Assembly (NCBI GenBank): GCA_002269645.1 | Contig: NIVC01003001.1 | Coordinates: 1-64,000, forward strand | DNA length: 64,000 bases | Source of the DNA: Macrostomum lignano | Taxonomy: Eukaryota | Direction: 5' to 3' | In this document: positions 1-64,000 of the stretch, piece by piece | Layout: every line of letters begins with the position of its first letter | Numbering within the stretch: the first letter of the stretch is position 1 | Notes under the pieces: generated by a model | Databases searched by the model: none | The model's input: only the letters and a program-made list of their open reading frames with translations | What the model was told of the DNA's origin: nothing | Translations under genes and position numbers: made by a program

Positions 1-2023
1 ATTTAACCTTCTCGCTGAATCACTGCACACGTCAGATTGAATCGGAGTAATGAGACTACTAACAGTATTATTGAATGATTTCTGCCCCAATAACAGCACT
101 ATTGAACAAAATGAGCAAAAGTGTGCGCCTAATCTAGCTACTGAAATAGGGGACAGATAAGGAATCACCTAATCGAGCAAGTCTAGGTAGCCTCTCGCCC
201 AACCAATCAGAAACTCAACAGCCGCGACCAGGTAATCCACAGTGACCGAATCGGCTTAGTGCTTCGCAGCTGTAGGCCCGGGATGATGCTGTCACAATCG
301 CTGCAGATAGCTAGCAGGTGATGTTCTTAAACTCGATGTTTGAAGCAATCGACTGAGGGAGACATCCTTGATGATGAGGGGGGGTTGTCGAAATCCGGGG
401 ATCAAGAGACGACGGTCGTGACTCCGGAATGGGAGCCGCCAACGTAAAGGGGGTCGAGTCCCGGGAGCCAAAGGGGTAGAACAGTGCGGACCAAAAACGC
501 CGGTTTAAATAGCCGCCAACTGTACCGCAATTTGTTAAAATGGAACACCTCGACGCTGATTGGCTGAGCCGATTTGTTATAACTGACGTCGAATTTTCTG
601 ATTGGCTGAGCTTGTTGCCACTCAAACTCACATGACCAAAGGATCCTATCAGTTCCCTCGGGGCCATAAAAATACGCCAGGTGTCACCATAAATCACTCA
701 AAATCGCTACATAATGATTTATGACCTTTCGCGTAGGAATTACAAAAAAATTAATGAAAAAATATGCATTAGAAAGGTCTTATTGAGTTGAAAGTGAAGA
801 TGGTTAAGAAAAATCGCTAATCGCTAATCCCAAAGTACTTTTAGGGGTAAAAAAGGGGTAAAGCTGTCAGAGCTGTCAAACGCTTGAGTGAACAATAACA
901 ATAGGCCCTGACCTCATAAATCTGATAGCCTGTCAAAAATGGTGGTGAGAAAAAAGCCAACCGCCCGCATCCCCACAGACCATCTGGCGCCAGCCTCAAC
1001 ACTAAAAGTAAGGCGCAGGTGGCTGTCAGGCATGCTCACAAGCCATGATTTATGACCCTAAAAGTAGCAAAAACCGCGCCTATGTTAGGAGCGTATAATG
1101 ACTACAAGTAGAATGAATTCTGGGAAAATTACATATAAAAAGAAAAATACCCATAGCCTGCTGATAGTAGGCTAACAAGTTTGGAATCCATGTACGAGCG
1201 TGAGATTTGGAAAAAAAAGTGCGTCCTCTGCACTTGATTCATAATATCAATTTCAATCGAAGATAACTTCAATTGCCTTCAGTTGCAGATGGACTTTGTC
1301 GAGTGTAGTTGCCACTTGCCGACCTTGAGCATCAGGAATTCCCGATTTCGGACCCGACCCTGGTTGACGCAGGATAACACAGCTGTTAAGCAAATATAAG
1401 GAAAAAGCAGGTTAGTTAGAGGTTTTATATGGGTCAAACAGAAATTAGAAGCTGGTGTCATCTGCTTGACCTTCTGATTCTGCTTGACTTTCTAACTCAT
1501 AAATCAATAATATGATCTCATGAATTATATGACCCACCACTGATTTTATCTACCACTGATCGGATCCACCCATGCTGTGATCTATCACTGATGTGATGTA
1601 CCGACTGATTTGACGCCATGACAAACTTGAAACTGACTGATATGACCTCTTGGCTGATGTACGAGCTAATGCCATGATTGATATAAATTCATGACTGATG
1701 TGACCCTTCTGGCATATTGTAACCCTAAACGATGAATTGTAACTCACCAACAGCAGCCCTGGTCCGATAATCCGCATGGATTTGTATCGACGTTTATTTG
1801 GCCAACGTTGACAGGAATCGTTGCAGACATTTTTTATTGTAAATTTCTTGATTTGTTATTATTTGGGAGGCCGATTGTTATACGAGTAAAAACCATGTAC
1901 AATAAAGTCTTTATTTAGCTAGTATATAGTGATTTTATTCGGTAGTACCTCTCGGTAGTACCCAAACAGAAAGCATGAGTATGAAAAGTACTACCTTATC
2001 ACATTTGCGAAACTAATTGGGAG

Positions 2024-2563
2024 CATGAGAATTGCCCGCCGAGAATTGCCCGCCGAGAATTGCCCGCCGAGAATTGCCCGCCGAGAATTGCCCGCCGAGA
2101 ATTGCCCGCCGAGAATTGCCCGCGAGAATTGCCCGCCGAGAATTGCCCGCCGAGAATTGCCCGCCGAGAATTTCCCGCCGAGAATTGCCCGCCGAGAATT
2201 GCCCGCCGAGAATTTCCCGCTGAGAATTTCCCGCCGAGGTTCGCCCGCAATGCTTTTTTCCTGCAGCGCATTTGGCCACGCGGCAGATTTTGTCTGCATT
2301 GCCTCCCCAATGCTTACTAAAGCTTTTAATGCTTTTAATAAAGAGGTACATGTATTCCCGATCAAAACGTTTTGATAGTAACTGCATAGCTCGTATTAAA
2401 TACATATTTTTTGGGAGGGGTGGGGGCAGCGCAGACAGAATCTACGCTCGTAGCTGCCAAATGCGCTGCAGGAAAAAAGCAAACCTCTGCGGGAAAAAAA
2501 CTCGGCGGGGCAAATCTCAGCGGGCAATTCTCGGCGGGCAAATCTCGGCGGGCAAATCTCATG
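2024..2563. mobile_element. Foldback-like element: inverted arms built of a 14-bp tandem unit
   Basis: Left arm 2024-~2310 is CATGAG + (GAGAATTGCCCGCC)n + TTTTTTCCTGCAGCGCATTTGGC. Right arm ~2420-2563 carries the reverse complement (CCAAATGCGCTGCAGGAAAAAA ... GGCGGGCAAATCTCATG). No target-site duplication (TSD) seen. Confidence 0.7.
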
Positions 2564-3599
2564 GACCCGCAGAGTTACGACGTACAGTCTAAAATATACA
2601 TTGTATCAGTATTATTTAAAACGATTTCTATCGGGTCCTACATCAAAATTAGTTCCTACAAATGCGACCTGCACACATCACTACTATTTTCCGCGGTGCT
2701 CAAGGTAGTGCCTCGTATTCAGAGACGCTGGAAGAACATTATCGTTCATATGCACGTACATTGTACTGTGCACTGTATTTACTGTATTTTATTCAGAAAA
2801 CCAGAACGCACTGCCTATTCTCAAGCCATTGTCTGCAGGACTTCCCACAATGCTTGCTAGCGTACTGCTAATTTTACTTTCGTTAATTTATGGTGCTCTT
2901 TTTCATTGATTTGCAGCAGAAAAGCAAAGATTTTGGATATCAAATGTTTCTTGTGGAGTTAATATTTGCCCCTGGAGGGTTTGCACATGTTTGTGAAGCT
3001 ACCATATCTGAAACAGAAAATGAAAGCAGCAAAAAGATTTTAGCTCGTACCAGTGCACATTCAATTACAGTTTGTTTTCTGCTCATTGGTCTTCGCCCTT
3101 CCCTATCAACCTCCAATTTCTTTGTAGCTACATACGAAACATTTACTCACTAGCTACATTAGTTACATTGTCAAATAATTTATAAATTCGCTTTATTCAC
3201 AACTTTCTCTCGTTTCAAACAATATGTCTGACGGTGTGGTGCACCTTGGTGTGCGAAACGCGTCGTAACAACCTACATGTTAATTTTTGGCTTTCTCTTT
3301 ATTTTACTTGCTAAGCGAGCCACTTTACCGGGATTTACATGAAATTCTGCAGCTGCCCCCACCCAAGATTAAGCTTTTGAAAATTCAAGTAAGTGATTGG
3401 TTAATTTATTGAAATTACACTAAACATTCATGATTATCCAGCGTAGTGTAATTTTATTCTTTTTCAATCTTCCGTACCTTTGTAATCCTCTGAAATTTGC
3501 ATTTCATCTCATCCCTAATTGTAGCATTTTTATCTTATATGTACAACTACTTACATAAATCTCTAAGTTTACATGTGCATATTGCACATACGCTCGAAC

Positions 3600-3920
3600 A
3601 ACATGCTGACGCAACTCACGCTGGACCAGCTGCACGACGCCTTCAAGACTGGCGACGAGCGACTCACCAATGCGGCACTTGACAAACAGGCCTGGTCCCT
3701 TGACTTGTTGCGCCGTTGGTGACTACAGCTGGCAGGCCACTTCATCCGTGCCCAGCCTCACTGCTCACCGCCTGCGCAGAAGGTGCTTCTGCTGAGGCGG
3801 CAGGCGCCCTACCAGCGATGGCAGGCGCGTATTTGGCGCTTCGTCAGCTGCCTGCTCGCTGATTCTGGCGTCGCAGACAAGTCGACGATGCTGTCAATGT
3901 TCTCGCCCAAGTCTGTGTGA
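3600..3920 (+). mobile_element. Degenerate 3' fragment of a non-LTR retrotransposon (RTE-like ORF C-terminus)
   Basis: Reads ...DLLRRW*LQLAGHFIRAQPHCSPPAQKVLLLRRQAPYQRWQARIWRFVSCLLAD, resembling the post-RT tail of RTE-clade LINEs (RRxLxxAGHxxR). It has an internal stop and is a GC-rich island with no splice context. Confidence 0.5.
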
Positions 3921-4342
3921 CGCTGGTATCATTTTTATGACCTATCGACTGCATGTTTTTTAAGTTGCTATGAATCGATTATAAGGCAAAAGACTACTCA
4001 TGATGAGCAAAGCCGTGTCTCATTATTTTACAATCAGGATTCAATTTTTGCAAAGTGAAATCATCGTTGCATTTTGTAACAGTGGCCTGTTATATTTAAA
4101 ATATTAACTCCAATAATATTGATACATCCGTAATACCTCTATTCAAAACTACGCGTACAAAGTGTAACTGTCATGTCAAGAGCAGAAAACCAACATCATC
4201 ATGAAAATATTAAATCGACTTACAGTTAAAAACACTTACCTCGATTTCTTCTCCTTCTCAACTACCATAAATGTACCATCCCAGTTTTATCTAAAAGTAC
4301 AGCTGACAAGAATGACAAAAACAGAAAAGACAAAAAATTTAC

Positions 4343-7300
4343 CTGGACAGTAGGGCTGCGCTTTGTCCGGTCGCCAAGCCGCTGTGAAGTTCTGTTCAGA
4401 CAGACAGCTGAAAAAACTGAGCCAGAAGACACATTCTCCCGGCACACGAAGGCCACCTGGTCTCCGACGAGAAACGGACCGGCTGCAGCCACTGCCAATG
4501 TGGAGGCGTTCAGAGGACCGGCCAGCACGCTGGGATCGATTCCGGGACCGAAGTGGTCTTCTGAACAGGTGACCGGCTGGCAGTCCATGGATGCGCCGGC
4601 AGTCCACTGAGGGCCTGGATTGAAAAAATTAAATTGGTGGCTCCCATAGCTGCACTTCAGACTGTCACTATGTTACGCAGTCATCTCGCTGTAAACAAAC
4701 AATTTCTATGCAAAATGTTTTTATAAACAAAGTTTGAGGTCTTTTTTATCCAGGAAAAGCCTGAGGGAATTTCAGTGGTAAACATAATTTTATATATAAT
4801 CTTCCTGTAAACATATACGATTTATGATTTTAAAAACCTTTTTCGCATGCCGCCATCCGTGAGCTCGCGTACGCATCTACAAACCGGCTGTTGGGCCAGC
4901 ACCTCACTTCCACGGTGCTGTTCACTGGCAGGTACACCTGACCGTCTCCCGTAGTCACGTTTCCCAAGTTGTTGCTGGGCACGGCTGTAGATCGAGTCAG
5001 GTTGGTAGGCAACAGACAGGGCTTGGGCTGGCACAGAGTCTCCGATGTCGGCAGCAGCAGCTGGTTGAGCACCGTCCAGTCACCGGCGGTGCAGACCGCC
5101 TGTAGGAGGAACTGCGAGTCGCTCTGTAGACTGAAGTTCGCCGCCAGCGGAGCGAATGCGCTCGAAAGGCAGGTGACGTTGGCCACTCGGTCGGGATCCG
5201 TGTAGGAGCTGGTGGCGAAGTCGACCAGTCCGAATCCCACCAGCTGCGCTAAGAGACTGTTGTTGCAGTGCTCTAAAAAAGATTAGAAGATGGCTTGCTA
5301 TTGAAAAAGACGGCAGTTCAATAAAAAAATTGTATACCGGTATCTAGAACGAGGTTTCCCAGATTGGTGTGCATTCTTTTGCAAGCCACCACTCCAAGTT
5401 TCGGATTAGAAGCAATGATGACAAGCTGCTTACTGCGGCAGCTGAAGGCCACATTTGAGCCGACGCTGCGCCACACTGCCGCAGGCGGATCTCCGTCTGA
5501 CAGTCCGCACACGGCCAGCTCGCTGCTGCCCGGCATGGCAAAGTACGGCTCCTCGCAGCTCAGCCGCACCAAACTTGTGTAGGGCAGGTGCGAGCTGTTA
5601 GCAAAGTTGAACGATGCATTGATGACGGTCATGCGAGCGGCCTGAGGCTGCAGCACGACGGCATCCGGCTGTGAGCAGTTGAGCAGCTCGCACGGACCGG
5701 GAACGTCCGGCTCCCAGCGGTCTCCCAGCCTGCAGAAGATGCTCAACCGCCGGTTCTGCGTCGTCCGAACGAAGCCGGGCCGGCACTCGTAGCTGAGGCT
5801 GTCGTCGACCTGCACTCCGGAAGCCGGCAGACCCGTCTGCAGCTCCTGCTCGAGGTTCAGCGAGCTGTACAGGCTGGAGTTTCCCAGTCCCGGCGGCAGA
5901 CTCGAGCAGGCGGTCGGTCGGCAGTTCAGGTGGGTGAACGAGGTCCAGCTGCTGTTGATGCAGCTGATGACGAAGCTGACAGATCCGTTGGGCAGACCGC
6001 CGACGCTGTAGTTTGTGTTGCAGGTGAAGGCGAGGCTGGCGCCCTCCCAGGAGGTGTTTCCGAGGGTGGCGTTGGCCTGCGCGTTGGCCACGGTCGGAGG
6101 GACGGAGACGCCGCCGCAGTATCCGGGGCTGCAGTCCATGGTGACGGGGCTCCAGCTGCCGCCAGGCATGCAGGAGGCGGTCTGGCTGGAGCCTGTGAGA
6201 CCGGATTCACAGGAGATGTGGATTTCGTCCCCGGGTCGGAATGTTCCGTTCGATAAGAGGTGCGTCAGCAGCTGGCTGTCAGTGTAGTTGTATGTGACGC
6301 CCTTTGTGGTGAAGCTGGTGATAGTTGCGGTGTCATTCGGGTAGACGGGCATCTGGGTGCACGGCAGCGAGACGCATTGGGGCATTTCAATATCCCACAC
6401 GGCGTCCTGAGCGGCGGAATTATTGAGTCACTTGAGTTACTATTTTGATATATCAATAATTACGAATATGGATGTAAGAAAAATTTCAAAGATTTTTGCA
6501 AAGTTAATTTAAGGAGATTCCATTATGTCTGTTTTAAACATTTAGGGTTGTTTGTCATTAATTTAACATACGTGAATTAGAGTTATTCTCAGCTTAATCG
6601 AGCTGAACCTGTACCTGGGTGCATCGCCTCACAATGCTGCTGCCGTTTTTTTCAGAACCAGCGAACACAAAGTTCGGAGCGCAAGTGTATTCAATCTGGT
6701 GAAACGGCAGCTTCTTCAGCTGCAGCTCCGCAGCGGAGAGCGAACTGTTCCAGGAGGCGCAGACGAGATGCCTCTCCGTCAGCTGATTGTCAGTGTGCGG
6801 ACTGGGGCAGGTCATGGCTGAAGTGGAAATTAATTGTAAGTTAACTTGCTCATAAGTTTAATTTAAAGCTCTAGAGTAAGTTTGTCTATTTCAGAATAAA
6901 TACCCATAAAGTACATTTTTATTGGAAACAATAAATTCGTCTCCCCTTGCTCATGGTAGTTTTTGAGGATCTGAACCGATTGGATAATGCTTCAGAACTC
7001 AGATGACCCAAAATAAGCTGGAGTGACATTTTTGTTTCCTACTTTGGGGATGTTAGTATATTTTGGATTACACGTAGCAAGGGGTCAGTAGATTAAGTAT
7101 CAGAAGACGTTGTCCATCCTAATGCTCCCAGTAAGCGTATCGGCACGTAACTATGCAGTTCGAACAACGTTCCTTGGAAATTGGTTTTACACTGGTGACG
7201 TTGGGAGGGGCAACAAAAGGAATATTTATGATGAAGTTCATAATGCAAATGCCTTTCAAAGTTATAAAGCAGGGGTCGGCAAACTCCAGCCCACGAGGCC

Positions 7301-9126
7301 TCTCTAATCCGGCCCTCGGGTCCTTATAACTTCACAATGGCAATCCCGCCCGCTCAAGGTTGGCGTAGCTGTTCTATCTCCTCACTTCTCTCTTCTCTTC
7401 CCGTGGGCGAGGCACTTTGAATGTATTTTACTAGCGTTTGTTTTTGTTATTCGTTGTAACGCTCACTATATGTAAACCTTCCAGCAATAGAAAGATGGCT
7501 TTGGAAAAAGATGTGAAAATTTCTTTACAGAGAAGTGCTTCCAATCAAAGATGCTTACCTGTACAGAGTACACCCTCGTTGGAGTGGTAATTGCTTCTCT
7601 TAACCGCCTTGGGCAACGAGTCTTTCCAGATGTATCTCACGACAAGTCCCTTGCTCTTGTCTTGGCTAAGGATCTCTTTGCTGAGACTAGACCGGCAGGG
7701 GATCCCGGGAAGGCAGAAGGACTGACGTCTCCAGTTGGTCATGCCGGTGTCGAACATGAGCGCAAGCATCAGGTGGCCTCCGTTTAACACATAGGTTCCC
7801 GGAATGATTGAATCATTCAGAAATTTCCTAATCCCGAATGCAATGGGTACACGGTGAGGAGTCACAATGAGGCGTTTTAGCTAGTTTTAGCTAGCAGTAA
7901 GTTGATGGATTATCGAGGGCTGGTTTTGGGGTCTTTGTAAAGATCTCAAGTCTTTGGGTCTGGTCTTGTGTCTTTGCAAGGATGCAGAGATACTATCATA
8001 TGGTACTATATTAGACTATACTACCGTATGCTATGCTAGCTCGCATAAGGATTTATATACATTTCAAGACTACGCACAAAGATTCAACAGTCGAGCTTAG
8101 ATATCACAAAGAATGGGGAAAATTTTCCAAAAACTTCCTAAACTTTCTCTAACAGTGTAAACAAACCATAATTTATCTCGTTTCTCTAAGCTCTCCGCTT
8201 GCGCGGGACGGCCATTGCCGGCTTCGCAGAACAGCTCGTAGGCATCTTGCAGGTACTCGTCTTTAAACTTTAGCTTGGTGGAGTGGACGCAGAAGCTCTG
8301 ATTCACCAGCGGTCCTCCGTCCAAGCTAGCAACCAGGCTTGCTGGACTGCAGGCAATGTAAGGTTCTGCAGAGCCATTACCTGAAGATAGTAGCTTGCTT
8401 ATATAAAAGTGCTAGAAGGTGTCAAGTATTGAATTTTTTAACAGAATGCGACTCACGCTGAGGGAAATACTCGCAGACTGGATACAACTCGACGCTTGTG
8501 TCCACAGCTGTGTACAGAAACTTATTCTCGAATCGGTTTAAGGCTATCAGGTTAAACTTCGCGTCGACAGAGGAATTGTCCCACTGCCCAGCTGGCGGGG
8601 TGAAGGATGGACCGAACATGTTCCAGGCAAGGGGCACCGGGTCTCCTCCTGTGTAAAAATAAGGCTGATAGGTCCAATTAGTGCACAGGTCTTTGCCGTC
8701 TACGATGAGACTGAGTGTAACGCTGAAATTTTTGTTGCGGAATGTTTAAGCGAGCACTCTTTCATTTGGACTCATAGTTCAGAAGATGTAACTGTTGAAA
8801 GGTTTTGCAAGAATTTAATCAGCAAAGGCTCACTTTTCGGTAATCAGACTGTTGAATGCGTCGACGGCTCGAGTGTCGTTGAGAGGAGCGAATATGCTGT
8901 GGTTGTTCTCCTTCAGGGCCAAGCAGTCGGAGGCGAAAGTAGCGTACGGCAGGGACCTGTTGAACGTCGGCGGGTCGGCATCGGAAATCGGGTAGCGGAA
9001 GATGTACTCTGTGCCTTTGAAGTCGGGGATTTTGACGTAGTCCCACCGGTAGCCAAGGCAGACTTGGGAACCACAGTAGTGAGCCAGCCACCACAGTAGG
9101 TAATAAATAACAGCACTTGACATCAT
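4343..9126 (-). CDS. Secreted C-type-lectin-like + multi-Sushi/CCP protein, paralog 1 (1-nt frameshift in exon 8 as assembled)
   Basis: Exons 8834-9126, 8457-8722, 8167-8380, 7559-7827, 6615-6817, 5434-6406, 4838-5272, 4343-4614. All introns are GT..AG with compatible phases, and exon lengths match paralogs 2 and 3. Signal peptide MMSSAVIYYLLWW...; CCP motifs such as YTCAPNF..C..W, SCESG..C..W, YECRPGF..C..W. A possible terminal mini-exon lies at 4262-4290 (DKTGMVHLW*). Confidence 0.82.
7270..7320 (+). mobile_element. hAT (Buster/Charlie-like) DNA transposon terminal remnant
   Basis: CAGGGGTCGGCAAACT followed by CCAGCCCACGAGGCC...ATCCGGCCC, typical of hAT left ends. No partner end was found. 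Confidence 0.5.
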
Positions 9127-9256
9127 TTGTGCCGCTCTTGCTTATTCAAAAACTTTCAACTATATCACTACAACGTTTATGAGATTGAACCAGAATTGCC
9201 GGTGTATTTCACCTCGCCAATCAAGCCAGGAGTTTCTTATAGCTAAGAAAGCAAAT

Positions 9257-9271
9257 GTTTAGTTTGGCAAC
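9257..9271 (-). promoter_or_regulatory. RFX X-box-like site upstream of paralog 1
   Basis: GTTTAGTTTGGCAAC has one strong half-site (GGCAAC) about 130 bp upstream of the ATG at 9126. A CCAAT box (GATTGG) is nearby. Confidence 0.3.
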
Positions 9272-10379
9272 CGGCAAGTCCTGATTGGCTAAGCTGCAGA
9301 TCGAGAAAGATGAAACAATCAAGATTTGTCAGCTTTAGGACAGAAGTTTAAGCGCACTAAGTATACAAAGGCTTCATATTGAATCGCCGAGTGCAAGACA
9401 TAAGCTACGGTTATGTCGATGCACTCACGCCATCTGATAAAAAATGAATGGGAAATGAACTTATTAATCTCGTCGATCATAACTTTAAACTTTATAATTT
9501 TTCGCCTTTGCTCTCAACGGAGGTCGCATAGAACTGACGAACGTACAAACTCTGAATTTTGAATCTCGCCTGAAGTTCCTTGCAAATTACAAGCAGTTTA
9601 CGGCCTGCAAACACGTCAGCACGTTACAGTTTTTATACGTCATAAATTCAACCATCAGACTACACACAAAGTTGTAGCTAAGTCACTACTTACTTAACAA
9701 GATAGACTTAAAATATTTCTCGTGCAATTTGTCCCCAGTGTTTCAGCATATCCTGGCCAGCAGGCTTGCCTCACTCCGTGACGTCACAGTCGCTACCGCA
9801 TCGCTAACTTGCGCGACAGGAGAGAAGTGAGAGATGCACTGGCTGTCAAATATTCTGCCCCACACTTTTCCGCCGCTTTTGTTTCAACGAAAAAGCTTTC
9901 ACCCAACCACGCTAACGGGACTAACAGGTTTAACGCCGCCTTCGTTTCCGCAAAGTCAATCCAATCTGCTTGCCTTGAATAAATACAAGTTTCACTGATA
10001 CAACGCCTTTCGTGCTTTGGTTTTGTAAAGAAATTGTCTCTTTCCCAACATTTCCTTTGCAGCTTTGTCTTGCAGTTTCCGGTAGAAGTTTTTTACAGAA
10101 TCTCCCAATCGATAGCGTGACTTGCATAAAGCTTTAAAATTTCACTGCAGATTTAGAAGCACCTGTAAAATATATATTATTTCTCGAGAAATTTTCGAAA
10201 ATAACCTTTGATTCCACTTTCTGAGCTATAGGTCGAATGTATTGATAATCCATTCCACTCCCCAGCCAGTGAGGAGACAAGTAAAGTGAGTTCAAATTCG
10301 TCAGTGTATGCAAAACTATATAGCGCTCAAGCGGAAGAGAATGAATGCCCATGGTAGACTCGTGCGATGTTTCCAGCAG

Positions 10380-10560
10380 ACAACTCGCGATTTAACTGGA
10401 TATCCAAAAGACAACTGGCAATGACATCATCAAGAAATATGTTGAAGAGGGTAGGGTTGATCTTCACTGTGACAACGCATTCAGTCAGTCGGGATATACG
10501 ACGACTTCATAGAGATTGGAATAGTGACGTGACAAAAGAGGCCAGATTATTACAAAGACC
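10380..10560 (-). mobile_element. Highly decayed reverse-transcriptase remnant
   Basis: The minus strand reads ...KINPTLFNIFLDDVIASCLL, matching the non-LTR RT motif SPxLFNIFLDxV. Surrounding frames are broken. Confidence 0.35.
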
Positions 10561-11732
10561 TGCAATAGGACATGTTGAGATTTTAAACGCCTGTTTTCCT
10601 GTTCTGTTTGGTCTGTTGCTGTTGTGCTTTAACTGTGAACAGTATGCTCCTGCTGCACTGAAGAATTCCACTCACTTAGACGAATTCAAAATCACTAACA
10701 AAATTTTACCATAGACATTTTAGTTCTTTTCCCTTTGTTTTGCATACTCTGACGAATTTGAACTCACTTTAGACGAATCCGAAGTTGAAATGGTGTAGTT
10801 TTGCTCATTTCGCTAACCATTGAGCCCACACGCTGACAGATAAGTACATGTACACAGGCATGAACCTACACAGGGTGTTCAGCAAGCTACAGTGGACCCG
10901 ACTTGCCTGGAGAGTTGGCCCCAACAAGGTCGAATTGCACTACCAATCCCTGGTCCATCTTTTTAGCACAACCCTTTAGACTTAGCTAATGTGACGAACC
11001 CATTACCACGTTTTAGCTATCCTACGCAATAGGATGATATGATATTTTGATAAATTTTGAATTTAATTTTAGCATGTGCTACAATTTTTTTAAGTCATGT
11101 GTTCAATCGGTGTCATCCAGACGTAAGAGGTATAGTTGACATGCCATCATGAAAGTTACACTCTACATTGAATCTGTTCTAACTAACTTGAGGCACTTTT
11201 GTTAGAACCTCCATGGACAAATCCATTAAATTAAGTACTTTTACAGAGAAAATAATAACTTTCGAAAATCAAATAATATTTATTTACGAACAGTATGTCA
11301 GTTAGTAAGAAAGAAGAAGTAAGAAGTATTAGTAAGAAGTAAGAAGTATTAGTAAGCAGGACCAAAATGAAAAGCCGTTTCTTACATGATAACATGATAA
11401 AGATATTTTGGAACTTGAAGTCTAAAGCAAGGACTACTAGACTAGAACGAAGTGTTCCTAGTGGTCCTTGAGCCTACGGTTATGTAAATACACGTTTTCT
11501 ATCTGACACAGGGTGATAAAACTTTTAATGAAAACGAAACAAGGAGGATGTAAAATTTTCTGCAAAGAGCTCAATAGACTAGTTTAATAAAATGTTTTAA
11601 TAGATACATAAGCTAGACCAGCTGCATATGTCAAATTTGTCAATCGGCAATAAAAAGATGGCAAAGCAAATAATTATGTGCATCTCGAAGTTGATTGAAG
11701 CTTCAGATTCAATGGATATCATCGAGCTTTGA

Positions 11733-14700
11733 TCAAACGTAAGCCGCTGCGCTTAGATACTGCAATTTAAAGTTATTTGTAGTTTTTACGAGCGCATTAA
11801 GAAAGCAAGTTTCCCTGAGAAAGCGTCTTTGCTCTCACCTTGTCTTTAGAGAACAGGGCGCTAACCCCATCCGCTGTCTTCTCCTGAGCGCTGAACGTCT
11901 CAAAGACTGTCTTCAGTCGCACGCAGCAGACGATGAAGTCGTCAAACTCGATGACGCCTTGGCGATTCGCGTAACGCATCACCAGGCAGTTGAAAATCTT
12001 GTTGCTCACTCGGTAGCCTTGGAGTGCAGATTGAGATAGTTTCCTGAATTATGTCACTATAAAAAAATAGAAGTGCTTATCGTGCCGATAGTTCTAATTT
12101 TGTGTGGATAAAATGCGGGACAAGCTTTTATGAGACAAACTTCCATAAAAAATTACTAAAAGCGAAGTTGCTGTGAGCACTCACCGACTGCTTTCAAGGC
12201 CTGCCGCAACTCGTAGCTGTTGAAATTACCAGACTTGTCCTCGTCAAACTTTTTGAAAGCAGTCTTCCACAGTCGCAGGCTGCTCCATAGCGTCTTGAAC
12301 TCCCGGAAGCCCAGCTTCCCTGACTGGTCGGCGTCCATCATAGCCACCATCGAGCGGCAGGTCTCGAGGCAGAAGCCGTCGAATTGGAACTCTGGTTTAA
12401 TCATAACAAAAACTTAATGATTTTTACTTCTTTTAGAGTAATGGGTCTATCGACATCCAGTCCACTAACCTTTCATGAAGGCAATGTTGAGAATATCGCG
12501 CAGCTCATAAGCATCAACCTCCAGGTCGGCACCAGCCACTTTGGCGAATGCATCGCGAAGGGCCCGCTCGAGGGTGAGTTCTTGTGCTGAAGGCTCCATT
12601 GGTATCTGTTTGTGTTTGGCGATGAAAATTTATGTAAACACTCTGGTCTAACATTCAATTAAAAAGCTTCACGTTGCCTAAGAAATCAGGAATAGATCCA
12701 AGGTCTCAAGCGGTGGTCCAGGTGCCAAATAAATTCGTCACAGTTTATATTATGTCATCAAGGACATCAAGGCTACCATTCTCTGATCCAAACGGTAATA
12801 CGTTTATTACTGATTTCGTATCTGACATGCAGGCCTCTAGACAGCATAAAATCAATTAAGAAACTTACCTTCAGATCAACAATAGCTGTGACGTCATCAA
12901 TCTCATCCAGCTTGGCGGGTCGCTCGGTGTACACGCGAAGCAGGAAATCCATTTCAAAGTCCGGCCGATAGGTGCTGGGCACAATAACATAATTGCCTGG
13001 CTTTAGCTTGTGCCGAAAGCACACCTGCCTTTTGTTAGTGTGGGTTGTGAAGCCAGCGCATCGGTTGTACCTGCATGGGCATTGTTGGTTAAAGAACGAT
13101 TTATACGCGTATCTATTGTCAAAGTTCAGATATTTTAATGACTCAGGGAACAGACAGTGTCACATGTTTTAAAATTCAACTCTTCACACGCGTTCCTTGT
13201 CGCAAAGAAAACATCATTGCTGCTTCACCTGAAGAAATTCGTGTCCAAAGGCCCAGTGCCGTCCGTCCTGCGGCGGTAGATCTCGTAGCCGATGAAGAGC
13301 ATGCGGTCTCCAGCAGCCCGATGCCTGCGCAAGTTGATCTGCATCAAGCCGACGATCACTGTGCCCGTATTTTCGTTGTCCGTCTCGTCCGGGTCAACGA
13401 CCGTCACCTGGAACTGCGGATTCGAAGCGAAGCTTCGCAAGTTGTTTCTGCAGCCGCCGGCGCTCAAGCGCTTGCGCCAGGCGCTCTTGTGGCTCACAGA
13501 TTCCCAGCAGCACCGCTTGTCGTTCAACTTGCCAGCCTGCCGACGGGCGTGGGCCAAACTCTCAGGACCAAGATGGCACATCTCTAAATCCTGAGCGGTA
13601 AGTAAATTTGTGTTGCAGTAATTCTTTCTATTGATTTTATCACTAATTTATCGCTAGTTTTTGACAAACGGTAATAATAATAATAATAAAAGTCCTATTG
13701 GGCAGATGTACCAACGACAGCTCAGCCACAGATAGTGTGCGGCGCGTCTGAAGGCTGCGTACGGCTGTTGAGTCCAAGGACTGGAGGGTCGCCACACACA
13801 CCCTCAATTACCCCATCTAATTCTGGTACCCAATTTACAGATGAATGGACTAAATCAGAGGTCAACTGGCTTGCGCAAGGACACAAATTGTTCTGAGTGT
13901 AGTGATTAATAATCAAGCATTCAACCGTGAAAAAAGTGGACATATAAAAACACTTCTAACTTGTATAGTTTGTTGTAATCAAACACTTTGTTAGAATTTC
14001 GTGCGCGACATACTGTTTAAAAAAGCATTCTTGAAGTTATCCGTTTAGCATTCTACGTCAATCATACCGATGAAGCATGCTACTCTCCCCATTTCAGTCA
14101 ATGCCGTTCACTCCGAACTCACAGAGAAGAATTTGCAGAAGTCTTTGATGCTCATCCAGAACTCGCCGTCACCCTTGAATTTGACGTTAATCCGAGCTTT
14201 CTCCTCGGCAGAAACTGCGGCCCAGGCCTTGGACTTGTCGCCCCAGTCGCCCGACCATTCGCGGGAGCTGCCCCAGGGGTTGCGGATGCGCACGAGAGGG
14301 ACGAACACCGTATCGCCTGGAGGCTCGTCTGTGGGCTGGTGGCATCAGAATCAATGACCGGCTTTTCTTGTTTTTAGCACTAAATTGCAAATCTCTTATC
14401 GTGTGAACTTCCCTCATTGCGCATATACTGTAAAGTTGTGCGTGTGCTACAGTGGGGCTGGATTTAACATCACGAGTTTGTGAGTTCAAAATTTGTACCT
14501 TTGTTTGTTTTTGCTAGTCCGCAGCAGTTAATATATTTTCTCCAGAATCGAAGCCAGTAAACTAGGGAACCACCTTGGATAAAAAGTTCTTCCTAATAGG
14601 TTGAATAGCGGTATTTTACCGATAAAAAAGTACGAAGACAAGAAGCGTCCCAGCTCATTGCAGGTAACACAGGTAAAATAATAAAGAAGTGGCTCTAGAC

Positions 14701-17700
14701 GACTTTAAAATGAGATTTCACGGTACAAGTCGCCAAAACAAGAGTCAATTTAAGGCGTTTTATTGTCTGCGACTCTGAAAGGACTGGAGAGTCGTACCTG
14801 AGGCGTGGTAGAGTCGCTGCAGAATCACTCAGTTGCGTCTATAGCGCATCTGCATCACTTTATGAATTAGAATCGCGATTTAATTTTATAACAACTCGAT
14901 TTAGTCGACTTGCATTAGTAGAAGTTTAGCGTTGACACTAAGACTCTTGAACGAATTTTTCGCGACTCGAACGATTTTATAACCCATGTGATGCGTTTCT
15001 CCGTCGTTTCTCCGTCGCAATACAGTCGTTTGAGTCGCTAAAAAGTGACACAGGAGTCGCCTCAGAGTCGCTAGTCAGTAGTGTATTGTTTGCAATGACC
15101 CTTTAGCGATTCTTGTCACGGTAAAGTTTTTAATTGGTTTACTAGTCTTGTTACTGAAAGTAGTGTGATGTAACCACGCTCTGGTCGCGGGATATGGCAA
15201 GGGAAATTTTTCAAAAGTACCTCCGATCTCCGTGCACCCCCTGAGCAGAGCCGTCGAGACTGGGCCGGGTCTTTGACCAGGCCTGCAGACTCCCGCTCTG
15301 CTGCGCCTCTGCTGCCTCGGCTCCGTCTCCCACCCAACCACACGAGCCTTTCCGGAGCCCCTATCTCCCTCTGCCTCCACCCGCTACTCTATTTCCTATG
15401 CGCTCTACCCTATCTATTATGTACTTCTCCCACTCTCCCTCTTTTTTCTTTCTTTTTGGACTGTTTTTCCTGCGCTGTGCCCCTCTCTTCCCGTGCCTAC
15501 TCACAGTACTTTGTGCGCTCACCGTCTACCCACCCCTTAGTGAACTCCCAAACGGTGACGCAAGCCTTGTGACCCCTTCTTCCCCTCGATGACTCATCGA
15601 TGACTCACCACCCCCTCTTGCGCAACCTTTTCTCATGCTATTGTTCTCCTCCCCAAATTTCTCATGCGACACCCACCCCACCTCCGCTTCTATTGTTCTC
15701 GTTTTTGATTCTTTTGTTCTCCTCTTCACATCCAATTATCACATTTTCTTGGATTTTCTCTTTCTTTTGTTCTCGTTTTCGCACCCAATTAGCACCTTTT
15801 CTCCAATGTTTACTTTTCCATTGTTCTCGGTTCTCCCCAATTATCCCCGATTTCCATTTCCTTTGTTCTCGACCCCAGCCCTATTGTTCTCAATGTTTGC
15901 TTGCGCAACACTTTCTCGACCTCCCGCTGCGCCAATTATCCCCCCACCCCACCTCCGGATTGCGCAATTTCTCTATTTCTCATGTTGCTATGCCGGTCTC
16001 ATGCTTCTCATCATGACTCATTCTGACGTCATTTCGCCGGCAGCCAATCAGAGAGAGGGAGTCATGGAAACGACCTTGGAGCGGCGGCTGGGAAGGCTAT
16101 TTAAGGAAGCGGTTTTCGGCGTGAGAAACTTAACTTCGGCTCTCCTCTTGTCCTTCTTTGGACTCGCTGTCGGACGTTGATCTGACCCATTCGTCTATAG
16201 GACGAACCTCTGCCGGTCCGCGGTCTGTTACCGCCAAGTTACCTCAGCTCCCAAAGTGAGCTCATCTGCCGGCCCGTGGTCTGTTACCGCCCAGCATCTT
16301 CAGCATCGCCTGAACTACATCCGCGCCTCGTCGCTTCAGCGCATCGCCGCCTCACTGTCTGCCTGTCTGCAGCCAGCAGCCGCCCATGGTCACCCCATCG
16401 CTCTCTCTCTCTCTGTGCAGCCGCCGGTAAGTTCCTGTTACTAATTTGTGCTCTAATTGCCTTTGCTTATCCGGGGTTTGCTTATTTCCCATTGCTTGAT
16501 TAGAGAGCTGAGCCAATTGTGATGCCGTATGTTTGCTGTATTTTACTCAATAGTGAAGCCGCCTAATTGCAATGGCTTGCTAAGCCTTCTCCCTGGGTGG
16601 CAAAGCATAAGGAAGTTTGGGTAAGCTAATGGCCTCTCCCCGAGCAAAGCCCGCCTGTGTGTGCGTGCTGCGGGTCCGAGTGTGCGTGCAGTAGAGGGAA
16701 TTAGCGAGTCTTGGAATGGCAGTAGGAATTGGTTGCAACCCCATGCTGACGTGTCCCTTCGCCCTGAGCAATCTAAACCATAGACAGTACATGTTCGCCT
16801 CACACTACTCTTAGTAATTGAAGCCGCAAGTCCGCCTCGCTCACAGCCACAAAGGATCCCCTGCTGAGAAATCCTCCAGATTGAGCCCAGAGTTCCCGAT
16901 CATGCCCCAAGCAGAGTCCCTGTACTCGGCTGCATGTGTCTCCCCTGTTAGCCTAAATCCCATGGTAACCAATCCAGGCGGGGCTCTAGCCTCGAGAGGT
17001 CTGGTAGTAAGATCTAGGTGCGCCAGGTCACATAGAGTGGTGCGCCAGGTCACCTTGGCTACAGGTGGGGTCCATGTGGGTCCTTGGCCCTCTGGTCACG
17101 AAAAGCGCTACCAAAGCTATCAATCATGTGGGCGGGACAGTCTGGTGCTGGAGGTCCGTCAGATCATTGCCCGGTCATAGGCAGCCTACGGTCGGTGCCC
17201 TCTCTGGTCATGCGTTCGCCTCCCCGCGGAGCGGACGGGCGACAAGGGCGGTTACATCAAGTGTAATATTGTATTAACCTACAATTAGTTGTTGTTCAGT
17301 AAAGTTTACTGGTATTTTGAATATTATATACAATTTAGTAACAATAATTTAATTTTTTTATTTATGCAGGCTTTTTTTAGTCTGTCTTAAGTTGATTTTT
17401 TGCTACTTATTAGCAGTTCCGTCTCTGTAACAACTGCACGCTCTTACTTACCTTGCCATCCTCGGTGACAAAACTTTCACAATAGAGAAGTGCATCTTGA
17501 GTTTTCATTTTAACCTGAAATTACAAATTTAGGTAGGGTATCTTATATCTTATTATTGTTTACAGACGGAAAGTTGCCTGAGGGAGAGTTTACAGAGACT
17601 AAACAAGCTTAAGTCGCCCGCACCGGTGCTGCCCCAGTGACAGAGTAGGCGTGTCTCGAGTCCAGCCCGCAGCCAGCCCAGTCAGACAGGTTTTTTGTTT

Positions 17701-20700
17701 TAACAACGGAGCAATTCATCAGACAGGAGCGCTTGTTGGCCTCGAGAATAGTGTGGAACAGCACCCTGGGACAGGGCACCTGCCTCGGCGCGTAGCTGAC
17801 GGTGATGCCTCCGGTGAAGTCCTCCATGGCTTCGCTGCTCAGGCCGCCGATGAGTGCCTCATAGCTGCCGGCCAGCTTGGCGTAGGCCTTCTCCAGTAGG
17901 GCCGACCAGAACTCGGTGCGCTGGGCTGACTGCATGAACACCAACTGCCACTTGCTTGGTCCTTTAGCGTTGTTGTTCTGCTGGCAAACCGGCAGTCTGA
18001 CCAAAATTTGATATAGCATTACATTGCGACCATTGAAGTTCTTAGAGCACACAAAGATCGTGTTGCAGATTTTAGCATCATGGACAACTTAAAGTACATG
18101 TACATATAGTATAATGAACACCTTTACTACCGGGGGGGACAGGGGGGGGACATGTCCCCCCCCAGAAAAAACTATAGGGAACATACCCGTGCTTTCTTCC
18201 CCCACCCAACCTTGTGACCCGTTATGGAAATAAATTATTTTGCTTTAAGGCGACAAAATAGAGTGCCTGTGGCGCCAAAATGAGTGCCTATGGCGCCAAA
18301 ATGAATGCCTGATGCGCCAAAATGAGTGCCTGTGGCGCCAAAATGAGTGCCTGTGGCGCCAAAATGAGTGCCTGGTGCGCCAAAATGAGTGCCTGGTGCG
18401 CCAAGAGAGTGCCTGATGCGCCAAAATGAGTGCCTGTGGCCAAAATGAGTGCCTGGTGCGCCAAAATGAGTGCCTGTGGCGCCAAAACGAGTGCCTGGTG
18501 CGCCAAAATGAGTGCCTGGTGCGCCAAAATGAGTGCCTGCGACACCAAATGAGGGCTGAAAACACCGATTCTGATAATAATGTACATGTACATGTAGAAC
18601 TCTTGGCTTTGTCCCCCGACCATAAAATTCATAGCGACGCCCCTGCCTTTACTTGCATGCATGCACAGCTTACCTAGAATGTCAGCCGATCAATTTAGTG
18701 GCAAAAAGATGTGAAAGAGCATTTTTAGCTAATTGATTTTGGAACAAAAACAAATCTGTTCGTATTTGATTTGGATGTCTGGCAGTTCCCGGACAGTAAC
18801 TAATATGTGACATGGCCGACTGTGTAGCCCTTGGCACACTGAGAGTGCGCACCGTTGTTCAAGGTTCACATTTACAGGGGCCATTGCAAAGCGTGTTAGA
18901 AGAAGTGGTAAAAAACTACCGGATTTATGATGCAGTCCACGAAAATATGTAACGCTCTTGCTTCTCTTAAGCTTTGATCGTCCTGGGAGCTTCCGGGTGC
19001 GCTTCTTGACTTAGAACTCGACCTGACCTATCAACACCGAAATTTTGAAATCTTTAAAACCACAGTATTTTAAATCCAATTGCAGATACGCTCCTACATC
19101 CCTGAATGATTTTATCTCTAATTACGCATTATTATCTAAATGTTGGTGAGTGAATTTAGCCAATATCTTCGTTTTGAAAGTTCAACAATATAGAAACGAT
19201 CCCTGTGAAAAATCTGGATAACTTATTACCCCCATCTTTGTTATATTATTTTAAGTTAGAGACAATGGACAAGAAACTTCTCTACTGACTGAGTGGCACT
19301 TTCGTTCAATGGATAACCCATTATCTCGTGTTTTGGATCTTGATTTCGTCTCATCATGAGCACCATTACTCGTATGCATACACATCTTACCTATCGTCCA
19401 CGATGACGTTAACCCAGTCTCCGTACTGCCAGAAGCGGAAGTGGAACAGGCCGCAATAGTCGCTACTGTCGAAGTCCTGATCCGGCGGCACCACTTGATG
19501 CAGCAGTTGCGGATGCAGCGATAGAGAGGCCAGAGCTGATAGGAACCAGCAGTTGCCTGTGATGGGCAATGTTGCATTCAGAGCTGATTGAATTTAAAAA
19601 AAACAACTATTAGGTTTGTTTGTAATTAAGGTATGGGTTATAATAGTTACCTTTTTATCATATCATTGATTATTGTCATAAATCATAAATTGCCGCTTGT
19701 CATATGTCACTTTAGAGGGCTATACATGTACAAGTCTGTTTTAGTGCAGGTTCCGTTTTTAGTTTTGAGACTAGCAATCTTCAATTTAAGGAACACAGAG
19801 ATGAGAAAGCTTGAGATTAGGAAAATTCCTGAATTTGAAAGTATCTGGATTGAGAAGTTTCTGGATTGGGAAATTTTTCTGGATTGAGAAGTATCTGGAT
19901 TCAGAAGTTTCTGGATTCAGAAGTTTCTGGAATGGGAAGTTGCTGGATTGGGAAGTTACTGGGTTGGGAAGTTACTGGGTTGGGAAGTTACTGGGTTGGG
20001 AAGTATCTGATTTGGGAAGTTACTGGATTGGCAAGTTTCTGGATTGGGAAATTTCTGGATTGAGAAGCATCGGGATTCAGAAGTTTCTGGAATGGGAAGT
20101 TGCTGGATTGGGAAGTTACTGGGTTGGGAAGTTACTGGGTTGGGAAGTATCTGGATTGGGAAGTTACTGGGTTGGGAAGTATCTGGATTGGGAAGTTACT
20201 GGGTTGGGAAGTATCTGGATTGGGAAGTTACTGGCTTGGGAAGTATCTGGATTGGGAAGTTACTGGGTTGGGAAGTTACTGGGTTGGGAAGTATCTGGAT
20301 TGGGAAGTATCTGGATTGGGAAGTATCTGGATTAGGAAGTATCTGGATTGGGAAGTATCTGGATTGGGAAGTTACTGGCTTGGAAAGTATATGGGATAAT
20401 ATGTTTCGGAATTAGATCGTCTAAATTCTAAGCAGTATTAGATTTTCATAAATATTGCCTGGTTCAAAGTAAAACAAAACTTTAAAAAATTGTCATGGGA
20501 ATAGGTATACTCGTAGAGAAGAAAGGGCTTCCCTGTACGCAAGGCATACTCGTTTCTGCAATTTAGGAGATCCTCATTGTGAACAGTGGCAGATAAAATT
20601 GATTATCAATACTACGAGCGTATTATTAACAATCAAGAATTTATTGTGAGCTTGTTTAAGTCAGCTACATGTAGGACCACACTGCACGGCGTTGTCAATG

Positions 20701-22364
20701 TACATTCACTCTAGTTGTTGAAATTTGAAAGCCAGTTGGGCCAAACAATTTTCTACTGGATGCAACTGTGGCAATTTTGTTGTTAATTGTTTTAAACATA
20801 TAGGTTTGCATATTATAACTGCTTTCAATTGCATGTTGGAATTCGTCAATGTTATTTGAGTTGAGCTCAATCTACACGTCAGAGTTTGGAGGGGCAGCCA
20901 CTCACCCAGTTTTCCTTGGTTAACGTCAAACCGACTGGCGCCTCCGACGAAGAATTTTGGATTTTTACAGATTTCCTGAAAATTGGGTCTGAATTGAGTG
21001 AGCTCATGCGTACTTGAGTATACGAGTGAGTGACTGAGTGACTGAGTTTACAAGTGAGTAAGTTCATTGGTGAGATCATGAGTGAGATCATGCGTGAGAT
21101 CATGAGTGAGATCATGATTGAGATCATGAGTGAGATAATGAGTGAGATAATGAGTGAGATCATGAGTGAGATCATGAGTGAGATCATGAGTGAGATCATG
21201 AGTGAGATCATGAGTGAGATCATGAGTAAGATCATGAGTAAGATCATGAGTGAGATCATGAGTGAGATCATGAGTGAGATAATGAGTGAGATAATGAGTG
21301 AGATCATGAGTGAGATCATGAGTGAGATCATGAGTAAGATCATGAGTGAGATCATGAGTGAGATAATGAGTGAGATCATGAGTGAGATCATGAGTGAGAT
21401 CATGAGTAAGATCATGAGTGAGATAATGAGTGAGATAATGAGTGAGATCATGAGTGAGATCATGAGTGAGATCAGATCATGATTGAGATCATGAGTAAGA
21501 TCATGAGTGGATCATGAGTGAGATCATGAGTGAAATAATGAGAGAGATCATGGGTAAGGTCATAAGCGAGATCAAGAGTGGGAGCACAAGTGTGCCTTTA
21601 TCGGTGATAATATCTTAGCGAGTTCACGAGTTCAGGAGAGGAAAGCTTGAATACTGGTATACTCAGTAACACAGAAAGTTTTCTTCCAGTCCATAAAAGT
21701 TAAAACTGAATTTAGCAAATGGGTGGCTTCTGATTCAATTTTGTTGACAGAACTAGATTTCTGTTATTTTTGCCGGGTATATTCTGTCTCATTTTATAAG
21801 CTAACTCTACTTCAGCCCAACAGCAAACACGTGATTTACAACTCTTAACTTCCAACCAGTCTCAGTAGCCTTGTGCATTCCCTGTACACGAAATCTACGG
21901 TTTCGCTCGCACCTGCTCTAAAAAGCTGTGTATGTACACTGATTGCCCTGAGTACACTTTAACCATGTGCCACAAGCACCACCACCCCATTTCTCTGATT
22001 GGTTATTAGCTAACAGACCGTATGTCAGCTGCTTATAAAAGTACATTCATCACTTTCAGTGTTGACTTACAGATTCGCCTTCAAATTTTCCAGAATTTCT
22101 ATTTGACGTATCAACTTTTTACGTTGTTAACAAAAACCTTCTTTATAAATTACGTCATTTATCAATCATAAAAACAGACATATAATAAAAGCTTACATGG
22201 GGCCGTTTCCATGCGTGGTTCACTTTGCGCGTGTAGTAGATGTTGGATGACTCGGCGGGAAAGTCCTGATCTTCGAACAGCTGATCCTTTGCCAGGAGCT
22301 CTGATTTTAGAGCAGTGATTTTGTCCTCGGTTACAATGCTGCTTCCCAACAGCTGCTCAGCCAT
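11733..22364 (-). CDS. Classical calpain (CysPc + C2-like domain III + penta-EF-hand), about 700 aa, 11 exons
   Basis: Exons 22197-22364, 20906-20975, 19391-19556, 17624-17996, 14123-14335, 13229-13590, 12869-13070, 12470-12605, 12185-12391, 11839-12017, 11733-11759, totalling 2103 nt with phases consistent. Motifs: FEDQDFPA, RFDVNQGKLGNCWFL (catalytic C), EFWSALLEKAYAKL, RHAYSVTG (H), RIRNPWG (N), NPQF, YVIVPST, DADQSGKLGFREF, DEDKSGNFNSYELR. The protein ends YLSAAAYV*. Confidence 0.95.
13672..13900 (-). mobile_element. 5'-truncated copy of the tRNA-derived SINE at 51687
   Basis: The reverse complement matches the body at 51770-52013 (AACAATTTGTGTCCTTG...GGGGTAATTGAGGGTGTGTGTGGCGACCCTCC...CATCTGCCCA) and ends in a (TTA)n tail. 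Confidence 0.8.
15166..17259. mobile_element. 2.1-kb TG..CA element with 4-bp TSD (solo LTR of Gypsy type, or non-autonomous element) in calpain intron 4
   Basis: Perfect 10-bp inverted termini TGATGTAACC (15166-15175) and GGTTACATCA (17250-17259), flanked by AGTG on both sides (15162-15165, 17260-17263). Inside are a CCAATCAG, a TATTTAA box and a CCG|GTAAGT donor on the plus strand. Confidence 0.75.
18262..18550. repeat. 21-bp minisatellite (GCGCCAAAATGAGTGCCTGTG)n in calpain intron 3
   Basis: Direct tandem repeats; the source of the RTRHSFW and ALILAHQ ORFs. Confidence 0.95.
19838..20395. repeat. 16-bp minisatellite (CTGGATTGGGAAGTAT/TTA)n in calpain intron 2
   Basis: Period 16, e.g. 20291 to 20307. 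All three plus frames stay open, giving 16-aa periodic ORFs. Confidence 0.95.
21068..21560. repeat. 12-bp minisatellite (GAGATCATGAGT)n in calpain intron 1
   Basis: Direct tandem repeats; the source of the MSEI and MISL ORFs. Confidence 0.95.
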
Positions 22365-24323
22365 GGCTAATTTAATGGGCGTTTGTACCTGCGTTTTATT
22401 GATGATGGCGTGATAGGGAGCCAGTTTTAATGAGTTTTAATTTAACATAAAACATTTACTAGTGCAGAGCACAATCATAAGAATACGAAAAAGTTTGATT
22501 TGTATCTTTATTGCTTCATATGATTTCCCGTTAATTATTTAAACATATAATGGAAAACATTAACTAAATAATAATCACCTTCTTTAGGCTGACGCGCTGT
22601 CTTGTGTCAGAATACCAAATCCGTACGTTCCCGATACGTATACGTATTGCTTTTTAGAGCTTGTCTGGTAGCTTTGATACACTAAATCATTGATTTATTT
22701 TTTAAAAAGTTAAAAATAATTAAAGAATACACAACCAAACATATTTCTGTTGTCTATTATTGGTACCTACTTTTGAACACAATTTTTAATAGTCAGTAAT
22801 AACTATTCGGGGACAAAACGAGCGAAATAAGTATTTTAGTTATAAAGTTAAAATTTACGGATTTACGTATATTAAGTTGCTATCGCTCGTATAGTTTAGT
22901 TTCGAGAGCGATCGCCTCAGGTATTGTGCTCAGGTGCTTATATTTCAATATAGCAATATTCCACTGAAATGTAACGAATGACTCATCACTACTTGATTAC
23001 AATGCCCATGGAAAAACATTCCAAAACTTAGCCAGTTAATTGTATAATGTTTGGTCGGAATCTTTGGGCTGCATCTTCATAGCCTGCATGCATCGATCGC
23101 ATCAGATAAAGCCTGACTTTATCCCAAAACTTTTCCCAAAAAGTTGTCTATTGATCATATGGGGCGTTGCATGGCTTCCCCTTTTCGATGGCTTCCTCGC
23201 AGAGTCGATAAAAGCTGGAGCTGCAGTAGAGCTTCCGCTAGCTAGTGTGTGCTCAGCCTCCTCAGCGTTCCTTTCTCTTTCTTAGTCTACCATAGAAAAT
23301 GGAAATGCATCTGCGCAATGCAGTGATCAACAGGGCTATCTGAGAAAAGCAACCCTGCAACTTGTTCCTAGTTGTTTAACCCCCCCCCCCACACACACAC
23401 ACCGGGATCTGTAGAAGTTCAGCAACGTTCAGGCAGAAACAGCAATGTTGGTAGCGACAACGGAAGCTGTGAATGCTGAGCGAAAGGCTTAAAGGGAAAT
23501 AAGACAGTTAGTCAGTCAACAGAAGGTATGAATTTCTTTACTTACTTTACTTCACTAGCAGGGACGGTTTTCTTTGCTTCGGGAGGAAGCTACATGCATG
23601 GACAACTAGAGTCCTACTACTACTAACTCCTACTCCTACTACTACTCTAGTTGTCCATGGCTACATGTACATGCGTGTGCATCCGGTCGGAAGATTTGTT
23701 AGCTCAGTGGGCATTGCCCGTCACCTCTCAAGACAAGCGCACCGCGTGAGCTGGTGGTAAGTTAAAAAATTAAAAGCTTCCCAGGATTAGACGTAGATTT
23801 TTAAAAAGTGGAAATTTGATCCTGGGGTCCAGAAGCTAATGCTGCATCACTGGTTCTACCTTAAAAGGGCTCTAAATGTAGCTCCATCTCCTTTGGCTAC
23901 ATGCACTTGTTTCAAAAGTTATGGCTAAATATTTGACACATTGCAGGTTTCTGTCTTTTCTTGATTTGTCAATCAATCATAAGAGACAATCAGATAGAGG
24001 TTCATGAGTAGTTACAAGCTCGCTGGATAACAAGCAAAGCTAAATTTACAAGACCAGAAAAAAATAAAGAAGATCAAGCTACTATAAAATTGTAAAAGTT
24101 ACAATTGACATGACAGAAAACTTTGACCGATGATGAGGACACTAAAACACCCAGAGTTATCTTTCCTGGGATATCATGTGATATCGATTTTAGCATTTAT
24201 CTTGACTTTTCAAAATATAAAGACTCTTTTTTTCTGCCATTGCTTCAACCCGCAGAAAGAGTGCCAGAATGACGCGACAGCTTTTGGGTTGCTTTCTCAA
24301 TCCAATCATTGGTTTCTCCACGT

Positions 24324-24337
24324 GTTGCTAGGGAAAC
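24324..24337 (+). promoter_or_regulatory. RFX X-box upstream of paralog 2
   Basis: GTTGCTAGGGAAAC is close to the GTTGCCATGGCAAC-type consensus. It lies 77 bp upstream of the ATG at 24414, just after CCAATCATTGG. Confidence 0.5.
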
Positions 24338-24413
24338 ACAATAAGTTTAGAAACTGCAACATATAACGGCCGCAGCTAGAATTAACCCTTCTCAATACAG
24401 ATCAACTTTTGGC

Positions 24414-27400
24414 ATGATGCAGCCACAGTACTTTAACTACCTGCTGTGGTCGCTTCTCATTGGCTGCCTCGGCTCATTTTGTTTCGGCTACAGGTGGGAC
24501 TACGTCAAGGTGCCGAACTACAAAGGCAGCGAGTACATCTTCCGTTACCCACTGAATAGCTACAACAATTTCCACGACTCAGAGTCATACACCACCTTCG
24601 CAGCAGACTGTCTATCACTGACGGAAAACACGCATCCGATTTTCGCCCCGCTCAACGACACAAGAGCAGTGGACGCCTTCACAAAATTGTTCGCAGAAAA
24701 GTGAGTCAACTTGGCTGATCTGATTCAAAACTCTAGAACGCATTGATATCAATGCTGATATCAAACGTGTGTAACATCAACACAGCGAGCTGCTTACAAA
24801 CATGTGCACTCGTAGAGTCATAAAAATTTGCGTAGCTACCTTGCATTTCAGCGCCACGCTGATGAACATACTAAAGGGTAGGCGGCTCTGCACCAACTGG
24901 ACCTACCAGCCCTATCACTACACCGGAGGAGCCCCGGTGCCCTTGGCCTGGAACATGTTTGGGCCGAGTTTCACACCGCCAGCATCCCTGTGGGACAGCG
25001 CTTTAGTCGACGATAGGTGTAACTTAATTGCGCTAAAGCGAGCCTCGAATATGTTTCAGTACATCGCTGTGGATGTCAACACTGATATGTACCCAGTGTG
25101 CGAGTACTTTCCGCTGCGTAAGTTTTTAGTTCCTTTTTGCTTAATCAGTGGATTCTGTATCGATTGGGTCATCATAGGCCGCGACAATTTCTTTATTTTT
25201 AGTAATCCGGATGATTTGAATTGGCCTTTACGAAAGAAGATAGATAGAAAACTATAAATTGTGACGTCTATACATATTTTACGAGAATGCGACTTCACAC
25301 TTTATTAAGGGAATAAAAACCGTCCCCTTTCCCCTAGTGTCATTCCAGCCTAGTGTCAGTACAGTCGAGTGTCATTGCAGCCTAGTGTCATTGCAGCCTC
25401 AGTGTCAGTACAGTCTAGTGTCAGTACAGCCTAGTGTCAGTACAGTCGAGTGTCAGTACAGTCTAGTGTCAGTACAGTCGAGTGTCAGTACAGTCTAGTG
25501 TCAGTTCAGTCTAGTGTCAGTACAGTCGAGTGTCAAAATGTCTATACATGTACAAAGTAATTTCCTCACCCCGTCCCCCTACCTCGCAGCAAACGCCTCG
25601 GCAATGGCCGGCTTTGCGTGCAGCCAAGCGAGCCTGGTTGCTACAGTGGACGGGGGCCCATCGGTAAATCAGAGCTACTGCGTTCACTCCACTCAGTTGC
25701 AGCCTGATAACGATTACAAGTACGACAACTACCGTCTGTTCTGCGAGAAAGGCGATGGACGGCCCGCTCAGGCGGAGAGCAGTGAGAAGAGAAGCAAGTT
25801 ATGGTGAGAAAGTGTTTTTCAAACAGCAAGACATTTCTAGTATTCCTAGCAACGAATCGAACATATGAAGTAGTACACGCAGTTACATACGATCCGTAAA
25901 ATATGACTTAAAGATGACTTCTAAGAAGCAGATGTCTACCCAAACATCCAGCTCATTAAATATTACACTTAAAATTTCGGCCAGGAAATTTCTTAATGAC
26001 TCAATTCTACCCGGATCCAACGTGCAAAACGGAAAATACCTGATGCTGGCTCTCATGTTCGACACGGGAATGACAAACTGGAGGCATCAGTCCTTCTGTT
26101 TGCCTGGGACTCCGTGTCGGTCCAGCATCAACAGAGATATTCTTTCACAGTCTAAAACAAAAGGAGGCATTGTGTATTACAGCTGGGAAGGCAATGGGCC
26201 GAGAGAAGTTCGCATAGTAGAATATAACAATGATTGCGCCGTGTTGTGCACAGGTTAGTTGACGACTCAATTGACATACTCTTACAGACTTATGCAATGC
26301 CAGCTGAGTATTGCATCAGTCTGTAAGTCTGTCAGCTAAGCTAAAGTTGATTAGCTGAATCAACTTCATACTTCAGCCATGACCTGCCCCAGTCCGCACA
26401 CTGACGACCAGCTGACGGAGAGGCATCTCGTCTGCGCCTCCTGGAACAGTTCGCTCTCCGCTGCGGAGCTGCAGCTGAAGAAGCTGCCGTTTCACCACAT
26501 TGAATACACTTGCGCTCCCAACTTTGTGTTCGTCGGTGCCGAGCAAAATAGCAGCATTGTGAGGCGATGCACTCAGGTAAAACAGACGGTGACGTTTACT
26601 ACATTCAGGTAACAAGTTACATAAGTATTTCACGCGCCAATGCTGTACACAAGCGCTATATATCCTGTAACTTAATAGGAGAAAAGTGGAAAAAGATCAA
26701 AACTTGTGCATAGTCAAATGAGTTTCCATTATTTTACTGAACATAAGGCTGAACTAATTTTGTTGCATGTGATTCAACAGGATGCCGTTTGGGACAGCGA
26801 AATTCCGACCTGCGTCTCGCTGCCGTGCACCCAGATGCCCGTCTATCCGAATGACACAGCAACCATCACCAGCTTCACAACGAAGGGCGTCACCTACAAC
26901 TACACTGATAGCCAGCTGCTGACGCACCTCTTGTCGAACGGAACATTCCGACCCGGAGACGAAATCCACATCTCCTGTGAATCCGGTCTCACAGGCTCCA
27001 GCCAGACCGCCTCCTGCATGCCTGGCGGCAGCTGGAGCCCCGTCACCATGGACTGCAGCCCCGGATACTGTGGCGGCATTTCCGTCCCTCCGACGGTGGC
27101 CAACTCGCAGACCAACGCCACCCTCGGAAACACCTCCTGGGAGGGCGCCAGCCTCGCCTTCACCTGCAACACAAACTACAGCGTCAGCGGCCTGCCCAAC
27201 GGATCTGTCAGCTTCGTCATCAGCTGCATCAACAGCAGCTGGACCTCGTTCACCCACCTGAACTGCCGACCGACCGCCTGCTCGAGTCTGCCACCGGGAC
27301 TGGGAAACTCCAGCCTGTACAGCTCGCTGAACCTCGAGCAGGAGCTGCAGACGGGTCTGCCGGCTTCCGGAGTGCAGGTCGACGACAGCCTCAGCTACGA

Positions 27401-28914
27401 GTGTCGGCCCGGCTTCGTTCGGACGACGCAGAACCGGCGATTGAGCATCTTCTGCAGGCTGGGAGACCGCTGGGAGCCGGACGTTCCCGGTCCGTGCCAG
27501 CTGCTCAACTGCTCACAGCCGGATGCCATCGTGCTGCAGCCTCAGGCCGCTCGCATGACCGTCATCAATGCATCGTTCAACTTTGCTAACAGCTCGCACC
27601 TGCCCTACACAAGTTTGGTGCGGCTGAGCTGCGAAGAGCCGTACTTTGCCATGCCGGGCAGCAGCGAGCTGGCCGTGTGCGGACTGTCAGACGGAGATCC
27701 GCCTGCGGCAGTGTGGCGCAGCGTCGGCTCAAATGTGGCCTTCAGCTGCCGCAGTAAGCAACTTGTCATTATTGCTTCTAATCCGAAACTTGGAGTGGTG
27801 GCTTGCAAAAGAATGTACACCAATCTGGGCAATTTAGTTATAGATACCGGTATATAAATTTTGTATTGAACTGCCGTCTTTCTCAACAGAAAGCCATCTC
27901 CGAACCTCTCGCAGAGCACTGCAACAACAGTCTCTTGGCTCAGCTTGTCGGATTCGGACTGGTCGACTTCCCCACCAGCTCCTACACGGATCCCGACCGA
28001 GTGGCCAACATCACCTGTTTTTCGAGCGCCTTCGCTCCGCTGGCGGCGAACGTCAGTCTACAGAGCGACTCGCAGTTCCTCCTACAGGCGGTCTGCACCG
28101 CCGGTGACTGGACGGTGCTCAACCAGCTGCTGCTGCCGACATCGGAGACTCTGTGCCAGCCGAAGCCCTGTATGTTGCCTACCAACCTGACTCGATCTTC
28201 AGCCGTGCCCAGCAACAACCTGGGAACCGTGACTACGGGAGACGGTCAGGTGTACCTGCCAGTGAACAGCAGCGTGGAAGTGAGGTGCTGGCCCAACTGC
28301 CGTTTTGTGGACGCGTACGCCAGCTCCCGGACGGCTACATGTGATATAGGTCTGTCTTGAGCGTTTCACGACATCAATTAGTTTTTCGTAGATCTTGCAG
28401 TTTACGTCAAGGTGCACATTAGGAGAATAACGAAAAACTTGGCAGTCAGTCAGTCAGCCAGAGAAGGATTTGTCATTAAATTGTATTTTGTTTATGCCTT
28501 GGCAGATCCGTACATAGATTGTACCAGAATGCTACCGGTTTCGATCAGCGCCTTATAAAGATTCCTAGATGCTCAACTGAAAATTATGCTAAAGAATGCT
28601 AGTGCAGGCATCAGCATACCGCCATTCAATCTTGCCAGGCCCTCAGTGGAGCATCGGCGGCTCCATGAACTGCCAGCCGGTCGTCTGTCCTGACCGAGAC
28701 TTCGGTCCCGGGATCGAATCCAGCGTTCTGGTTGGTCCTCTGAACGCCTCCACTCCGGCGGAGACTGCGACAAGGCCGTTCCTTATCGGAGACCAGGTGG
28801 CCTTCACGTGCCGGGAGAACGCCTCTTCTTCTGGCTTAGTTTTGCTCAACTGCACCGCTGAGCCGAACTTCACAGCCGTCTGGCGACCAAACTTTGAACA
28901 GCCCTACTGCGCAG
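24414..28914 (+). CDS. Secreted C-type-lectin-like + multi-Sushi/CCP protein, paralog 2 (intact frame, at least 973 aa; terminal exon not identified)
   Basis: Exons 24414-24700, 24852-25117, 25590-25803, 25985-26253, 26377-26576, 26781-27753, 27915-28349, 28639-28914. All introns are GT..AG and the frame is open throughout. Signal peptide MMQPQYFNYLLWSLLIGCLGSFCFG; lectin-like ends YPVCEY and CAVLC; about 8 CCP modules. Confidence 0.88.
25332..25535. repeat. ~16-bp minisatellite (CTAGTGTCAGTACAGT)n in intron 2 of paralog 2
   Basis: Tandem AGTGTCA-containing units. Confidence 0.9.
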
Positions 28915-29637
28915 GTGAGCACTTTACTATGAGTTCAATGGGGATTTTTTTCGGGGCCACTGGTGGTAAAAAGATCGAAAAAATTGAAGAATCGCTCTTC
29001 AGTAGCGAGATAGGGTTTTTTATTCCTAACGTCAACTTTTAAGGTTACGTTAAGGTGAACCACTTTCTACATAGTGGCTACGATTTCTTTTGTCACCACT
29101 GGTCCTTGGGTGATTTACCTGTGGCTTTTTTGTTTTTCCGAGGTGGAGTTTTGGAGTTTTGGATTGGGTAAGTTTAGCAGAGTAAGTACCGAACTCACCC
29201 CTCGTACCATTCAGCAAATGCTTTGAATAGCTCCGTTGATGCTGCAGGCAGCCAATATGCTTATTTATGATATTTTCAATTTTTTGTTACAGTTGGTTGA
29301 GTCTGTTTTTTCTTAGAAATGTTCCTTGTTTCGTTTGAATATCAGACGTGATTTATCTTTTTTCAATTTCTAATAATACTCGAAAGGCAAGCTTGTACTT
29401 TCCACTCAATTCAGGTTTTGTCATTATTTCAATGGTTTTTTCTAGAATTGTTTAATCAACCTACTTATTAGTAGCATAGTTGCGCAATGGTTGCATGGTG
29501 TTTCAGAATTATAATGAACGCTTAAATTTGTCTTGACTTCGTGCATTTAAAAAATAGACGTAACGAAGCAGCAGTAAAATGCAATCTATCGAGCGATACT
29601 TCCCAGAAAGTCTTAATCACTTTACATGGGTGAACCC

Positions 29638-29720
29638 ACTGACTGACTGACTGACTGTGACTGTGACTGTGAATGATGGGGTGAATGAGGTGAGGTGAGG
29701 TGAGGTGAGGTGAGGTGAGG
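29638..29720. repeat. Compound microsatellite (CTGA)n / (CTGTGA)n / (GTGAG)n
   Basis: Visible simple repeats between the convergent paralogs 2 and 3. Confidence 0.8.
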
Positions 29721-30362
29721 CAACGGAGGCGTGAATGAGCTGAACCGAGAAGACGGATGGTGTCAATTGCTCACTAGCATTGCTGAAGCGGAACTCCACG
29801 CATTTTGAGCGCATGCAGCCGAAGAATCAATATGCTCGCGAACCGTGGGGAATTAGGAGAAATTGCGAGACTCCTGTCTTCACAGGTGAATGCTTAACTA
29901 TGCACACAAGGCAGTCTAACAGTTCAAAAAAAATGATCAGGAAAACACACTAGTATCCTCAGATGCGTAAATGCTTTAAGTATTTGGCTCAAATGTACTT
30001 CTAAAAGATGTTTTATTTATATTTGATACTTAGTTAGCAAAGACACAAATAAATAACTAGGTGGTAAGATTCACTGAAAGTAATAACAGTCTCTTTTAAA
30101 CGATATTGACAGGAAGACTGTTAAAATCTTTAATTACTTTTCAGGAAATAAGTCAGCCTGATTTATAGTCAGAACTACTGTCCTTTGTTTAACGTGAGAG
30201 GCACAGATGTCCATTTGATGTCTGCCCAAGTCTAATAACGTCTAGCTCGTATCTTTAGCAAAAAGGGCAACTCTCTCCAACTTACCAATGAAAACTTACC
30301 ATATCTGGCAGTGTGCCAAGCCGCTAAATTTCATTCAGGCCTCCATAAAAGAAGAGACTTAC

Positions 30363-33300
30363 CAGTGCAATACGGTCGGGTAGCATTCGACTGCCAGACG
30401 GCTGTGAAGTTCGGCCCAGCGGTGCAGTTGAGCAGCACTGAGCCCGGAGAAGACGCATTCTCCCGGCACACGAAGGACACCTGGTCTCCGATGAAGAACG
30501 GCCCGGTTGCCGTCTCGGCCAGGGTGGAAGCGTTTAGAGGACCGGCCAGCACGCTGGGATCGATCCCGTGACCGAAGTGGCTGTCCGGACAGACGACCAA
30601 CTGGCAGTTCATAGAGCCGCCGGCGCTCCACTGGGGGCCTGGATTTAAAAATGAAAGTGTTGGCTCACGTAGCCGAATTTCAGTTTGTCAAGACTGGGAT
30701 AACCCAGACACGGAAATCGCGGGTAGTTATATTGTATACCTGCAACTCTCGTCATAAACTAGGAGCCTTCACAACCATAAAAATTTGAAGGACTTTTAGC
30801 AGTAGAGCATCAAACTTCATCGTCTGAGCACACGTACGCGTTGATAAAACAAAGTAGCTCATAATTAAACGAAAAATCCTACACCTATTATTAGCAACAT
30901 GCCCAACTCGAAGCTTAAGAATGAATGCGAATTATCAGTCAGGGAACTTACCTAGAACACAAGTAGCCGTCCGAGAGCTCGCGTACGCGTCCACAAAGCG
31001 GCTGTTGGGCCAGCACCTCACTTCCACGGTGCTGTTCACTGGCAGGTACACCTGACCGTCTCCCGTAGTCACGTTTCCCAGGTTGTTGCTGGGAACGGCT
31101 GTAGATCGAGTCAGGTTGGTAGGCAACAGACAGGGCTTCGGCTGGCACAGAGTCTCCGATGTCGGCAGCAGCAGCTGGTTGAGCACCGTCCAGTCTCCGG
31201 CCGTGCAGACAGCCTGTAGGAAGAACTGCGAGTCGCTCTGTAGACTGACGTTCGCCGCCAGCGGAGCGAAGGCGCTCAAAAGGCAGGTGACGTTGGCGAC
31301 TCGGTCGGGATCCGTGTAGGAGCTGGTGGGGAAGTCGACCAGTCCGACTCCGACCAGCTGCGCCAAGAGACTGTTGTTGCAGTGCTCTACAAGAGGTTCG
31401 GAGATGGCTTTCTGTTGAAAAAGATTGTAGTTCATTGATGTGGCGGTCCACTGCCGCCAACTTATTAACATAATGCGGACTGCAGAGCTTTGCCTAAATG
31501 CCTCCCTTACTGTTATACCTATGGCCCAAATAGACGCTCAAGTTAAGAAGCCAGGCCGAACTTGAGGCCTGGCAAGCGGACTTTCTTTACTCGCTCGCAC
31601 AGCCTAAGGCGAGCCGCTACATTGAATAATTATATACCGGTATCTATAACTAGATTGCCCAGAGTGGTGTACATTCTTTTGCAAGCCACCACTCCAAGTT
31701 TCGGATTAGAAGCAATAATGACAAGTTGCTTACTGCGGCAGCTGAAGGCCACATTTGAGCCGACGCTGCGCCACACTGCCGCAGGCGGATCTCCGTCTGA
31801 CAGTCCGCACACGGCCAGCTCGCTGCTGTCCGGCATGGCAAAGTACGGCTCCTCGCAGCTCAGCCGCACCAAACTTGTGTAGGGCAGGTGCGAGCTGTTA
31901 GCAAAGTTGAACGATGCATTGATGACGGTCATGCGAGCGGCCTGAGGCTGCAGCACGATGGCATCCGGCTGTGAGCAGTTGAGCAGCTGGCACGGACCGG
32001 GAACGTCCGGCTCCCAGCGGTCTCCCAGCCTGCAGAAGATGCTCAATCGCCGGTTCTGCGTCGTCCGAACGAAGCCGGGCCGACACTCGTAGCTGAGGCT
32101 GTCGTCGACCTGCACTCCGGAAGCCGGCAGACCCGTCTGCAGCTCCTGCTCGAGGTTCAGCGAGCTGTACAGGCTGGAGTTTCCCAGTCCCGGTGGCAGA
32201 CTCGAGCAGGCGGTCGGTCGGCAGTTCAGGTGGGTGAACGAGGTCCAGCTGCTGTTGATGCAGCTGATGACGAAGCTGACAGATCCGTTGGGCAGGCCGC
32301 TGACGCTGTAGTTTGTGTTGCAGGTGAAGGCGAGGCTGGCGCCCTCCCAGGAGGTGTTTCCGAGGGTGGCGTTGGTCTGCGAGTTGGCCACCGTCGGAGG
32401 GACGGAAATGCCGCCACAGTATCCGGGGCTGCAGTCCATGGTGACGGGGCTCCAGCTGCCGCCAGGCATGCAGGAGGCGGTCTGGCTGGAGCCTGTGAGA
32501 CCGGATTCACAGGAGATGTGGATTTCGTCTCCGGGTCGGAATGTTCCGTTCGACAAGAGGTGCGGCAGCAGCTGGCTGTCAGTGTAGTTGTAGGTGACGC
32601 CCTTCGTTGTGAAGCTGGTGATGGTTGCTGTGTCATTCGGATAGACGGGCATCTGGGTGCACGGCAGCGAGACGCAGGTCGGAATTTCGCTGTCCCAAAC
32701 GGCATCCTGTTGAATCACATGCAACAAAATTAGTTCAGCCTTATGTTCAGTAAAATAATGGAAACTCATTTGACTATGCACAAGTTTTGATCTTTTTCCA
32801 CTTTTCTCCTATTAAGTTACAGGATATATAGCGCTTGTGTACAGCATTGGCGCGTGAAATACTTATGTAACTTGTTACCTGAATGTAGTAAACGTCACCG
32901 TCTGTTTTACCTGAGTGCATCGCCTCACAATGCTGCTATTTTGCTCGGCACCGACGAACACAAAGTTGGGAGCGCAAGTGTATTCAATGTGGTGAAACGG
33001 CAGCTTCTTCAGCTGCAGCTCCGCAGCGGAGAGCGAACTGTTCCAGGAGGCGCAGACGAGATGCCTCTCCGTCAGCTGGTCGTCAGTGTGCGGACTGGGG
33101 CAGGTCATGGCTGAAGTGAAGTGGAAATTATGGCTTAAGATAACTTTTTTGGATTATGCTTTGATTTGTAAACAACCAACTCTGTTGATTACTAATCATG
33201 AGAGACTTGAATTTTATTAATGTATTATAACGTGTACATGTAGCATGGGTAACATCCCAAAATCCCAATATCGGAAAAGGCCTATTGCACGTCAAGCTTT

Positions 33301-36300
33301 ATTTGCTGTCCCCCAAGAAAATAGCGTAATGTAGGACAGGCATAAAATATTATACTGCATTAAACTAGATTATTAAGAGCCAGAATAGTGGTTCCGACCT
33401 GCACATAGGACAGCCACTTGTTCGTCAAATTCCTTGTCCTTGATTTCTTTTGGATCACCATTGTCCCATTTTGAAATCACTATCAGTCCTTTCTCCTTAT
33501 CGTGATCAAGGATGTCTTTGTTGAGACTGGACCGGCACGGAATTCTCGGCAAGCAGAAGGACTGATGCCTCCAGTTGGTCATGCCAGTGTCGAACATTAG
33601 CGCCAACATCAGGTGGTCTCCTTCGTTCACAGATTGGCTTTGCAGGATAGAGTTGTTCAGGAACTCCCTAAATGAATTAAAATCGATTTGCTAAAATTGT
33701 TAGCAGTTTCAATCAGAGGCCTAGAATTTGAATGTTTGATCGGAATCACCTGTGTGGAATGTTTTGACTCGATTTTTTGACGAGACTTCCACCAAAACGT
33801 TATAAGAAATGGAAGAGACAGAAAAGTCAGAAAAGAGAATTTGAGCGACAGAAAGAGCTGTCGTTTGGCGTGAGGTTTTTTGTGATAAAAATGATGAGGT
33901 AAAATAAGATAAAAGTACACCAAGAATCCAAAGGTATGAATAGAAACACACCACATCTTTTGTCGTTTCTCTGCACTCTCAGCTTGAGCAGGCCGACCAG
34001 TCCGATTCTCGCAGAACAAGTTATATTTGTCTTTTTCGTACTCGTCATCCAGTTTCAGCTTTTGAAAATGAACGCAATAGCTTTGATTCACCAGCGGCCC
34101 TTCGTCAATGCTGGCAACCAATGTGACCGGGCTGCAGGTGCTGCTTCCAGTTGAGCTGTTGGCTGCAAAATTTTTTTGAATAATCAGATTTTAACTCTTG
34201 TGTAGCTAAACAGAACAGTATGGCAGAAATAGGAAACTGACTTCAGGTAAAAGTATCAGCCGCCTACATTAAATGAGATTGGTCTGTTAATATCATTCTC
34301 TATCCTCCATCCCTATCACCATATTCGATCATTTGCAGTAGTTCTGTCACCCTCACTACGATAGCTTTGTCACCCTCACTGGGGTAGCTTTGTCACCCCC
34401 ACTGCGGTAGCTTTGTCACCCTCATTGCAGTAGCTTTGTCACCCCCACTGCGGTAGCTTTGTCACCCCCACTGCGGTAGCTTTGTCACCCTCATTGCGGT
34501 AGCTTTGTCACCCCCACTGCGGTAGCTTTGTCACCCCATTGCAGTAGCTTTGTCACCCCCACTGCAGTAGCTTTATCAACCTCATTGCAGTAGCTTTGTC
34601 ACCCCCATTGCAGTAGCTTTGTCAACCTCATTGCAGTAGCTCTGTCATCCCCATTGCAGTAGCTCTGTCACCCCCATTGCAGTAGCTTTGTCACCCCCAT
34701 TGCAGTAGCTCTGTCAACACCATTTCAGTAGCTCTGTCATCCCCATTGCAGTAGCTTTGTCAACACCATTTCAGTAGCTTTCGCGCTCTAGGAATTATTT
34801 TCTACTCATTGAATAATTAAGCAACTTGAGAATAAGCGGCTACTCACGCAGCGGAAAGTACTCGCACATCGGGTACATGTGCACATCGGTAGACACGGCC
34901 GTGTACATAAACGAATTCTGAGTTCGCTTCAATGCGATCAGATTGATTTTTTTAGTAACGGATTTTTTATCCCACTGCCAAGCTGGCGGGGTGAAAGTCG
35001 GTCCGAACATGTTCCAGGCCAGGGGCACCGGGTCTCTCAGAATAGTAATAGGGCTTGTAGGTCCAGTTGGTTGCCAGCTCTTCGTCGTCCACAATTATTC
35101 TGACTGTGGCGCTGTTGCAGTTTCGTATGAATTAAAAGTATATAAAGATATTGATTTGGTGTAATAATTGAAAAAATCTTCTAAAAAAGTCTTCTAAAAA
35201 ATCCAAACTAACAGGGATTGATCGGTCGGTTTCGTTCAGGAATACGACGGAGACTTCTACTGTCAGCATATAAAAACGACCACTTTTGATAAGCTTTCCC
35301 GAGGCAACTAATATTTTTTGATGAGAAGTAGCTTGATTGATATTTTTGTTAGTTATAGATTGTAGCTCGTAGTACGATTGTGTTGGTTGTTGGTAGTTGT
35401 CATCGATTTTTGGCTCTCCGTTCAGACTCCAATAGACGCAAATTGAAGTAACACCATATGGTGCGTTTTAACGACTTTTTAATCACTCAGGAGCCTGGGA
35501 AGCTCGCAAAATCTTGGTGAAAAAAGTATGAGGCTCGTTCAAAAGCACTGTCTATGGCCAAGCCTTATACAAATAATTAAGAACTGAATCAGTTAACCAT
35601 TTTTCCGACCATCAAATGCAAGTGTGAATTGACCAAGGACCACTAGAAGTCAATACAGTAACAGGAGATTAAATAATATTTTAGAAATCAAGACATCAGA
35701 GAATATCCAGAGAATATCTATGGTTGCTTCATCAAAGGGCTTTTAGCACTGCAAGCATCTTTCAGTGAGGAAAACTCACTGATAATAGGAAGATAGATTA
35801 TGGATATTATTATAGATTTATCTAGATATTCTCTGGGCGACACGTAATGCAAGTTTTAGTACGAGCTTATATGGAGTTTGTACGAAGTATAAGGCTTGGC
35901 CATAGACGATGAGTTAAAACGAGCATCGTTACTTTTTTCACCATTATTTGCGTGTTTCCCATCGACCTGAGTGGTCTAGTCTGGACTTAGTCTATGGTAA
36001 AAAGCTGTGGCTTACAACTCTCACTTACTTCTCAGCCAATAGTTTGGTGAACGCGTCGAGCGCTCTGGTGTCGTTGAGCGGTGCGTAGATCTTGTGACCT
36101 TCCTCCGTCAAGTTAAAACAGTCAGAGGCAAAAGTCGTATATCGCAGGTCGGTGTACAAGCTGGAGCCGTCGATCGGGTAGCGGAAGATGTACTCAGTGC
36201 CCCTGAAGTTCGGCATCTTGACGTAATCCCACCGGTAGCCAAGGTAGACCGGACCGTGGCAGCAGCAGCACACGAGCCACCAAAGCAGGAATCGAGCAGA

Positions 36301-36315
36301 AATCTTAGAAGTCAT
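30363..36315 (-). CDS. Secreted C-type-lectin-like + multi-Sushi/CCP protein, paralog 3 (2-nt deletion in exon 2 as assembled; possible pseudogene or assembly error)
   Basis: Exons 36029-36315, 34848-35111, 33952-34162, 33399-33667, 32911-33110, 31734-32706, 30952-31386, 30363-30638. All introns are GT..AG. Exon 2 is 264 nt against 266 nt in both paralogs; the other exons are intact. Confidence 0.78.
31439..31621. mobile_element. 183-bp TGT..ACA insertion with 4-bp TSD (small solo-LTR-like element) in intron 6 of paralog 3
   Basis: Termini TGTGGCGG and CCGCTACA, with TTGA duplicated at 31435-31438 and 31622-31625. It is absent from the 161-nt equivalent intron of paralogs 1 and 2; this intron is 347 nt. 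Confidence 0.8.
34338..34780. repeat. 22-23-bp minisatellite (GTAGCTTTGTCACCCCCACTGCG)n in intron 2 of paralog 3
   Basis: Period 23, e.g. 34451 to 34474. Confidence 0.95.
35497..35965. mobile_element. MITE-like element with ~75-bp imperfect inverted arms
   Basis: GGTGAAAAAAGTA..GCTCGTT..GTCTATGGCCAAGCCTTATAC (to 35570) is mirrored by GTATAAGGCTTGGCCATAGAC..AACGAGC..TACTTTTTTCACC (from 35887). Confidence 0.6.
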
Positions 36316-36441
36316 GTGTCTATTTCTCCACTTAGAACCCGTTAATTTTCTCAACTCCCGCTCCCTTGCTTGGATACTTGTGCCCAGCTATAAATCAAGC
36401 TGTAAAGTCTTCCCCCTTCTCTTTTCGACTGTTTTTCTGTT

Positions 36442-36456
36442 ATTGCCCCTAGCAAC
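36442..36456 (-). promoter_or_regulatory. RFX X-box-like site upstream of paralog 3
   Basis: The minus strand reads GTTGCTAGGGGCAAT, about 127 bp upstream of the ATG at 36315. Confidence 0.45.
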
Positions 36457-39400
36457 GGGGAAGAAGACTATCGCTGACAAGTGAGCCCTGAGACTTATCA
36501 AGAGCCTGCTGCTATTGTTTTCTTCTTCTGTTGTAGCGCAAGAGTTTCCTTGCCAAGTGTGCTCAGGTCTGAGGTAGGAAAAGGATATAGTCAAGGACGA
36601 TAATTGACAGGGAAATCATAACTTGCTGACTGATTTGCTTGCTGGCTAACGCCCGTTATACCTCATTGTTGTTAAGAGTCTGAATTTCGGTGTGATTTTT
36701 TCCTCATTATTAGTTTTAATTTTTAGTATATGGATGCATCTTTTGCACCACCAGGAATGAATGAAGAATTACAACATTTCTTATCTGGATACATAACTCC
36801 GATCTTACATAAAACGTCAAAAGAAGGTAAAGAGCTGCCACTGTTCTCAAACTAGAATTCGACAAGGAATTTATAACAATTATAACATTTCTAATGTAAA
36901 ATTAAAAAAATTAAAATATCAAACTACTTTTGACTACTAAAAGTAGTTTTCCTCGCACTTTGACAATGGTAGCAAGATTTCTGTGTGTTCTGAAAATTGA
37001 TTTCAGATAAAATGAGTTGTCTGCTTAGATAGATCGAAAAACAGAAATAACAGGAACGCTTGCGTTTTTATAAAATCTAACGGATCTCCATTGACCAACT
37101 GTTGCAATATCAGCTAGGGTTGCTTCTAACCCGTGCGACCAGGACTTGCTCCATAGAGTAGCTTGTATTTATAATTTCACGTCATTGCCTTTGATATCGA
37201 AACGCAACGACAGTGCGACCGTACCGATCCTGGCTTTCCGTTCTGGTGCTGAAAGTACAACCATCGTGCTTAGTTTCCTAGACATATTCACCTAGCCCCA
37301 TGCTGCTACCTGGTTCGGATGCACCGGAGTGGCCAAGGTCCCAATATGCTAAACTAGTGGCACTTGGGGACCAGAGGCATGACCACAGGTCACCGGTCAC
37401 ATGCACACCCAAATAAACTCCTGCTAATGAGAAAGGACTCCAAGCCAGCCTTGAGGACCCCGGATAGTCAGTCTAGCCAAGGCACTTCGGCTGATTGCGA
37501 GGTCGCGGTGGATGATTTAGGAATTGCTCTCAGATCAGATTGGGATTAGAGATGGATTACTAAGCAAAGCAGGTGGGTGTGAGTTCAAGTTTATACAAGG
37601 GGATCAAATTGATCCGATAGGCAAGAAGTAGATTAAGGGACAGTAGCGGGTACAAAGAGGGAGGATGACGGTCCTTCAGCTATTCGAAAGTCGATATCGA
37701 AGTGAGGGGAGACCAGACACCTGTTCACGAAAGCATGGAAAAGTTTCTGATTGAATAGAGAAAGGTCATATCACGAGTCATGCGCGTGATGCGTGAAAAG
37801 AAAGTCCTTGACTGAGCGTCCCTTTTCTTGGGGTCGCGGCAAAGGGGTTGTAATTGTCATGATGATTTCAAAAAACGTTGGATGGAAGTAAAGTTGAGTT
37901 GAGCGTAAGGTGTGTCATATTATATTATGACCCATCTTTTAAACGATGATTTATCTGAATCGTAACCATATACGAAAGACATTGAATTACGTGAAACAAA
38001 AAATTGGGGACACGCGAATCTCCGTTGCGAAACTCGCAAATTGGATCAAATAATAGTATAGCTTAGATAAACTACTCTCAGTGTTTGAGGACCACTTGCA
38101 GTTGAACTTAAAAACAAGGGTGCGCATAATAAGAGGGCCAAACTGCCTGCAATCTGGACTGCCGATATTTAGCTAAATGAGAGATTAATGTGATAATAGC
38201 ACACCTTGCTTTGCCTGTTGGGTAGTGCCTTTTTTCGGCCTCCAAGTCGCATCATTTCTTTATACCAGAGTTTCTGGAAAGTTCTGGTCATTTAAGAGTG
38301 GCACACTTCTTCTTTCTAATAAATTAAATCTTGCTCAGTGTGGTAATTTCATTCAAAAGTCAGTCTTTTCAAGACAGGCTTCACATGTAGCAACGCACAT
38401 CTCCGATCGCTTGAGCATCCCGTCAGTCGTATCAGAGCAGCGTTGTCTTGGAAGACCACGGGAGGCCAAGGACTGCTTAAGTACTAGGACGGGAAACTGT
38501 ATGTTTCTCGGAAAAAAATTAGGTTTTACCGAAAATGAAAAACATAACGCAGATGTGCTTTCATTTATTCAGCACAAAATTTGTTATTGTTTTTGATAAA
38601 ATGGAGACCCGATATTCATCATTTGATAGCCTTGCCTTGCTTATAGCTCTATACTGATATCATAAAGGTTTTTAATTAGAAGATTATCATTCTAATTGAT
38701 AAGATTCTAAAGAATGATAAAAATGAGATCATACGAGATAAATATCAATTCAAGATTGTAGTATATTTTTCGTAGTAGATTATAGTAGATTATAGTATAT
38801 CGTATATTTTTCGTACGATGGCTGGAACCGTCCTAAACATTATAATACGGAGCTGATGTTCTTCCATTCGTAAATGTCGCTGTTGTTTTCTAGCCCAGCA
38901 GCTTGGCAAAAGTTCAAAAAATATTTTCGATTTGAGCTTATCATTTAATCTATGCTATAGCCTTGAGATTTGGGGATTTTTAATTTATCATAACTCGCTG
39001 AGCCTGATTTCTCACTGATTAAAACCGATTTGACGCAGTTAGTGCTGTCTGTTCCTACGAGCGTACGAGCTAATAAATTGGCACCCAGAACCAGATAACT
39101 GCTATTGAAAATATTTTTTAATAAACACTAAATGAGCGGTACCTTCAGTAAAAGACAAACGACCATCTATATTTGTGCCTGGAGAATCGAAAGGAAGACT
39201 TGAGGGTGCTTTCTCTCGTGTCGAACATGCTGTAGGCCTGACAGTGTAGTTCGGGTAACTGAGTACATTGTGCCCGCTCAATTCTTTTTACTCCTTGCGA
39301 CGTCCACCAAACATGCAATGGTGAGCTCGGCATGCCTTTGAATTATGAGACAGACCAGTCTTAAGAGCTAAGGTCTGCGATCCTACACACCTGCACCCCC

Positions 39401-40999
39401 TCTAATCTGGTGCACGAATGGCTGGAGAACTCTCTCCAAGCTGACTCACAAGCCGACACAGGGGTTTACGCCCCGAATGTGCTCAAGGCAGCCCATCCGT
39501 GGCCTTGGCTTCTGTCTCGGCCGTATTGGGTACGGGCTCTGCCCAGAAGTGAACCTGTGCGCATCAGGTATCTCTGGCCGCGGCTCTGAGGAACAGGTAC
39601 CACCCTCTGGCTTTAACAGGGCCTGCAGCCAGTCCGCAGGCTCCGGAGACAGTTTTCCTGTCTCCCTCAAGGATCATCAACTTCTTACAGGTGGAGACCA
39701 TACCAAAATATATGAGTATTGGATTTATACTGTCTCCATCACTAAAGGACTACAACGTCTGATCAGTAGTAAACCAGCGGCTGCACAATTTCTATGCCAA
39801 TCAGTCTAGAGAATTAAATTTCATAAAATTTAGTTGACGGGAGTAACATCGAGAACTGTGCATCCCAAGTGCAGCATAAATGCAGTTTCTAAATGAAAAA
39901 GTACGAATTGTTGGATGGACCTAATAGTGAGGTTTTTATACGCCTGTACGCTCCCATCTTGGGGTACGGGTAGATAATTCAGAAAAACGTGACCACAGTT
40001 GCATTATAACAATAACTTTTGTTGCTTCATAAAAACTGGAGAACTGGAGAACGGGAAAATTCGGAAAAGTTATACGAGTCCGTCTGAGAAGATTTTTTAA
40101 TTCACAATTTTTGCGCTGCTACACGGGTTACATTTTCAGGGATCTGCTGAACATTCTGGTCATATGGTCGATTGTTTGCCCTCAGTCGCTTATATAGCTT
40201 ATACTCGCATTACTTCATAATGCACTAGAAGTACTCAATTCACAATTGCAATCAAATACGTATCAAGTCTCAAATCGGTGTGCAAACTGTTTTTAAAGTA
40301 ATTTGAGAAATGACTGACGGAATTCGAGTTCTCCGCCTCGCGTCATTGTAGCTACTTGAAATTCGTCAGCTACAAATAGCCGAAAGAAAAGAGGAATGCA
40401 ATCATTTTAGTTCGTGATGACGTGATGGGTGAATTTGAGCACCCAGAAGCAATAGCGTAAAAAGTACCCGCATTTTGCAACGCTTCATTCTCAATAGCCG
40501 TGCAACTCACTCAATACGTCACTCAATTCATAGCACCTGGATTAAACTGAAGTTTTTGAAGACGGTAAAACAAAAGCCCAATGTACAATTCAATGGATGC
40601 ATTGTATCTTTAGTGCAGAAAAATTAATAAAATAATAATCAGCGACCTTTATCAGCCCCTAACTCACGCTGCCCAAAAGTTTGCATTCTCGTGCTTTCTA
40701 CCCACGATACTGAAAATGTCAATTGCATTAAAGACTGCTTACTATATTTATCAGTTGAAATTTATTTACCCTTCTGATATTTCGATGTTATTCGCCGGTT
40801 GATCTATTTGATGTTTGAAAAAATTATCAAAACCCGAAGATGTAAAATAATGTAAAATTAAAATTAAAATTATGCTCATGGGGGAATATTGCTGAGATGC
40901 CAAGGTTGATGGGGGAATCACTGAAACGGAGTGGCTCATTGGTAGTTGCTGAGATACCAAGGGGTCAATTGTGAGTTGTTGGTAGGCCCTGCATCCAAG

Positions 41000-41390
41000 G
41001 GACAGTTAGGGTAATGCAATTTATGGTATTTCGGATGCGTCCCTCTTTTCTTGCTGACTGTCGCTCATTCCTCCTCCATCAGAAAACGTCACCAGAGCCT
41101 CGTCAGATTCTGCGTCTGGAATTATCTTTCTGGCATTGTTAACGTGGCTTCTTGATTGTGCCACTTTTGTTCTCCACGATCAGCAGTCCTCCGACTCGCT
41201 TCCTTACATAGTATGTATTGCTCTGTACCAAAAAGCTATCGTACTTTTTCCTTGCCTCCGTTTCAATCACTACTGTTTTGTCACCTGTTTTGATGTCGCA
41301 CTCCCGAGCGTTCCGACTAGCATAGTTGGACATTTTTCTTTTGTAGTCGTAAGACAAGAGCTAAGAGCGTAAGACAGGTCACATGTGTGA
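41000..41390 (-). mobile_element. Gypsy-type LTR retrotransposon pol C-terminal (post-integrase) fragment
   Basis: YKRKMSNYASRNARECDIKTGDKTVVI...RKKYD...YYVRKRVGGLLIV resembles the K-MK-YAD-R-AR--I--GD-VLV tail of Gypsy integrases. It is followed by an acidic tail and disrupted by stops. Confidence 0.5.
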
Positions 41391-41482
41391 TCGAACAAGG
41401 AGTTGTACTCATTGTACTCAGATGCATCGAGCACTGCAGCCGGTCAGGCGATTTTAAATCAGCATAATTTACCGTGATTGTA

Positions 41483-43103
41483 TTGATAAGCTAATAATAT
41501 AGCTTTTTGCAAGCCATTTGATACTACGAGCAAGCAATTAATTATTCAGTGGGGAAAGCCAGTGTTAAAATATAGATTTCTCAGTACTCTATAGCTCAAA
41601 CCATGGGCTTTGGAGCAACCAATTGAATAACCCGAGCACCATTTAGTCATTTCCAGTGTTACTTGTGTCGCATTGGCTGCAAATAGACGCACACATTCAA
41701 CATGGTAGAAAACGAGGAATCCAGCGAGCTTTTGGAAGAAGTCGGAGGAAGCTTTGTCACTGCTGATGAAGCGCTAGAAGAGCAAGATCATGCAGCACCG
41801 TGGCTCCACTGTTGACGCTAAAAAGTTTGCGAAACACTGGTCTTGAGTGGTCTTGAGTGAAGCCACAATAAGCAAAAGCCTAGACTAGCATGGTTGATCA
41901 CTTTGAAGTACCTGGGAAGAGATGCGGACATGCCGGCGGTTCGGAACTCGCCAGAAAACATAGCATGGAGGCAGGAATTCGGGGCTTCTTAAACTTTAGG
42001 TTAGATAAAATAGTTACAGTTTTGTTAGTCTTAATTTTGTCTCATAGGGATTTTTGATGGTGCTGATTTCAAATTTGAGCTTCATTTTTTCGTAGCTTAA
42101 AGCCAACCACTGGGGCATGGGGAATGGGGGGTTTATGGTGGGGAGAATCTTCATGGGAATTGATTTTTTGTACCTAAACTTCAATAGAGGAACGGGGGTC
42201 TATTGAAGATTAGGTTAAAAATTCAGCAAGTTATCAAACACCTCCATGGAGAAAAAATAGAATCCTATCAAAACTAATTGATATCAGCAGCTGTAGTTAC
42301 CTTCAGAATGAAGACAACGCAGATTAGTATAAATTACGAGCTTAGTATAGGTAAACAAATAATGAATGTACGGTTAGTAGTCACAACGATGAGAGAACGA
42401 CAGCGAATCAAAAAGCGGGAGTGATGGGGGCGGGTGGCGAACAAACAAATTGAGCTTGCGTTACCTCTGAAAGTACTCGTATTTTTTGCATTTTTTTGCT
42501 TTATTATCACTTGGACACTTTTTAAGACTGGCGAAAGTTTCAGAAATATCGGAAAATCGGAAGTATTTTACGTACCTAAAGTTCAAGAGTCCGGAAGTCG
42601 CCCATTGGCTGACTGATTTGACCCCAGAATGTCATCTGATCTGTGTTGATGAAAACCATCCAGGAAGTTTCACCGGATCTTGGCCTGGTTCTCCATAAGA
42701 TCGTGAGCCAGATACGTACTGATGCGCGAGATCGTACTGACTGCCGACCTATTCCAGGTGTTTATCGAGGAGTTGCTCAACTCGGTCAATAATCCAAAGG
42801 CGTCGGCAAGGCGCTTCATTTCACTGATCCGCTTTGTTAATTTTCTGCCCTATCAGTTGTCGGTTCAGTTGTTGTATTCTGTTTTGTTTCTCAAGCTGCT
42901 TGAGCGTTGTCTCCCCAAATGCAGTGTTTATATTGACTATTAGGGTGCTCAGATTATTAAATTGGTTGCTCCAAAGCCCATGCTTTGGACCATAGAGTAC
43001 TGAGAAACCTCTCTTTTAGCACTGGGTTTCCCCACTGATTATTAAATTGCTTGCTCATAATATCAAATGGCTTGCAAGAAGCTATATTTCATGATTAATC
43101 AAA
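41483..43103. repeat. Pair of ~155-bp inverted repeats 1.3 kb apart (TIR-element-like)
   Basis: 41483-41640 (ATATAGCTTTTTGCAAGCCATTTGATA...CATGGGCTTTGGAGCAACCAATT..GAGCACC) is the reverse complement of 42944-43103. Confidence 0.75.
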
Positions 43104-45147
43104 TTAATTTGGGATCAATTACTCGAATTCAGACCCTGGAGGAAAAAAGAAAATTTGTAGTATTACTTCGTCGAAACTCTGCCCTTAGGACACGGAAGTC
43201 GCCTCATAAATTAATAGCCTAGGGAATTTATCTGATTTATCTAAAAAGCACAGTTTGGAAAACCGAGAACGCTTTTTACGTTCGCAAGTAATTAGTTCAG
43301 TCCCTGCTGCCACAGCGGCATAGTTTTAACTGTCTCCACTTTTTCCCAGCAATAATATGCACCTATGGAGTTGTTGTATTCTGGGGCGTGGCCAAGCAAT
43401 CGTAATGATTCTTTTGGCGAATGTGTATTTCTATACATAATATAGATATTACCACTGCGTATTAAATGGTTATCTAATTGATTCATTCTGAGCCTGAAAT
43501 CCGTAGTTTATGGAAAAAGTCGCCACTTTTAAGCAGAATTAAATCAGTTAACCATATCAGGAGCAAAACTGAAATACTTTCTACCATAGTCTTAATATGT
43601 AGTCTATGGTCTATAGACTATTCATCATAGTCTATGGTTAAGCTCTGACTCTCCAAATATAGAAGGTGCATCAAATCGTGTATACAGATCAGCCTATAGT
43701 CTATGGTAAAGATCCAAATGAACTGACGCAGTCAGTTTGGGAATACCACGGGAGTTGGCGATCGTGGGCGAGAATAGCACAAAAGACCCGGGCAAACTCA
43801 GTGGTCAGGATTATAGTGACAGGTACTAAGGGCTCGCACCCAGGTACTTAAATGCGAGTCCTTCAAGTATTACCACTAAGCAATTTTTTCCAATTTCCCA
43901 GCTTATAAACTCCTTTGTACACGTACTGTACGAGCTACTAGCTGATGCGCACGTGTCCATCAAACGATTTAATCAGTTTCTTAGCCGTATCATTCGCACG
44001 GCAGAAGTTTTTGCTTCTAGAATTTTTTAGACTTCCCAGCAGAAGCCATCGGCGGGAAGGGAGGCTACAGAAAACAGAGGATGCTATCACGGATCTGCGG
44101 ATTTCCCTAAAAGCGTGTGGTCAGGTTCTCAAGCACTTTCATCTTCTAACTCAAAGAGGGTTACAGTAGGAAAAGAAGATTAAGTTCCGCTACGGTAATG
44201 AGCACAGAGGTAGAGATGCCAGGAAGTAGATTCTGCTGGAGCTAATTTGTCAGCTAAGTGATAACGAATCCTATTTAAAAGTATTGAAGACGCAGTTTGG
44301 CCTAAGGCCTATATACTGCCTACGTTTTGGTCAGTGCGCTCAATCCCACACAGCTGGCATTGTAAAATTTGAATGTCTTATTTAGCACGCCATCTTGAGC
44401 TCACGCTTTGGACAAGACATGATTGCAGTGGAGTGCTCAGTAATTATGCGGACCTGCCATCTCGAGTTGCTAGGTAGAGTAGTTCAGGCTCTAGAGACCG
44501 TCTTGGTAAGTGTTGAGCATGAAAGCTTCGCCAAAATTTCCGACATCCTTGATGTAGAATTTTTTCCTTTGTAAATGTAGGCTGCGACAATACTTAACGA
44601 ACAAGAATAATTCCGTGACTTACAAAATTAAAGCATAAAGAGACCGAGAAAGGAACTCGTTATTTTTTCATTTGTTAAGCTTAGATATAGATATTTTTAT
44701 AATTCACATTTGAAAAAAAACTTACACTGCTTTGCTTCCAAAACGCAGACAATTTTTTAGAGAAAAAAAATAGCGATGAAAATAATATCGAAAATAATAT
44801 ATTATTAAAATAATATGACAATAATATCATACCTAATCGTCATTCTGGAAAATAGCTTTTGATTGATCTTTTTTATAGAGAATTCTTAGAGCGCCGTGAC
44901 GTTGTTCAGCAACATCAGCTCAATCTTTAGCCTGACCGGCCGTCAGCACGATCTGTCGCTGCCGCTGCAGTCTGAGCTGCTCCGAAGTCATCAACGATGA
45001 GCTGCTGCGCGATTTGTTAAAGCGGCGAATGGCGTTCGCCCTCTGGCTGTTCAACGTGGCGCGCCACCAGCCTGGTAGGAGGAGCCGCGCAGGCCGCCAG
45101 TGTATCCCAGCGGACGACCGAGTTTGCAGAGAGCGGCGCAGAACGGC

Positions 45148-45364
45148 NNNNNNNNNNNNNNNNNNNNNNNNNNNNNNNNNNNNNNNNNNNNNNNNNNNNN
45201 NNNNNNNNNNNNNNNNNNNNNNNNNNNNNNNNNNNNNNNNNNNNNNNNNNNNNNNNNNNNNNNNNNNNNNNNNNNNNNNNNNNNNNNNNNNNNNNNNNNN
45301 NNNNNNNNNNNNNNNNNNNNNNNNNNNNNNNNNNNNNNNNNNNNNNNNNNNNNNNNNNNNNNNN
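45148..45364. other. Assembly gap (217 N)
   Basis: Run of N. Confidence 1.
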
Positions 45365-46559
45365 GGAGATCTCAATCGCCATGAAAACTTATAAAAGCCA
45401 CAAGGCAAACAAGACTGCCAGAAACGCTTCGAATTGTTCTTTTGTAATCAACACTCGCGAAGCTCTCGCGGCAATCGTCAGTCATGCATCGATAGGCACT
45501 GTTGAACTTGAAATACTTTAGTATGATACAAAAGCTTTGAATTCAGATGATCAATCAAGTCAATTATCGGAGCGGACTAATCCAAGCTCGGCAGGTTTCG
45601 TGACGCGGATCGGTGATTTTCTGTGCTTCTATATAAGGAAAGCATTAATTTGCTCTAAAGAAAGGTGAGCCCTAGAATGATTTCTAGAATGCCGTAGGCA
45701 CTAGCAAATTGCCGCTATTCCTTTTCGATGAAGAGACAAAAGCATCGAGCAATGGAGAGATTTTTGCTTTTCAACCAGAAAAACAGTCTGTAGGAAACCC
45801 GCATTGTTGTTTCAAATAGAAAAATTCATGAAAGCGAAAAGAGACAGCTGAATTCTGTTCTGATGCAGCTTATTGTATTCTATTACAATGGAGCGCCATT
45901 GCGAAGGCCCAAGGTAGACGCAGCTAAAAATCATGAAGTATTTTTAACAAAATTCCCCTTTTCTAGTGTGAGGCGGAGGACATAATATGATCGCATGCTT
46001 TCCGTGAGATGCCTTGTTGAATGAATCTCAATATCTTGTCCAGTATTTCTACAGTTAAAAAACAGCCTGTCAGCAATCAGCATGCAATTTGGCCCTCAGA
46101 AAGTATTTTGAAAAACCACTTTACACTTGATGAAAAATCGGATACACCGATGCAACGCTTAATTTGACACCTTTGTTTGCACGCACGGCTTGCACTGAGA
46201 GTGATTCTGTATTTTAGTTTGTCAGATTAAACTCAATTTCTGATTTTCACTCAATGGGGACATTGTAAAAACCTTTACATAGACACTGCTACGAGCTACT
46301 ACGCTATTTTGTTTTACGCTCATACACTCATTCGTTTTCTAAAAGGATTTCCGCGTAAATTGCTTTATTGTCAATTTCAAACAATGACCGGTAATTGCTT
46401 GAATGTCATTGCCTTAACGTAAATTACCATAGACATTTTGAACAATTACTGCTCATTCCGCCGACTCCCCTGCGCAGGCAAACAAGCGCGCGATATGTAC
46501 GCAGTCATACGCACAGGCACTCGCACAGGAGTGTACAGCGGCCCTAAATTTATTTATCG

Positions 46560-46740
46560 TTAGGCATGTACACTTTATTGTGGCTTGGGGGGTTGGCCCT
46601 CAATGCCGTTAATTGTACGAGCAGAGCCAAGCCAAGATTCCAATCCAGCCCCAAATTAATGTGACTGCACTTGGAATCGAGCCTGGGCCGCTGGCACACC
46701 AGAGCCTGCGCTAAGCCACTGGGCTGCGGACCCTGCCCAG
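46560..46740 (-). mobile_element. Short tRNA-derived SINE-like element (second family)
   Basis: The minus strand begins GCAGCCCAGTGGCTTAGCGC (A box) ... GGCTCGATTCC (B box), followed by an unrelated body ending near CAATAAAGT. Confidence 0.5.
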
Positions 46741-47506
46741 CAGTGTTCTCAGCTGGAATTTGAATTAAATATGATTTAATTCAACTAAGGACACTGCAGG
46801 ATTGGTGCACAGTGAGTGCACACCTTGCTAGGAATTGTTCAAATATGTCTTATGTTATAAATCGTTTCAAGTGATCGATTGAATCGACCCCATTGCACAG
46901 CGATAAACAAATTTAGGTATTCGCAAATTTTCTAAAAGAAAATTCAGAAACGCTACGACGCGGTACAGAGAAGCGCAGAGACGGCATCAGCTGTTGTTTT
47001 TTCGTTTTAATTAGGTCCTGGGAATTGAATCTCCCCTGGGACCAATGGATCCGTCAAAACCGAACTGCCAGCCAATGAATCCCGAAAATGGTTTGTACTT
47101 TTCTGATTTTGCTTTACAGAGACAGAGAGAGGAAAGCAGGCCAAGTTCCTTCACTTTGCATCTACAAAGTTTTTTTTTCCAAAAGGGATTTAAACGTTTC
47201 TGGTGATTCCAGTTTAGTTCAGCTGGTGTCCCTTCAACACCTGCTGCAAAGCAGAACATTGGTGCTATTAGCACAATTTGCAGGACCTCGGGCACATACG
47301 TGGTGCCTGTAACAGCAAGTCACATTCCTTGTTAATCATTTTTCTATCAATGATATGCTTCCGATGCTTTTTATTCGTGTTTTGTACTAATGAGGACATG
47401 CTCTGCTTTGTCAAAATAAAAACGGTAGAAAGCAGATGCCTATGAATATGGTAGCGAATGGATTCGTCTGGTCAAAGCAGATACTTGGCTTTCACCGATC
47501 ACTGAC

Positions 47507-47634
<128 letters not shown>

Positions 47635-48551
47635 TAGTATCTGTTACAGCTTGAACTGAATCGTCATAGCATCAATTATGTCAGAAAATGATTGAACACT
47701 ATTTACTCATTTTTCAAGAGTGTCCATGCGATACTTTTGGCTATGAGTAGTCACTACATAATTTGAGAACTATTTTATACGCGAACGCATCTCATTAGAG
47801 TTGATTGTCGGATATACGCTCGTAGCAGCTGCCTAACAAGAGCAGAGCTGTGATTACGAATAAGCACACAATGTCATCATCATATGAGTGCACAGAGAGG
47901 ACAATTTTAGTAAATGGCAGTCAGTTGATTCCCGCACTGGGCTCAGGCACTAATAATATGTCTCATAGCCAGCACTCACGCCAATCTCTTTTGGACAGTC
48001 GTTGCTGATAGCATAATTACAGTACAGCTATACAAGGCCCGCTTGCATAGTAAAAAAGTGATATACATTTCAGAGGCAGTGAGTGGCTTTAGTGCGACTG
48101 TCCATATACTGTACTCAAAAATACTTTGCTGTGTATAGCTTGCTGTCACTTGGCACTTGAACTGAGCTGAGCACATGCTGTGTAGCACAGCTGTCTTTGT
48201 GACTGGAAGTTTTTCGTAAGTCATGGCTAGAGGACACTAAAGGCAAAAACTATTCTTTTAAAAAAATCGCTACCGAAATTCCACCTCTGACTAGAAAATA
48301 TGATCTGCATAGCAAGGACTCTGCTAACTTATACATTTTTGTATTGCAGTAGAACGATTATGCGTTCTTTAGTGGGATCCAACTTGCAATCAAACCTGAG
48401 ACTGCATGGGTCATTAATGCGCTTTACGTGTATAAACATTTCAAGCTAAACTTGAACCTAGACTATCAATAAAATGCTGTATCTGCAGTTGAAGCTAAAT
48501 CTTATCGTTTACCACATGAAGAGGAATTTACTGTTTTCCTGTTTCCTTTTT

Positions 48552-49451
48552 GGGTGTTCCTGTCGCTTGGTAGATGTCCCTGTCTCTTGGTGGGGCCCCT
48601 GTCTCTTGGTGGACGCCCCTGTCTCTTGGTGGGCGCCCCTGTTTCTTGGTGGGTGTCCCTGTCTCTTGGTGGGTGTCCCTGTCTCTTGGTGAACGCCCTG
48701 TCTCTTGGTGAGGCCCTGTCTCTTGGTGGGTGCCCTGTCTCTTGGTGGGCCCCTGTCTCTTGGGGGCCCCCTGCCTCTGGGCGCCCCGGTGCGTGTGGGT
48801 GTCCCTGTCTCTTGTGGACGCCCTGTCTCTTGGTGGCCCCTGTCTCTTGGTGGGTGTCCCTGTCTCTTGGTGGGCGTCCCTGTCTCTTGTTGGGCGCCCC
48901 TGTCTCTTGGTGGGTGTCCCTGTCTCTTGGTGGGTGTCCCTGTCTCTTGGGTGGCGTCCCTGTCTCTTGTGGGTGTCCCTGTCTCTTGTGGGTGTCCCTG
49001 TCTCTTGGTGGGTGTCCCTGTCTCTTGGTGGGTGTCCCTGTCTCTTGGTGGGTGTCCCTGTCTCTTGGTGGACGCCCCTGTCTCTTGGTGGACGCCCTGT
49101 CTCTTGGTGGTGTCCCTGTCTCTTGGTGGGGCCCCTGTCTCTTGGTGGACGCCTGTCTCTTGGTGGTGTCCCTTTCTCTTGGTGGGGCCCTGTCTCTTGG
49201 TGGGTGTCCCTGTCTCTTTGGGGCCCCTGTCTCTTGGTGGGTGTCCCTGTCTCTTGGTGGTGTCCCTGTCTCTTGGTTGGTGTCCCTGTCTCTTGGTGGG
49301 CGTCCCTGTCTCTTGGTGGGTGTCCCTGTCTCTTGGTTGGTGTCCCTGTCTCTTGGTGGGTATCCCTGTCTCTTGGTTGGTGTCCCTGTCTCTTGGTTGG
49401 TGTCCCTGTCTCTTGGTTGGTGTCCCTGTCTCTCGTTTGTGTCCCTGTCTA
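48552..49451. repeat. 20-bp minisatellite (GTGTCCCTGTCTCTTGGTGG)n
   Basis: About 900 bp of tandem units with indel variants; the source of the RDRDTHQETG and LLVG ORFs. Confidence 0.95.
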
Positions 49452-50058
49452 AGAGAATAAGAGAACAATCTACGAGCTTTTTGGCATAAGTCAATTTTAC
49501 GATATCGTAAATCTGTGTTTACGACCATTGGAATTATTGCAAACTGGTATACAATCAATACATGCCGACTTCTAAGAGAAAAGATAAAATCTTCACTTTA
49601 TAATGGGATCAGAAAAATCTTGAGAACAGTCTTAAACAATTACAAGCGTATTCGCGCTTTTGTAAGCCAAAACATAATTTTGAAAATCGGAGTTGAACAT
49701 CGTTTTATAAAATATATGGCGGTTAGAACGAATGTCTGCACAAAAGCCTCTCAATCTTGATCGATGATATCTATAGCTGCATTGAGATATAGCTTTTGAG
49801 TCTCGATCGAAGTCAAAATTTATGTTTGAAGCTCGGGTCATATCTCAGCTTGCAAATCAAGAAGTCTTGGACTGAAATTCAGCCCTGATTTACTTAGCCA
49901 AAAAATAGGAAAACGTCTTTATAAGCCTCTCTCTGGTGCTTGCTGATAAAAGCAATCAAAATATTTCTATGAATAGGTCTACAACTACAGGAAAAGTATA
50001 AATTAGGTTGAGTTAATTTAGGATAAAATTGGTAAACAAATGGTGGCGAATAATCCGC

Positions 50059-50561
50059 TGATGACATTGAAAATTCGGTTATATAGGGGGTAATGTTGTA
50101 AATGGAAGTCAGGTGCTAAGTACAATTTACTCGTACAAATACCAGTGTTATAATTAGGACAACCTCTAAAGTCTAATTCAGAGATCGAAGAATGTCGCTT
50201 GTACAGAATATCGCTTTTTGCAGCCTATTTGGGTCTATGCGCATTGAATTTAATCCAAGATACGTTTGCCAATGTAACGCCAATCAATTTGCCGCTGTGC
50301 CAGCCTTGCTACCATAGACAAAAGCTCCGTTACATTGGCAAACGTATCTTGGATTAAATTCAATGCGCGTAGACCCAAATGGGCTGCAAAAAGCGATATT
50401 CTGTACAAGCGACATTCTTCGATGTCTGCTTTAGAGGTTGTCCTAACTTTAACACTGGTATTTTTAGCCTTGAGACAGAATCTAAAGTATCTTTAAATTG
50501 TGCTTAGCACCTGACTTCCATTTAGGTTACCCCCTATATAACCGAATGTTCACTGTCATCA
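50059..50561. mobile_element. ~500-bp palindromic (hairpin) MITE-like element
   Basis: Arms 50059-50279 and 50328-50561 are reverse complements, e.g. GAAGAATGTCGCTTGTACAGAATATCGCTTTTTGCAGCC versus GGCTGCAAAAAGCGATATTCTGTACAAGCGACATTCTTC. The loop is 48 nt. Confidence 0.85.
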
Positions 50562-51016
50562 CTGTCAAATTGGCTGCAGAAAGCTATATTAAACAAGAAA
50601 TTTTTCACTGCTGTTACCACTGATCTACTCCATACAAATCCATCAATAGAGGTTGGGTCACCGAGTCCAAAAAACAAACGCTAAGCTTACCAAGTACGAT
50701 ACAAGAACGCGGAGGCAGCTACAAATGCCGAAGCACTTTTCGGACGAGTAGAAACGAGTTCGGGAAAATCGAAACGGGTGATCCAGCTTTTGATCTCGTA
50801 CTAAAAGCCCGATGTAATTCTGATTGATTATCGCATGCGATGGAACGAAGCGACTTTGATAAAGGGTCCGTATATTATGTCAAGGAGCTTTTAGCGTCTG
50901 CAATACATGCCCAGCTACTAGTATGCCAAGCCAATTTAGTTGTACTTGAGCGCTAAACGCAAATCATTTACGACGCGAAGCAACCCAACGTCACTTACCA
51001 AAGAAGACTAGTCCAA

Positions 51017-51551
51017 TGTAAAAATCGAGACTGTTTAAATAGGCCTAGCAACTTCTGGCTAAAAAAGATGCAGTTCAAGGCGTGCAAGCCTTTATTTAAC
51101 AGAGTTAGGAGAGCTTTTATAATTTGGTAGAGGGTGTCAATCGAATAGCAGCAGAGATGGGCGAAGTCAGAAACCGCAACGCCGCTAATGGTATGAAATG
51201 GGGCAGGCCAGTGCGGAGTTGAAGAATAAAGCAGTCACCGGGCTTCTATAGGGCAGGGCAGGGTAGCCTCTCTGTGCCAGGAAATTTTTTAGAGGGAAAG
51301 CTGGCGAAGGTCGGTATTCGGGAAGTAGACCTCCCACTGGCCAAGGGAAGCAATTTTATACTGGCAGGGGAGCCGGCTAGCGCGAGACTCGCCGCGAATG
51401 GTACAACGCTGCAGGAGGGAGGGCGAGGAACCGTTGGCGCGGAAAGGCGGAACCTGGCGCGGCCATATGCATGCTTTTAAAATAATGGTCTCCGCGCGTT
51501 CATGCGCGCTTCCGGCTTGTTGAAATGAACAATTACTAGAAATTATCTACA
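51017..51551 (-). mobile_element. Possible solo LTR
   Basis: TGTA..TACA ends, with TATAAAA and a downstream AATAAA on the minus strand. The flanking 4-mers do not match (CCAA vs TTAA). Confidence 0.3.
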
Positions 51552-51686
51552 TTAAATGTCTTTCCATGTCTGCTAAAAAGTAAATAGGAAAGTAATCGCG
51601 ATCATAGCGAATTCGTCTTGATATTAACTTAATTATTTTTGCAAAGACATACCAACATTTTCTTGTTTAACACCCTTATTAAATTA

Positions 51687-52013
51687 GGGGTTTGTAAGAC
51701 TCGAGTGGTTAGAGCGTCAGACTCACGACTGAAAGGTCGGGGGTTCGAACCTTGACTTACTCGGAACAATTTGTGTCCTTGAGCAAGGCAATTAACTTTA
51801 CATTGTTTCAGCTCGATCAATTCAGCTGTAATTCTGTAAAATGGGTGCCAGCATTAGCTGGGGTAATTGAGGGTGTGTGTGGCGACCCTCCCCCTCAGTC
51901 CATGGACTGAACAGCCGTACGTTGCAGACTTCAGATGCGCGGCGCAATAGCTGCGGCTGAGTTTTCGGCTGCACATCTGCCCATTAGGGCAGGTGCAATC
52001 AATTATTATTATT
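51687..52013 (+). mobile_element. tRNA-derived SINE with Meta-domain-like body
   Basis: A box AGTGGTTAGAGC, B box GGTTCGAACC, central TTGTGTCCTTGAGCAAGGCAATTAAC...AAATGGGTGCCAGC and an (ATT)n tail. A second copy lies at 13672-13900. Confidence 0.8.
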
Positions 52014-53059
52014 TATGTTTGACGAGTAACTCAAGTAATGCAATAAGTAAGTAATGCGTTGATTAACGAGTAACTTAAGTAGCTGGTCAATGAGTATACG
52101 CGGAAAGTAACTGAAGTTAACCATGAAACTCAAATAACTCAAATTCTGAATCGATCGATTAGGATCTGAAGAATCATGCGCATGCGCACTTCATTAAGAA
52201 TAGCCAACACTAAAGCTAATATTTGAAGCAATCTAAAACACAGCAAACACCCCGATGTGTTGCATTCCAGAGCACACGCGTGCTGCAAAAACAATTAAAT
52301 CGGTCAGTGTACGTACTGATATCGAACTGCCCTCGTACATGATAAAAATTTTATTGCCTTTATTTAAGTTACATGTACTTTGCCTTCATATGTTACACCC
52401 GCAACAGTGTTATGCAAGGCCGCATCTGCTAAAAAGGCCTTATGTTTTCACTCATTCTATAAGCGCCTTCTTACCCTGTCATGCATGAATTATTTCGCTA
52501 ATCAATCGAGACTCCACAGTTGGAAAAGTTTAGAAATTACAAATAGTAGAGCTTAGAGCTTGGTGCAGCCAAGTTGAGAAAATTTTATTTGAAGTTTTTC
52601 GCCCAACACCAATGATTAAATGCACTGCGCCTTCAAATGCACTTATATTTGAGAGGAAATTAACTTGCGATGCAGTCAAAACAAAGTTTGCAGAATAGTT
52701 AGCGCTCTGTTTTGCTGAACCCAGCTGTTGTTCGGCATGAACTTCTGACGAATAGCTGAACTGGGACTGTTTGTTACAGCAAGTGCTAATTAAACATGAC
52801 CGTCTATCATAAATTAGGCAAAAGTGCGCCTCATAGGCACACGATACGCCATGTACATTTTTCAACTCATGCATGAATTATACTGATACATACGCTCGTA
52901 GTAGTAGCACCATCAATACACAAGCCAATCTCACGTCATGTGATCTCGCATGGTTCAAGCAGTGCTGAATTTGATAAGTGACCATGCTATAGGGAGTGTA
53001 CATGTATGTTGTTTCCCTCTTGTTTTGTTTATTGTGGACGCTAACGGCTGAGAACTCGT

Positions 53060-53210
53060 TTTTGGAATAAATACGTTTTTTAGTCTATGGCCAAGCCGAA
53101 GTGGGGAATAAATACGTTTCTGTAGTCTATGGCCAGACCCGATTAGGGAACAAATATGTTTCTGTAGTCTATGGCCAAGGCCCGAGTGGGCAATAAATAC
53201 GTTTCTACAG
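53060..53210. repeat. Three ~42-bp tandem units containing AATACGTTTCTGTAGTCTATGGCC
   Basis: Direct repeats abutting the LINE fragment. Confidence 0.75.
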
Positions 53211-53214
53211 TCTA

Positions 53215-54530
53215 GATCTCTACAGCCGTAGAGGCCGTAGAGGAAGATGGACTCGACCGCAGCTCGGAAGATGCACAGTTTGAGCTGGTCGTCCATCGAT
53301 TAGGTGAAGGCAGGGCTGAGCTGGCCAGCTGCCCTCCAGGATTGTCCACGCCGGTCCGCAATAATTTCATCTGGAGGGGCAACAAGGTCGAGCCGAGGTA
53401 GCGGAACTCCCGCGGCACTCTACAATGGTGTCGCCGCTGTAGGGAAGATCAGAGCAGAGGCGTCCGTGATGCCGATGTGTAGGACCTAGGTTTTTTGGCG
53501 CTGATTCTCAAGCCTACTCGCTCGCCTTCTTGACAGAGGCGGAATTGAGTGTGCGCTGTGCGCGGCTTCCGGGTCTCGGCAGGAGAGGGCGATGTCGTCC
53601 GCATGAATCAGGAGGGCAGCGATCGTGACACCGGGAAAACGTCGGCTCCTGCGGCGTGCGACGACAAAACCGTCTTCTTTCTCGAGCACGCGGCGGAGGA
53701 CGTACAATCGAGCACAACGATGAAGATGGAAGGGGCGAGGGTGTCCCCTTGCAGGACGCCAGAGCTGGTGGAGAAGTCATCTGTGCGATCTTCGCAGAGC
53801 TGGAAAAAAGCTTTGATGTTACTATATATAGGTCCATCACCGCGCAGAAAGGGGCTCGAGTAACTCCGTAAGCGGCAAGAATAAGGGGGATGACGGCGTT
53901 CGATGGTGTCAAAAGCTAATTAATGAAATCAACAAAGATAATGCTGACATCATGTGTCTCAGCCTGCATGTTTCGACAATCCACTGGACGGTTGCGATTT
54001 GCTAGGTGATAGACTGGCCCGGCCGAAATCCGCTCTGAACGGCGATGACACACACGAGCCGGTTTCTCAGAATCGAGTTGAGCAGTTTAGGAAGTGTGCA
54101 CTCGAGCGCAATTCCTCTCTGGTTGTTCAGGTCGGTCGAGGTGCCCTTCTTCGGGATTAACACAATTTTTTTAGGTGCGCCAGGTCTGCGGGGCCTGGAT
54201 GGAAAGGTCACCTCCGATTGGCGAGTTGATGTTAAGTAGAGCCGTGACGATGCCAGTCAGTTCAGGGCCCAGGCAGCTTGAGCACCCTGGGAGGGATGCC
54301 ATTGAGGCCCGGCGGCAGCAGTATCAGGCTTCATCAGCTGTCAAGGGCGTAGCGAACTTCACTCACAGTGATGGGTCCAAATCGAAGTCACTCTCATTCG
54401 CGGGTTGAGACCCGGGATAGGGAGGAGGATCTGAACCGCAGGTGGCGGTGCGTTAAGGACACGGCTGTAATGCTCCACCAGCTTTTGCTTCCTGTCCTCC
54501 ATAGAATCAGCCTCAAGCTGGAGAGCATGT
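53215..54530 (-). mobile_element. Decayed non-LTR retrotransposon (RTE-like) reverse-transcriptase region
   Basis: Minus-strand pieces LIPKKGTSTDLNNQRGIALECTLPKLLNSILRNRL, QSGFRPG, HADDIALSCRD, EFRYLGS and FRAAVESIFLYG appear in canonical RT order, broken by multiple frameshifts. Confidence 0.85.
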
Positions 54531-56573
54531 TCTACTTCTACAGCAGATCTATACTGTAGTCAGTCAAAACGTCGCGTCCTTACACAACCCTATAAGCACG
54601 CACGCACAAAATAGTGCATCGCAGTCTATAGCATGCTTATGGAAACAAAACAAATCTACGAGTATTTAAAAAGAATGCCATTTAAGTGAAATGTGGGTTG
54701 CAACAAGAAGTTGAACTGGACGCACCAGGCACGCATTTTTGTCTTAAGAAATGCTTAGGAATCACTGACCTTAGTGCTACGGTCGTACAGTCGTATGCAC
54801 TTGTCCAAGTCTAAGTCTCGACAAAAACTTAAATAAGCAAACTACAATATACAACAATATGTACATGTACAGTCTGTTTGAAATCTACATGTACATTTGC
54901 AACATTACAGTATGGTTGTGGTAGATTTTAACTAATAAGTGTATGCAAATTCGCAAACTGTATTCCTTGGCTTATGGAAGACGGTTTTTTGTTAAATTAC
55001 ATGCAGTTAGTTCAAGTCATTTAATAATAAGTATAGCTTTTTTCGCGCTATCTGGAAAAGAGGGGGCCATGCAAAACGGAACGGCCCATAGAGTTCTATG
55101 GCCAAGCCTTTGAATTTACTCTAGAAAGCAAGCCGTATGGAATGATAAACCAGAATGGAATTAACGTTTTGATCTTTTCACAGAGATAACAGAGACAAAG
55201 ACTTTACGTTACGGTTTGCATGGCAATTTCTTCGGAGTGAAGGCCTAAGGCACTTAGACGGAATACTCAAGCGATGGGAAAAGTGTGTTGCTACAGGCGG
55301 AGACTATGCTGAGAAGGCTGCCTTGAAGGTTGATGATGTATGACCAAAATTCGTTTCTTTGAGGACAAAACTGTTGTGTCGTGTAACCTGACAGACCAAC
55401 TTAATGATAGATAATATTTTAAGAATGTTTCTACTATAACGTAAATGCTACCTATATTATTATTATTGCCTATTACTTATACTGCCACTTTAAGTAGAGT
55501 AGTTGATAAATTATCTGTATAATATAGTATTAATCACGTGATATCTCTAGCTCTTGAATTTATCGATCGTGGTTTTTCTTAAATATAGAAAATATACATA
55601 AAGCAACTGTGCGCACCTAGCACTTTACCTTTTCAACTCAACTGAAAAACTTCAAGCCTTGGCTACACAACAAAAAACATCGCTTTTTATATTTTTTTAA
55701 AACTTTTTCTGTAAGACTATCAGTGGCATTGCGGTTTTTCACACAAATTTTGAATGAAATGACCCAAATACACGCGACTGAATTCATTGTAAAGAAGAGA
55801 TGTACCGCTAATTAAAATGACACCAAAGATATGCTTGCAGCTGCTACTGTTTTTGCTCTGGGATTAAAAGTGTCAGAACTTTCCGGACATCCCTCGTACA
55901 TGTATGATCTTTGGCATGCCCTCTGTTTCACACAGCACCACAAAAGCTATAGTTATGATAGTTAAGTTTAGAACTCATTGAATTTTTCCCTGCTTATCCA
56001 AACCAAAATAAATTGAAAAGTCTTTTCAAAAAATGACCTGACTTGACTTGATAGTATTGATACATTTTAAAATTTATTACACAAAATTTAATTTATGCTG
56101 GCAGGGCTTAACTGGTCAAACAACTTGCATGGATAGAACACACCAATTGCTTAGTTGCTGTTTAAATTTCTTATTAAAAGATTTATTCAGAAGCATCAAA
56201 TATACAGTATACTTTTGGATACATCTAAGAAAGAAGTTGCATTTATCGCATAACCAAAATAAAGAAACCCGAACAGTGAGTTGGGTCTGAACGAAAGGGG
56301 ATTATTAAAATGCAGGCAAGAGCTATCGCACAAGGCAGCTTGATATTTTTGCACAAATACTGATAGCACTAGGACAGGGGAAACTCTGGCTGTAGTTAAT
56401 GAACAGACTGTTTAATGCAAAGCGAGCAGATATATACAGGCTCTAAAAATCTTACTGCTGTTAAAGGCCCTGTGTGTACTTGACGATACACAAGAATCTG
56501 AATAATACGCATCGAAATACAGCATGTACTAGTCGAATTAATGCCAGATGTCAAGGCATGACCAAAGGCACTG

Positions 56574-59500
56574 TTAAGCGTCTAGTTGACATACGCTATA
56601 GACGGATGTCTTTCTCTCATAGACGGACGCCCAGAGCAGTCGCCGCTTATCGTTTCCATGGCAACTGGCTGGCGCAAATCCGTGACGTTTCAACAGGAAC
56701 GAGCGCAGCGACGCCTGCAGGTCTGAGCAGACGGCTCGGACAAGCCGCATCCGGCCGCTCGGCACGGCGTGTCGCAGGGCGGCGCGAAGCAGCGCCGAGC
56801 CGACGCCTCGACGCCGGAGCGACCGCATGACAACCAGGTGGGTGAGCTCCAGGACTGGCGGCTGCTGCTGCTGCTGGCTGTCGGCGTCAACTGGCGGAGC
56901 AGACGGCGGCGAAGGCAGCTGGCGAAGGGCCAGCACGCCTACAATGTTGCCGTTGCTGCTGAGGGCGGCCACCCACAGCCGGCTGTCGGAGAGACTGGCG
57001 GCGCGCAGCAGGCTCAGGCAGGAGGAGGCTGTCAAATATACAAATATATTTGCTTAGAACTCATTTATCGCTACATATCGGGGACTGAAGTTGCAACTAT
57101 GGGAAGGTCAATGGCTTTAATTACTGCGGTAAGTGCAACGCGATACTGTAAGTTAAGAGACTAGCTCAACTAGCTCAACCTCTCCCAGTCTGAAGAATCC
57201 CCTTACTCCCCCTCCATGAGGAACGGCTTCTCCCTCCCTGAATAATCTCCCTCTGTGTCCCTGGACTCGCTCCACCCTGAAGAATCCCCGTGTCCCTGAA
57301 GATCCTCCTCTGTGTCCCTGAATACTCGCCCCTCCCTGAAGATCCTCCTCTGTGTCCCTGAATACTCGCCCCTCCCTGAAGATCCTCCTCTCTGTCCCTG
57401 AAGATCCTCCTCTGTGTCCCTGAAGACTCGCTCGACCCTGAAGATCCTCCTCTCTGCCTCTCTGTCCCTAAAGACTCGCTTCTCCCTGAAGATCCTCCTC
57501 TCCGTCCCTGAAGACTCGCCTCTCCCTGAAGATCCTCCTCTGTGTCCCTGAAGACTCGCTCGACCCTGAAGATCGTCCTCTCTGTCCCTAAAGACTCGCT
57601 TCTCCCTGAAGATCCTCCTCTCCGTCCCTGAAGACTCGCCTCTCCCTGAAGATCCTCCTCTGTGTCCCTGAAGACTCGCTCCACCCTGAAGATCTTCCTC
57701 TGTCCCTGAAGACTCGCTCCTCTCTGAAGAATTCCCCTCTCTGTCCCTGAAAACTCGCCCCTCTCTGTCCCTGAAGACTCGCTCCTCTCTGAAGAATCCT
57801 CCTCTCTGTCCCTGAAGACTCGCTCCTCTCTGTCCCTGAAGACTCGCTCCTCTCTGAAGAATCCTCCTCTCTGTCCCTGAAGAATTCCCCTCTCTGTCCC
57901 TGAAGACTCGCCCCTCTCTGAAGAATTCCCCTCTTTGTCCCTGAAGACTTGCCCCTCCCTGAAGAATTCCCCTCTCTGTCCCTGAAAACTCGCCCCTCTC
58001 TGTCCCTGAAGACTCGCTCCTCTCTGAAGAATCCTCCTCTCTGTCCCTGAAAACTCGCCCCTCTCTGTCCCTGAAGACTCGCTCCTCTCTGAAGAATCCT
58101 CCTCTCTGTCCCTGAAGACTCGCTCCTCTCTGTCCCTGAAGACTCGCTCCTCTCTGAAGAATCCTCCTCTCTGTCCCTGAAGACTCGCCCCTCTGTCCCT
58201 GAAGACTCGCTCCTCTCTGAAGAATCCTCCTCTCTGTCCCTGAAGACTCGCTCCTCTCTGTCCCTGAAGACTCGCTCCTCTCTGAAGAATCCTCCTCTCT
58301 GTCCCTGAAGAATTCCCCTCTCTGTCCCTGAAGACTCGCCCCTCTCTGAAGAATTCCCCTCTTTGTCCCTGAAGACTTGCCCCTCCCTGAAGAATTCCCC
58401 TCTCTGTCCCTGAAGACTCACTCCTCTCTGAAGAATTCCCCTCTCTGTCCCTGAAGACTCGCTCCTCTGAAGAATTCCCCTCTCTGTCCCTGAAGACTCA
58501 CTCCTCTCTGAAGAATTCCCCTCTTTGTCCCTGAAGACTCACTCCTCTCTGAAGAATTCCCCTCTCTGTCCCTGAAGACTCACTCCTCTCTGAAGAATTC
58601 CCCTCTCTGTCCCTGAAGACTCACTCCTCTCTGAAGAATTCCCCTCTCTGTCCCTGAAGACTCACTCCTCTCTGAAGAATTCCCCTCTCTGTCCCTGAAG
58701 ACTCACTCCTCTCTGAAGAATTCCCCTCTCTGTCCCTGAAGACTCGCTCCTCTCTGAAGAATTCCCCTCTCTGTCCCTGAAGACTCGCTCCTCTCTGAAG
58801 AATTCCCCTCTCTGTCCCTGAAAACTCGCCCCTCTCTGTCCCTGAAGACTCGCTCCTCTCTGAAGAATCCTCCTCTCTGTCCCTGAAGACTCGCTCCTCT
58901 CTGTCCCTGAAGACTCGCTCCTCTCTGAAGAATCCTTCTCTCTGTCCCTGAAGACTCGCTCCTCTCTGTCCCTGAAGACTCGCTCCTCTCTGAAGAATCC
59001 TCCTCTCTGTCCCTGAAGAATTCCCCTCTCTGTCCCTGAAGACTCGCCCCTCTCTGAAGAATTCCCCTCTTTGTCCCTGAAGACTTGCCCCTCCCTGAAG
59101 AATTCCCCTCTTTGTCCCTGAAGACTTGCCCCTCCCTGAAGAATTCCCCTCTTTGTCCCTGAAGATTCGCCCCTCCCTGAAGAATCCTTTCTGTTCGTGG
59201 TTCCTTAAGGATGGCCCTAATTTCACTGTCTGAGAGAATATTTCAGTTGACCTATTAAAAAATTTACGCAGTGAAATATACTTTCAACTTCCATGTGTGT
59301 GAGATTCAGTTATTACTGAAAGTAAAAATGCGGTAACTTGACAAATTGAAAAAATAGAAAACTACTAAATCATGCTTCATTTAAATGAATATTTTGGAAT
59401 ACGCCCAGAGCCAGAAAGAAGGAAATTAAGGGTGCCTATTCCGCTCACACAGAACTTGTTTATGTGGCCTGCCATGAACACTTTGTGTGGCTCATTGTAG

Positions 59501-60051
59501 GCCTAAAAAACTAATAGTCAGATATTTGGCCACATTTCTACAGTAAGTAGAGTAAACAAAACATACATGCGCAACGATAATTAGCTGACAAGGCGTTTAG
59601 CTCAAAAAATACAGTCATAGTTACTCCTGCTGTTTACCCACAATAATATTAATTTTTGCTCAGGTTTTTTATATGCAAGTTACACGGCCAGTGTAAATCA
59701 GGAGGTTGCGCATGTATGTTAACAAAAGTTAAAGCAACACTGAGCAGGCAGCTCACTAGGAAGGCAGCCGCTGCCGCTATCGCACAGTCTGGAGCCGCAA
59801 GCGATGCACACTAGCAGCAGCAGCATCAGCACAATCGCTGCCAGTAGTTCCCAGCAGATGCCCAGAGCCAGAGAATTGTGAGACACAGCGCCGCAGGCCA
59901 TCAGACAGGTGAGGCTTAATCGAACCTGGTCAGTGGCCAGCAGGCGGGGAGCAGATTCTAAGAAGCTCCATAGGATGGCCCGCCGCATGAGAGCGACAAC
60001 ACTGACCTGATCGGCGGCCTCATAGGCGCGAATTCGCAGGCGGTGACGCGC
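56574..60051 (-). CDS. NAT8/NAT14 (camello)-like GNAT N-acetyltransferase, 5' exon not located
   Basis: Exon 59757-60051 has LRIRAYEAADQVSVVALM and a hydrophobic segment LGICWELLAAIVLMLLLLVCIAC. It joins in phase 1 to exon 56574-57028, which has LWVAA, IVGVLAL, LELTHLVV and the acetyl-CoA motif RRRGVGSALLRAA, then FLLKRHGF and the stop. Confidence 0.78.
57180..59185. repeat. 2-kb composite minisatellite (40-41-bp units from ~24 + ~17-bp subunits) in the NAT intron
   Basis: Period 41 at 58561 to 58602 (CCTCTCTGTCCCTGAAGACTCACTCCTCTCTGAAGAATTCC), with variant blocks and a pyrimidine-rich plus strand. Confidence 0.95.
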
Positions 60052-62402
60052 CTGAAGATTGAGTTTAAAAATTGTTGATACTTCAAATAAAATATTGTAC
60101 GAAAGCATTGGAAATGCAAAACTTGAAAATAAGGCATTTAGCTTAAAAGCACAGGGTGCCAATTAGACAACAGTGTCCAGATTTATGGAATTTGATATGC
60201 CATAAGACATACCATGGCACAATAACTTAGGTTATAGCTTAGAAGGACAGACTATAAAGTAGAGTTTTGCCATTACTAAACATTACCCATATCTGTATCC
60301 ATAGCAATAATAGCCTATCTATTGTATCCATAGCAATAATAGCCTATCTATATCTAATATCTATATCTACCTTGTTCATATAGTGCAATAATCCCTTTCT
60401 AATCTAGTGCAATAATCATTTTCTCTTCTAGTGCAATAATATTTTACCTATCAAAGTGCAATAATATTTTGTCATGTAGTACAATAATCTCTTATTAAGC
60501 CAGTGCAAAAATCATTTACTCATGCAGTGCAGTAATCCTACTTATCTAGTGTAATGATATAAACTTTTAATAAAAAAATATGCAACTAAGATTCAATCCT
60601 AGATTGCTGCATTAATAGGTTAGGCTATTTGTACCTAGGCTTATTCTTAGGCCTAGAACTTATAAAATAAATTATAATACTTATAATTCAATACTCATAG
60701 ACACTCAGTGAGCCTTTTCATATTGCTTGTTCTGGTTCTAGAACCAGAACCAATTTGTGAAGTATAACTTTTTGTCTCTATAACTAGAGGGAGATATGTG
60801 CTATACAGTTTTTATTATTGAATGACAATCGCCAAGAAGAAAGTGAAAAATTGTGCTTAGTTATGTTGTTAAGGCAGTCAAATATTAATAGAGTTTAATA
60901 GTTATACTGCTGTTTTTCTTGGAATTCCGAACCAGTTCTGGTTCTAGAATTGGTAGGGCCTAATATGAAAAGGCCCAGTTAGAATAAAAGTTATACAAAG
61001 CAATTATGACATAATTAATTTCTTTGGCAGTATTAGTCTCAATTAAAGTTAACAATATGGATATGCAATGAAAATCAAGTCTTATGCCTATTCTATGCTT
61101 CCACACTAATAGCATTATTATATTTTCAATATTATAATGCATGTCAAGTCAGATTCACTATTTAGTAATTAGTTATAATTGTAAAAATTAATGCAATTTT
61201 GATCAGAATTAGAATTTAACCAGTCAGTTTTTTTCAAACATTTTATAATAATTTTAAAGTTGAAAAGTCCATTAGACCTTTGCAAAAACATAACTTCTTA
61301 TATTTAATCTTTTTAGCATTGAGCAGTTTCTTAGACTTAAGGGGCCTAGTTGCAACATATATTATCATAGGAAAATTTCCAATTAAATAGCGTACTTTTG
61401 AAGAATAGTACACTAGTGCACTAGTACAATTTTTGTTTAAATCAATGATGTAGGACCAAGACCGCCACACACCAAGACCACTACACTTGAGGAGCTAGGG
61501 GAGGAAGAATTTGGCTCAATATATTATTGAATGGTATGGTACTAGAGAGGAACCTATGAGAGGAATAGCAATGCTAGAAGATTGGTAGCTCCCCCTCAAT
61601 ACCAATAAGCTAGCCAGTAATAGTTGTGGCAGTCTTAGTCATGCACCAAATCAATTAGGGCCTAGGGTCTACATAAGGCCTATAAATAGACAATTCATTT
61701 TCAGTATGTTGACAAATCTTAGACATTAAGAATCAGGTAGATTTTTGTTTTATGAGTGAATATTATCTTATTAGGCCTATATTATTCTACATTTGCACTT
61801 TTGATTTAATTTTTGTACATATTTTGTTCCTTAGGCCTATTTTTGTTGCATGGGCCTACTGATAGGCCTAGTGATACATCACATTTAAATTTTTTAGCTT
61901 AATACTGATAGTGATAGGCCTAATTAATAGCAAAGTGCATTGCATCTTTTTGAAAGTTTTCTATCCTGCTTTTTTAGGCCTAGCCAAGGCAAAAATGATA
62001 ATAAATTTAAATAAAAAATCTTGCAAATACATAAAAAATATAGATAATATCCTAGGCCTAGAGCTATGCTATAAGTATATCGGTTGATGGTCGTTTGTCT
62101 GATGCCAGTTCGTCTGCCCTAATCGCATATTTAGGGCTTAGGCTGGGCCTATTACCTATATAGCATAGGCCTAGCCTTAGGACCTATACATTATAAGGGT
62201 ATCCGGTAAAATATGGAATCTACCTGTAGCGGAATCAGAATAGAATAGCACAGTAACATGCTGAATCTGCAGCGGAAAGTTAAATTGTGAAATGAGCTGC
62301 AGTTTCCGCTAGGCCTAACTTGAAGTAGGCCTAGGCTAAAAATCAAAATGTGGGAATTGAAAAATTAGCATTTTTGGAGTTGATACTCATATTGATACCC
62401 AC

Positions 62403-62683
62403 CAGTGGCGGATCTAGAGTTTCATTTGGGGGGGGGGCGGTCCAAGTTTGGGGAGCAAACACGAGTATAAGAGGCGCCAATTTTTAAGCTGGGGGGGGGA
62501 ATGCGTGTAGGCCTACGGGGCAAAAAATCAAGCTTAGGGGGGGGGGCAAAAAGGCATTTGGAGGCAAAAAATCAAGTTTAGGGGGCGCAAATTTAGGTTT
62601 TTTGGGGGCGCAATATGTTCTGTCAAGCTATTTTTGGGGGGGCCGCCCCCTCCCCCCCCGCACACCCCCTAAATCCGCCCCTG
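62403..62683. mobile_element. G-rich MITE with 15-bp TIRs
   Basis: CAGTGGCGGATCTAG versus CTAAATCCGCCCCTG (13/15 match as reverse complement), with internal poly-G tracts. Confidence 0.7.
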
Positions 62684-64000
62684 TCAAGGACTACTCAAGT
62701 AAAATTAATATGCATGTATACTGTAATTGTATTTATAAGATCGCTGTAAGATCAGACGCCGGTCCTCAGTTTTTGGGAATCGTAAAATATAATTATCTAG
62801 AAGAACTACAATGTAGTATATTTATATGCATGAAAAAAAGTATAAAAAACAAACATAATTTTAATAAGTCTACTGCGGTTAAAAGTTATGGTAAATGTAA
62901 TTAAAGTTTGTTAAAACTTAATTACGTTCTAAATTGAGCAATCTGTATTATACATTTTAAAATTACAAAACATTTAAATTTACGACATTTAGCTAGATCG
63001 CAGTTGCAGTTGCGAGTGATTCGACATTGTAACTTAGTTAGATTATAACCAAAACCAAATAATACATATTCAGGTTCTAATAATGATAATAATGATATCA
63101 TTATTAACATATATATAATAATAATGATAAACCTTTTTAAACAAACGTAATGCCCTAAACTTAGGCCTAATTTCAAATACATTTAGCATTCATTAGGCCT
63201 ACGCACGTGGAGTGGTGCAAGCATGCAACGCAGTGCGACACTTGGCGTAGCCGCATAGTGCTTGTAATTCATATCAAAAAGGCCATGCACAGAATGGCCT
63301 AAATGTCAAAATTTGGCTAAATTATTGGCGTGCTCTGTGTAGGCCTAGCTGTGTTGTTTTGTTGGTATTGCCACCACTACACTACAAGGCCCTAGCCTCC
63401 AACAAGACCTAGAACAAGGCACAATGCCAAAAGATCCTTTATTGTCCTTGATTGATGCAAGGCCTCCTGGCCCTGGGCCTTGGCACACACTTTGATGCAG
63501 TCTATGTATCTTGGAGAGTGATTCCTTATCACATTTTTGCAGGACCCTTGTTCTTACTGGCTTAATGTCTACACATTTTCAAATTTATTCCATCCAATAG
63601 GCCTAGGTGTATATATTTGCTTCACTTTTTTTGGGTAATATTTTAAATTAAAACATTTTCATTTAAGTTCATTTTTCAATATTTTTCATTTTTGTTATGT
63701 ATTGTCATTGATTGTCTATTAAATTAGGCCTTATGTCATGATCATATATAGACCTACCTAAAAGCATCATTGAAATTGTAGGCCTAATATTAATAATAAT
63801 ATAGGGCCTAGGCCTAATTATAAAATAGCTAAAATAGATATTATACCACACTTATAAAAATGGCAGCTGTTTCTAGGCTAGGCCGCCTTGTCTAGATAAT
63901 ATTAGAGTTAGGCCTATAAACATAATAGCTATGTTCAACTCCAAAGAATATAGAATGTATCTCATATTGGAGATGATAGCCATATCAACAAAGTCTATAA

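Follow-up and report, generated by a model that had tools for sequence, protein, structure and literature searches.

Organization of the gene cluster

The window, a stretch of 64,000 nucleotides on contig NIVC01003001.1 of the Macrostomum lignano assembly GCA_002269645.1, contains three paralogous genes of eight exons each and, according to tblastn, no more. Splice-aware models place them between position 4343, where exon 8 of copy 1 ends, and position 36315, the ATG of copy 3, which agrees with a preliminary description of three eight-exon paralogs with a signal peptide in this interval. Each gene encodes a hydrophobic, signal-like N-terminal segment, a head (exons 1-4) and a stalk (exons 5-8), as follows:

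4343..9126, minus strand: copy 1 gene; splice-aware model, all introns GT-AG, conceptual protein of 975 aa, 3' end open
9126-8834, 8722-8457, 8380-8167, 7827-7559, 6817-6615, 6406-5434, 5272-4838, 4614-4343, minus strand: copy 1 exons, 5' to 3'
7559-9126, minus strand: copy 1 head equivalent
4343-6817, minus strand: copy 1 stalk equivalent
24414..28914, plus strand: copy 2 gene; 973 codons without a stop, all introns GT-AG, 3' end open
24414-24700, 24852-25117, 25590-25803, 25985-26253, 26377-26576, 26781-27753, 27915-28349, 28639-28914, plus strand: copy 2 exons
24414..26253, plus strand: copy 2 head, exons 1-4, ~346 aa; signal-like N-terminus and two Cys-containing halves of ~160 aa each
26377..28914, plus strand: copy 2 stalk, exons 5-8, eight CCP/Sushi modules, identified by Pfam PF00084 and Cys/Trp periodicity
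30363..36315, minus strand: copy 3 gene; splice-aware model, 3' end open
36315-36029, 35111-34848, 34162-33952, 33667-33399, 33110-32911, 32706-31734, 31386-30952, 30638-30363, minus strand: copy 3 exons, 5' to 3'
33399-36315, minus strand: copy 3 head equivalent
30363-33110, minus strand: copy 3 stalk equivalent

Across the three copies, 21 of 21 introns have GT-AG boundaries, and the exon junctions of copy 2 match the M. lignano proteins labeled here P0001, P0002 and P0008, the last of which provides an independent view of the exon 4/5 junction. The encoded proteins carry 29-33 N-glycosylation sequons each. Exon 8 closes on a phase-1 GT donor in all copies, and the 3' end of the genes therefore lies outside the model. 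Downstream of exon 8 there was neither a conserved ninth exon nor a transmembrane segment to be found, and no hydrophobic segment beyond the N-terminus is present in the modeled part; with the 3' end open, the genes could still encode a membrane anchor in a terminal exon that the model lacks. Copies 2 and 3 are arranged tail to tail, with ~1.4 kb between them. The same window includes a scaffold gap of 217 N at 45148-45364.

Frameshifts and the possibility of decay

Despite the regular gene structure of the three paralogs, which stands as first described, only copy 2 has an uninterrupted frame as assembled, and copies 1 and 3 are not intact. Two frameshifts were located:

35030..35040, minus strand: copy 3 exon 2 frameshift; net -2 nt at about 35034-35040, GGAGGA of copies 1 and 2 reduced to GAGA, with a stop near 34970
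4411..4416, minus strand: copy 1 exon 8 frameshift; T-run short by 1 nt, with a Ser codon lost just upstream

Exon 2 consequently measures 264 nt in copy 3 against 266 nt in copies 1 and 2, and exon 8 measures 272 nt in copy 1 against 276 nt elsewhere, the shift in the T-run scrambling ~25 residues at the end of CCP8. In addition, a Cys retained by the other lineages is missing from copy 3 (C113A). These lesions favor the idea that the copies are pseudogenes or are becoming so, with the divergence of their heads reflecting neutral drift, an explanation that we nevertheless consider improbable. For instance, dN/dS is 0.15-0.3 across every region and pair of the three genomic copies, splice sites are preserved throughout, copy 2 is fully intact, and there are no in-frame stops besides those caused by the frameshifts. 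Private head replacements are even across lineages, at 15-19 per ~180 sites, and copy 3 shows no excess (19/180). Similarly, P0006, a copy-1-like protein, keeps its reading frame through the T-run, the UniProt model P0004 has a similar frame slip in exon 8, and M. lignano assemblies were built from error-prone PacBio CLR reads (PMC5730564). Copy 3, and less seriously copy 1, represents either a very young pseudogene or an assembly indel.

Heads: fold, relatives and selection

The heads share 58-64% protein identity between copies and carry small indels in exons 1 and 3, in line with the strong divergence and indels noted at the outset. They had also been read as two C-type-lectin-like domains (CTLDs), a reading for which we found no support. 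Checks of the HMMER/HHpred type were negative: hmmscan (E ≤ 1 or E ≤ 10) of single head exons, the spliced copy 2 head and P0001/P0002 returned neither Lectin_C nor any other Pfam family, PDB sequences searched with a head profile yielded no lectin at E ≤ 10, and hhalign gave each head half a probability of 0.1% against an alignment of five CTLDs (E-selectin, L-selectin and DC-SIGN, these three validated against PDB, plus ASGR1 and langerin). The motifs WIGL, WND and EPN are absent from all copies, and QPD occurs once, in copy 2 alone. The first head half has only three conserved Cys. The CTLD inner Cys pair is absent; only an outer pair can be proposed in each half, ~108-113 residues apart, which is a CTLD-like spacing. 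Mean pLDDT in AlphaFold2 was 35.3 when the entire head was modeled from an alignment of 16 rows and 39.1 when the second half was modeled from 10 rows, a quality too low to search for similar folds. Judged by these comparisons, the C-type-lectin identity of the heads is unproven.

Head matches were confined to M. lignano proteins, and no head relative outside the genus-level lineage of Macrostomum was detectable among 1.84 billion representative proteins. Family members in UniProt are A0A1I8HEB2, A0A1I8JCK7, A0A1I8JBY5, A0A1I8JBS7 and A0A1I8HRL6 (P0001, P0002 and P0004-P0006), together with P0003. P0001-P0003 are heads with ~60% identity to the window copies, and exon 6 is 99% identical to A0A1I8JBY5 (P0004). 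All these UniProt entries are partial, either head-only or stalk-only, some read through introns or carry frame slips, and none of the fragments contains the full architecture of a head and eight CCP modules. Their automatic names clash (“GON domain-containing,” “Conjugal transfer protein,” “Fibronectin type-II domain-containing,” “Sushi domain-containing”). The GON, conjugal transfer and fibronectin type-II labels have no Pfam match behind them. For two of these, hmmscan of the protein so named found no family: the GON domain (Pfam PF08685) in P0001 at E ≤ 10, and fibronectin type II (Pfam PF00040) in P0003 at E ≤ 1. The architecture had been presented as an unnamed family, and the inconsistently named fragments in UniProt bear this out. 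The three genes belong to an uncharacterized, taxonomically restricted family of CCP proteins. It is conceivable, although rather unlikely, that the head is a genuinely new non-CTLD extracellular fold confined to Macrostomum or to macrostomids, which would define a new secreted recognition or adhesion family with a different ligand for each paralog head.

Selection on the heads was estimated at a dN/dS of 0.15-0.18, with dS saturated, and on the stalks at 0.19-0.31. No 15-codon head window reached pN ≥ pS, the highest pN/pS being 0.90 at alignment columns 46-60, and roughly one in three head positions is the same in all five paralogs compared. Within the limits of saturated dS and three genomic copies, the heads are ancient paralogs under purifying selection. 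Their divergence looks neither adaptive nor like simple decay, which speaks in part against the preliminary description, and the likeness to diversified invertebrate immune receptors that it had proposed is not borne out.

The explanation associated with that likeness, a pattern-recognition family in which two C-type-lectin heads diversify under selection on a functionally constrained rod, is quite improbable. The contrast in identity between head and stalk is real, a few head loops are variable and bear indels (the top pN/pS value included), and the outer Cys spacing and the strings ‘FAPLNDTRAVDAF’ and ‘VCEY’ are loosely CTLD-like. However, dN/dS in the stalk is no lower than in the head, where no window favors replacement, and the supposedly constant block includes a 100% identical intron. 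The profile searches, the three missing motifs and the missing inner Cys pair tell against the lectin part, and the selection part is largely refuted.

The stalk and its gene conversion

Sushi/CCP/SCR modules span ~60-80 residues, with four Cys and a conserved Trp. The Pfam Sushi profile (PF00084) matched the copy 2 stalk at 81.1 bits (E = 7.7e-23), well above its gathering threshold of 20.7, in four separately significant stretches, and matched exon 6 alone at E = 3e-15. The stalk has 34 Cys, corresponding to 8 × 4 plus two extra, and most modules have a Trp between Cys III and Cys IV. Of the 29 sequons in the copy 2 protein, 23 are in the stalk. All three copies of exon 6 (973 nt, one nucleotide more than 324 codons) encode 12 N-X-S/T sequons. 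In this exon, 2 residues distinguish copy 2 from copy 3 and 9 distinguish it from copy 1; the same 12 sequons, 2 differences and about 10 differences had been counted before. The earlier view of the stalk as a homogenized, glycosylated rod of about eight Sushi/CCP modules holds with respect to module number, sequon counts and conversion signature, and its predicted nature as a glycosylated array of eight CCP/Sushi modules is confirmed at the sequence level.

Exons 5-7 are 95-97% identical between copies. The near-constancy first ascribed to exon 6 is real but is not confined to that exon, as it belongs to a longer tract that includes intron 5:

26360..27857, plus strand: recent conversion tract between copies 2 and 3, copy 2 side; 99.4% identity over 1,498 bp
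31630..33125, minus strand: the same tract, copy 3 side

In copy 2, the tract comprises 17 nt of intron 4, exon 5, the whole of intron 5, exon 6 and 104 nt of intron 6. Copies 2 and 3 are 100% identical in exon 5 and in intron 5 (204/204) and 99.6% identical in exon 6; their introns 1-4 and 7 are ~50% identical, that is, unalignable, and their exon 8 is 80% identical. Similarly, dS in exons 5-7 is 0.037 between copies 2 and 3 and 0.125 between copies 1 and 2, and in exons 1-4 it is 1.6-2.2, so that dS in head and stalk is 15- to 50-fold apart while dN/dS is about equal. This gap indicates different ages caused by gene conversion and not a contrast in selection: recent overwriting of DNA between the copies, and no special selection, makes the stalk appear constant. 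The head/stalk contrast first described is real, and most of its original interpretation fails. From exon 5 through exon 6, copies 2 and 3 agree at 159 of 161 variable sites, and exon 7 is mixed (15/11/11). The 13% divergence of copies 1 and 2 in intron 6 is near the stalk dS of 0.10-0.15, as expected of neutral divergence since a shared conversion event. P0004, which derives from another genomic place or another assembly, is a mosaic of copy-1 and copy-2 states in exons 6-8. The cluster thus shows ordinary concerted evolution by non-allelic gene conversion.

Copy 1 has an intron 5 with no relation to the one shared by copies 2 and 3, even though the exons on either side are 94-97% identical. 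This arrangement is not fully explained and needs separate exon-anchored tracts or a later replacement of the intron; the homogenization of copy 1 exons 5 and 6 across it could just conceivably reflect conversion from partly spliced RNA-derived templates. Polishing of the PacBio CLR assembly with multi-mapping short reads (assembly method, PMC5730564) might make copies 2 and 3 look more alike than they are but could not create intron homology. That the near-identical block instead stems from a partial duplication of recent date (segmental or inverted), or from misassembly that placed the same sequence in two paralogs, has only a slight chance of being right, for although the tail-to-tail copies have the geometry of an inverted duplication or of chimeric long reads and the window contains a gap, the block is internal to diverged genes (introns 4 and 7 and exon 8 on its flanks), so that a duplication would have to replace only the middle of a gene, which is operationally conversion, and it still contains 4 differences in exon 6 and a 186-nt indel difference in intron 6, while copy 1 was homogenized earlier and independently, and the independent sequence P0004 is also mosaic.

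Comparison with known systems

Selectins combine a CTLD, an EGF module, CCPs, a transmembrane segment and a cytoplasmic tail, and in the selectin-like Furrowed of Drosophila a C-type lectin domain at the N-terminus precedes a series of CCPs. The window family resembles both in its N-terminal globular, Cys-containing head on a linear CCP array, predicted to be extracellular and heavily N-glycosylated, and by functional analogy a binding head may be held off the surface by a CCP spacer. It differs in a head without the CTLD signature, in two head halves instead of the single domain of selectins, in having Sushi alone without an EGF module, and in the modeled part having neither transmembrane segment nor tail. 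Membership among the selectins was ruled out by the missing Lectin_C, EGF and hydrophobic segment outside the N-terminus, as judged on a model with an incomplete 3' end.

In the CFH-CFHR genes, regulators of complement activation, tandem genes for CCP proteins have been reshaped by gene conversion and non-allelic recombination. The window cluster likewise consists of tandem CCP-array genes in which some near-identical converted segments lie amid diverged parts, which points to the same evolutionary mechanism. CFH-CFHR proteins, however, are built solely of CCP modules and are part of vertebrate complement, whereas the window family has a ~320-aa non-CCP head and is flatworm-restricted; no sequence relationship was found past the generic Sushi profile.

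What defines snail FREPs, sea-urchin 185/333 proteins and amphioxus VCBPs is a recognition part that is hypervariable or positively selected. Like them, the window family comprises multigene, apparently secreted proteins in which one part varies and the other is constant, and it is also lineage-restricted. Unlike them, its heads are ancient paralogs under purifying selection and its constant part is explained by conversion. Assignment to the diversified invertebrate immune-receptor families is disfavored by the head dN/dS of 0.15-0.18 and the lack of any window with pN ≥ pS, values that come from three genomic copies with saturated dS.

Proposed explanation

We consider it probable, at roughly 80%, that the cluster is a lineage-restricted tandem family of M. 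lignano that joins an orphan head to an eight-CCP rod, with stalks homogenized by conversion and heads that are ancient and purified. Of this picture, the analysis directly demonstrates the gene structures, the CCP identity of the modules, the signature of conversion, purifying selection and the restricted taxonomic range. Each member encodes an apparently secreted protein made of a signal-like peptide, a ~320-aa Cys-containing head and the eight-CCP rod. Purifying selection maintains the heads, whose cores are invariant and a few of whose loops are relaxed. Conversion anchored in the long, still-homologous stalk exons, and above all in exon 6 with its 973 nt, would have overwritten the stalks repeatedly. 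Most recently, ~1.5 kb including intron 5 would have been copied between copies 2 and 3 in either direction; older events, spanning exon 5 on the one hand and exons 6 and 7 with intron 6 on the other, would link copy 1 to both. The heads would stay distinct because their short exons, lying between unalignable introns, have diverged too far for conversion.

These features suggest that the proteins act extracellularly as binding or adhesion molecules, each of which would present a paralog-specific head on a glycosylated CCP spacer, ~30 nm out as estimated from general CCP module dimensions.

Gene models and architecture

Splice-aware gene models, guided by the M. lignano database proteins P0001 and P0002 (both partial models of family members), resolve each paralog into eight exons, with GT-AG boundaries at all 21 introns. 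A tblastn search of the window with the copy-2 protein recovered exactly three family copies and no further fragments:

4343-9126, minus strand: copy 1
24414-28914, plus strand: copy 2
30363-36315, minus strand: copy 3

The three 8-exon paralogs of the preliminary description are thereby upheld, as are its outer limits (4343-36315): exon 8 of copy 1 ends at 4343, and copy 3 has its ATG at 36315. Exons 1-4 encode the head (a signal-like N-terminus and two Cys-containing halves) and exons 5-8 the stalk of CCP/Sushi modules. That a single transcript carries both head and stalk is confirmed by P0008, an independent database fragment spanning the exon 4/5 junction (“AVLCT-A-MTCPSPH”).

Measurements of the proteins agree closely with those reported earlier. 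Exon 6 is 973 nt long in all three copies and encodes 12 N-X-S/T sequons in each. Two residues of this exon (T->P, G->D) separate copies 2 and 3, and nine, previously given as about 10, separate copies 1 and 2. Identity among the copies is 58-64% in the head, where exons 1 and 3 show small indels, and 95-97% in exons 5-7, with exon 8 in between (65-76%). The eight CCP modules are confirmed by a Pfam Sushi match (81 bits, E=7.7e-23), by 34 Cys (8x4 plus two extra), and by the CCP Trp in most modules.

A single strongly hydrophobic stretch, at the N-terminus, could serve as a membrane or signal segment, and no transmembrane segment was found in the modeled protein (exons 1-8). In every copy a phase-1 donor closes exon 8; neither direct examination of the DNA beyond it nor tblastx among the three downstream regions revealed anything conserved as a ninth exon, so that only short tails differing between copies, or read-through tails, are possible there. 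Copy 2 carries two Cys more than the other copies, one in CCP7 (28254-28256 region, exon 7, “CWPNCRF”) and one in the first head half (“DDRCNL”), and copy 3 lacks a head Cys conserved elsewhere (C113A). As read from the sequence, the odd/even Cys count differs among the copies, which could matter for disulfide-linked oligomerization.

Homogenization of the stalk exons

In this tandem family each copy joins an orphan head to eight CCP modules, and gene conversion has homogenized the stalk exons. Copies 2 and 3 share a block of 1,498 bp (26360-27857 in copy 2, 33125-31630 in copy 3) that includes intron 5.

Identity by segment (copies 2 vs 3; copies 1 vs 2)
Introns 1-4: ~45-53% (unalignable); ~49-57% (unalignable)
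Exon 5: 100%; 94%
Intron 5: 100% (204/204); 55% (unalignable)
Exon 6: 99.6%; 96.6%
Intron 6: 89%; 87%
Exon 7: 94.5%; 93.6%
Intron 7: ~47% (unalignable); ~50% (unalignable)

Nei-Gojobori estimates by segment (dS; dN; dN/dS)
Head (exons 1-4): 1.6-2.2; 0.29-0.33; 0.15-0.18
Exons 5-7, copies 1 vs 2: 0.125; 0.024; 0.19
Exons 5-7, copies 2 vs 3: 0.037; 0.012; 0.31
Exon 8: 0.5-0.65; 0.15-0.23; 0.25-0.47

Constancy of the rod through selection is not borne out. Since intron 5 is identical at all 204 positions, protein-level selection cannot account for the shared block, and dN/dS in the stalk (0.19-0.31) is no lower than in the head (0.15-0.18). Similar dN/dS with dissimilar dS indicates that head and stalk share a regime of purifying selection and differ 15- to 50-fold in age. 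Along exon 5, intron 5 and exon 6, copy 2 matches copy 3 at 159/161 variable sites; in exon 7 the three possible site patterns are interleaved (15/11/11), and P0004, a family sequence from elsewhere, combines the states of copies 1 and 2. Together, the identical intron, discordant dS and mosaic sites constitute the classical signature of concerted evolution by non-allelic gene conversion, an evolutionary explanation to which we assign a probability of roughly 0.8. Intron 6 diverges by 13% between copies 1 and 2, near the stalk dS, as neutral change since a common conversion event would give if the exons were constrained afterwards.

Copy 1 is only partly explained. Its intron 5 (6407-6614, 208 nt) has no similarity to its counterparts in copies 2 and 3 (204 nt; 26577-26780 and 32707-32910), and the flanking exons 5 and 6 are 94-97% identical to those of the other copies. 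Homogenization of this copy is bounded by exons, requiring either separate exon-anchored tracts or later replacement of the intron.

Conversion plausibly falls where it does because exon 6, at 973 nt, provides by far the longest unbroken homology. With lengths of 214-293 nt the head exons are short, fast-changing introns separate them, and once diverged they would have lost the ability to pair. Two head introns contain minisatellites, which illustrate this fast turnover: one at 25334-25535 (copy 2 intron 2) and a different one at 34333-34781 (copy 3 intron 2), with 16-nt and 23-nt units. They account for much of the difference among intron 2 lengths (76, 472 and 685 nt).

Selection, fold and relatives of the head

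The heads had been compared to diversified invertebrate pattern-recognition families, a likeness that the substitution patterns do not sustain. Low dN/dS across the head indicates purifying selection, with saturated dS; pN stays below pS in every 15-codon window, the highest ratio, 0.90, falling in an indel-bearing loop of exon 1. About a third of head positions are invariant in five paralogs at saturated dS, including the strings PVPLAWNMFGP, GRPAQAES and LALMFDTGMTNW. The four available head lineages are roughly equidistant (60-64% identity). Each carries 15-19 replacements of its own among the ~180 sites on which the rest agree, and copy 3 shows no excess.

The proposed C-type-lectin fold likewise finds no support. 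No Pfam family matched the head at E<=10, and its profile matched no lectin among 177,635 PDB sequences at the same threshold; a prion-like protein, the sole match (E=0.059), was taken as noise. Against a CTLD alignment that includes E-selectin, L-selectin and DC-SIGN, three sequences checked against the PDB, each head half gave an hhalign probability of 0.1%, and the WIGL, WND and EPN motifs and the inner disulfide are absent from the heads. AlphaFold2, with few homologs available, was run on the homolog P0001 instead of the spliced copy-2 head itself; mean pLDDT was 35.3 (P0001, window exons as extra rows) and 39.1 (second half of P0003), values too low for the models to speak for or against the fold. 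An internal duplication relating the two head halves was also rejected (hhalign probability 1.1%).

No head relatives outside M. lignano were found in word-indexed searches of 5.8 billion proteins or an exhaustive HMMER scan of 1.84 billion representatives, the latter returning three short fragments only, all of the same family. Judged by these searches, the head is a lineage-restricted orphan.

Database relatives

The 324-aa peptide of exon 6 matches M. lignano A0A1I8JBY5 at 99% identity, and the head matches M. lignano proteins only, which marks this free-living flatworm as the source. P0001-P0006 (A0A1I8HEB2, A0A1I8JCK7, A0A1I8JBY5, A0A1I8JBS7, A0A1I8HRL6 and one further entry) are fragments of this one family bearing four unrelated automatic names: GON domain, conjugal transfer protein, fibronectin type-II and Sushi. 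The first three have no Pfam support, models P0002 and P0004 include intron read-through, and these annotations should not be trusted. We found no contigs encoding P0001, P0003, P0004 or P0008, and no literature on the family or its UniProt accessions. The additional near-identical members in databases are attributable to the hidden neopolyploidy of M. lignano (PMC5704211, PMC10733133).

Frameshifts in copies 1 and 3

Two copies carry lesions that are probably either assembly errors or marks of pseudogenes. In copy 1, exon 8 measures 272 nt instead of 276, with one Ser codon absent and the T-run at 4411-4416 one base short, the latter deletion scrambling the end of CCP8. Public M. lignano assemblies were built from PacBio CLR reads (PMC5730564), UniProt model P0004 has a similar frame slip in exon 8, and the copy-1-like protein P0006 stays in frame over the T-run position; faulty assembly may therefore account for this lesion.

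For copy 3, which has lost two bases, that reading is less easily maintained. Its exon 2 is 264 nt long, against 266 in copies 1 and 2, with GAGA at ~35034-35040 where the others have GGAGGA; the sequences on either side of the lesion keep their homology, each in a different frame, and the frame so shifted meets a stop near 34970. As copy 3 has no excess of private replacements, its frameshift is either very young or artefactual. A run of 217 N at 45148-45364 is a scaffold gap, and the window thus comes from a scaffolded draft assembly.

Genomic neighborhood

The window is eukaryotic in character, with exon-split genes and plentiful minisatellites. The cluster is interrupted by an unrelated gene, a calpain lying between copies 1 and 2 (13225-18052, minus strand). 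Other features are as follows:

17609-18052, minus strand: Peptidase_C2 exon ORF of the calpain, E=6e-30
13225-13581, minus strand: Calpain_III exon ORF, E=2e-21
56574-57035, minus strand: GNAT N-acetyltransferase ORF (Acetyltransf_1), E=6e-11
18249-18553, 19839-20388, 21055-21580, 48551-49450, 57275-59185, 2027-2238, 47507-47634: minisatellite/microsatellite arrays

The GNAT ORF adjoins a large, complex minisatellite region. The arrays, none of them related to copies 1-3, are many and long (periods of 4-123 nt, up to about 1.9 kb) and generate long spurious ORFs in several frames.

Function and significance

The products may tentatively be regarded as secreted, heavily glycosylated, elongated proteins. 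In a functional explanation that we hold with equal reserve, a paralog-specific head would be held on a CCP spacer for extracellular binding or adhesion. Selectin-type proteins likewise place a head on a CCP rod; however, within exons 1-8 copies 1-3 lack the CTLD signature, the EGF module and an anchor, which sets them outside the selectin family. Vertebrate CFH/CFHR and RCA clusters also evolve through conversion among CCP exons, although they share no kinship with copies 1-3 beyond the Sushi module. The hypervariability that defines FREP, 185/333 and VCBP-type immune families is absent.

The original observation was real and carefully described; most of the attractive interpretation placed on it is not upheld. 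The copies represent an uncharacterized CCP-protein family of restricted taxonomic range, whose head is an orphan and whose concerted evolution is of the textbook kind. Its value is mainly corrective and has no bearing on any long-standing open question: it provides the first full-length architecture of a family known in databases only as misnamed fragments. It also illustrates how a variable head on a constant stalk, a pattern resembling immune receptors, can arise passively, as conversion evens out long exons that have kept their homology and misses short ones set apart by rapidly changing introns. RNAi works in M. lignano, and so does transgenesis (PMC5730564). Should the head turn out to be a new fold whose ligands differ by paralog, the family would offer a tractable example of lineage-restricted extracellular innovation.

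What the first reader, a model, noticed from the sequence alone, without database searches (positions are those of the whole stretch)
26377..33110. Mosaic gene conversion across a large inverted repeat formed by paralogs 2 and 3
From the first base of exon 5 through intron 5 (204 nt in both), exon 6 and the start of intron 6, copies 2 and 3 are almost identical. Intron 4 just upstream is unrelated (123 vs 288 nt). Exon 7 of copy 3 then switches to resemble copy 1 (ANVTCL, STAVPSNNLGNV, STVEV, NSRF), as does the 3' end of intron 7, and exon 8 is a patchwork. Segment-specific relationships with a sharp edge at the head/stalk boundary indicate recurrent conversion that spares the heads. The ~1.5-kb near-perfect inverted arms separated by about 3.7 kb could promote it.
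Basis: partly seen in the sequence, partly recalled or inferred. Interest (0 to 1): 0.72.

Follow-up and report, generated by a model that had tools for sequence, protein, structure and literature searches.

The report
Gene conversion between convergent flatworm paralogs
Two tail-to-tail copies of a flatworm-specific secreted protein gene have recently copied 1.5 kb of their "stalk" onto one another while their "head" exons stay very different; this is a clean but ordinary case of gene conversion between neighbouring duplicates.

Summary
Three paralogs, most likely from Macrostomum lignano, encode an orphan two-domain head (exons 1-4) and eight Sushi/CCP-like modules (exons 5-8). They lie at 9126-4343(-), 24414-28914(+) and 36315-30363(-).

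Copies 2 and 3 are convergent. They share a 1,498-nt inverted block, 26360-27857 and 33125-31630, at 99.4% identity. The block covers exon 5, all 204 nt of intron 5, exon 6 and the first ~104 nt of intron 6.

Head exons are only 62-70% identical, with synonymous divergence (dS) above 1. Across exons 5-6, dS between copies 2 and 3 is 0-0.009. A permutation test gives p<=1e-4.

Both edges of the tract sit where homology ends. The 5' edge is the unalignable intron 4. The 3' edge is a 186-nt insertion private to intron 6 of copy 3.

Older layers of homogenisation are also visible. Copy 1 differs by ~1% in the 3' part of exon 6. All pairs differ by ~6% in exon 7. Exon 8 has dS of about 0.5-0.65.

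The claimed switch of copy 3's exon 7 towards copy 1 is not supported: those sites are private changes in copy 2. With three sequences, the exon 7 and exon 8 "patchwork" cannot be told apart from independent substitutions.

As assembled, copy 3 carries a frameshift in exon 2.

Verdict: a new example of a known process, of modest interest.

The parts
24414..28914 (+). Paralog 2, exons 1-8. Exons: 24414-24700, 24852-25117, 25590-25803, 25985-26253, 26377-26576, 26781-27753, 27915-28349, 28639-28914. Reading frame open throughout.
   Evidence: Read from the sequence. Frames, GT-AG introns and open CDS checked. The exon 6/7 junction agrees with the UniProt model A0A1I8HDW6.
30363..36315 (-). Paralog 3, exons 1-8, convergent with paralog 2. 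Exons: 36315-36029, 35111-34848, 34162-33952, 33667-33399, 33110-32911, 32706-31734, 31386-30952, 30638-30363. A 2-nt gap in exon 2 causes a premature stop at residue 143.
4343..9126 (-). Paralog 1, exons 1-8. Exons: 9126-8834, 8722-8457, 8380-8167, 7827-7559, 6817-6615, 6406-5434, 5272-4838, 4614-4343. The frame is open, but the end of exon 8 is shifted by 1 nt relative to copies 2 and 3.
26360..27857 (+). Copy 2 arm of the recent conversion tract: the last 17 nt of intron 4, exon 5, intron 5, exon 6 and the first 104 nt of intron 6.
   Evidence: 99.4% identical to 33125-31630; inverted pair I2; permutation p<=1e-4.
31630..33125 (-). Copy 3 arm of the recent conversion tract.
31435..31629 (-). 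Stretch of intron 6 in copy 3 that holds a net 186-nt insertion absent from copies 1 and 2. The near-identity between copies 2 and 3 stops here.
   Evidence: Alignment; blastn high-scoring segment ends; no other copy in the window.
27867..28351 (+). Older homogenised block in copy 2 (end of intron 6 plus exon 7). It is 93.8% identical to copy 3 at 31434-30950 and is part of a gap-free 1,574-nt, 94.8% match to copy 1 at 6409-4836.
   Evidence: dS 0.12-0.18.
5434..5986 (-). 3' 553 nt of exon 6 in copy 1. It differs from copy 2 at only 6 sites (1.1%), against 27 sites in the first 420 nt. This points to a second, intermediate-age tract involving copy 1.
   Evidence: Fisher p=6e-6.
28915..30362 (.). 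Unique 1,448-nt spacer between the 3' ends of copies 2 and 3. It has no internal inverted symmetry and no conserved ninth exon.

Best explanation
Three old tandem paralogs encode a lineage-restricted secreted protein: a signal peptide, two orphan ~160-aa head domains and eight Sushi/CCP-like modules. Their middle part is kept alike by repeated interlocus gene conversion.

The most recent event was an intrachromosomal, arm-to-arm exchange between the convergent copies 2 and 3. It replaced about 1.5 kb in one copy with the other's sequence, from the exon 5 acceptor to position ~104 of intron 6.

Inferred: the heteroduplex or synthesis tract could extend only as far as the two copies were still alignable. 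On the 5' side it stopped at intron 4, where the sequences are unrelated. On the 3' side it stopped at a 186-nt insertion in intron 6 of copy 3.

Earlier events homogenised exons 5-7 among all three copies and, judging from protein sequences, among copies elsewhere in the genome.

The heads and exon 8 have diverged too far to act as recombination substrates (identical runs of 29 nt or less). They have therefore escaped concerted evolution. This produces a sharp head/stalk contrast without any need for selection against conversion in the heads.

Shown: the identity pattern, its statistical significance, that it includes synonymous and intronic sites, and that the tract edges coincide with loss of homology. 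Inferred: the molecular mechanism, the barrier role of the heterologies, the direction of transfer and the timing.
For: - Inverted arms at 99.4% identity.
- Intron 5 identical in copies 2 and 3 at 204/204 positions, while introns 1-4 and 7 cannot be aligned.
- dS between copies 2 and 3 is 0-0.009 in exons 5-6, against more than 1 in exons 1-4. Purifying selection on the protein therefore cannot explain the similarity.
- The GENECONV-like permutation gives p<=1e-4 for copies 2-3 only; Fisher p=4e-13 for the arm against exon 7.
- Relative distances reverse. Copies 2 and 3 are the most distant pair in exons 2-4 and second most distant in exon 1, but the closest pair in the stalk.
- Divergence levels are nested. 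Copy 1 differs from copy 2 by 1.1% in the last 553 nt of exon 6 and 6.4% in the first 420 nt (27 of 420 sites; p=6e-6). Exon 7 has dS 0.12-0.18 and exon 8 has dS 0.49-0.65.
- Every high-identity block ends at an indel or at unalignable intron.
- Longest identical runs are 13-23 nt in the heads, 20-29 nt in exon 8, and 66-712 nt in exons 5-7.
- Proteins from other M. lignano loci show the same conserved core: A0A1I8HDW6 is 81% identical over the first 95 residues of exon 6, 97% over the next 229, 92-95% in exon 7 and ~70% in exon 8. Among five family members, informative sites are mutually incompatible.
- The arm divergence of 0.47% is below the 1.1-2.2% reported between M. lignano homeologous copies (PMC10733133), which suggests a recent event.
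Against: - There are no reads, no second assembly and no orthologous locus. Non-reciprocity, direction and the reality of the assembly could not be checked.
- With three sequences, topological incongruence cannot be tested. The case rests on branch lengths and on synonymous and intronic identity.
- GC3 is higher in exon 6 (0.81) than in the heads (0.48-0.74), as GC-biased conversion would predict. But the converted intron 5 is only 35% GC, and the polarity of the differences is not significant (and my own count from the exon 6 site list).
- Intron 5 of copy 1 is unrelated to that of copies 2 and 3, although the flanking exons are 94-97% identical. This needs either two separate tracts or a later replacement of that intron.
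Confidence: 0.85

Rival explanations
1. Assembly or polishing artefact. Reads from two similar paralogs were mixed during consensus building or short-read polishing, which made a moderately diverged block look nearly identical.
For: M. lignano is a neopolyploid whose assemblies are reported as error-prone for paralogous regions (PMC10733133). The window contains a scaffold gap at 45148-45364. The window also contains two frame-breaking indels in otherwise intact genes, which could be consensus errors. An artefact of this kind would also stop at the edges of homology.
Against: Seven scattered mismatches remain in the block. The adjoining exon 7, at 94% identity, was not homogenised although it would be just as prone to mis-mapping. 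Intron 5 is identical over 204 nt, whereas the same intron in copy 1 is unrelated, and polishing cannot create homology. The arms are embedded in unique, well-differentiated flanks and a unique spacer.
Confidence: 0.07
2. No conversion. The stalk is simply under much stronger purifying selection, on the protein or on the mRNA, than the heads, and the copies are equally old along their whole length.
For: The stalk core is nearly invariant at protein level in five family members. The dN/dS ratio is low everywhere, 0.1-0.3.
Against: Synonymous divergence drops from above 1 to 0-0.18. Intron 5 (204/204) and the start of intron 6 are identical or nearly identical in copies 2 and 3. Intron 6 is 87% identical between copies 1 and 2, while the other introns cannot be aligned. 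Divergence changes abruptly at indel boundaries, not at domain boundaries.
Confidence: 0.03
3. Chimeric origin. Copy 3 (or copy 2) was built recently by non-homologous fusion of an old head with a freshly duplicated, inverted stalk segment, rather than by homology-driven conversion.
For: The 5' edge lies within about 17 nt of an exon boundary. Copy 3 looks like a pseudogene as assembled.
Against: Exons 7 and 8 downstream of the block are homologous in all copies but at graded, older divergence. The block therefore replaced a pre-existing homologous segment in place, without changing exon phases or lengths. That is the definition of conversion.
Confidence: 0.05

Closest known systems
Arm-to-arm gene conversion in inverted repeats and palindromes, e.g. 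human Y-chromosome palindrome P6 (PMC3723533) and primate X palindromes (PMC8327919, PMC8981503)
   Same: Inverted arms above 99% identity, a unique spacer, and intrachromosomal non-reciprocal exchange. Crossovers between the arms would invert the spacer rather than delete it.
   Different: The arms here are only 1.5 kb, and they are an internal piece of two old, otherwise diverged genes rather than a large young duplication. GC bias is not demonstrated. The locus's chromosomal location, sex-linked or not, is unknown.
Conversion between oppositely oriented paralogs RHD and RHCE (PMC4824203; the tail-to-tail arrangement and hybrid alleles are recalled from my own knowledge)
   Same: Neighbouring paralogs in opposite orientation that exchange exon-scale segments, giving mosaic genes.
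   Different: RH genes are alike along their whole length. Here only the middle third is still exchangeable, and the ends have escaped.
Partial concerted evolution, or 'escape from conversion', in multigene families: homogenised framework with diverged recognition parts (general population-genetic models and immune-receptor examples, from my own knowledge)
   Same: A sharp contrast between a homogenised module and diverged modules in the same genes. The boundaries are set by loss of homology.
   Different: There is no evidence here that the heads are under diversifying selection; dN/dS is 0.1-0.3. The head fold and any ligand are unknown.

Membership tests
Interlocus (ectopic) gene conversion between paralogs | A segment with significantly lower divergence than its flanks, beyond what site shuffling gives | tested here: met
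   Run of 28 concordant variable sites, p<=1e-4; 7/1498 against 30/485 differences, p=4e-13.
Interlocus (ectopic) gene conversion between paralogs | The similarity extends to synonymous and intronic sites, so it is not due to protein-level constraint | tested here: met
   dS 0-0.009 against more than 1; intron 5 identical at 204/204 positions.
Interlocus (ectopic) gene conversion between paralogs | Relationships among the copies differ between segments | tested here: met
   Copies 2 and 3 are the least similar pair in exons 2-4 and the most similar in exons 5-8. Among five proteins, informative sites are incompatible. A topology test at the DNA level is impossible with three copies.
Interlocus (ectopic) gene conversion between paralogs | Non-reciprocal transfer with an identifiable donor and recipient | not testable with these tools
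   It needs orthologous or homeologous loci or population data. No M. lignano DNA outside the window could be fetched.
Palindrome-type arm-to-arm conversion | Inverted arms above 99% identity around a non-duplicated spacer | tested here: met
   99.4% over 1,498 nt with 3,762 nt between the arms. The innermost 1,448 nt are unique.
Palindrome-type arm-to-arm conversion | GC-biased outcome of conversion | tested here: inconclusive
   GC3 is 0.81 in exon 6 against 0.48-0.74 in the heads, but intron 5 is only 35% GC.
Sushi/CCP (SCR) repeat proteins | Pfam PF00084 matches above the gathering score | tested here: met
   Modules 1-4 score 21-27 bits against a cut-off of 20.7, and exon 6 as a whole has E=2e-15. 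Modules 5-8 show only the Cys/Trp spacing by eye.
C-type lectin-like head (selectin-like architecture) | Detectable similarity of the head to Lectin_C or to any solved fold | tested here: not met
   No Pfam hit even at E<=10. Profile searches of the PDB gave only chance-level hits. The AlphaFold2 model has pLDDT 35. My first impression of a lectin-like motif stays an untested lead.
Unprocessed pseudogene (copy 3) | A frame-disrupting lesion in an otherwise conserved exon | tested here: inconclusive
   A 2-nt gap relative to copies 1 and 2 and to two UniProt heads gives a stop at residue 143. A consensus error cannot be excluded, and everything else in the gene is intact.

The most novel reading that the evidence does not exclude
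The 1.5-kb arms might act as a recombination switch. Crossovers within them would invert the 3.76-kb segment between the arms and so swap exons 7-8 (CCP modules 6-8 and the C-termini) between two different heads. Together with a possibly frameshifted copy 3 serving as a silent donor, this would be a small cassette system that reshuffles a lineage-specific secreted receptor family.
Probability: 0.04. Interest if true: 0.6.

Novelty: new member of a known kind. Interest (0 to 1): 0.3.

Why it matters
- The locus shows that conversion tracts end where homology ends. A single intronic insertion and one diverged intron define the tract, so a 'domain-specific' pattern can arise without domain-specific selection.
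- It flags a Macrostomum-restricted gene family (orphan double head plus CCP stalk) whose members cannot be treated as independent loci in phylogenies, dN/dS scans or read mapping.
- In a neopolyploid genome with three homeologous sets, such exchange also complicates the assignment of subgenomes.
- It does not open a new mechanistic question.

Tried and rejected
1. Fetching genomic DNA for the two related UniProt stalk proteins. Neither is on record in the contig collection, so no fourth or fifth DNA copy could be used for trees or for polarising changes.

2. Handing spliced head proteins to the exhaustive protein search and to structure prediction. 

3. Identifying the head.
- Pfam found nothing at E<=10.
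- PDB profile searches gave only chance hits.
- A profile-profile comparison of head domain A against domain B showed no relation.
- The exhaustive search with exon 2 found one true relative, also from M. lignano, plus two low-complexity hits.
- A head-only search found two M. lignano proteins.
- AlphaFold2 on A0A1I8HEB2, with the other head protein and exon-wise window rows, gave pLDDT 35. I therefore ran no fold search.

4. Looking for a conserved ninth exon or for symmetry in the spacer. None was found.

5. Testing for clustering of the odd-one-out sites in exons 7 and 8. Not significant.

6. Considering conversion through a cDNA template to explain why similarity between copy 1 and copy 2 follows exon limits around intron 5. 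I rejected this because the introns are retained and intron 6 is itself homogenised.

7. Rfam scan of the window: no hits.
Full report
**What is there**

The window is eukaryotic. The only close database proteins are from the flatworm Macrostomum lignano, so the window most likely comes from that species or a very near relative.

tblastn with exon translations finds exactly three paralogs:
- Copy 1 on the minus strand, 9126-4343.
- Copy 2 on the plus strand, 24414-28914.
- Copy 3 on the minus strand, 36315-30363.

Copies 2 and 3 are tail to tail, with 1,448 nt of unique DNA between their last recognisable exons. I derived eight-exon models by reading the sequence. All introns are GT-AG and exon lengths are nearly the same in the three copies. 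The exon 6/7 junction I chose (…SCR|K|HCNN…) is the one used in UniProt model A0A1I8HDW6.

Exons 1-4 encode a signal peptide and two ~160-residue cysteine-containing head domains. Exons 5-8 encode eight Sushi/CCP-like modules. Four of them pass Pfam's threshold.

**The observation**

The repeat finder reports inverted arms 26370-27862 and 31625-33117: 1,493 nt, 99% complementary, 3,762 nt apart. blastn extends this to 26360-27857 against 33125-31630: 99.4% identity, 7 mismatches, and one 2-nt gap in the last bases of intron 4.

- Exon 5 starts at 26377 and at 33110.
- Intron 4 is 123 nt against 288 nt and cannot be aligned.
- Intron 5 is 204 nt in both copies and identical.
- Exon 6 differs at 4 of 973 sites.

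**Is it more than constraint or chance?**

Head exons are 62-70% identical in every pair, and their introns cannot be aligned. Nei-Gojobori estimates are:

| Region | Comparison | dS |
|---|---|---|
| Exons 1-4 | all pairs | >1 (saturated); dN 0.23-0.36 |
| Exons 5-6 | copy 2 vs copy 3 | 0-0.009 |
| Exons 5-6 | copy 1 vs copies 2/3 | 0.09-0.18 |
| Exon 7 | all pairs | 0.12-0.18 |
| Exon 8 | all pairs | 0.49-0.65 |

Synonymous and intronic sites share the pattern, so protein-level constraint cannot be the cause.

A GENECONV-like permutation of variable sites gives a run of 28 sites concordant between copies 2 and 3. The maximum over 10,000 shuffles was 12 (p<=1e-4). The other two pairs are not significant. 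Seven differences in 1,498 nt against 30 in the next 485 nt gives p=4e-13.

Relative distances also reverse. Copies 2 and 3 are the least similar pair in exons 2-4 and the most similar in exons 5-8.

**Layers**

Divergence between copy 1 and copy 2 is not uniform:
- 27 differences in the first 420 nt of exon 6, against 6 in the last 553 nt (p=6e-6).
- About 9-15 differences per 100 nt across intron 6.
- 2-5 per 100 nt in the body of exon 7, rising to 12 in the final 74 nt.

There are therefore at least three time depths inside the stalk: 0.5%, about 1%, and 3-10%. Exon 8 and the heads are older still. This supports recurrent exchange.

Two M. lignano proteins from other loci show the same conserved core. 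A0A1I8HDW6 is 81% identical over the first 95 residues of exon 6, 97% over the next 229, 92-95% in exon 7 and ~70% in exon 8. Parsimony-informative residues among the five sequences are mutually incompatible, for example {copy 1, HDW6} against {copy 1, JBY5} within exon 6.

**Edges**

Every high-identity block ends where alignable sequence ends:
- The copy 2-copy 3 tract starts within 17 nt of the exon 5 acceptor. Upstream of that, the introns are unrelated.
- The tract stops at a net 186-nt insertion found only in intron 6 of copy 3 (31435-31629).
- Beyond the insertion, similarity resumes but at 94%.
- The copy 1-copy 2 match is a gap-free 1,574-nt block bounded by two unrelated introns, intron 5 and intron 7.

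Uninterrupted identical runs are 13-23 nt in the heads and 20-29 nt in exon 8. In exons 5-7 they are 66-712 nt.

My inference is that heterology, not selection, sets the boundaries. Parts that have diverged too far can no longer be converted and keep diverging.

**What did not hold**

At all of these (V32I, L86M, T95S, N104T, T119S, S128C), copies 1 and 3 and both external proteins share the same state. These are therefore private changes on the copy 2 branch: 4 synonymous and 7 non-synonymous.

At the nucleotide level the three pairs are 93.6, 93.6 and 94.5% identical in exon 7.

With three sequences there is only one unrooted tree, so per-segment trees cannot disagree in topology. Runs tests for clustering of the odd copy are not significant in exon 7 (p=0.37) or exon 8 (p=0.14).

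The resemblance between copies 1 and 3 in the last ~50 nt of intron 7 and the last ~30 nt of intron 4 is real.

**State of the genes**

Copies 1 and 2 are open through exon 8.

Copy 3 lacks 2 nt in exon 2, between 35038 and 35037, relative to copies 1 and 2 and to two database heads. This gives a stop at residue 143. The rest of the gene is open.

Since the last exchange, exon 6 of copy 2 gained two synonymous changes and exon 6 of copy 3 gained two non-synonymous ones. This fits relaxed constraint on copy 3, but the numbers are tiny.

Copy 1 is 1 nt short near the end of exon 8, and its tail is read in the same alternative frame as A0A1I8JBY5. Either lesion could be a consensus error.

**Timing**

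The arm divergence of 0.47% is below the 1.1% (coding sequence) to 2.2% (genome-wide) SNP divergence reported between homeologous copies in M. lignano (PMC10733133). This suggests an exchange younger than the genome duplication. It is an inference that assumes similar rates.

**Head identity**

The head could not be assigned to any fold:
- No Pfam family, even at E<=10.
- No solved structure by profile search.
- No relation between the two head domains.
- Only M. lignano relatives among 1.84 billion representative proteins.
- An unusable AlphaFold2 model, pLDDT 35.

The UniProt names of the head proteins ('Conjugal transfer protein', 'GON domain-containing protein') have no support in these searches. 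The head is best called an orphan, lineage-restricted domain pair.

**Comparison and verdict**

Mechanistically this matches two known cases:
- Arm-to-arm conversion in inverted repeats such as Y and X palindromes (PMC3723533, PMC8327919).
- Exchange between oppositely oriented paralogs such as RHD and RHCE (PMC4824203).

It is combined with partial escape from concerted evolution. It differs in scale (1.5-kb arms inside old genes) and in the clarity with which single heterologies bound the tract.

The finding is genuine and statistically solid, but it is a new example of a well-known process. The main uncertainty is the assembly, which I could not test.

Noticed in passing
window 35030-35045 (copy 3 exon 2): A 2-nt gap relative to copies 1 and 2 and to two UniProt heads. 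It causes a frameshift and a stop at residue 143. Copy 3 is otherwise fully open with canonical splice sites, so this is either a very young pseudogene or a consensus error.
   Followed up: partly
window 4343-4430 (copy 1 exon 8, 3' end): Exon 8 is 1 nt short (plus a 3-nt deletion). The last ~18 codons are read in an alternative frame that stays open, and UniProt A0A1I8JBY5 reads the same alternative frame at the same place.
   Followed up: partly
window 31435-31629: A net 186-nt insertion private to intron 6 of copy 3, flanked by a short TCAATG-like repeat. There is no other copy in the window. It could be a small mobile element.
   Followed up: partly
window 6407-6614 versus 26577-26780: Intron 5 of copy 1 (208 nt) is unrelated to intron 5 of copies 2 and 3 (204 nt), although the exons on both sides are 94-97% identical. 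The intron read-through in A0A1I8HDW6 looks more like the copy 2/3 type.
   Followed up: partly
window 25334-25535 and 34333-34781: Intron 2 of copy 2 and intron 2 of copy 3 each hold a minisatellite (16-nt and 23-nt units). The two are unrelated to one another.
   Followed up: no
window 28915-28945, 30333-30362, 4313-4342: All three copies keep a good GT donor directly after exon 8, but no conserved downstream exon was found. The true 3' ends of the genes are unknown.
   Followed up: partly
window 17609-18052 (-) and 56574-57035 (-): Neighbouring gene fragments: a calpain catalytic-domain exon (Peptidase_C2, E=6e-30) and a GNAT acetyltransferase (E=6e-11).
   Followed up: partly
window 2027-2238, 18249-18553, 19839-20388, 21055-21580, 48551-49450, 57275-59185: Many long minisatellite arrays (units of 12-41 nt, up to ~1.9 kb). 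The array at 21055-21580 lies in a 2-kb bin (20001-22000) with a GC skew of 0.32.
   Followed up: no
window 45148-45364: A run of 217 N, which is a scaffold gap. It lies outside the three paralogs.
   Followed up: no
window 50172-50435 and 41496-43088: Two further inverted repeats: 108-nt arms at 95% with a 48-nt loop (hairpin or MITE-like), and 145-nt arms at 88% that are 1.3 kb apart.
   Followed up: no
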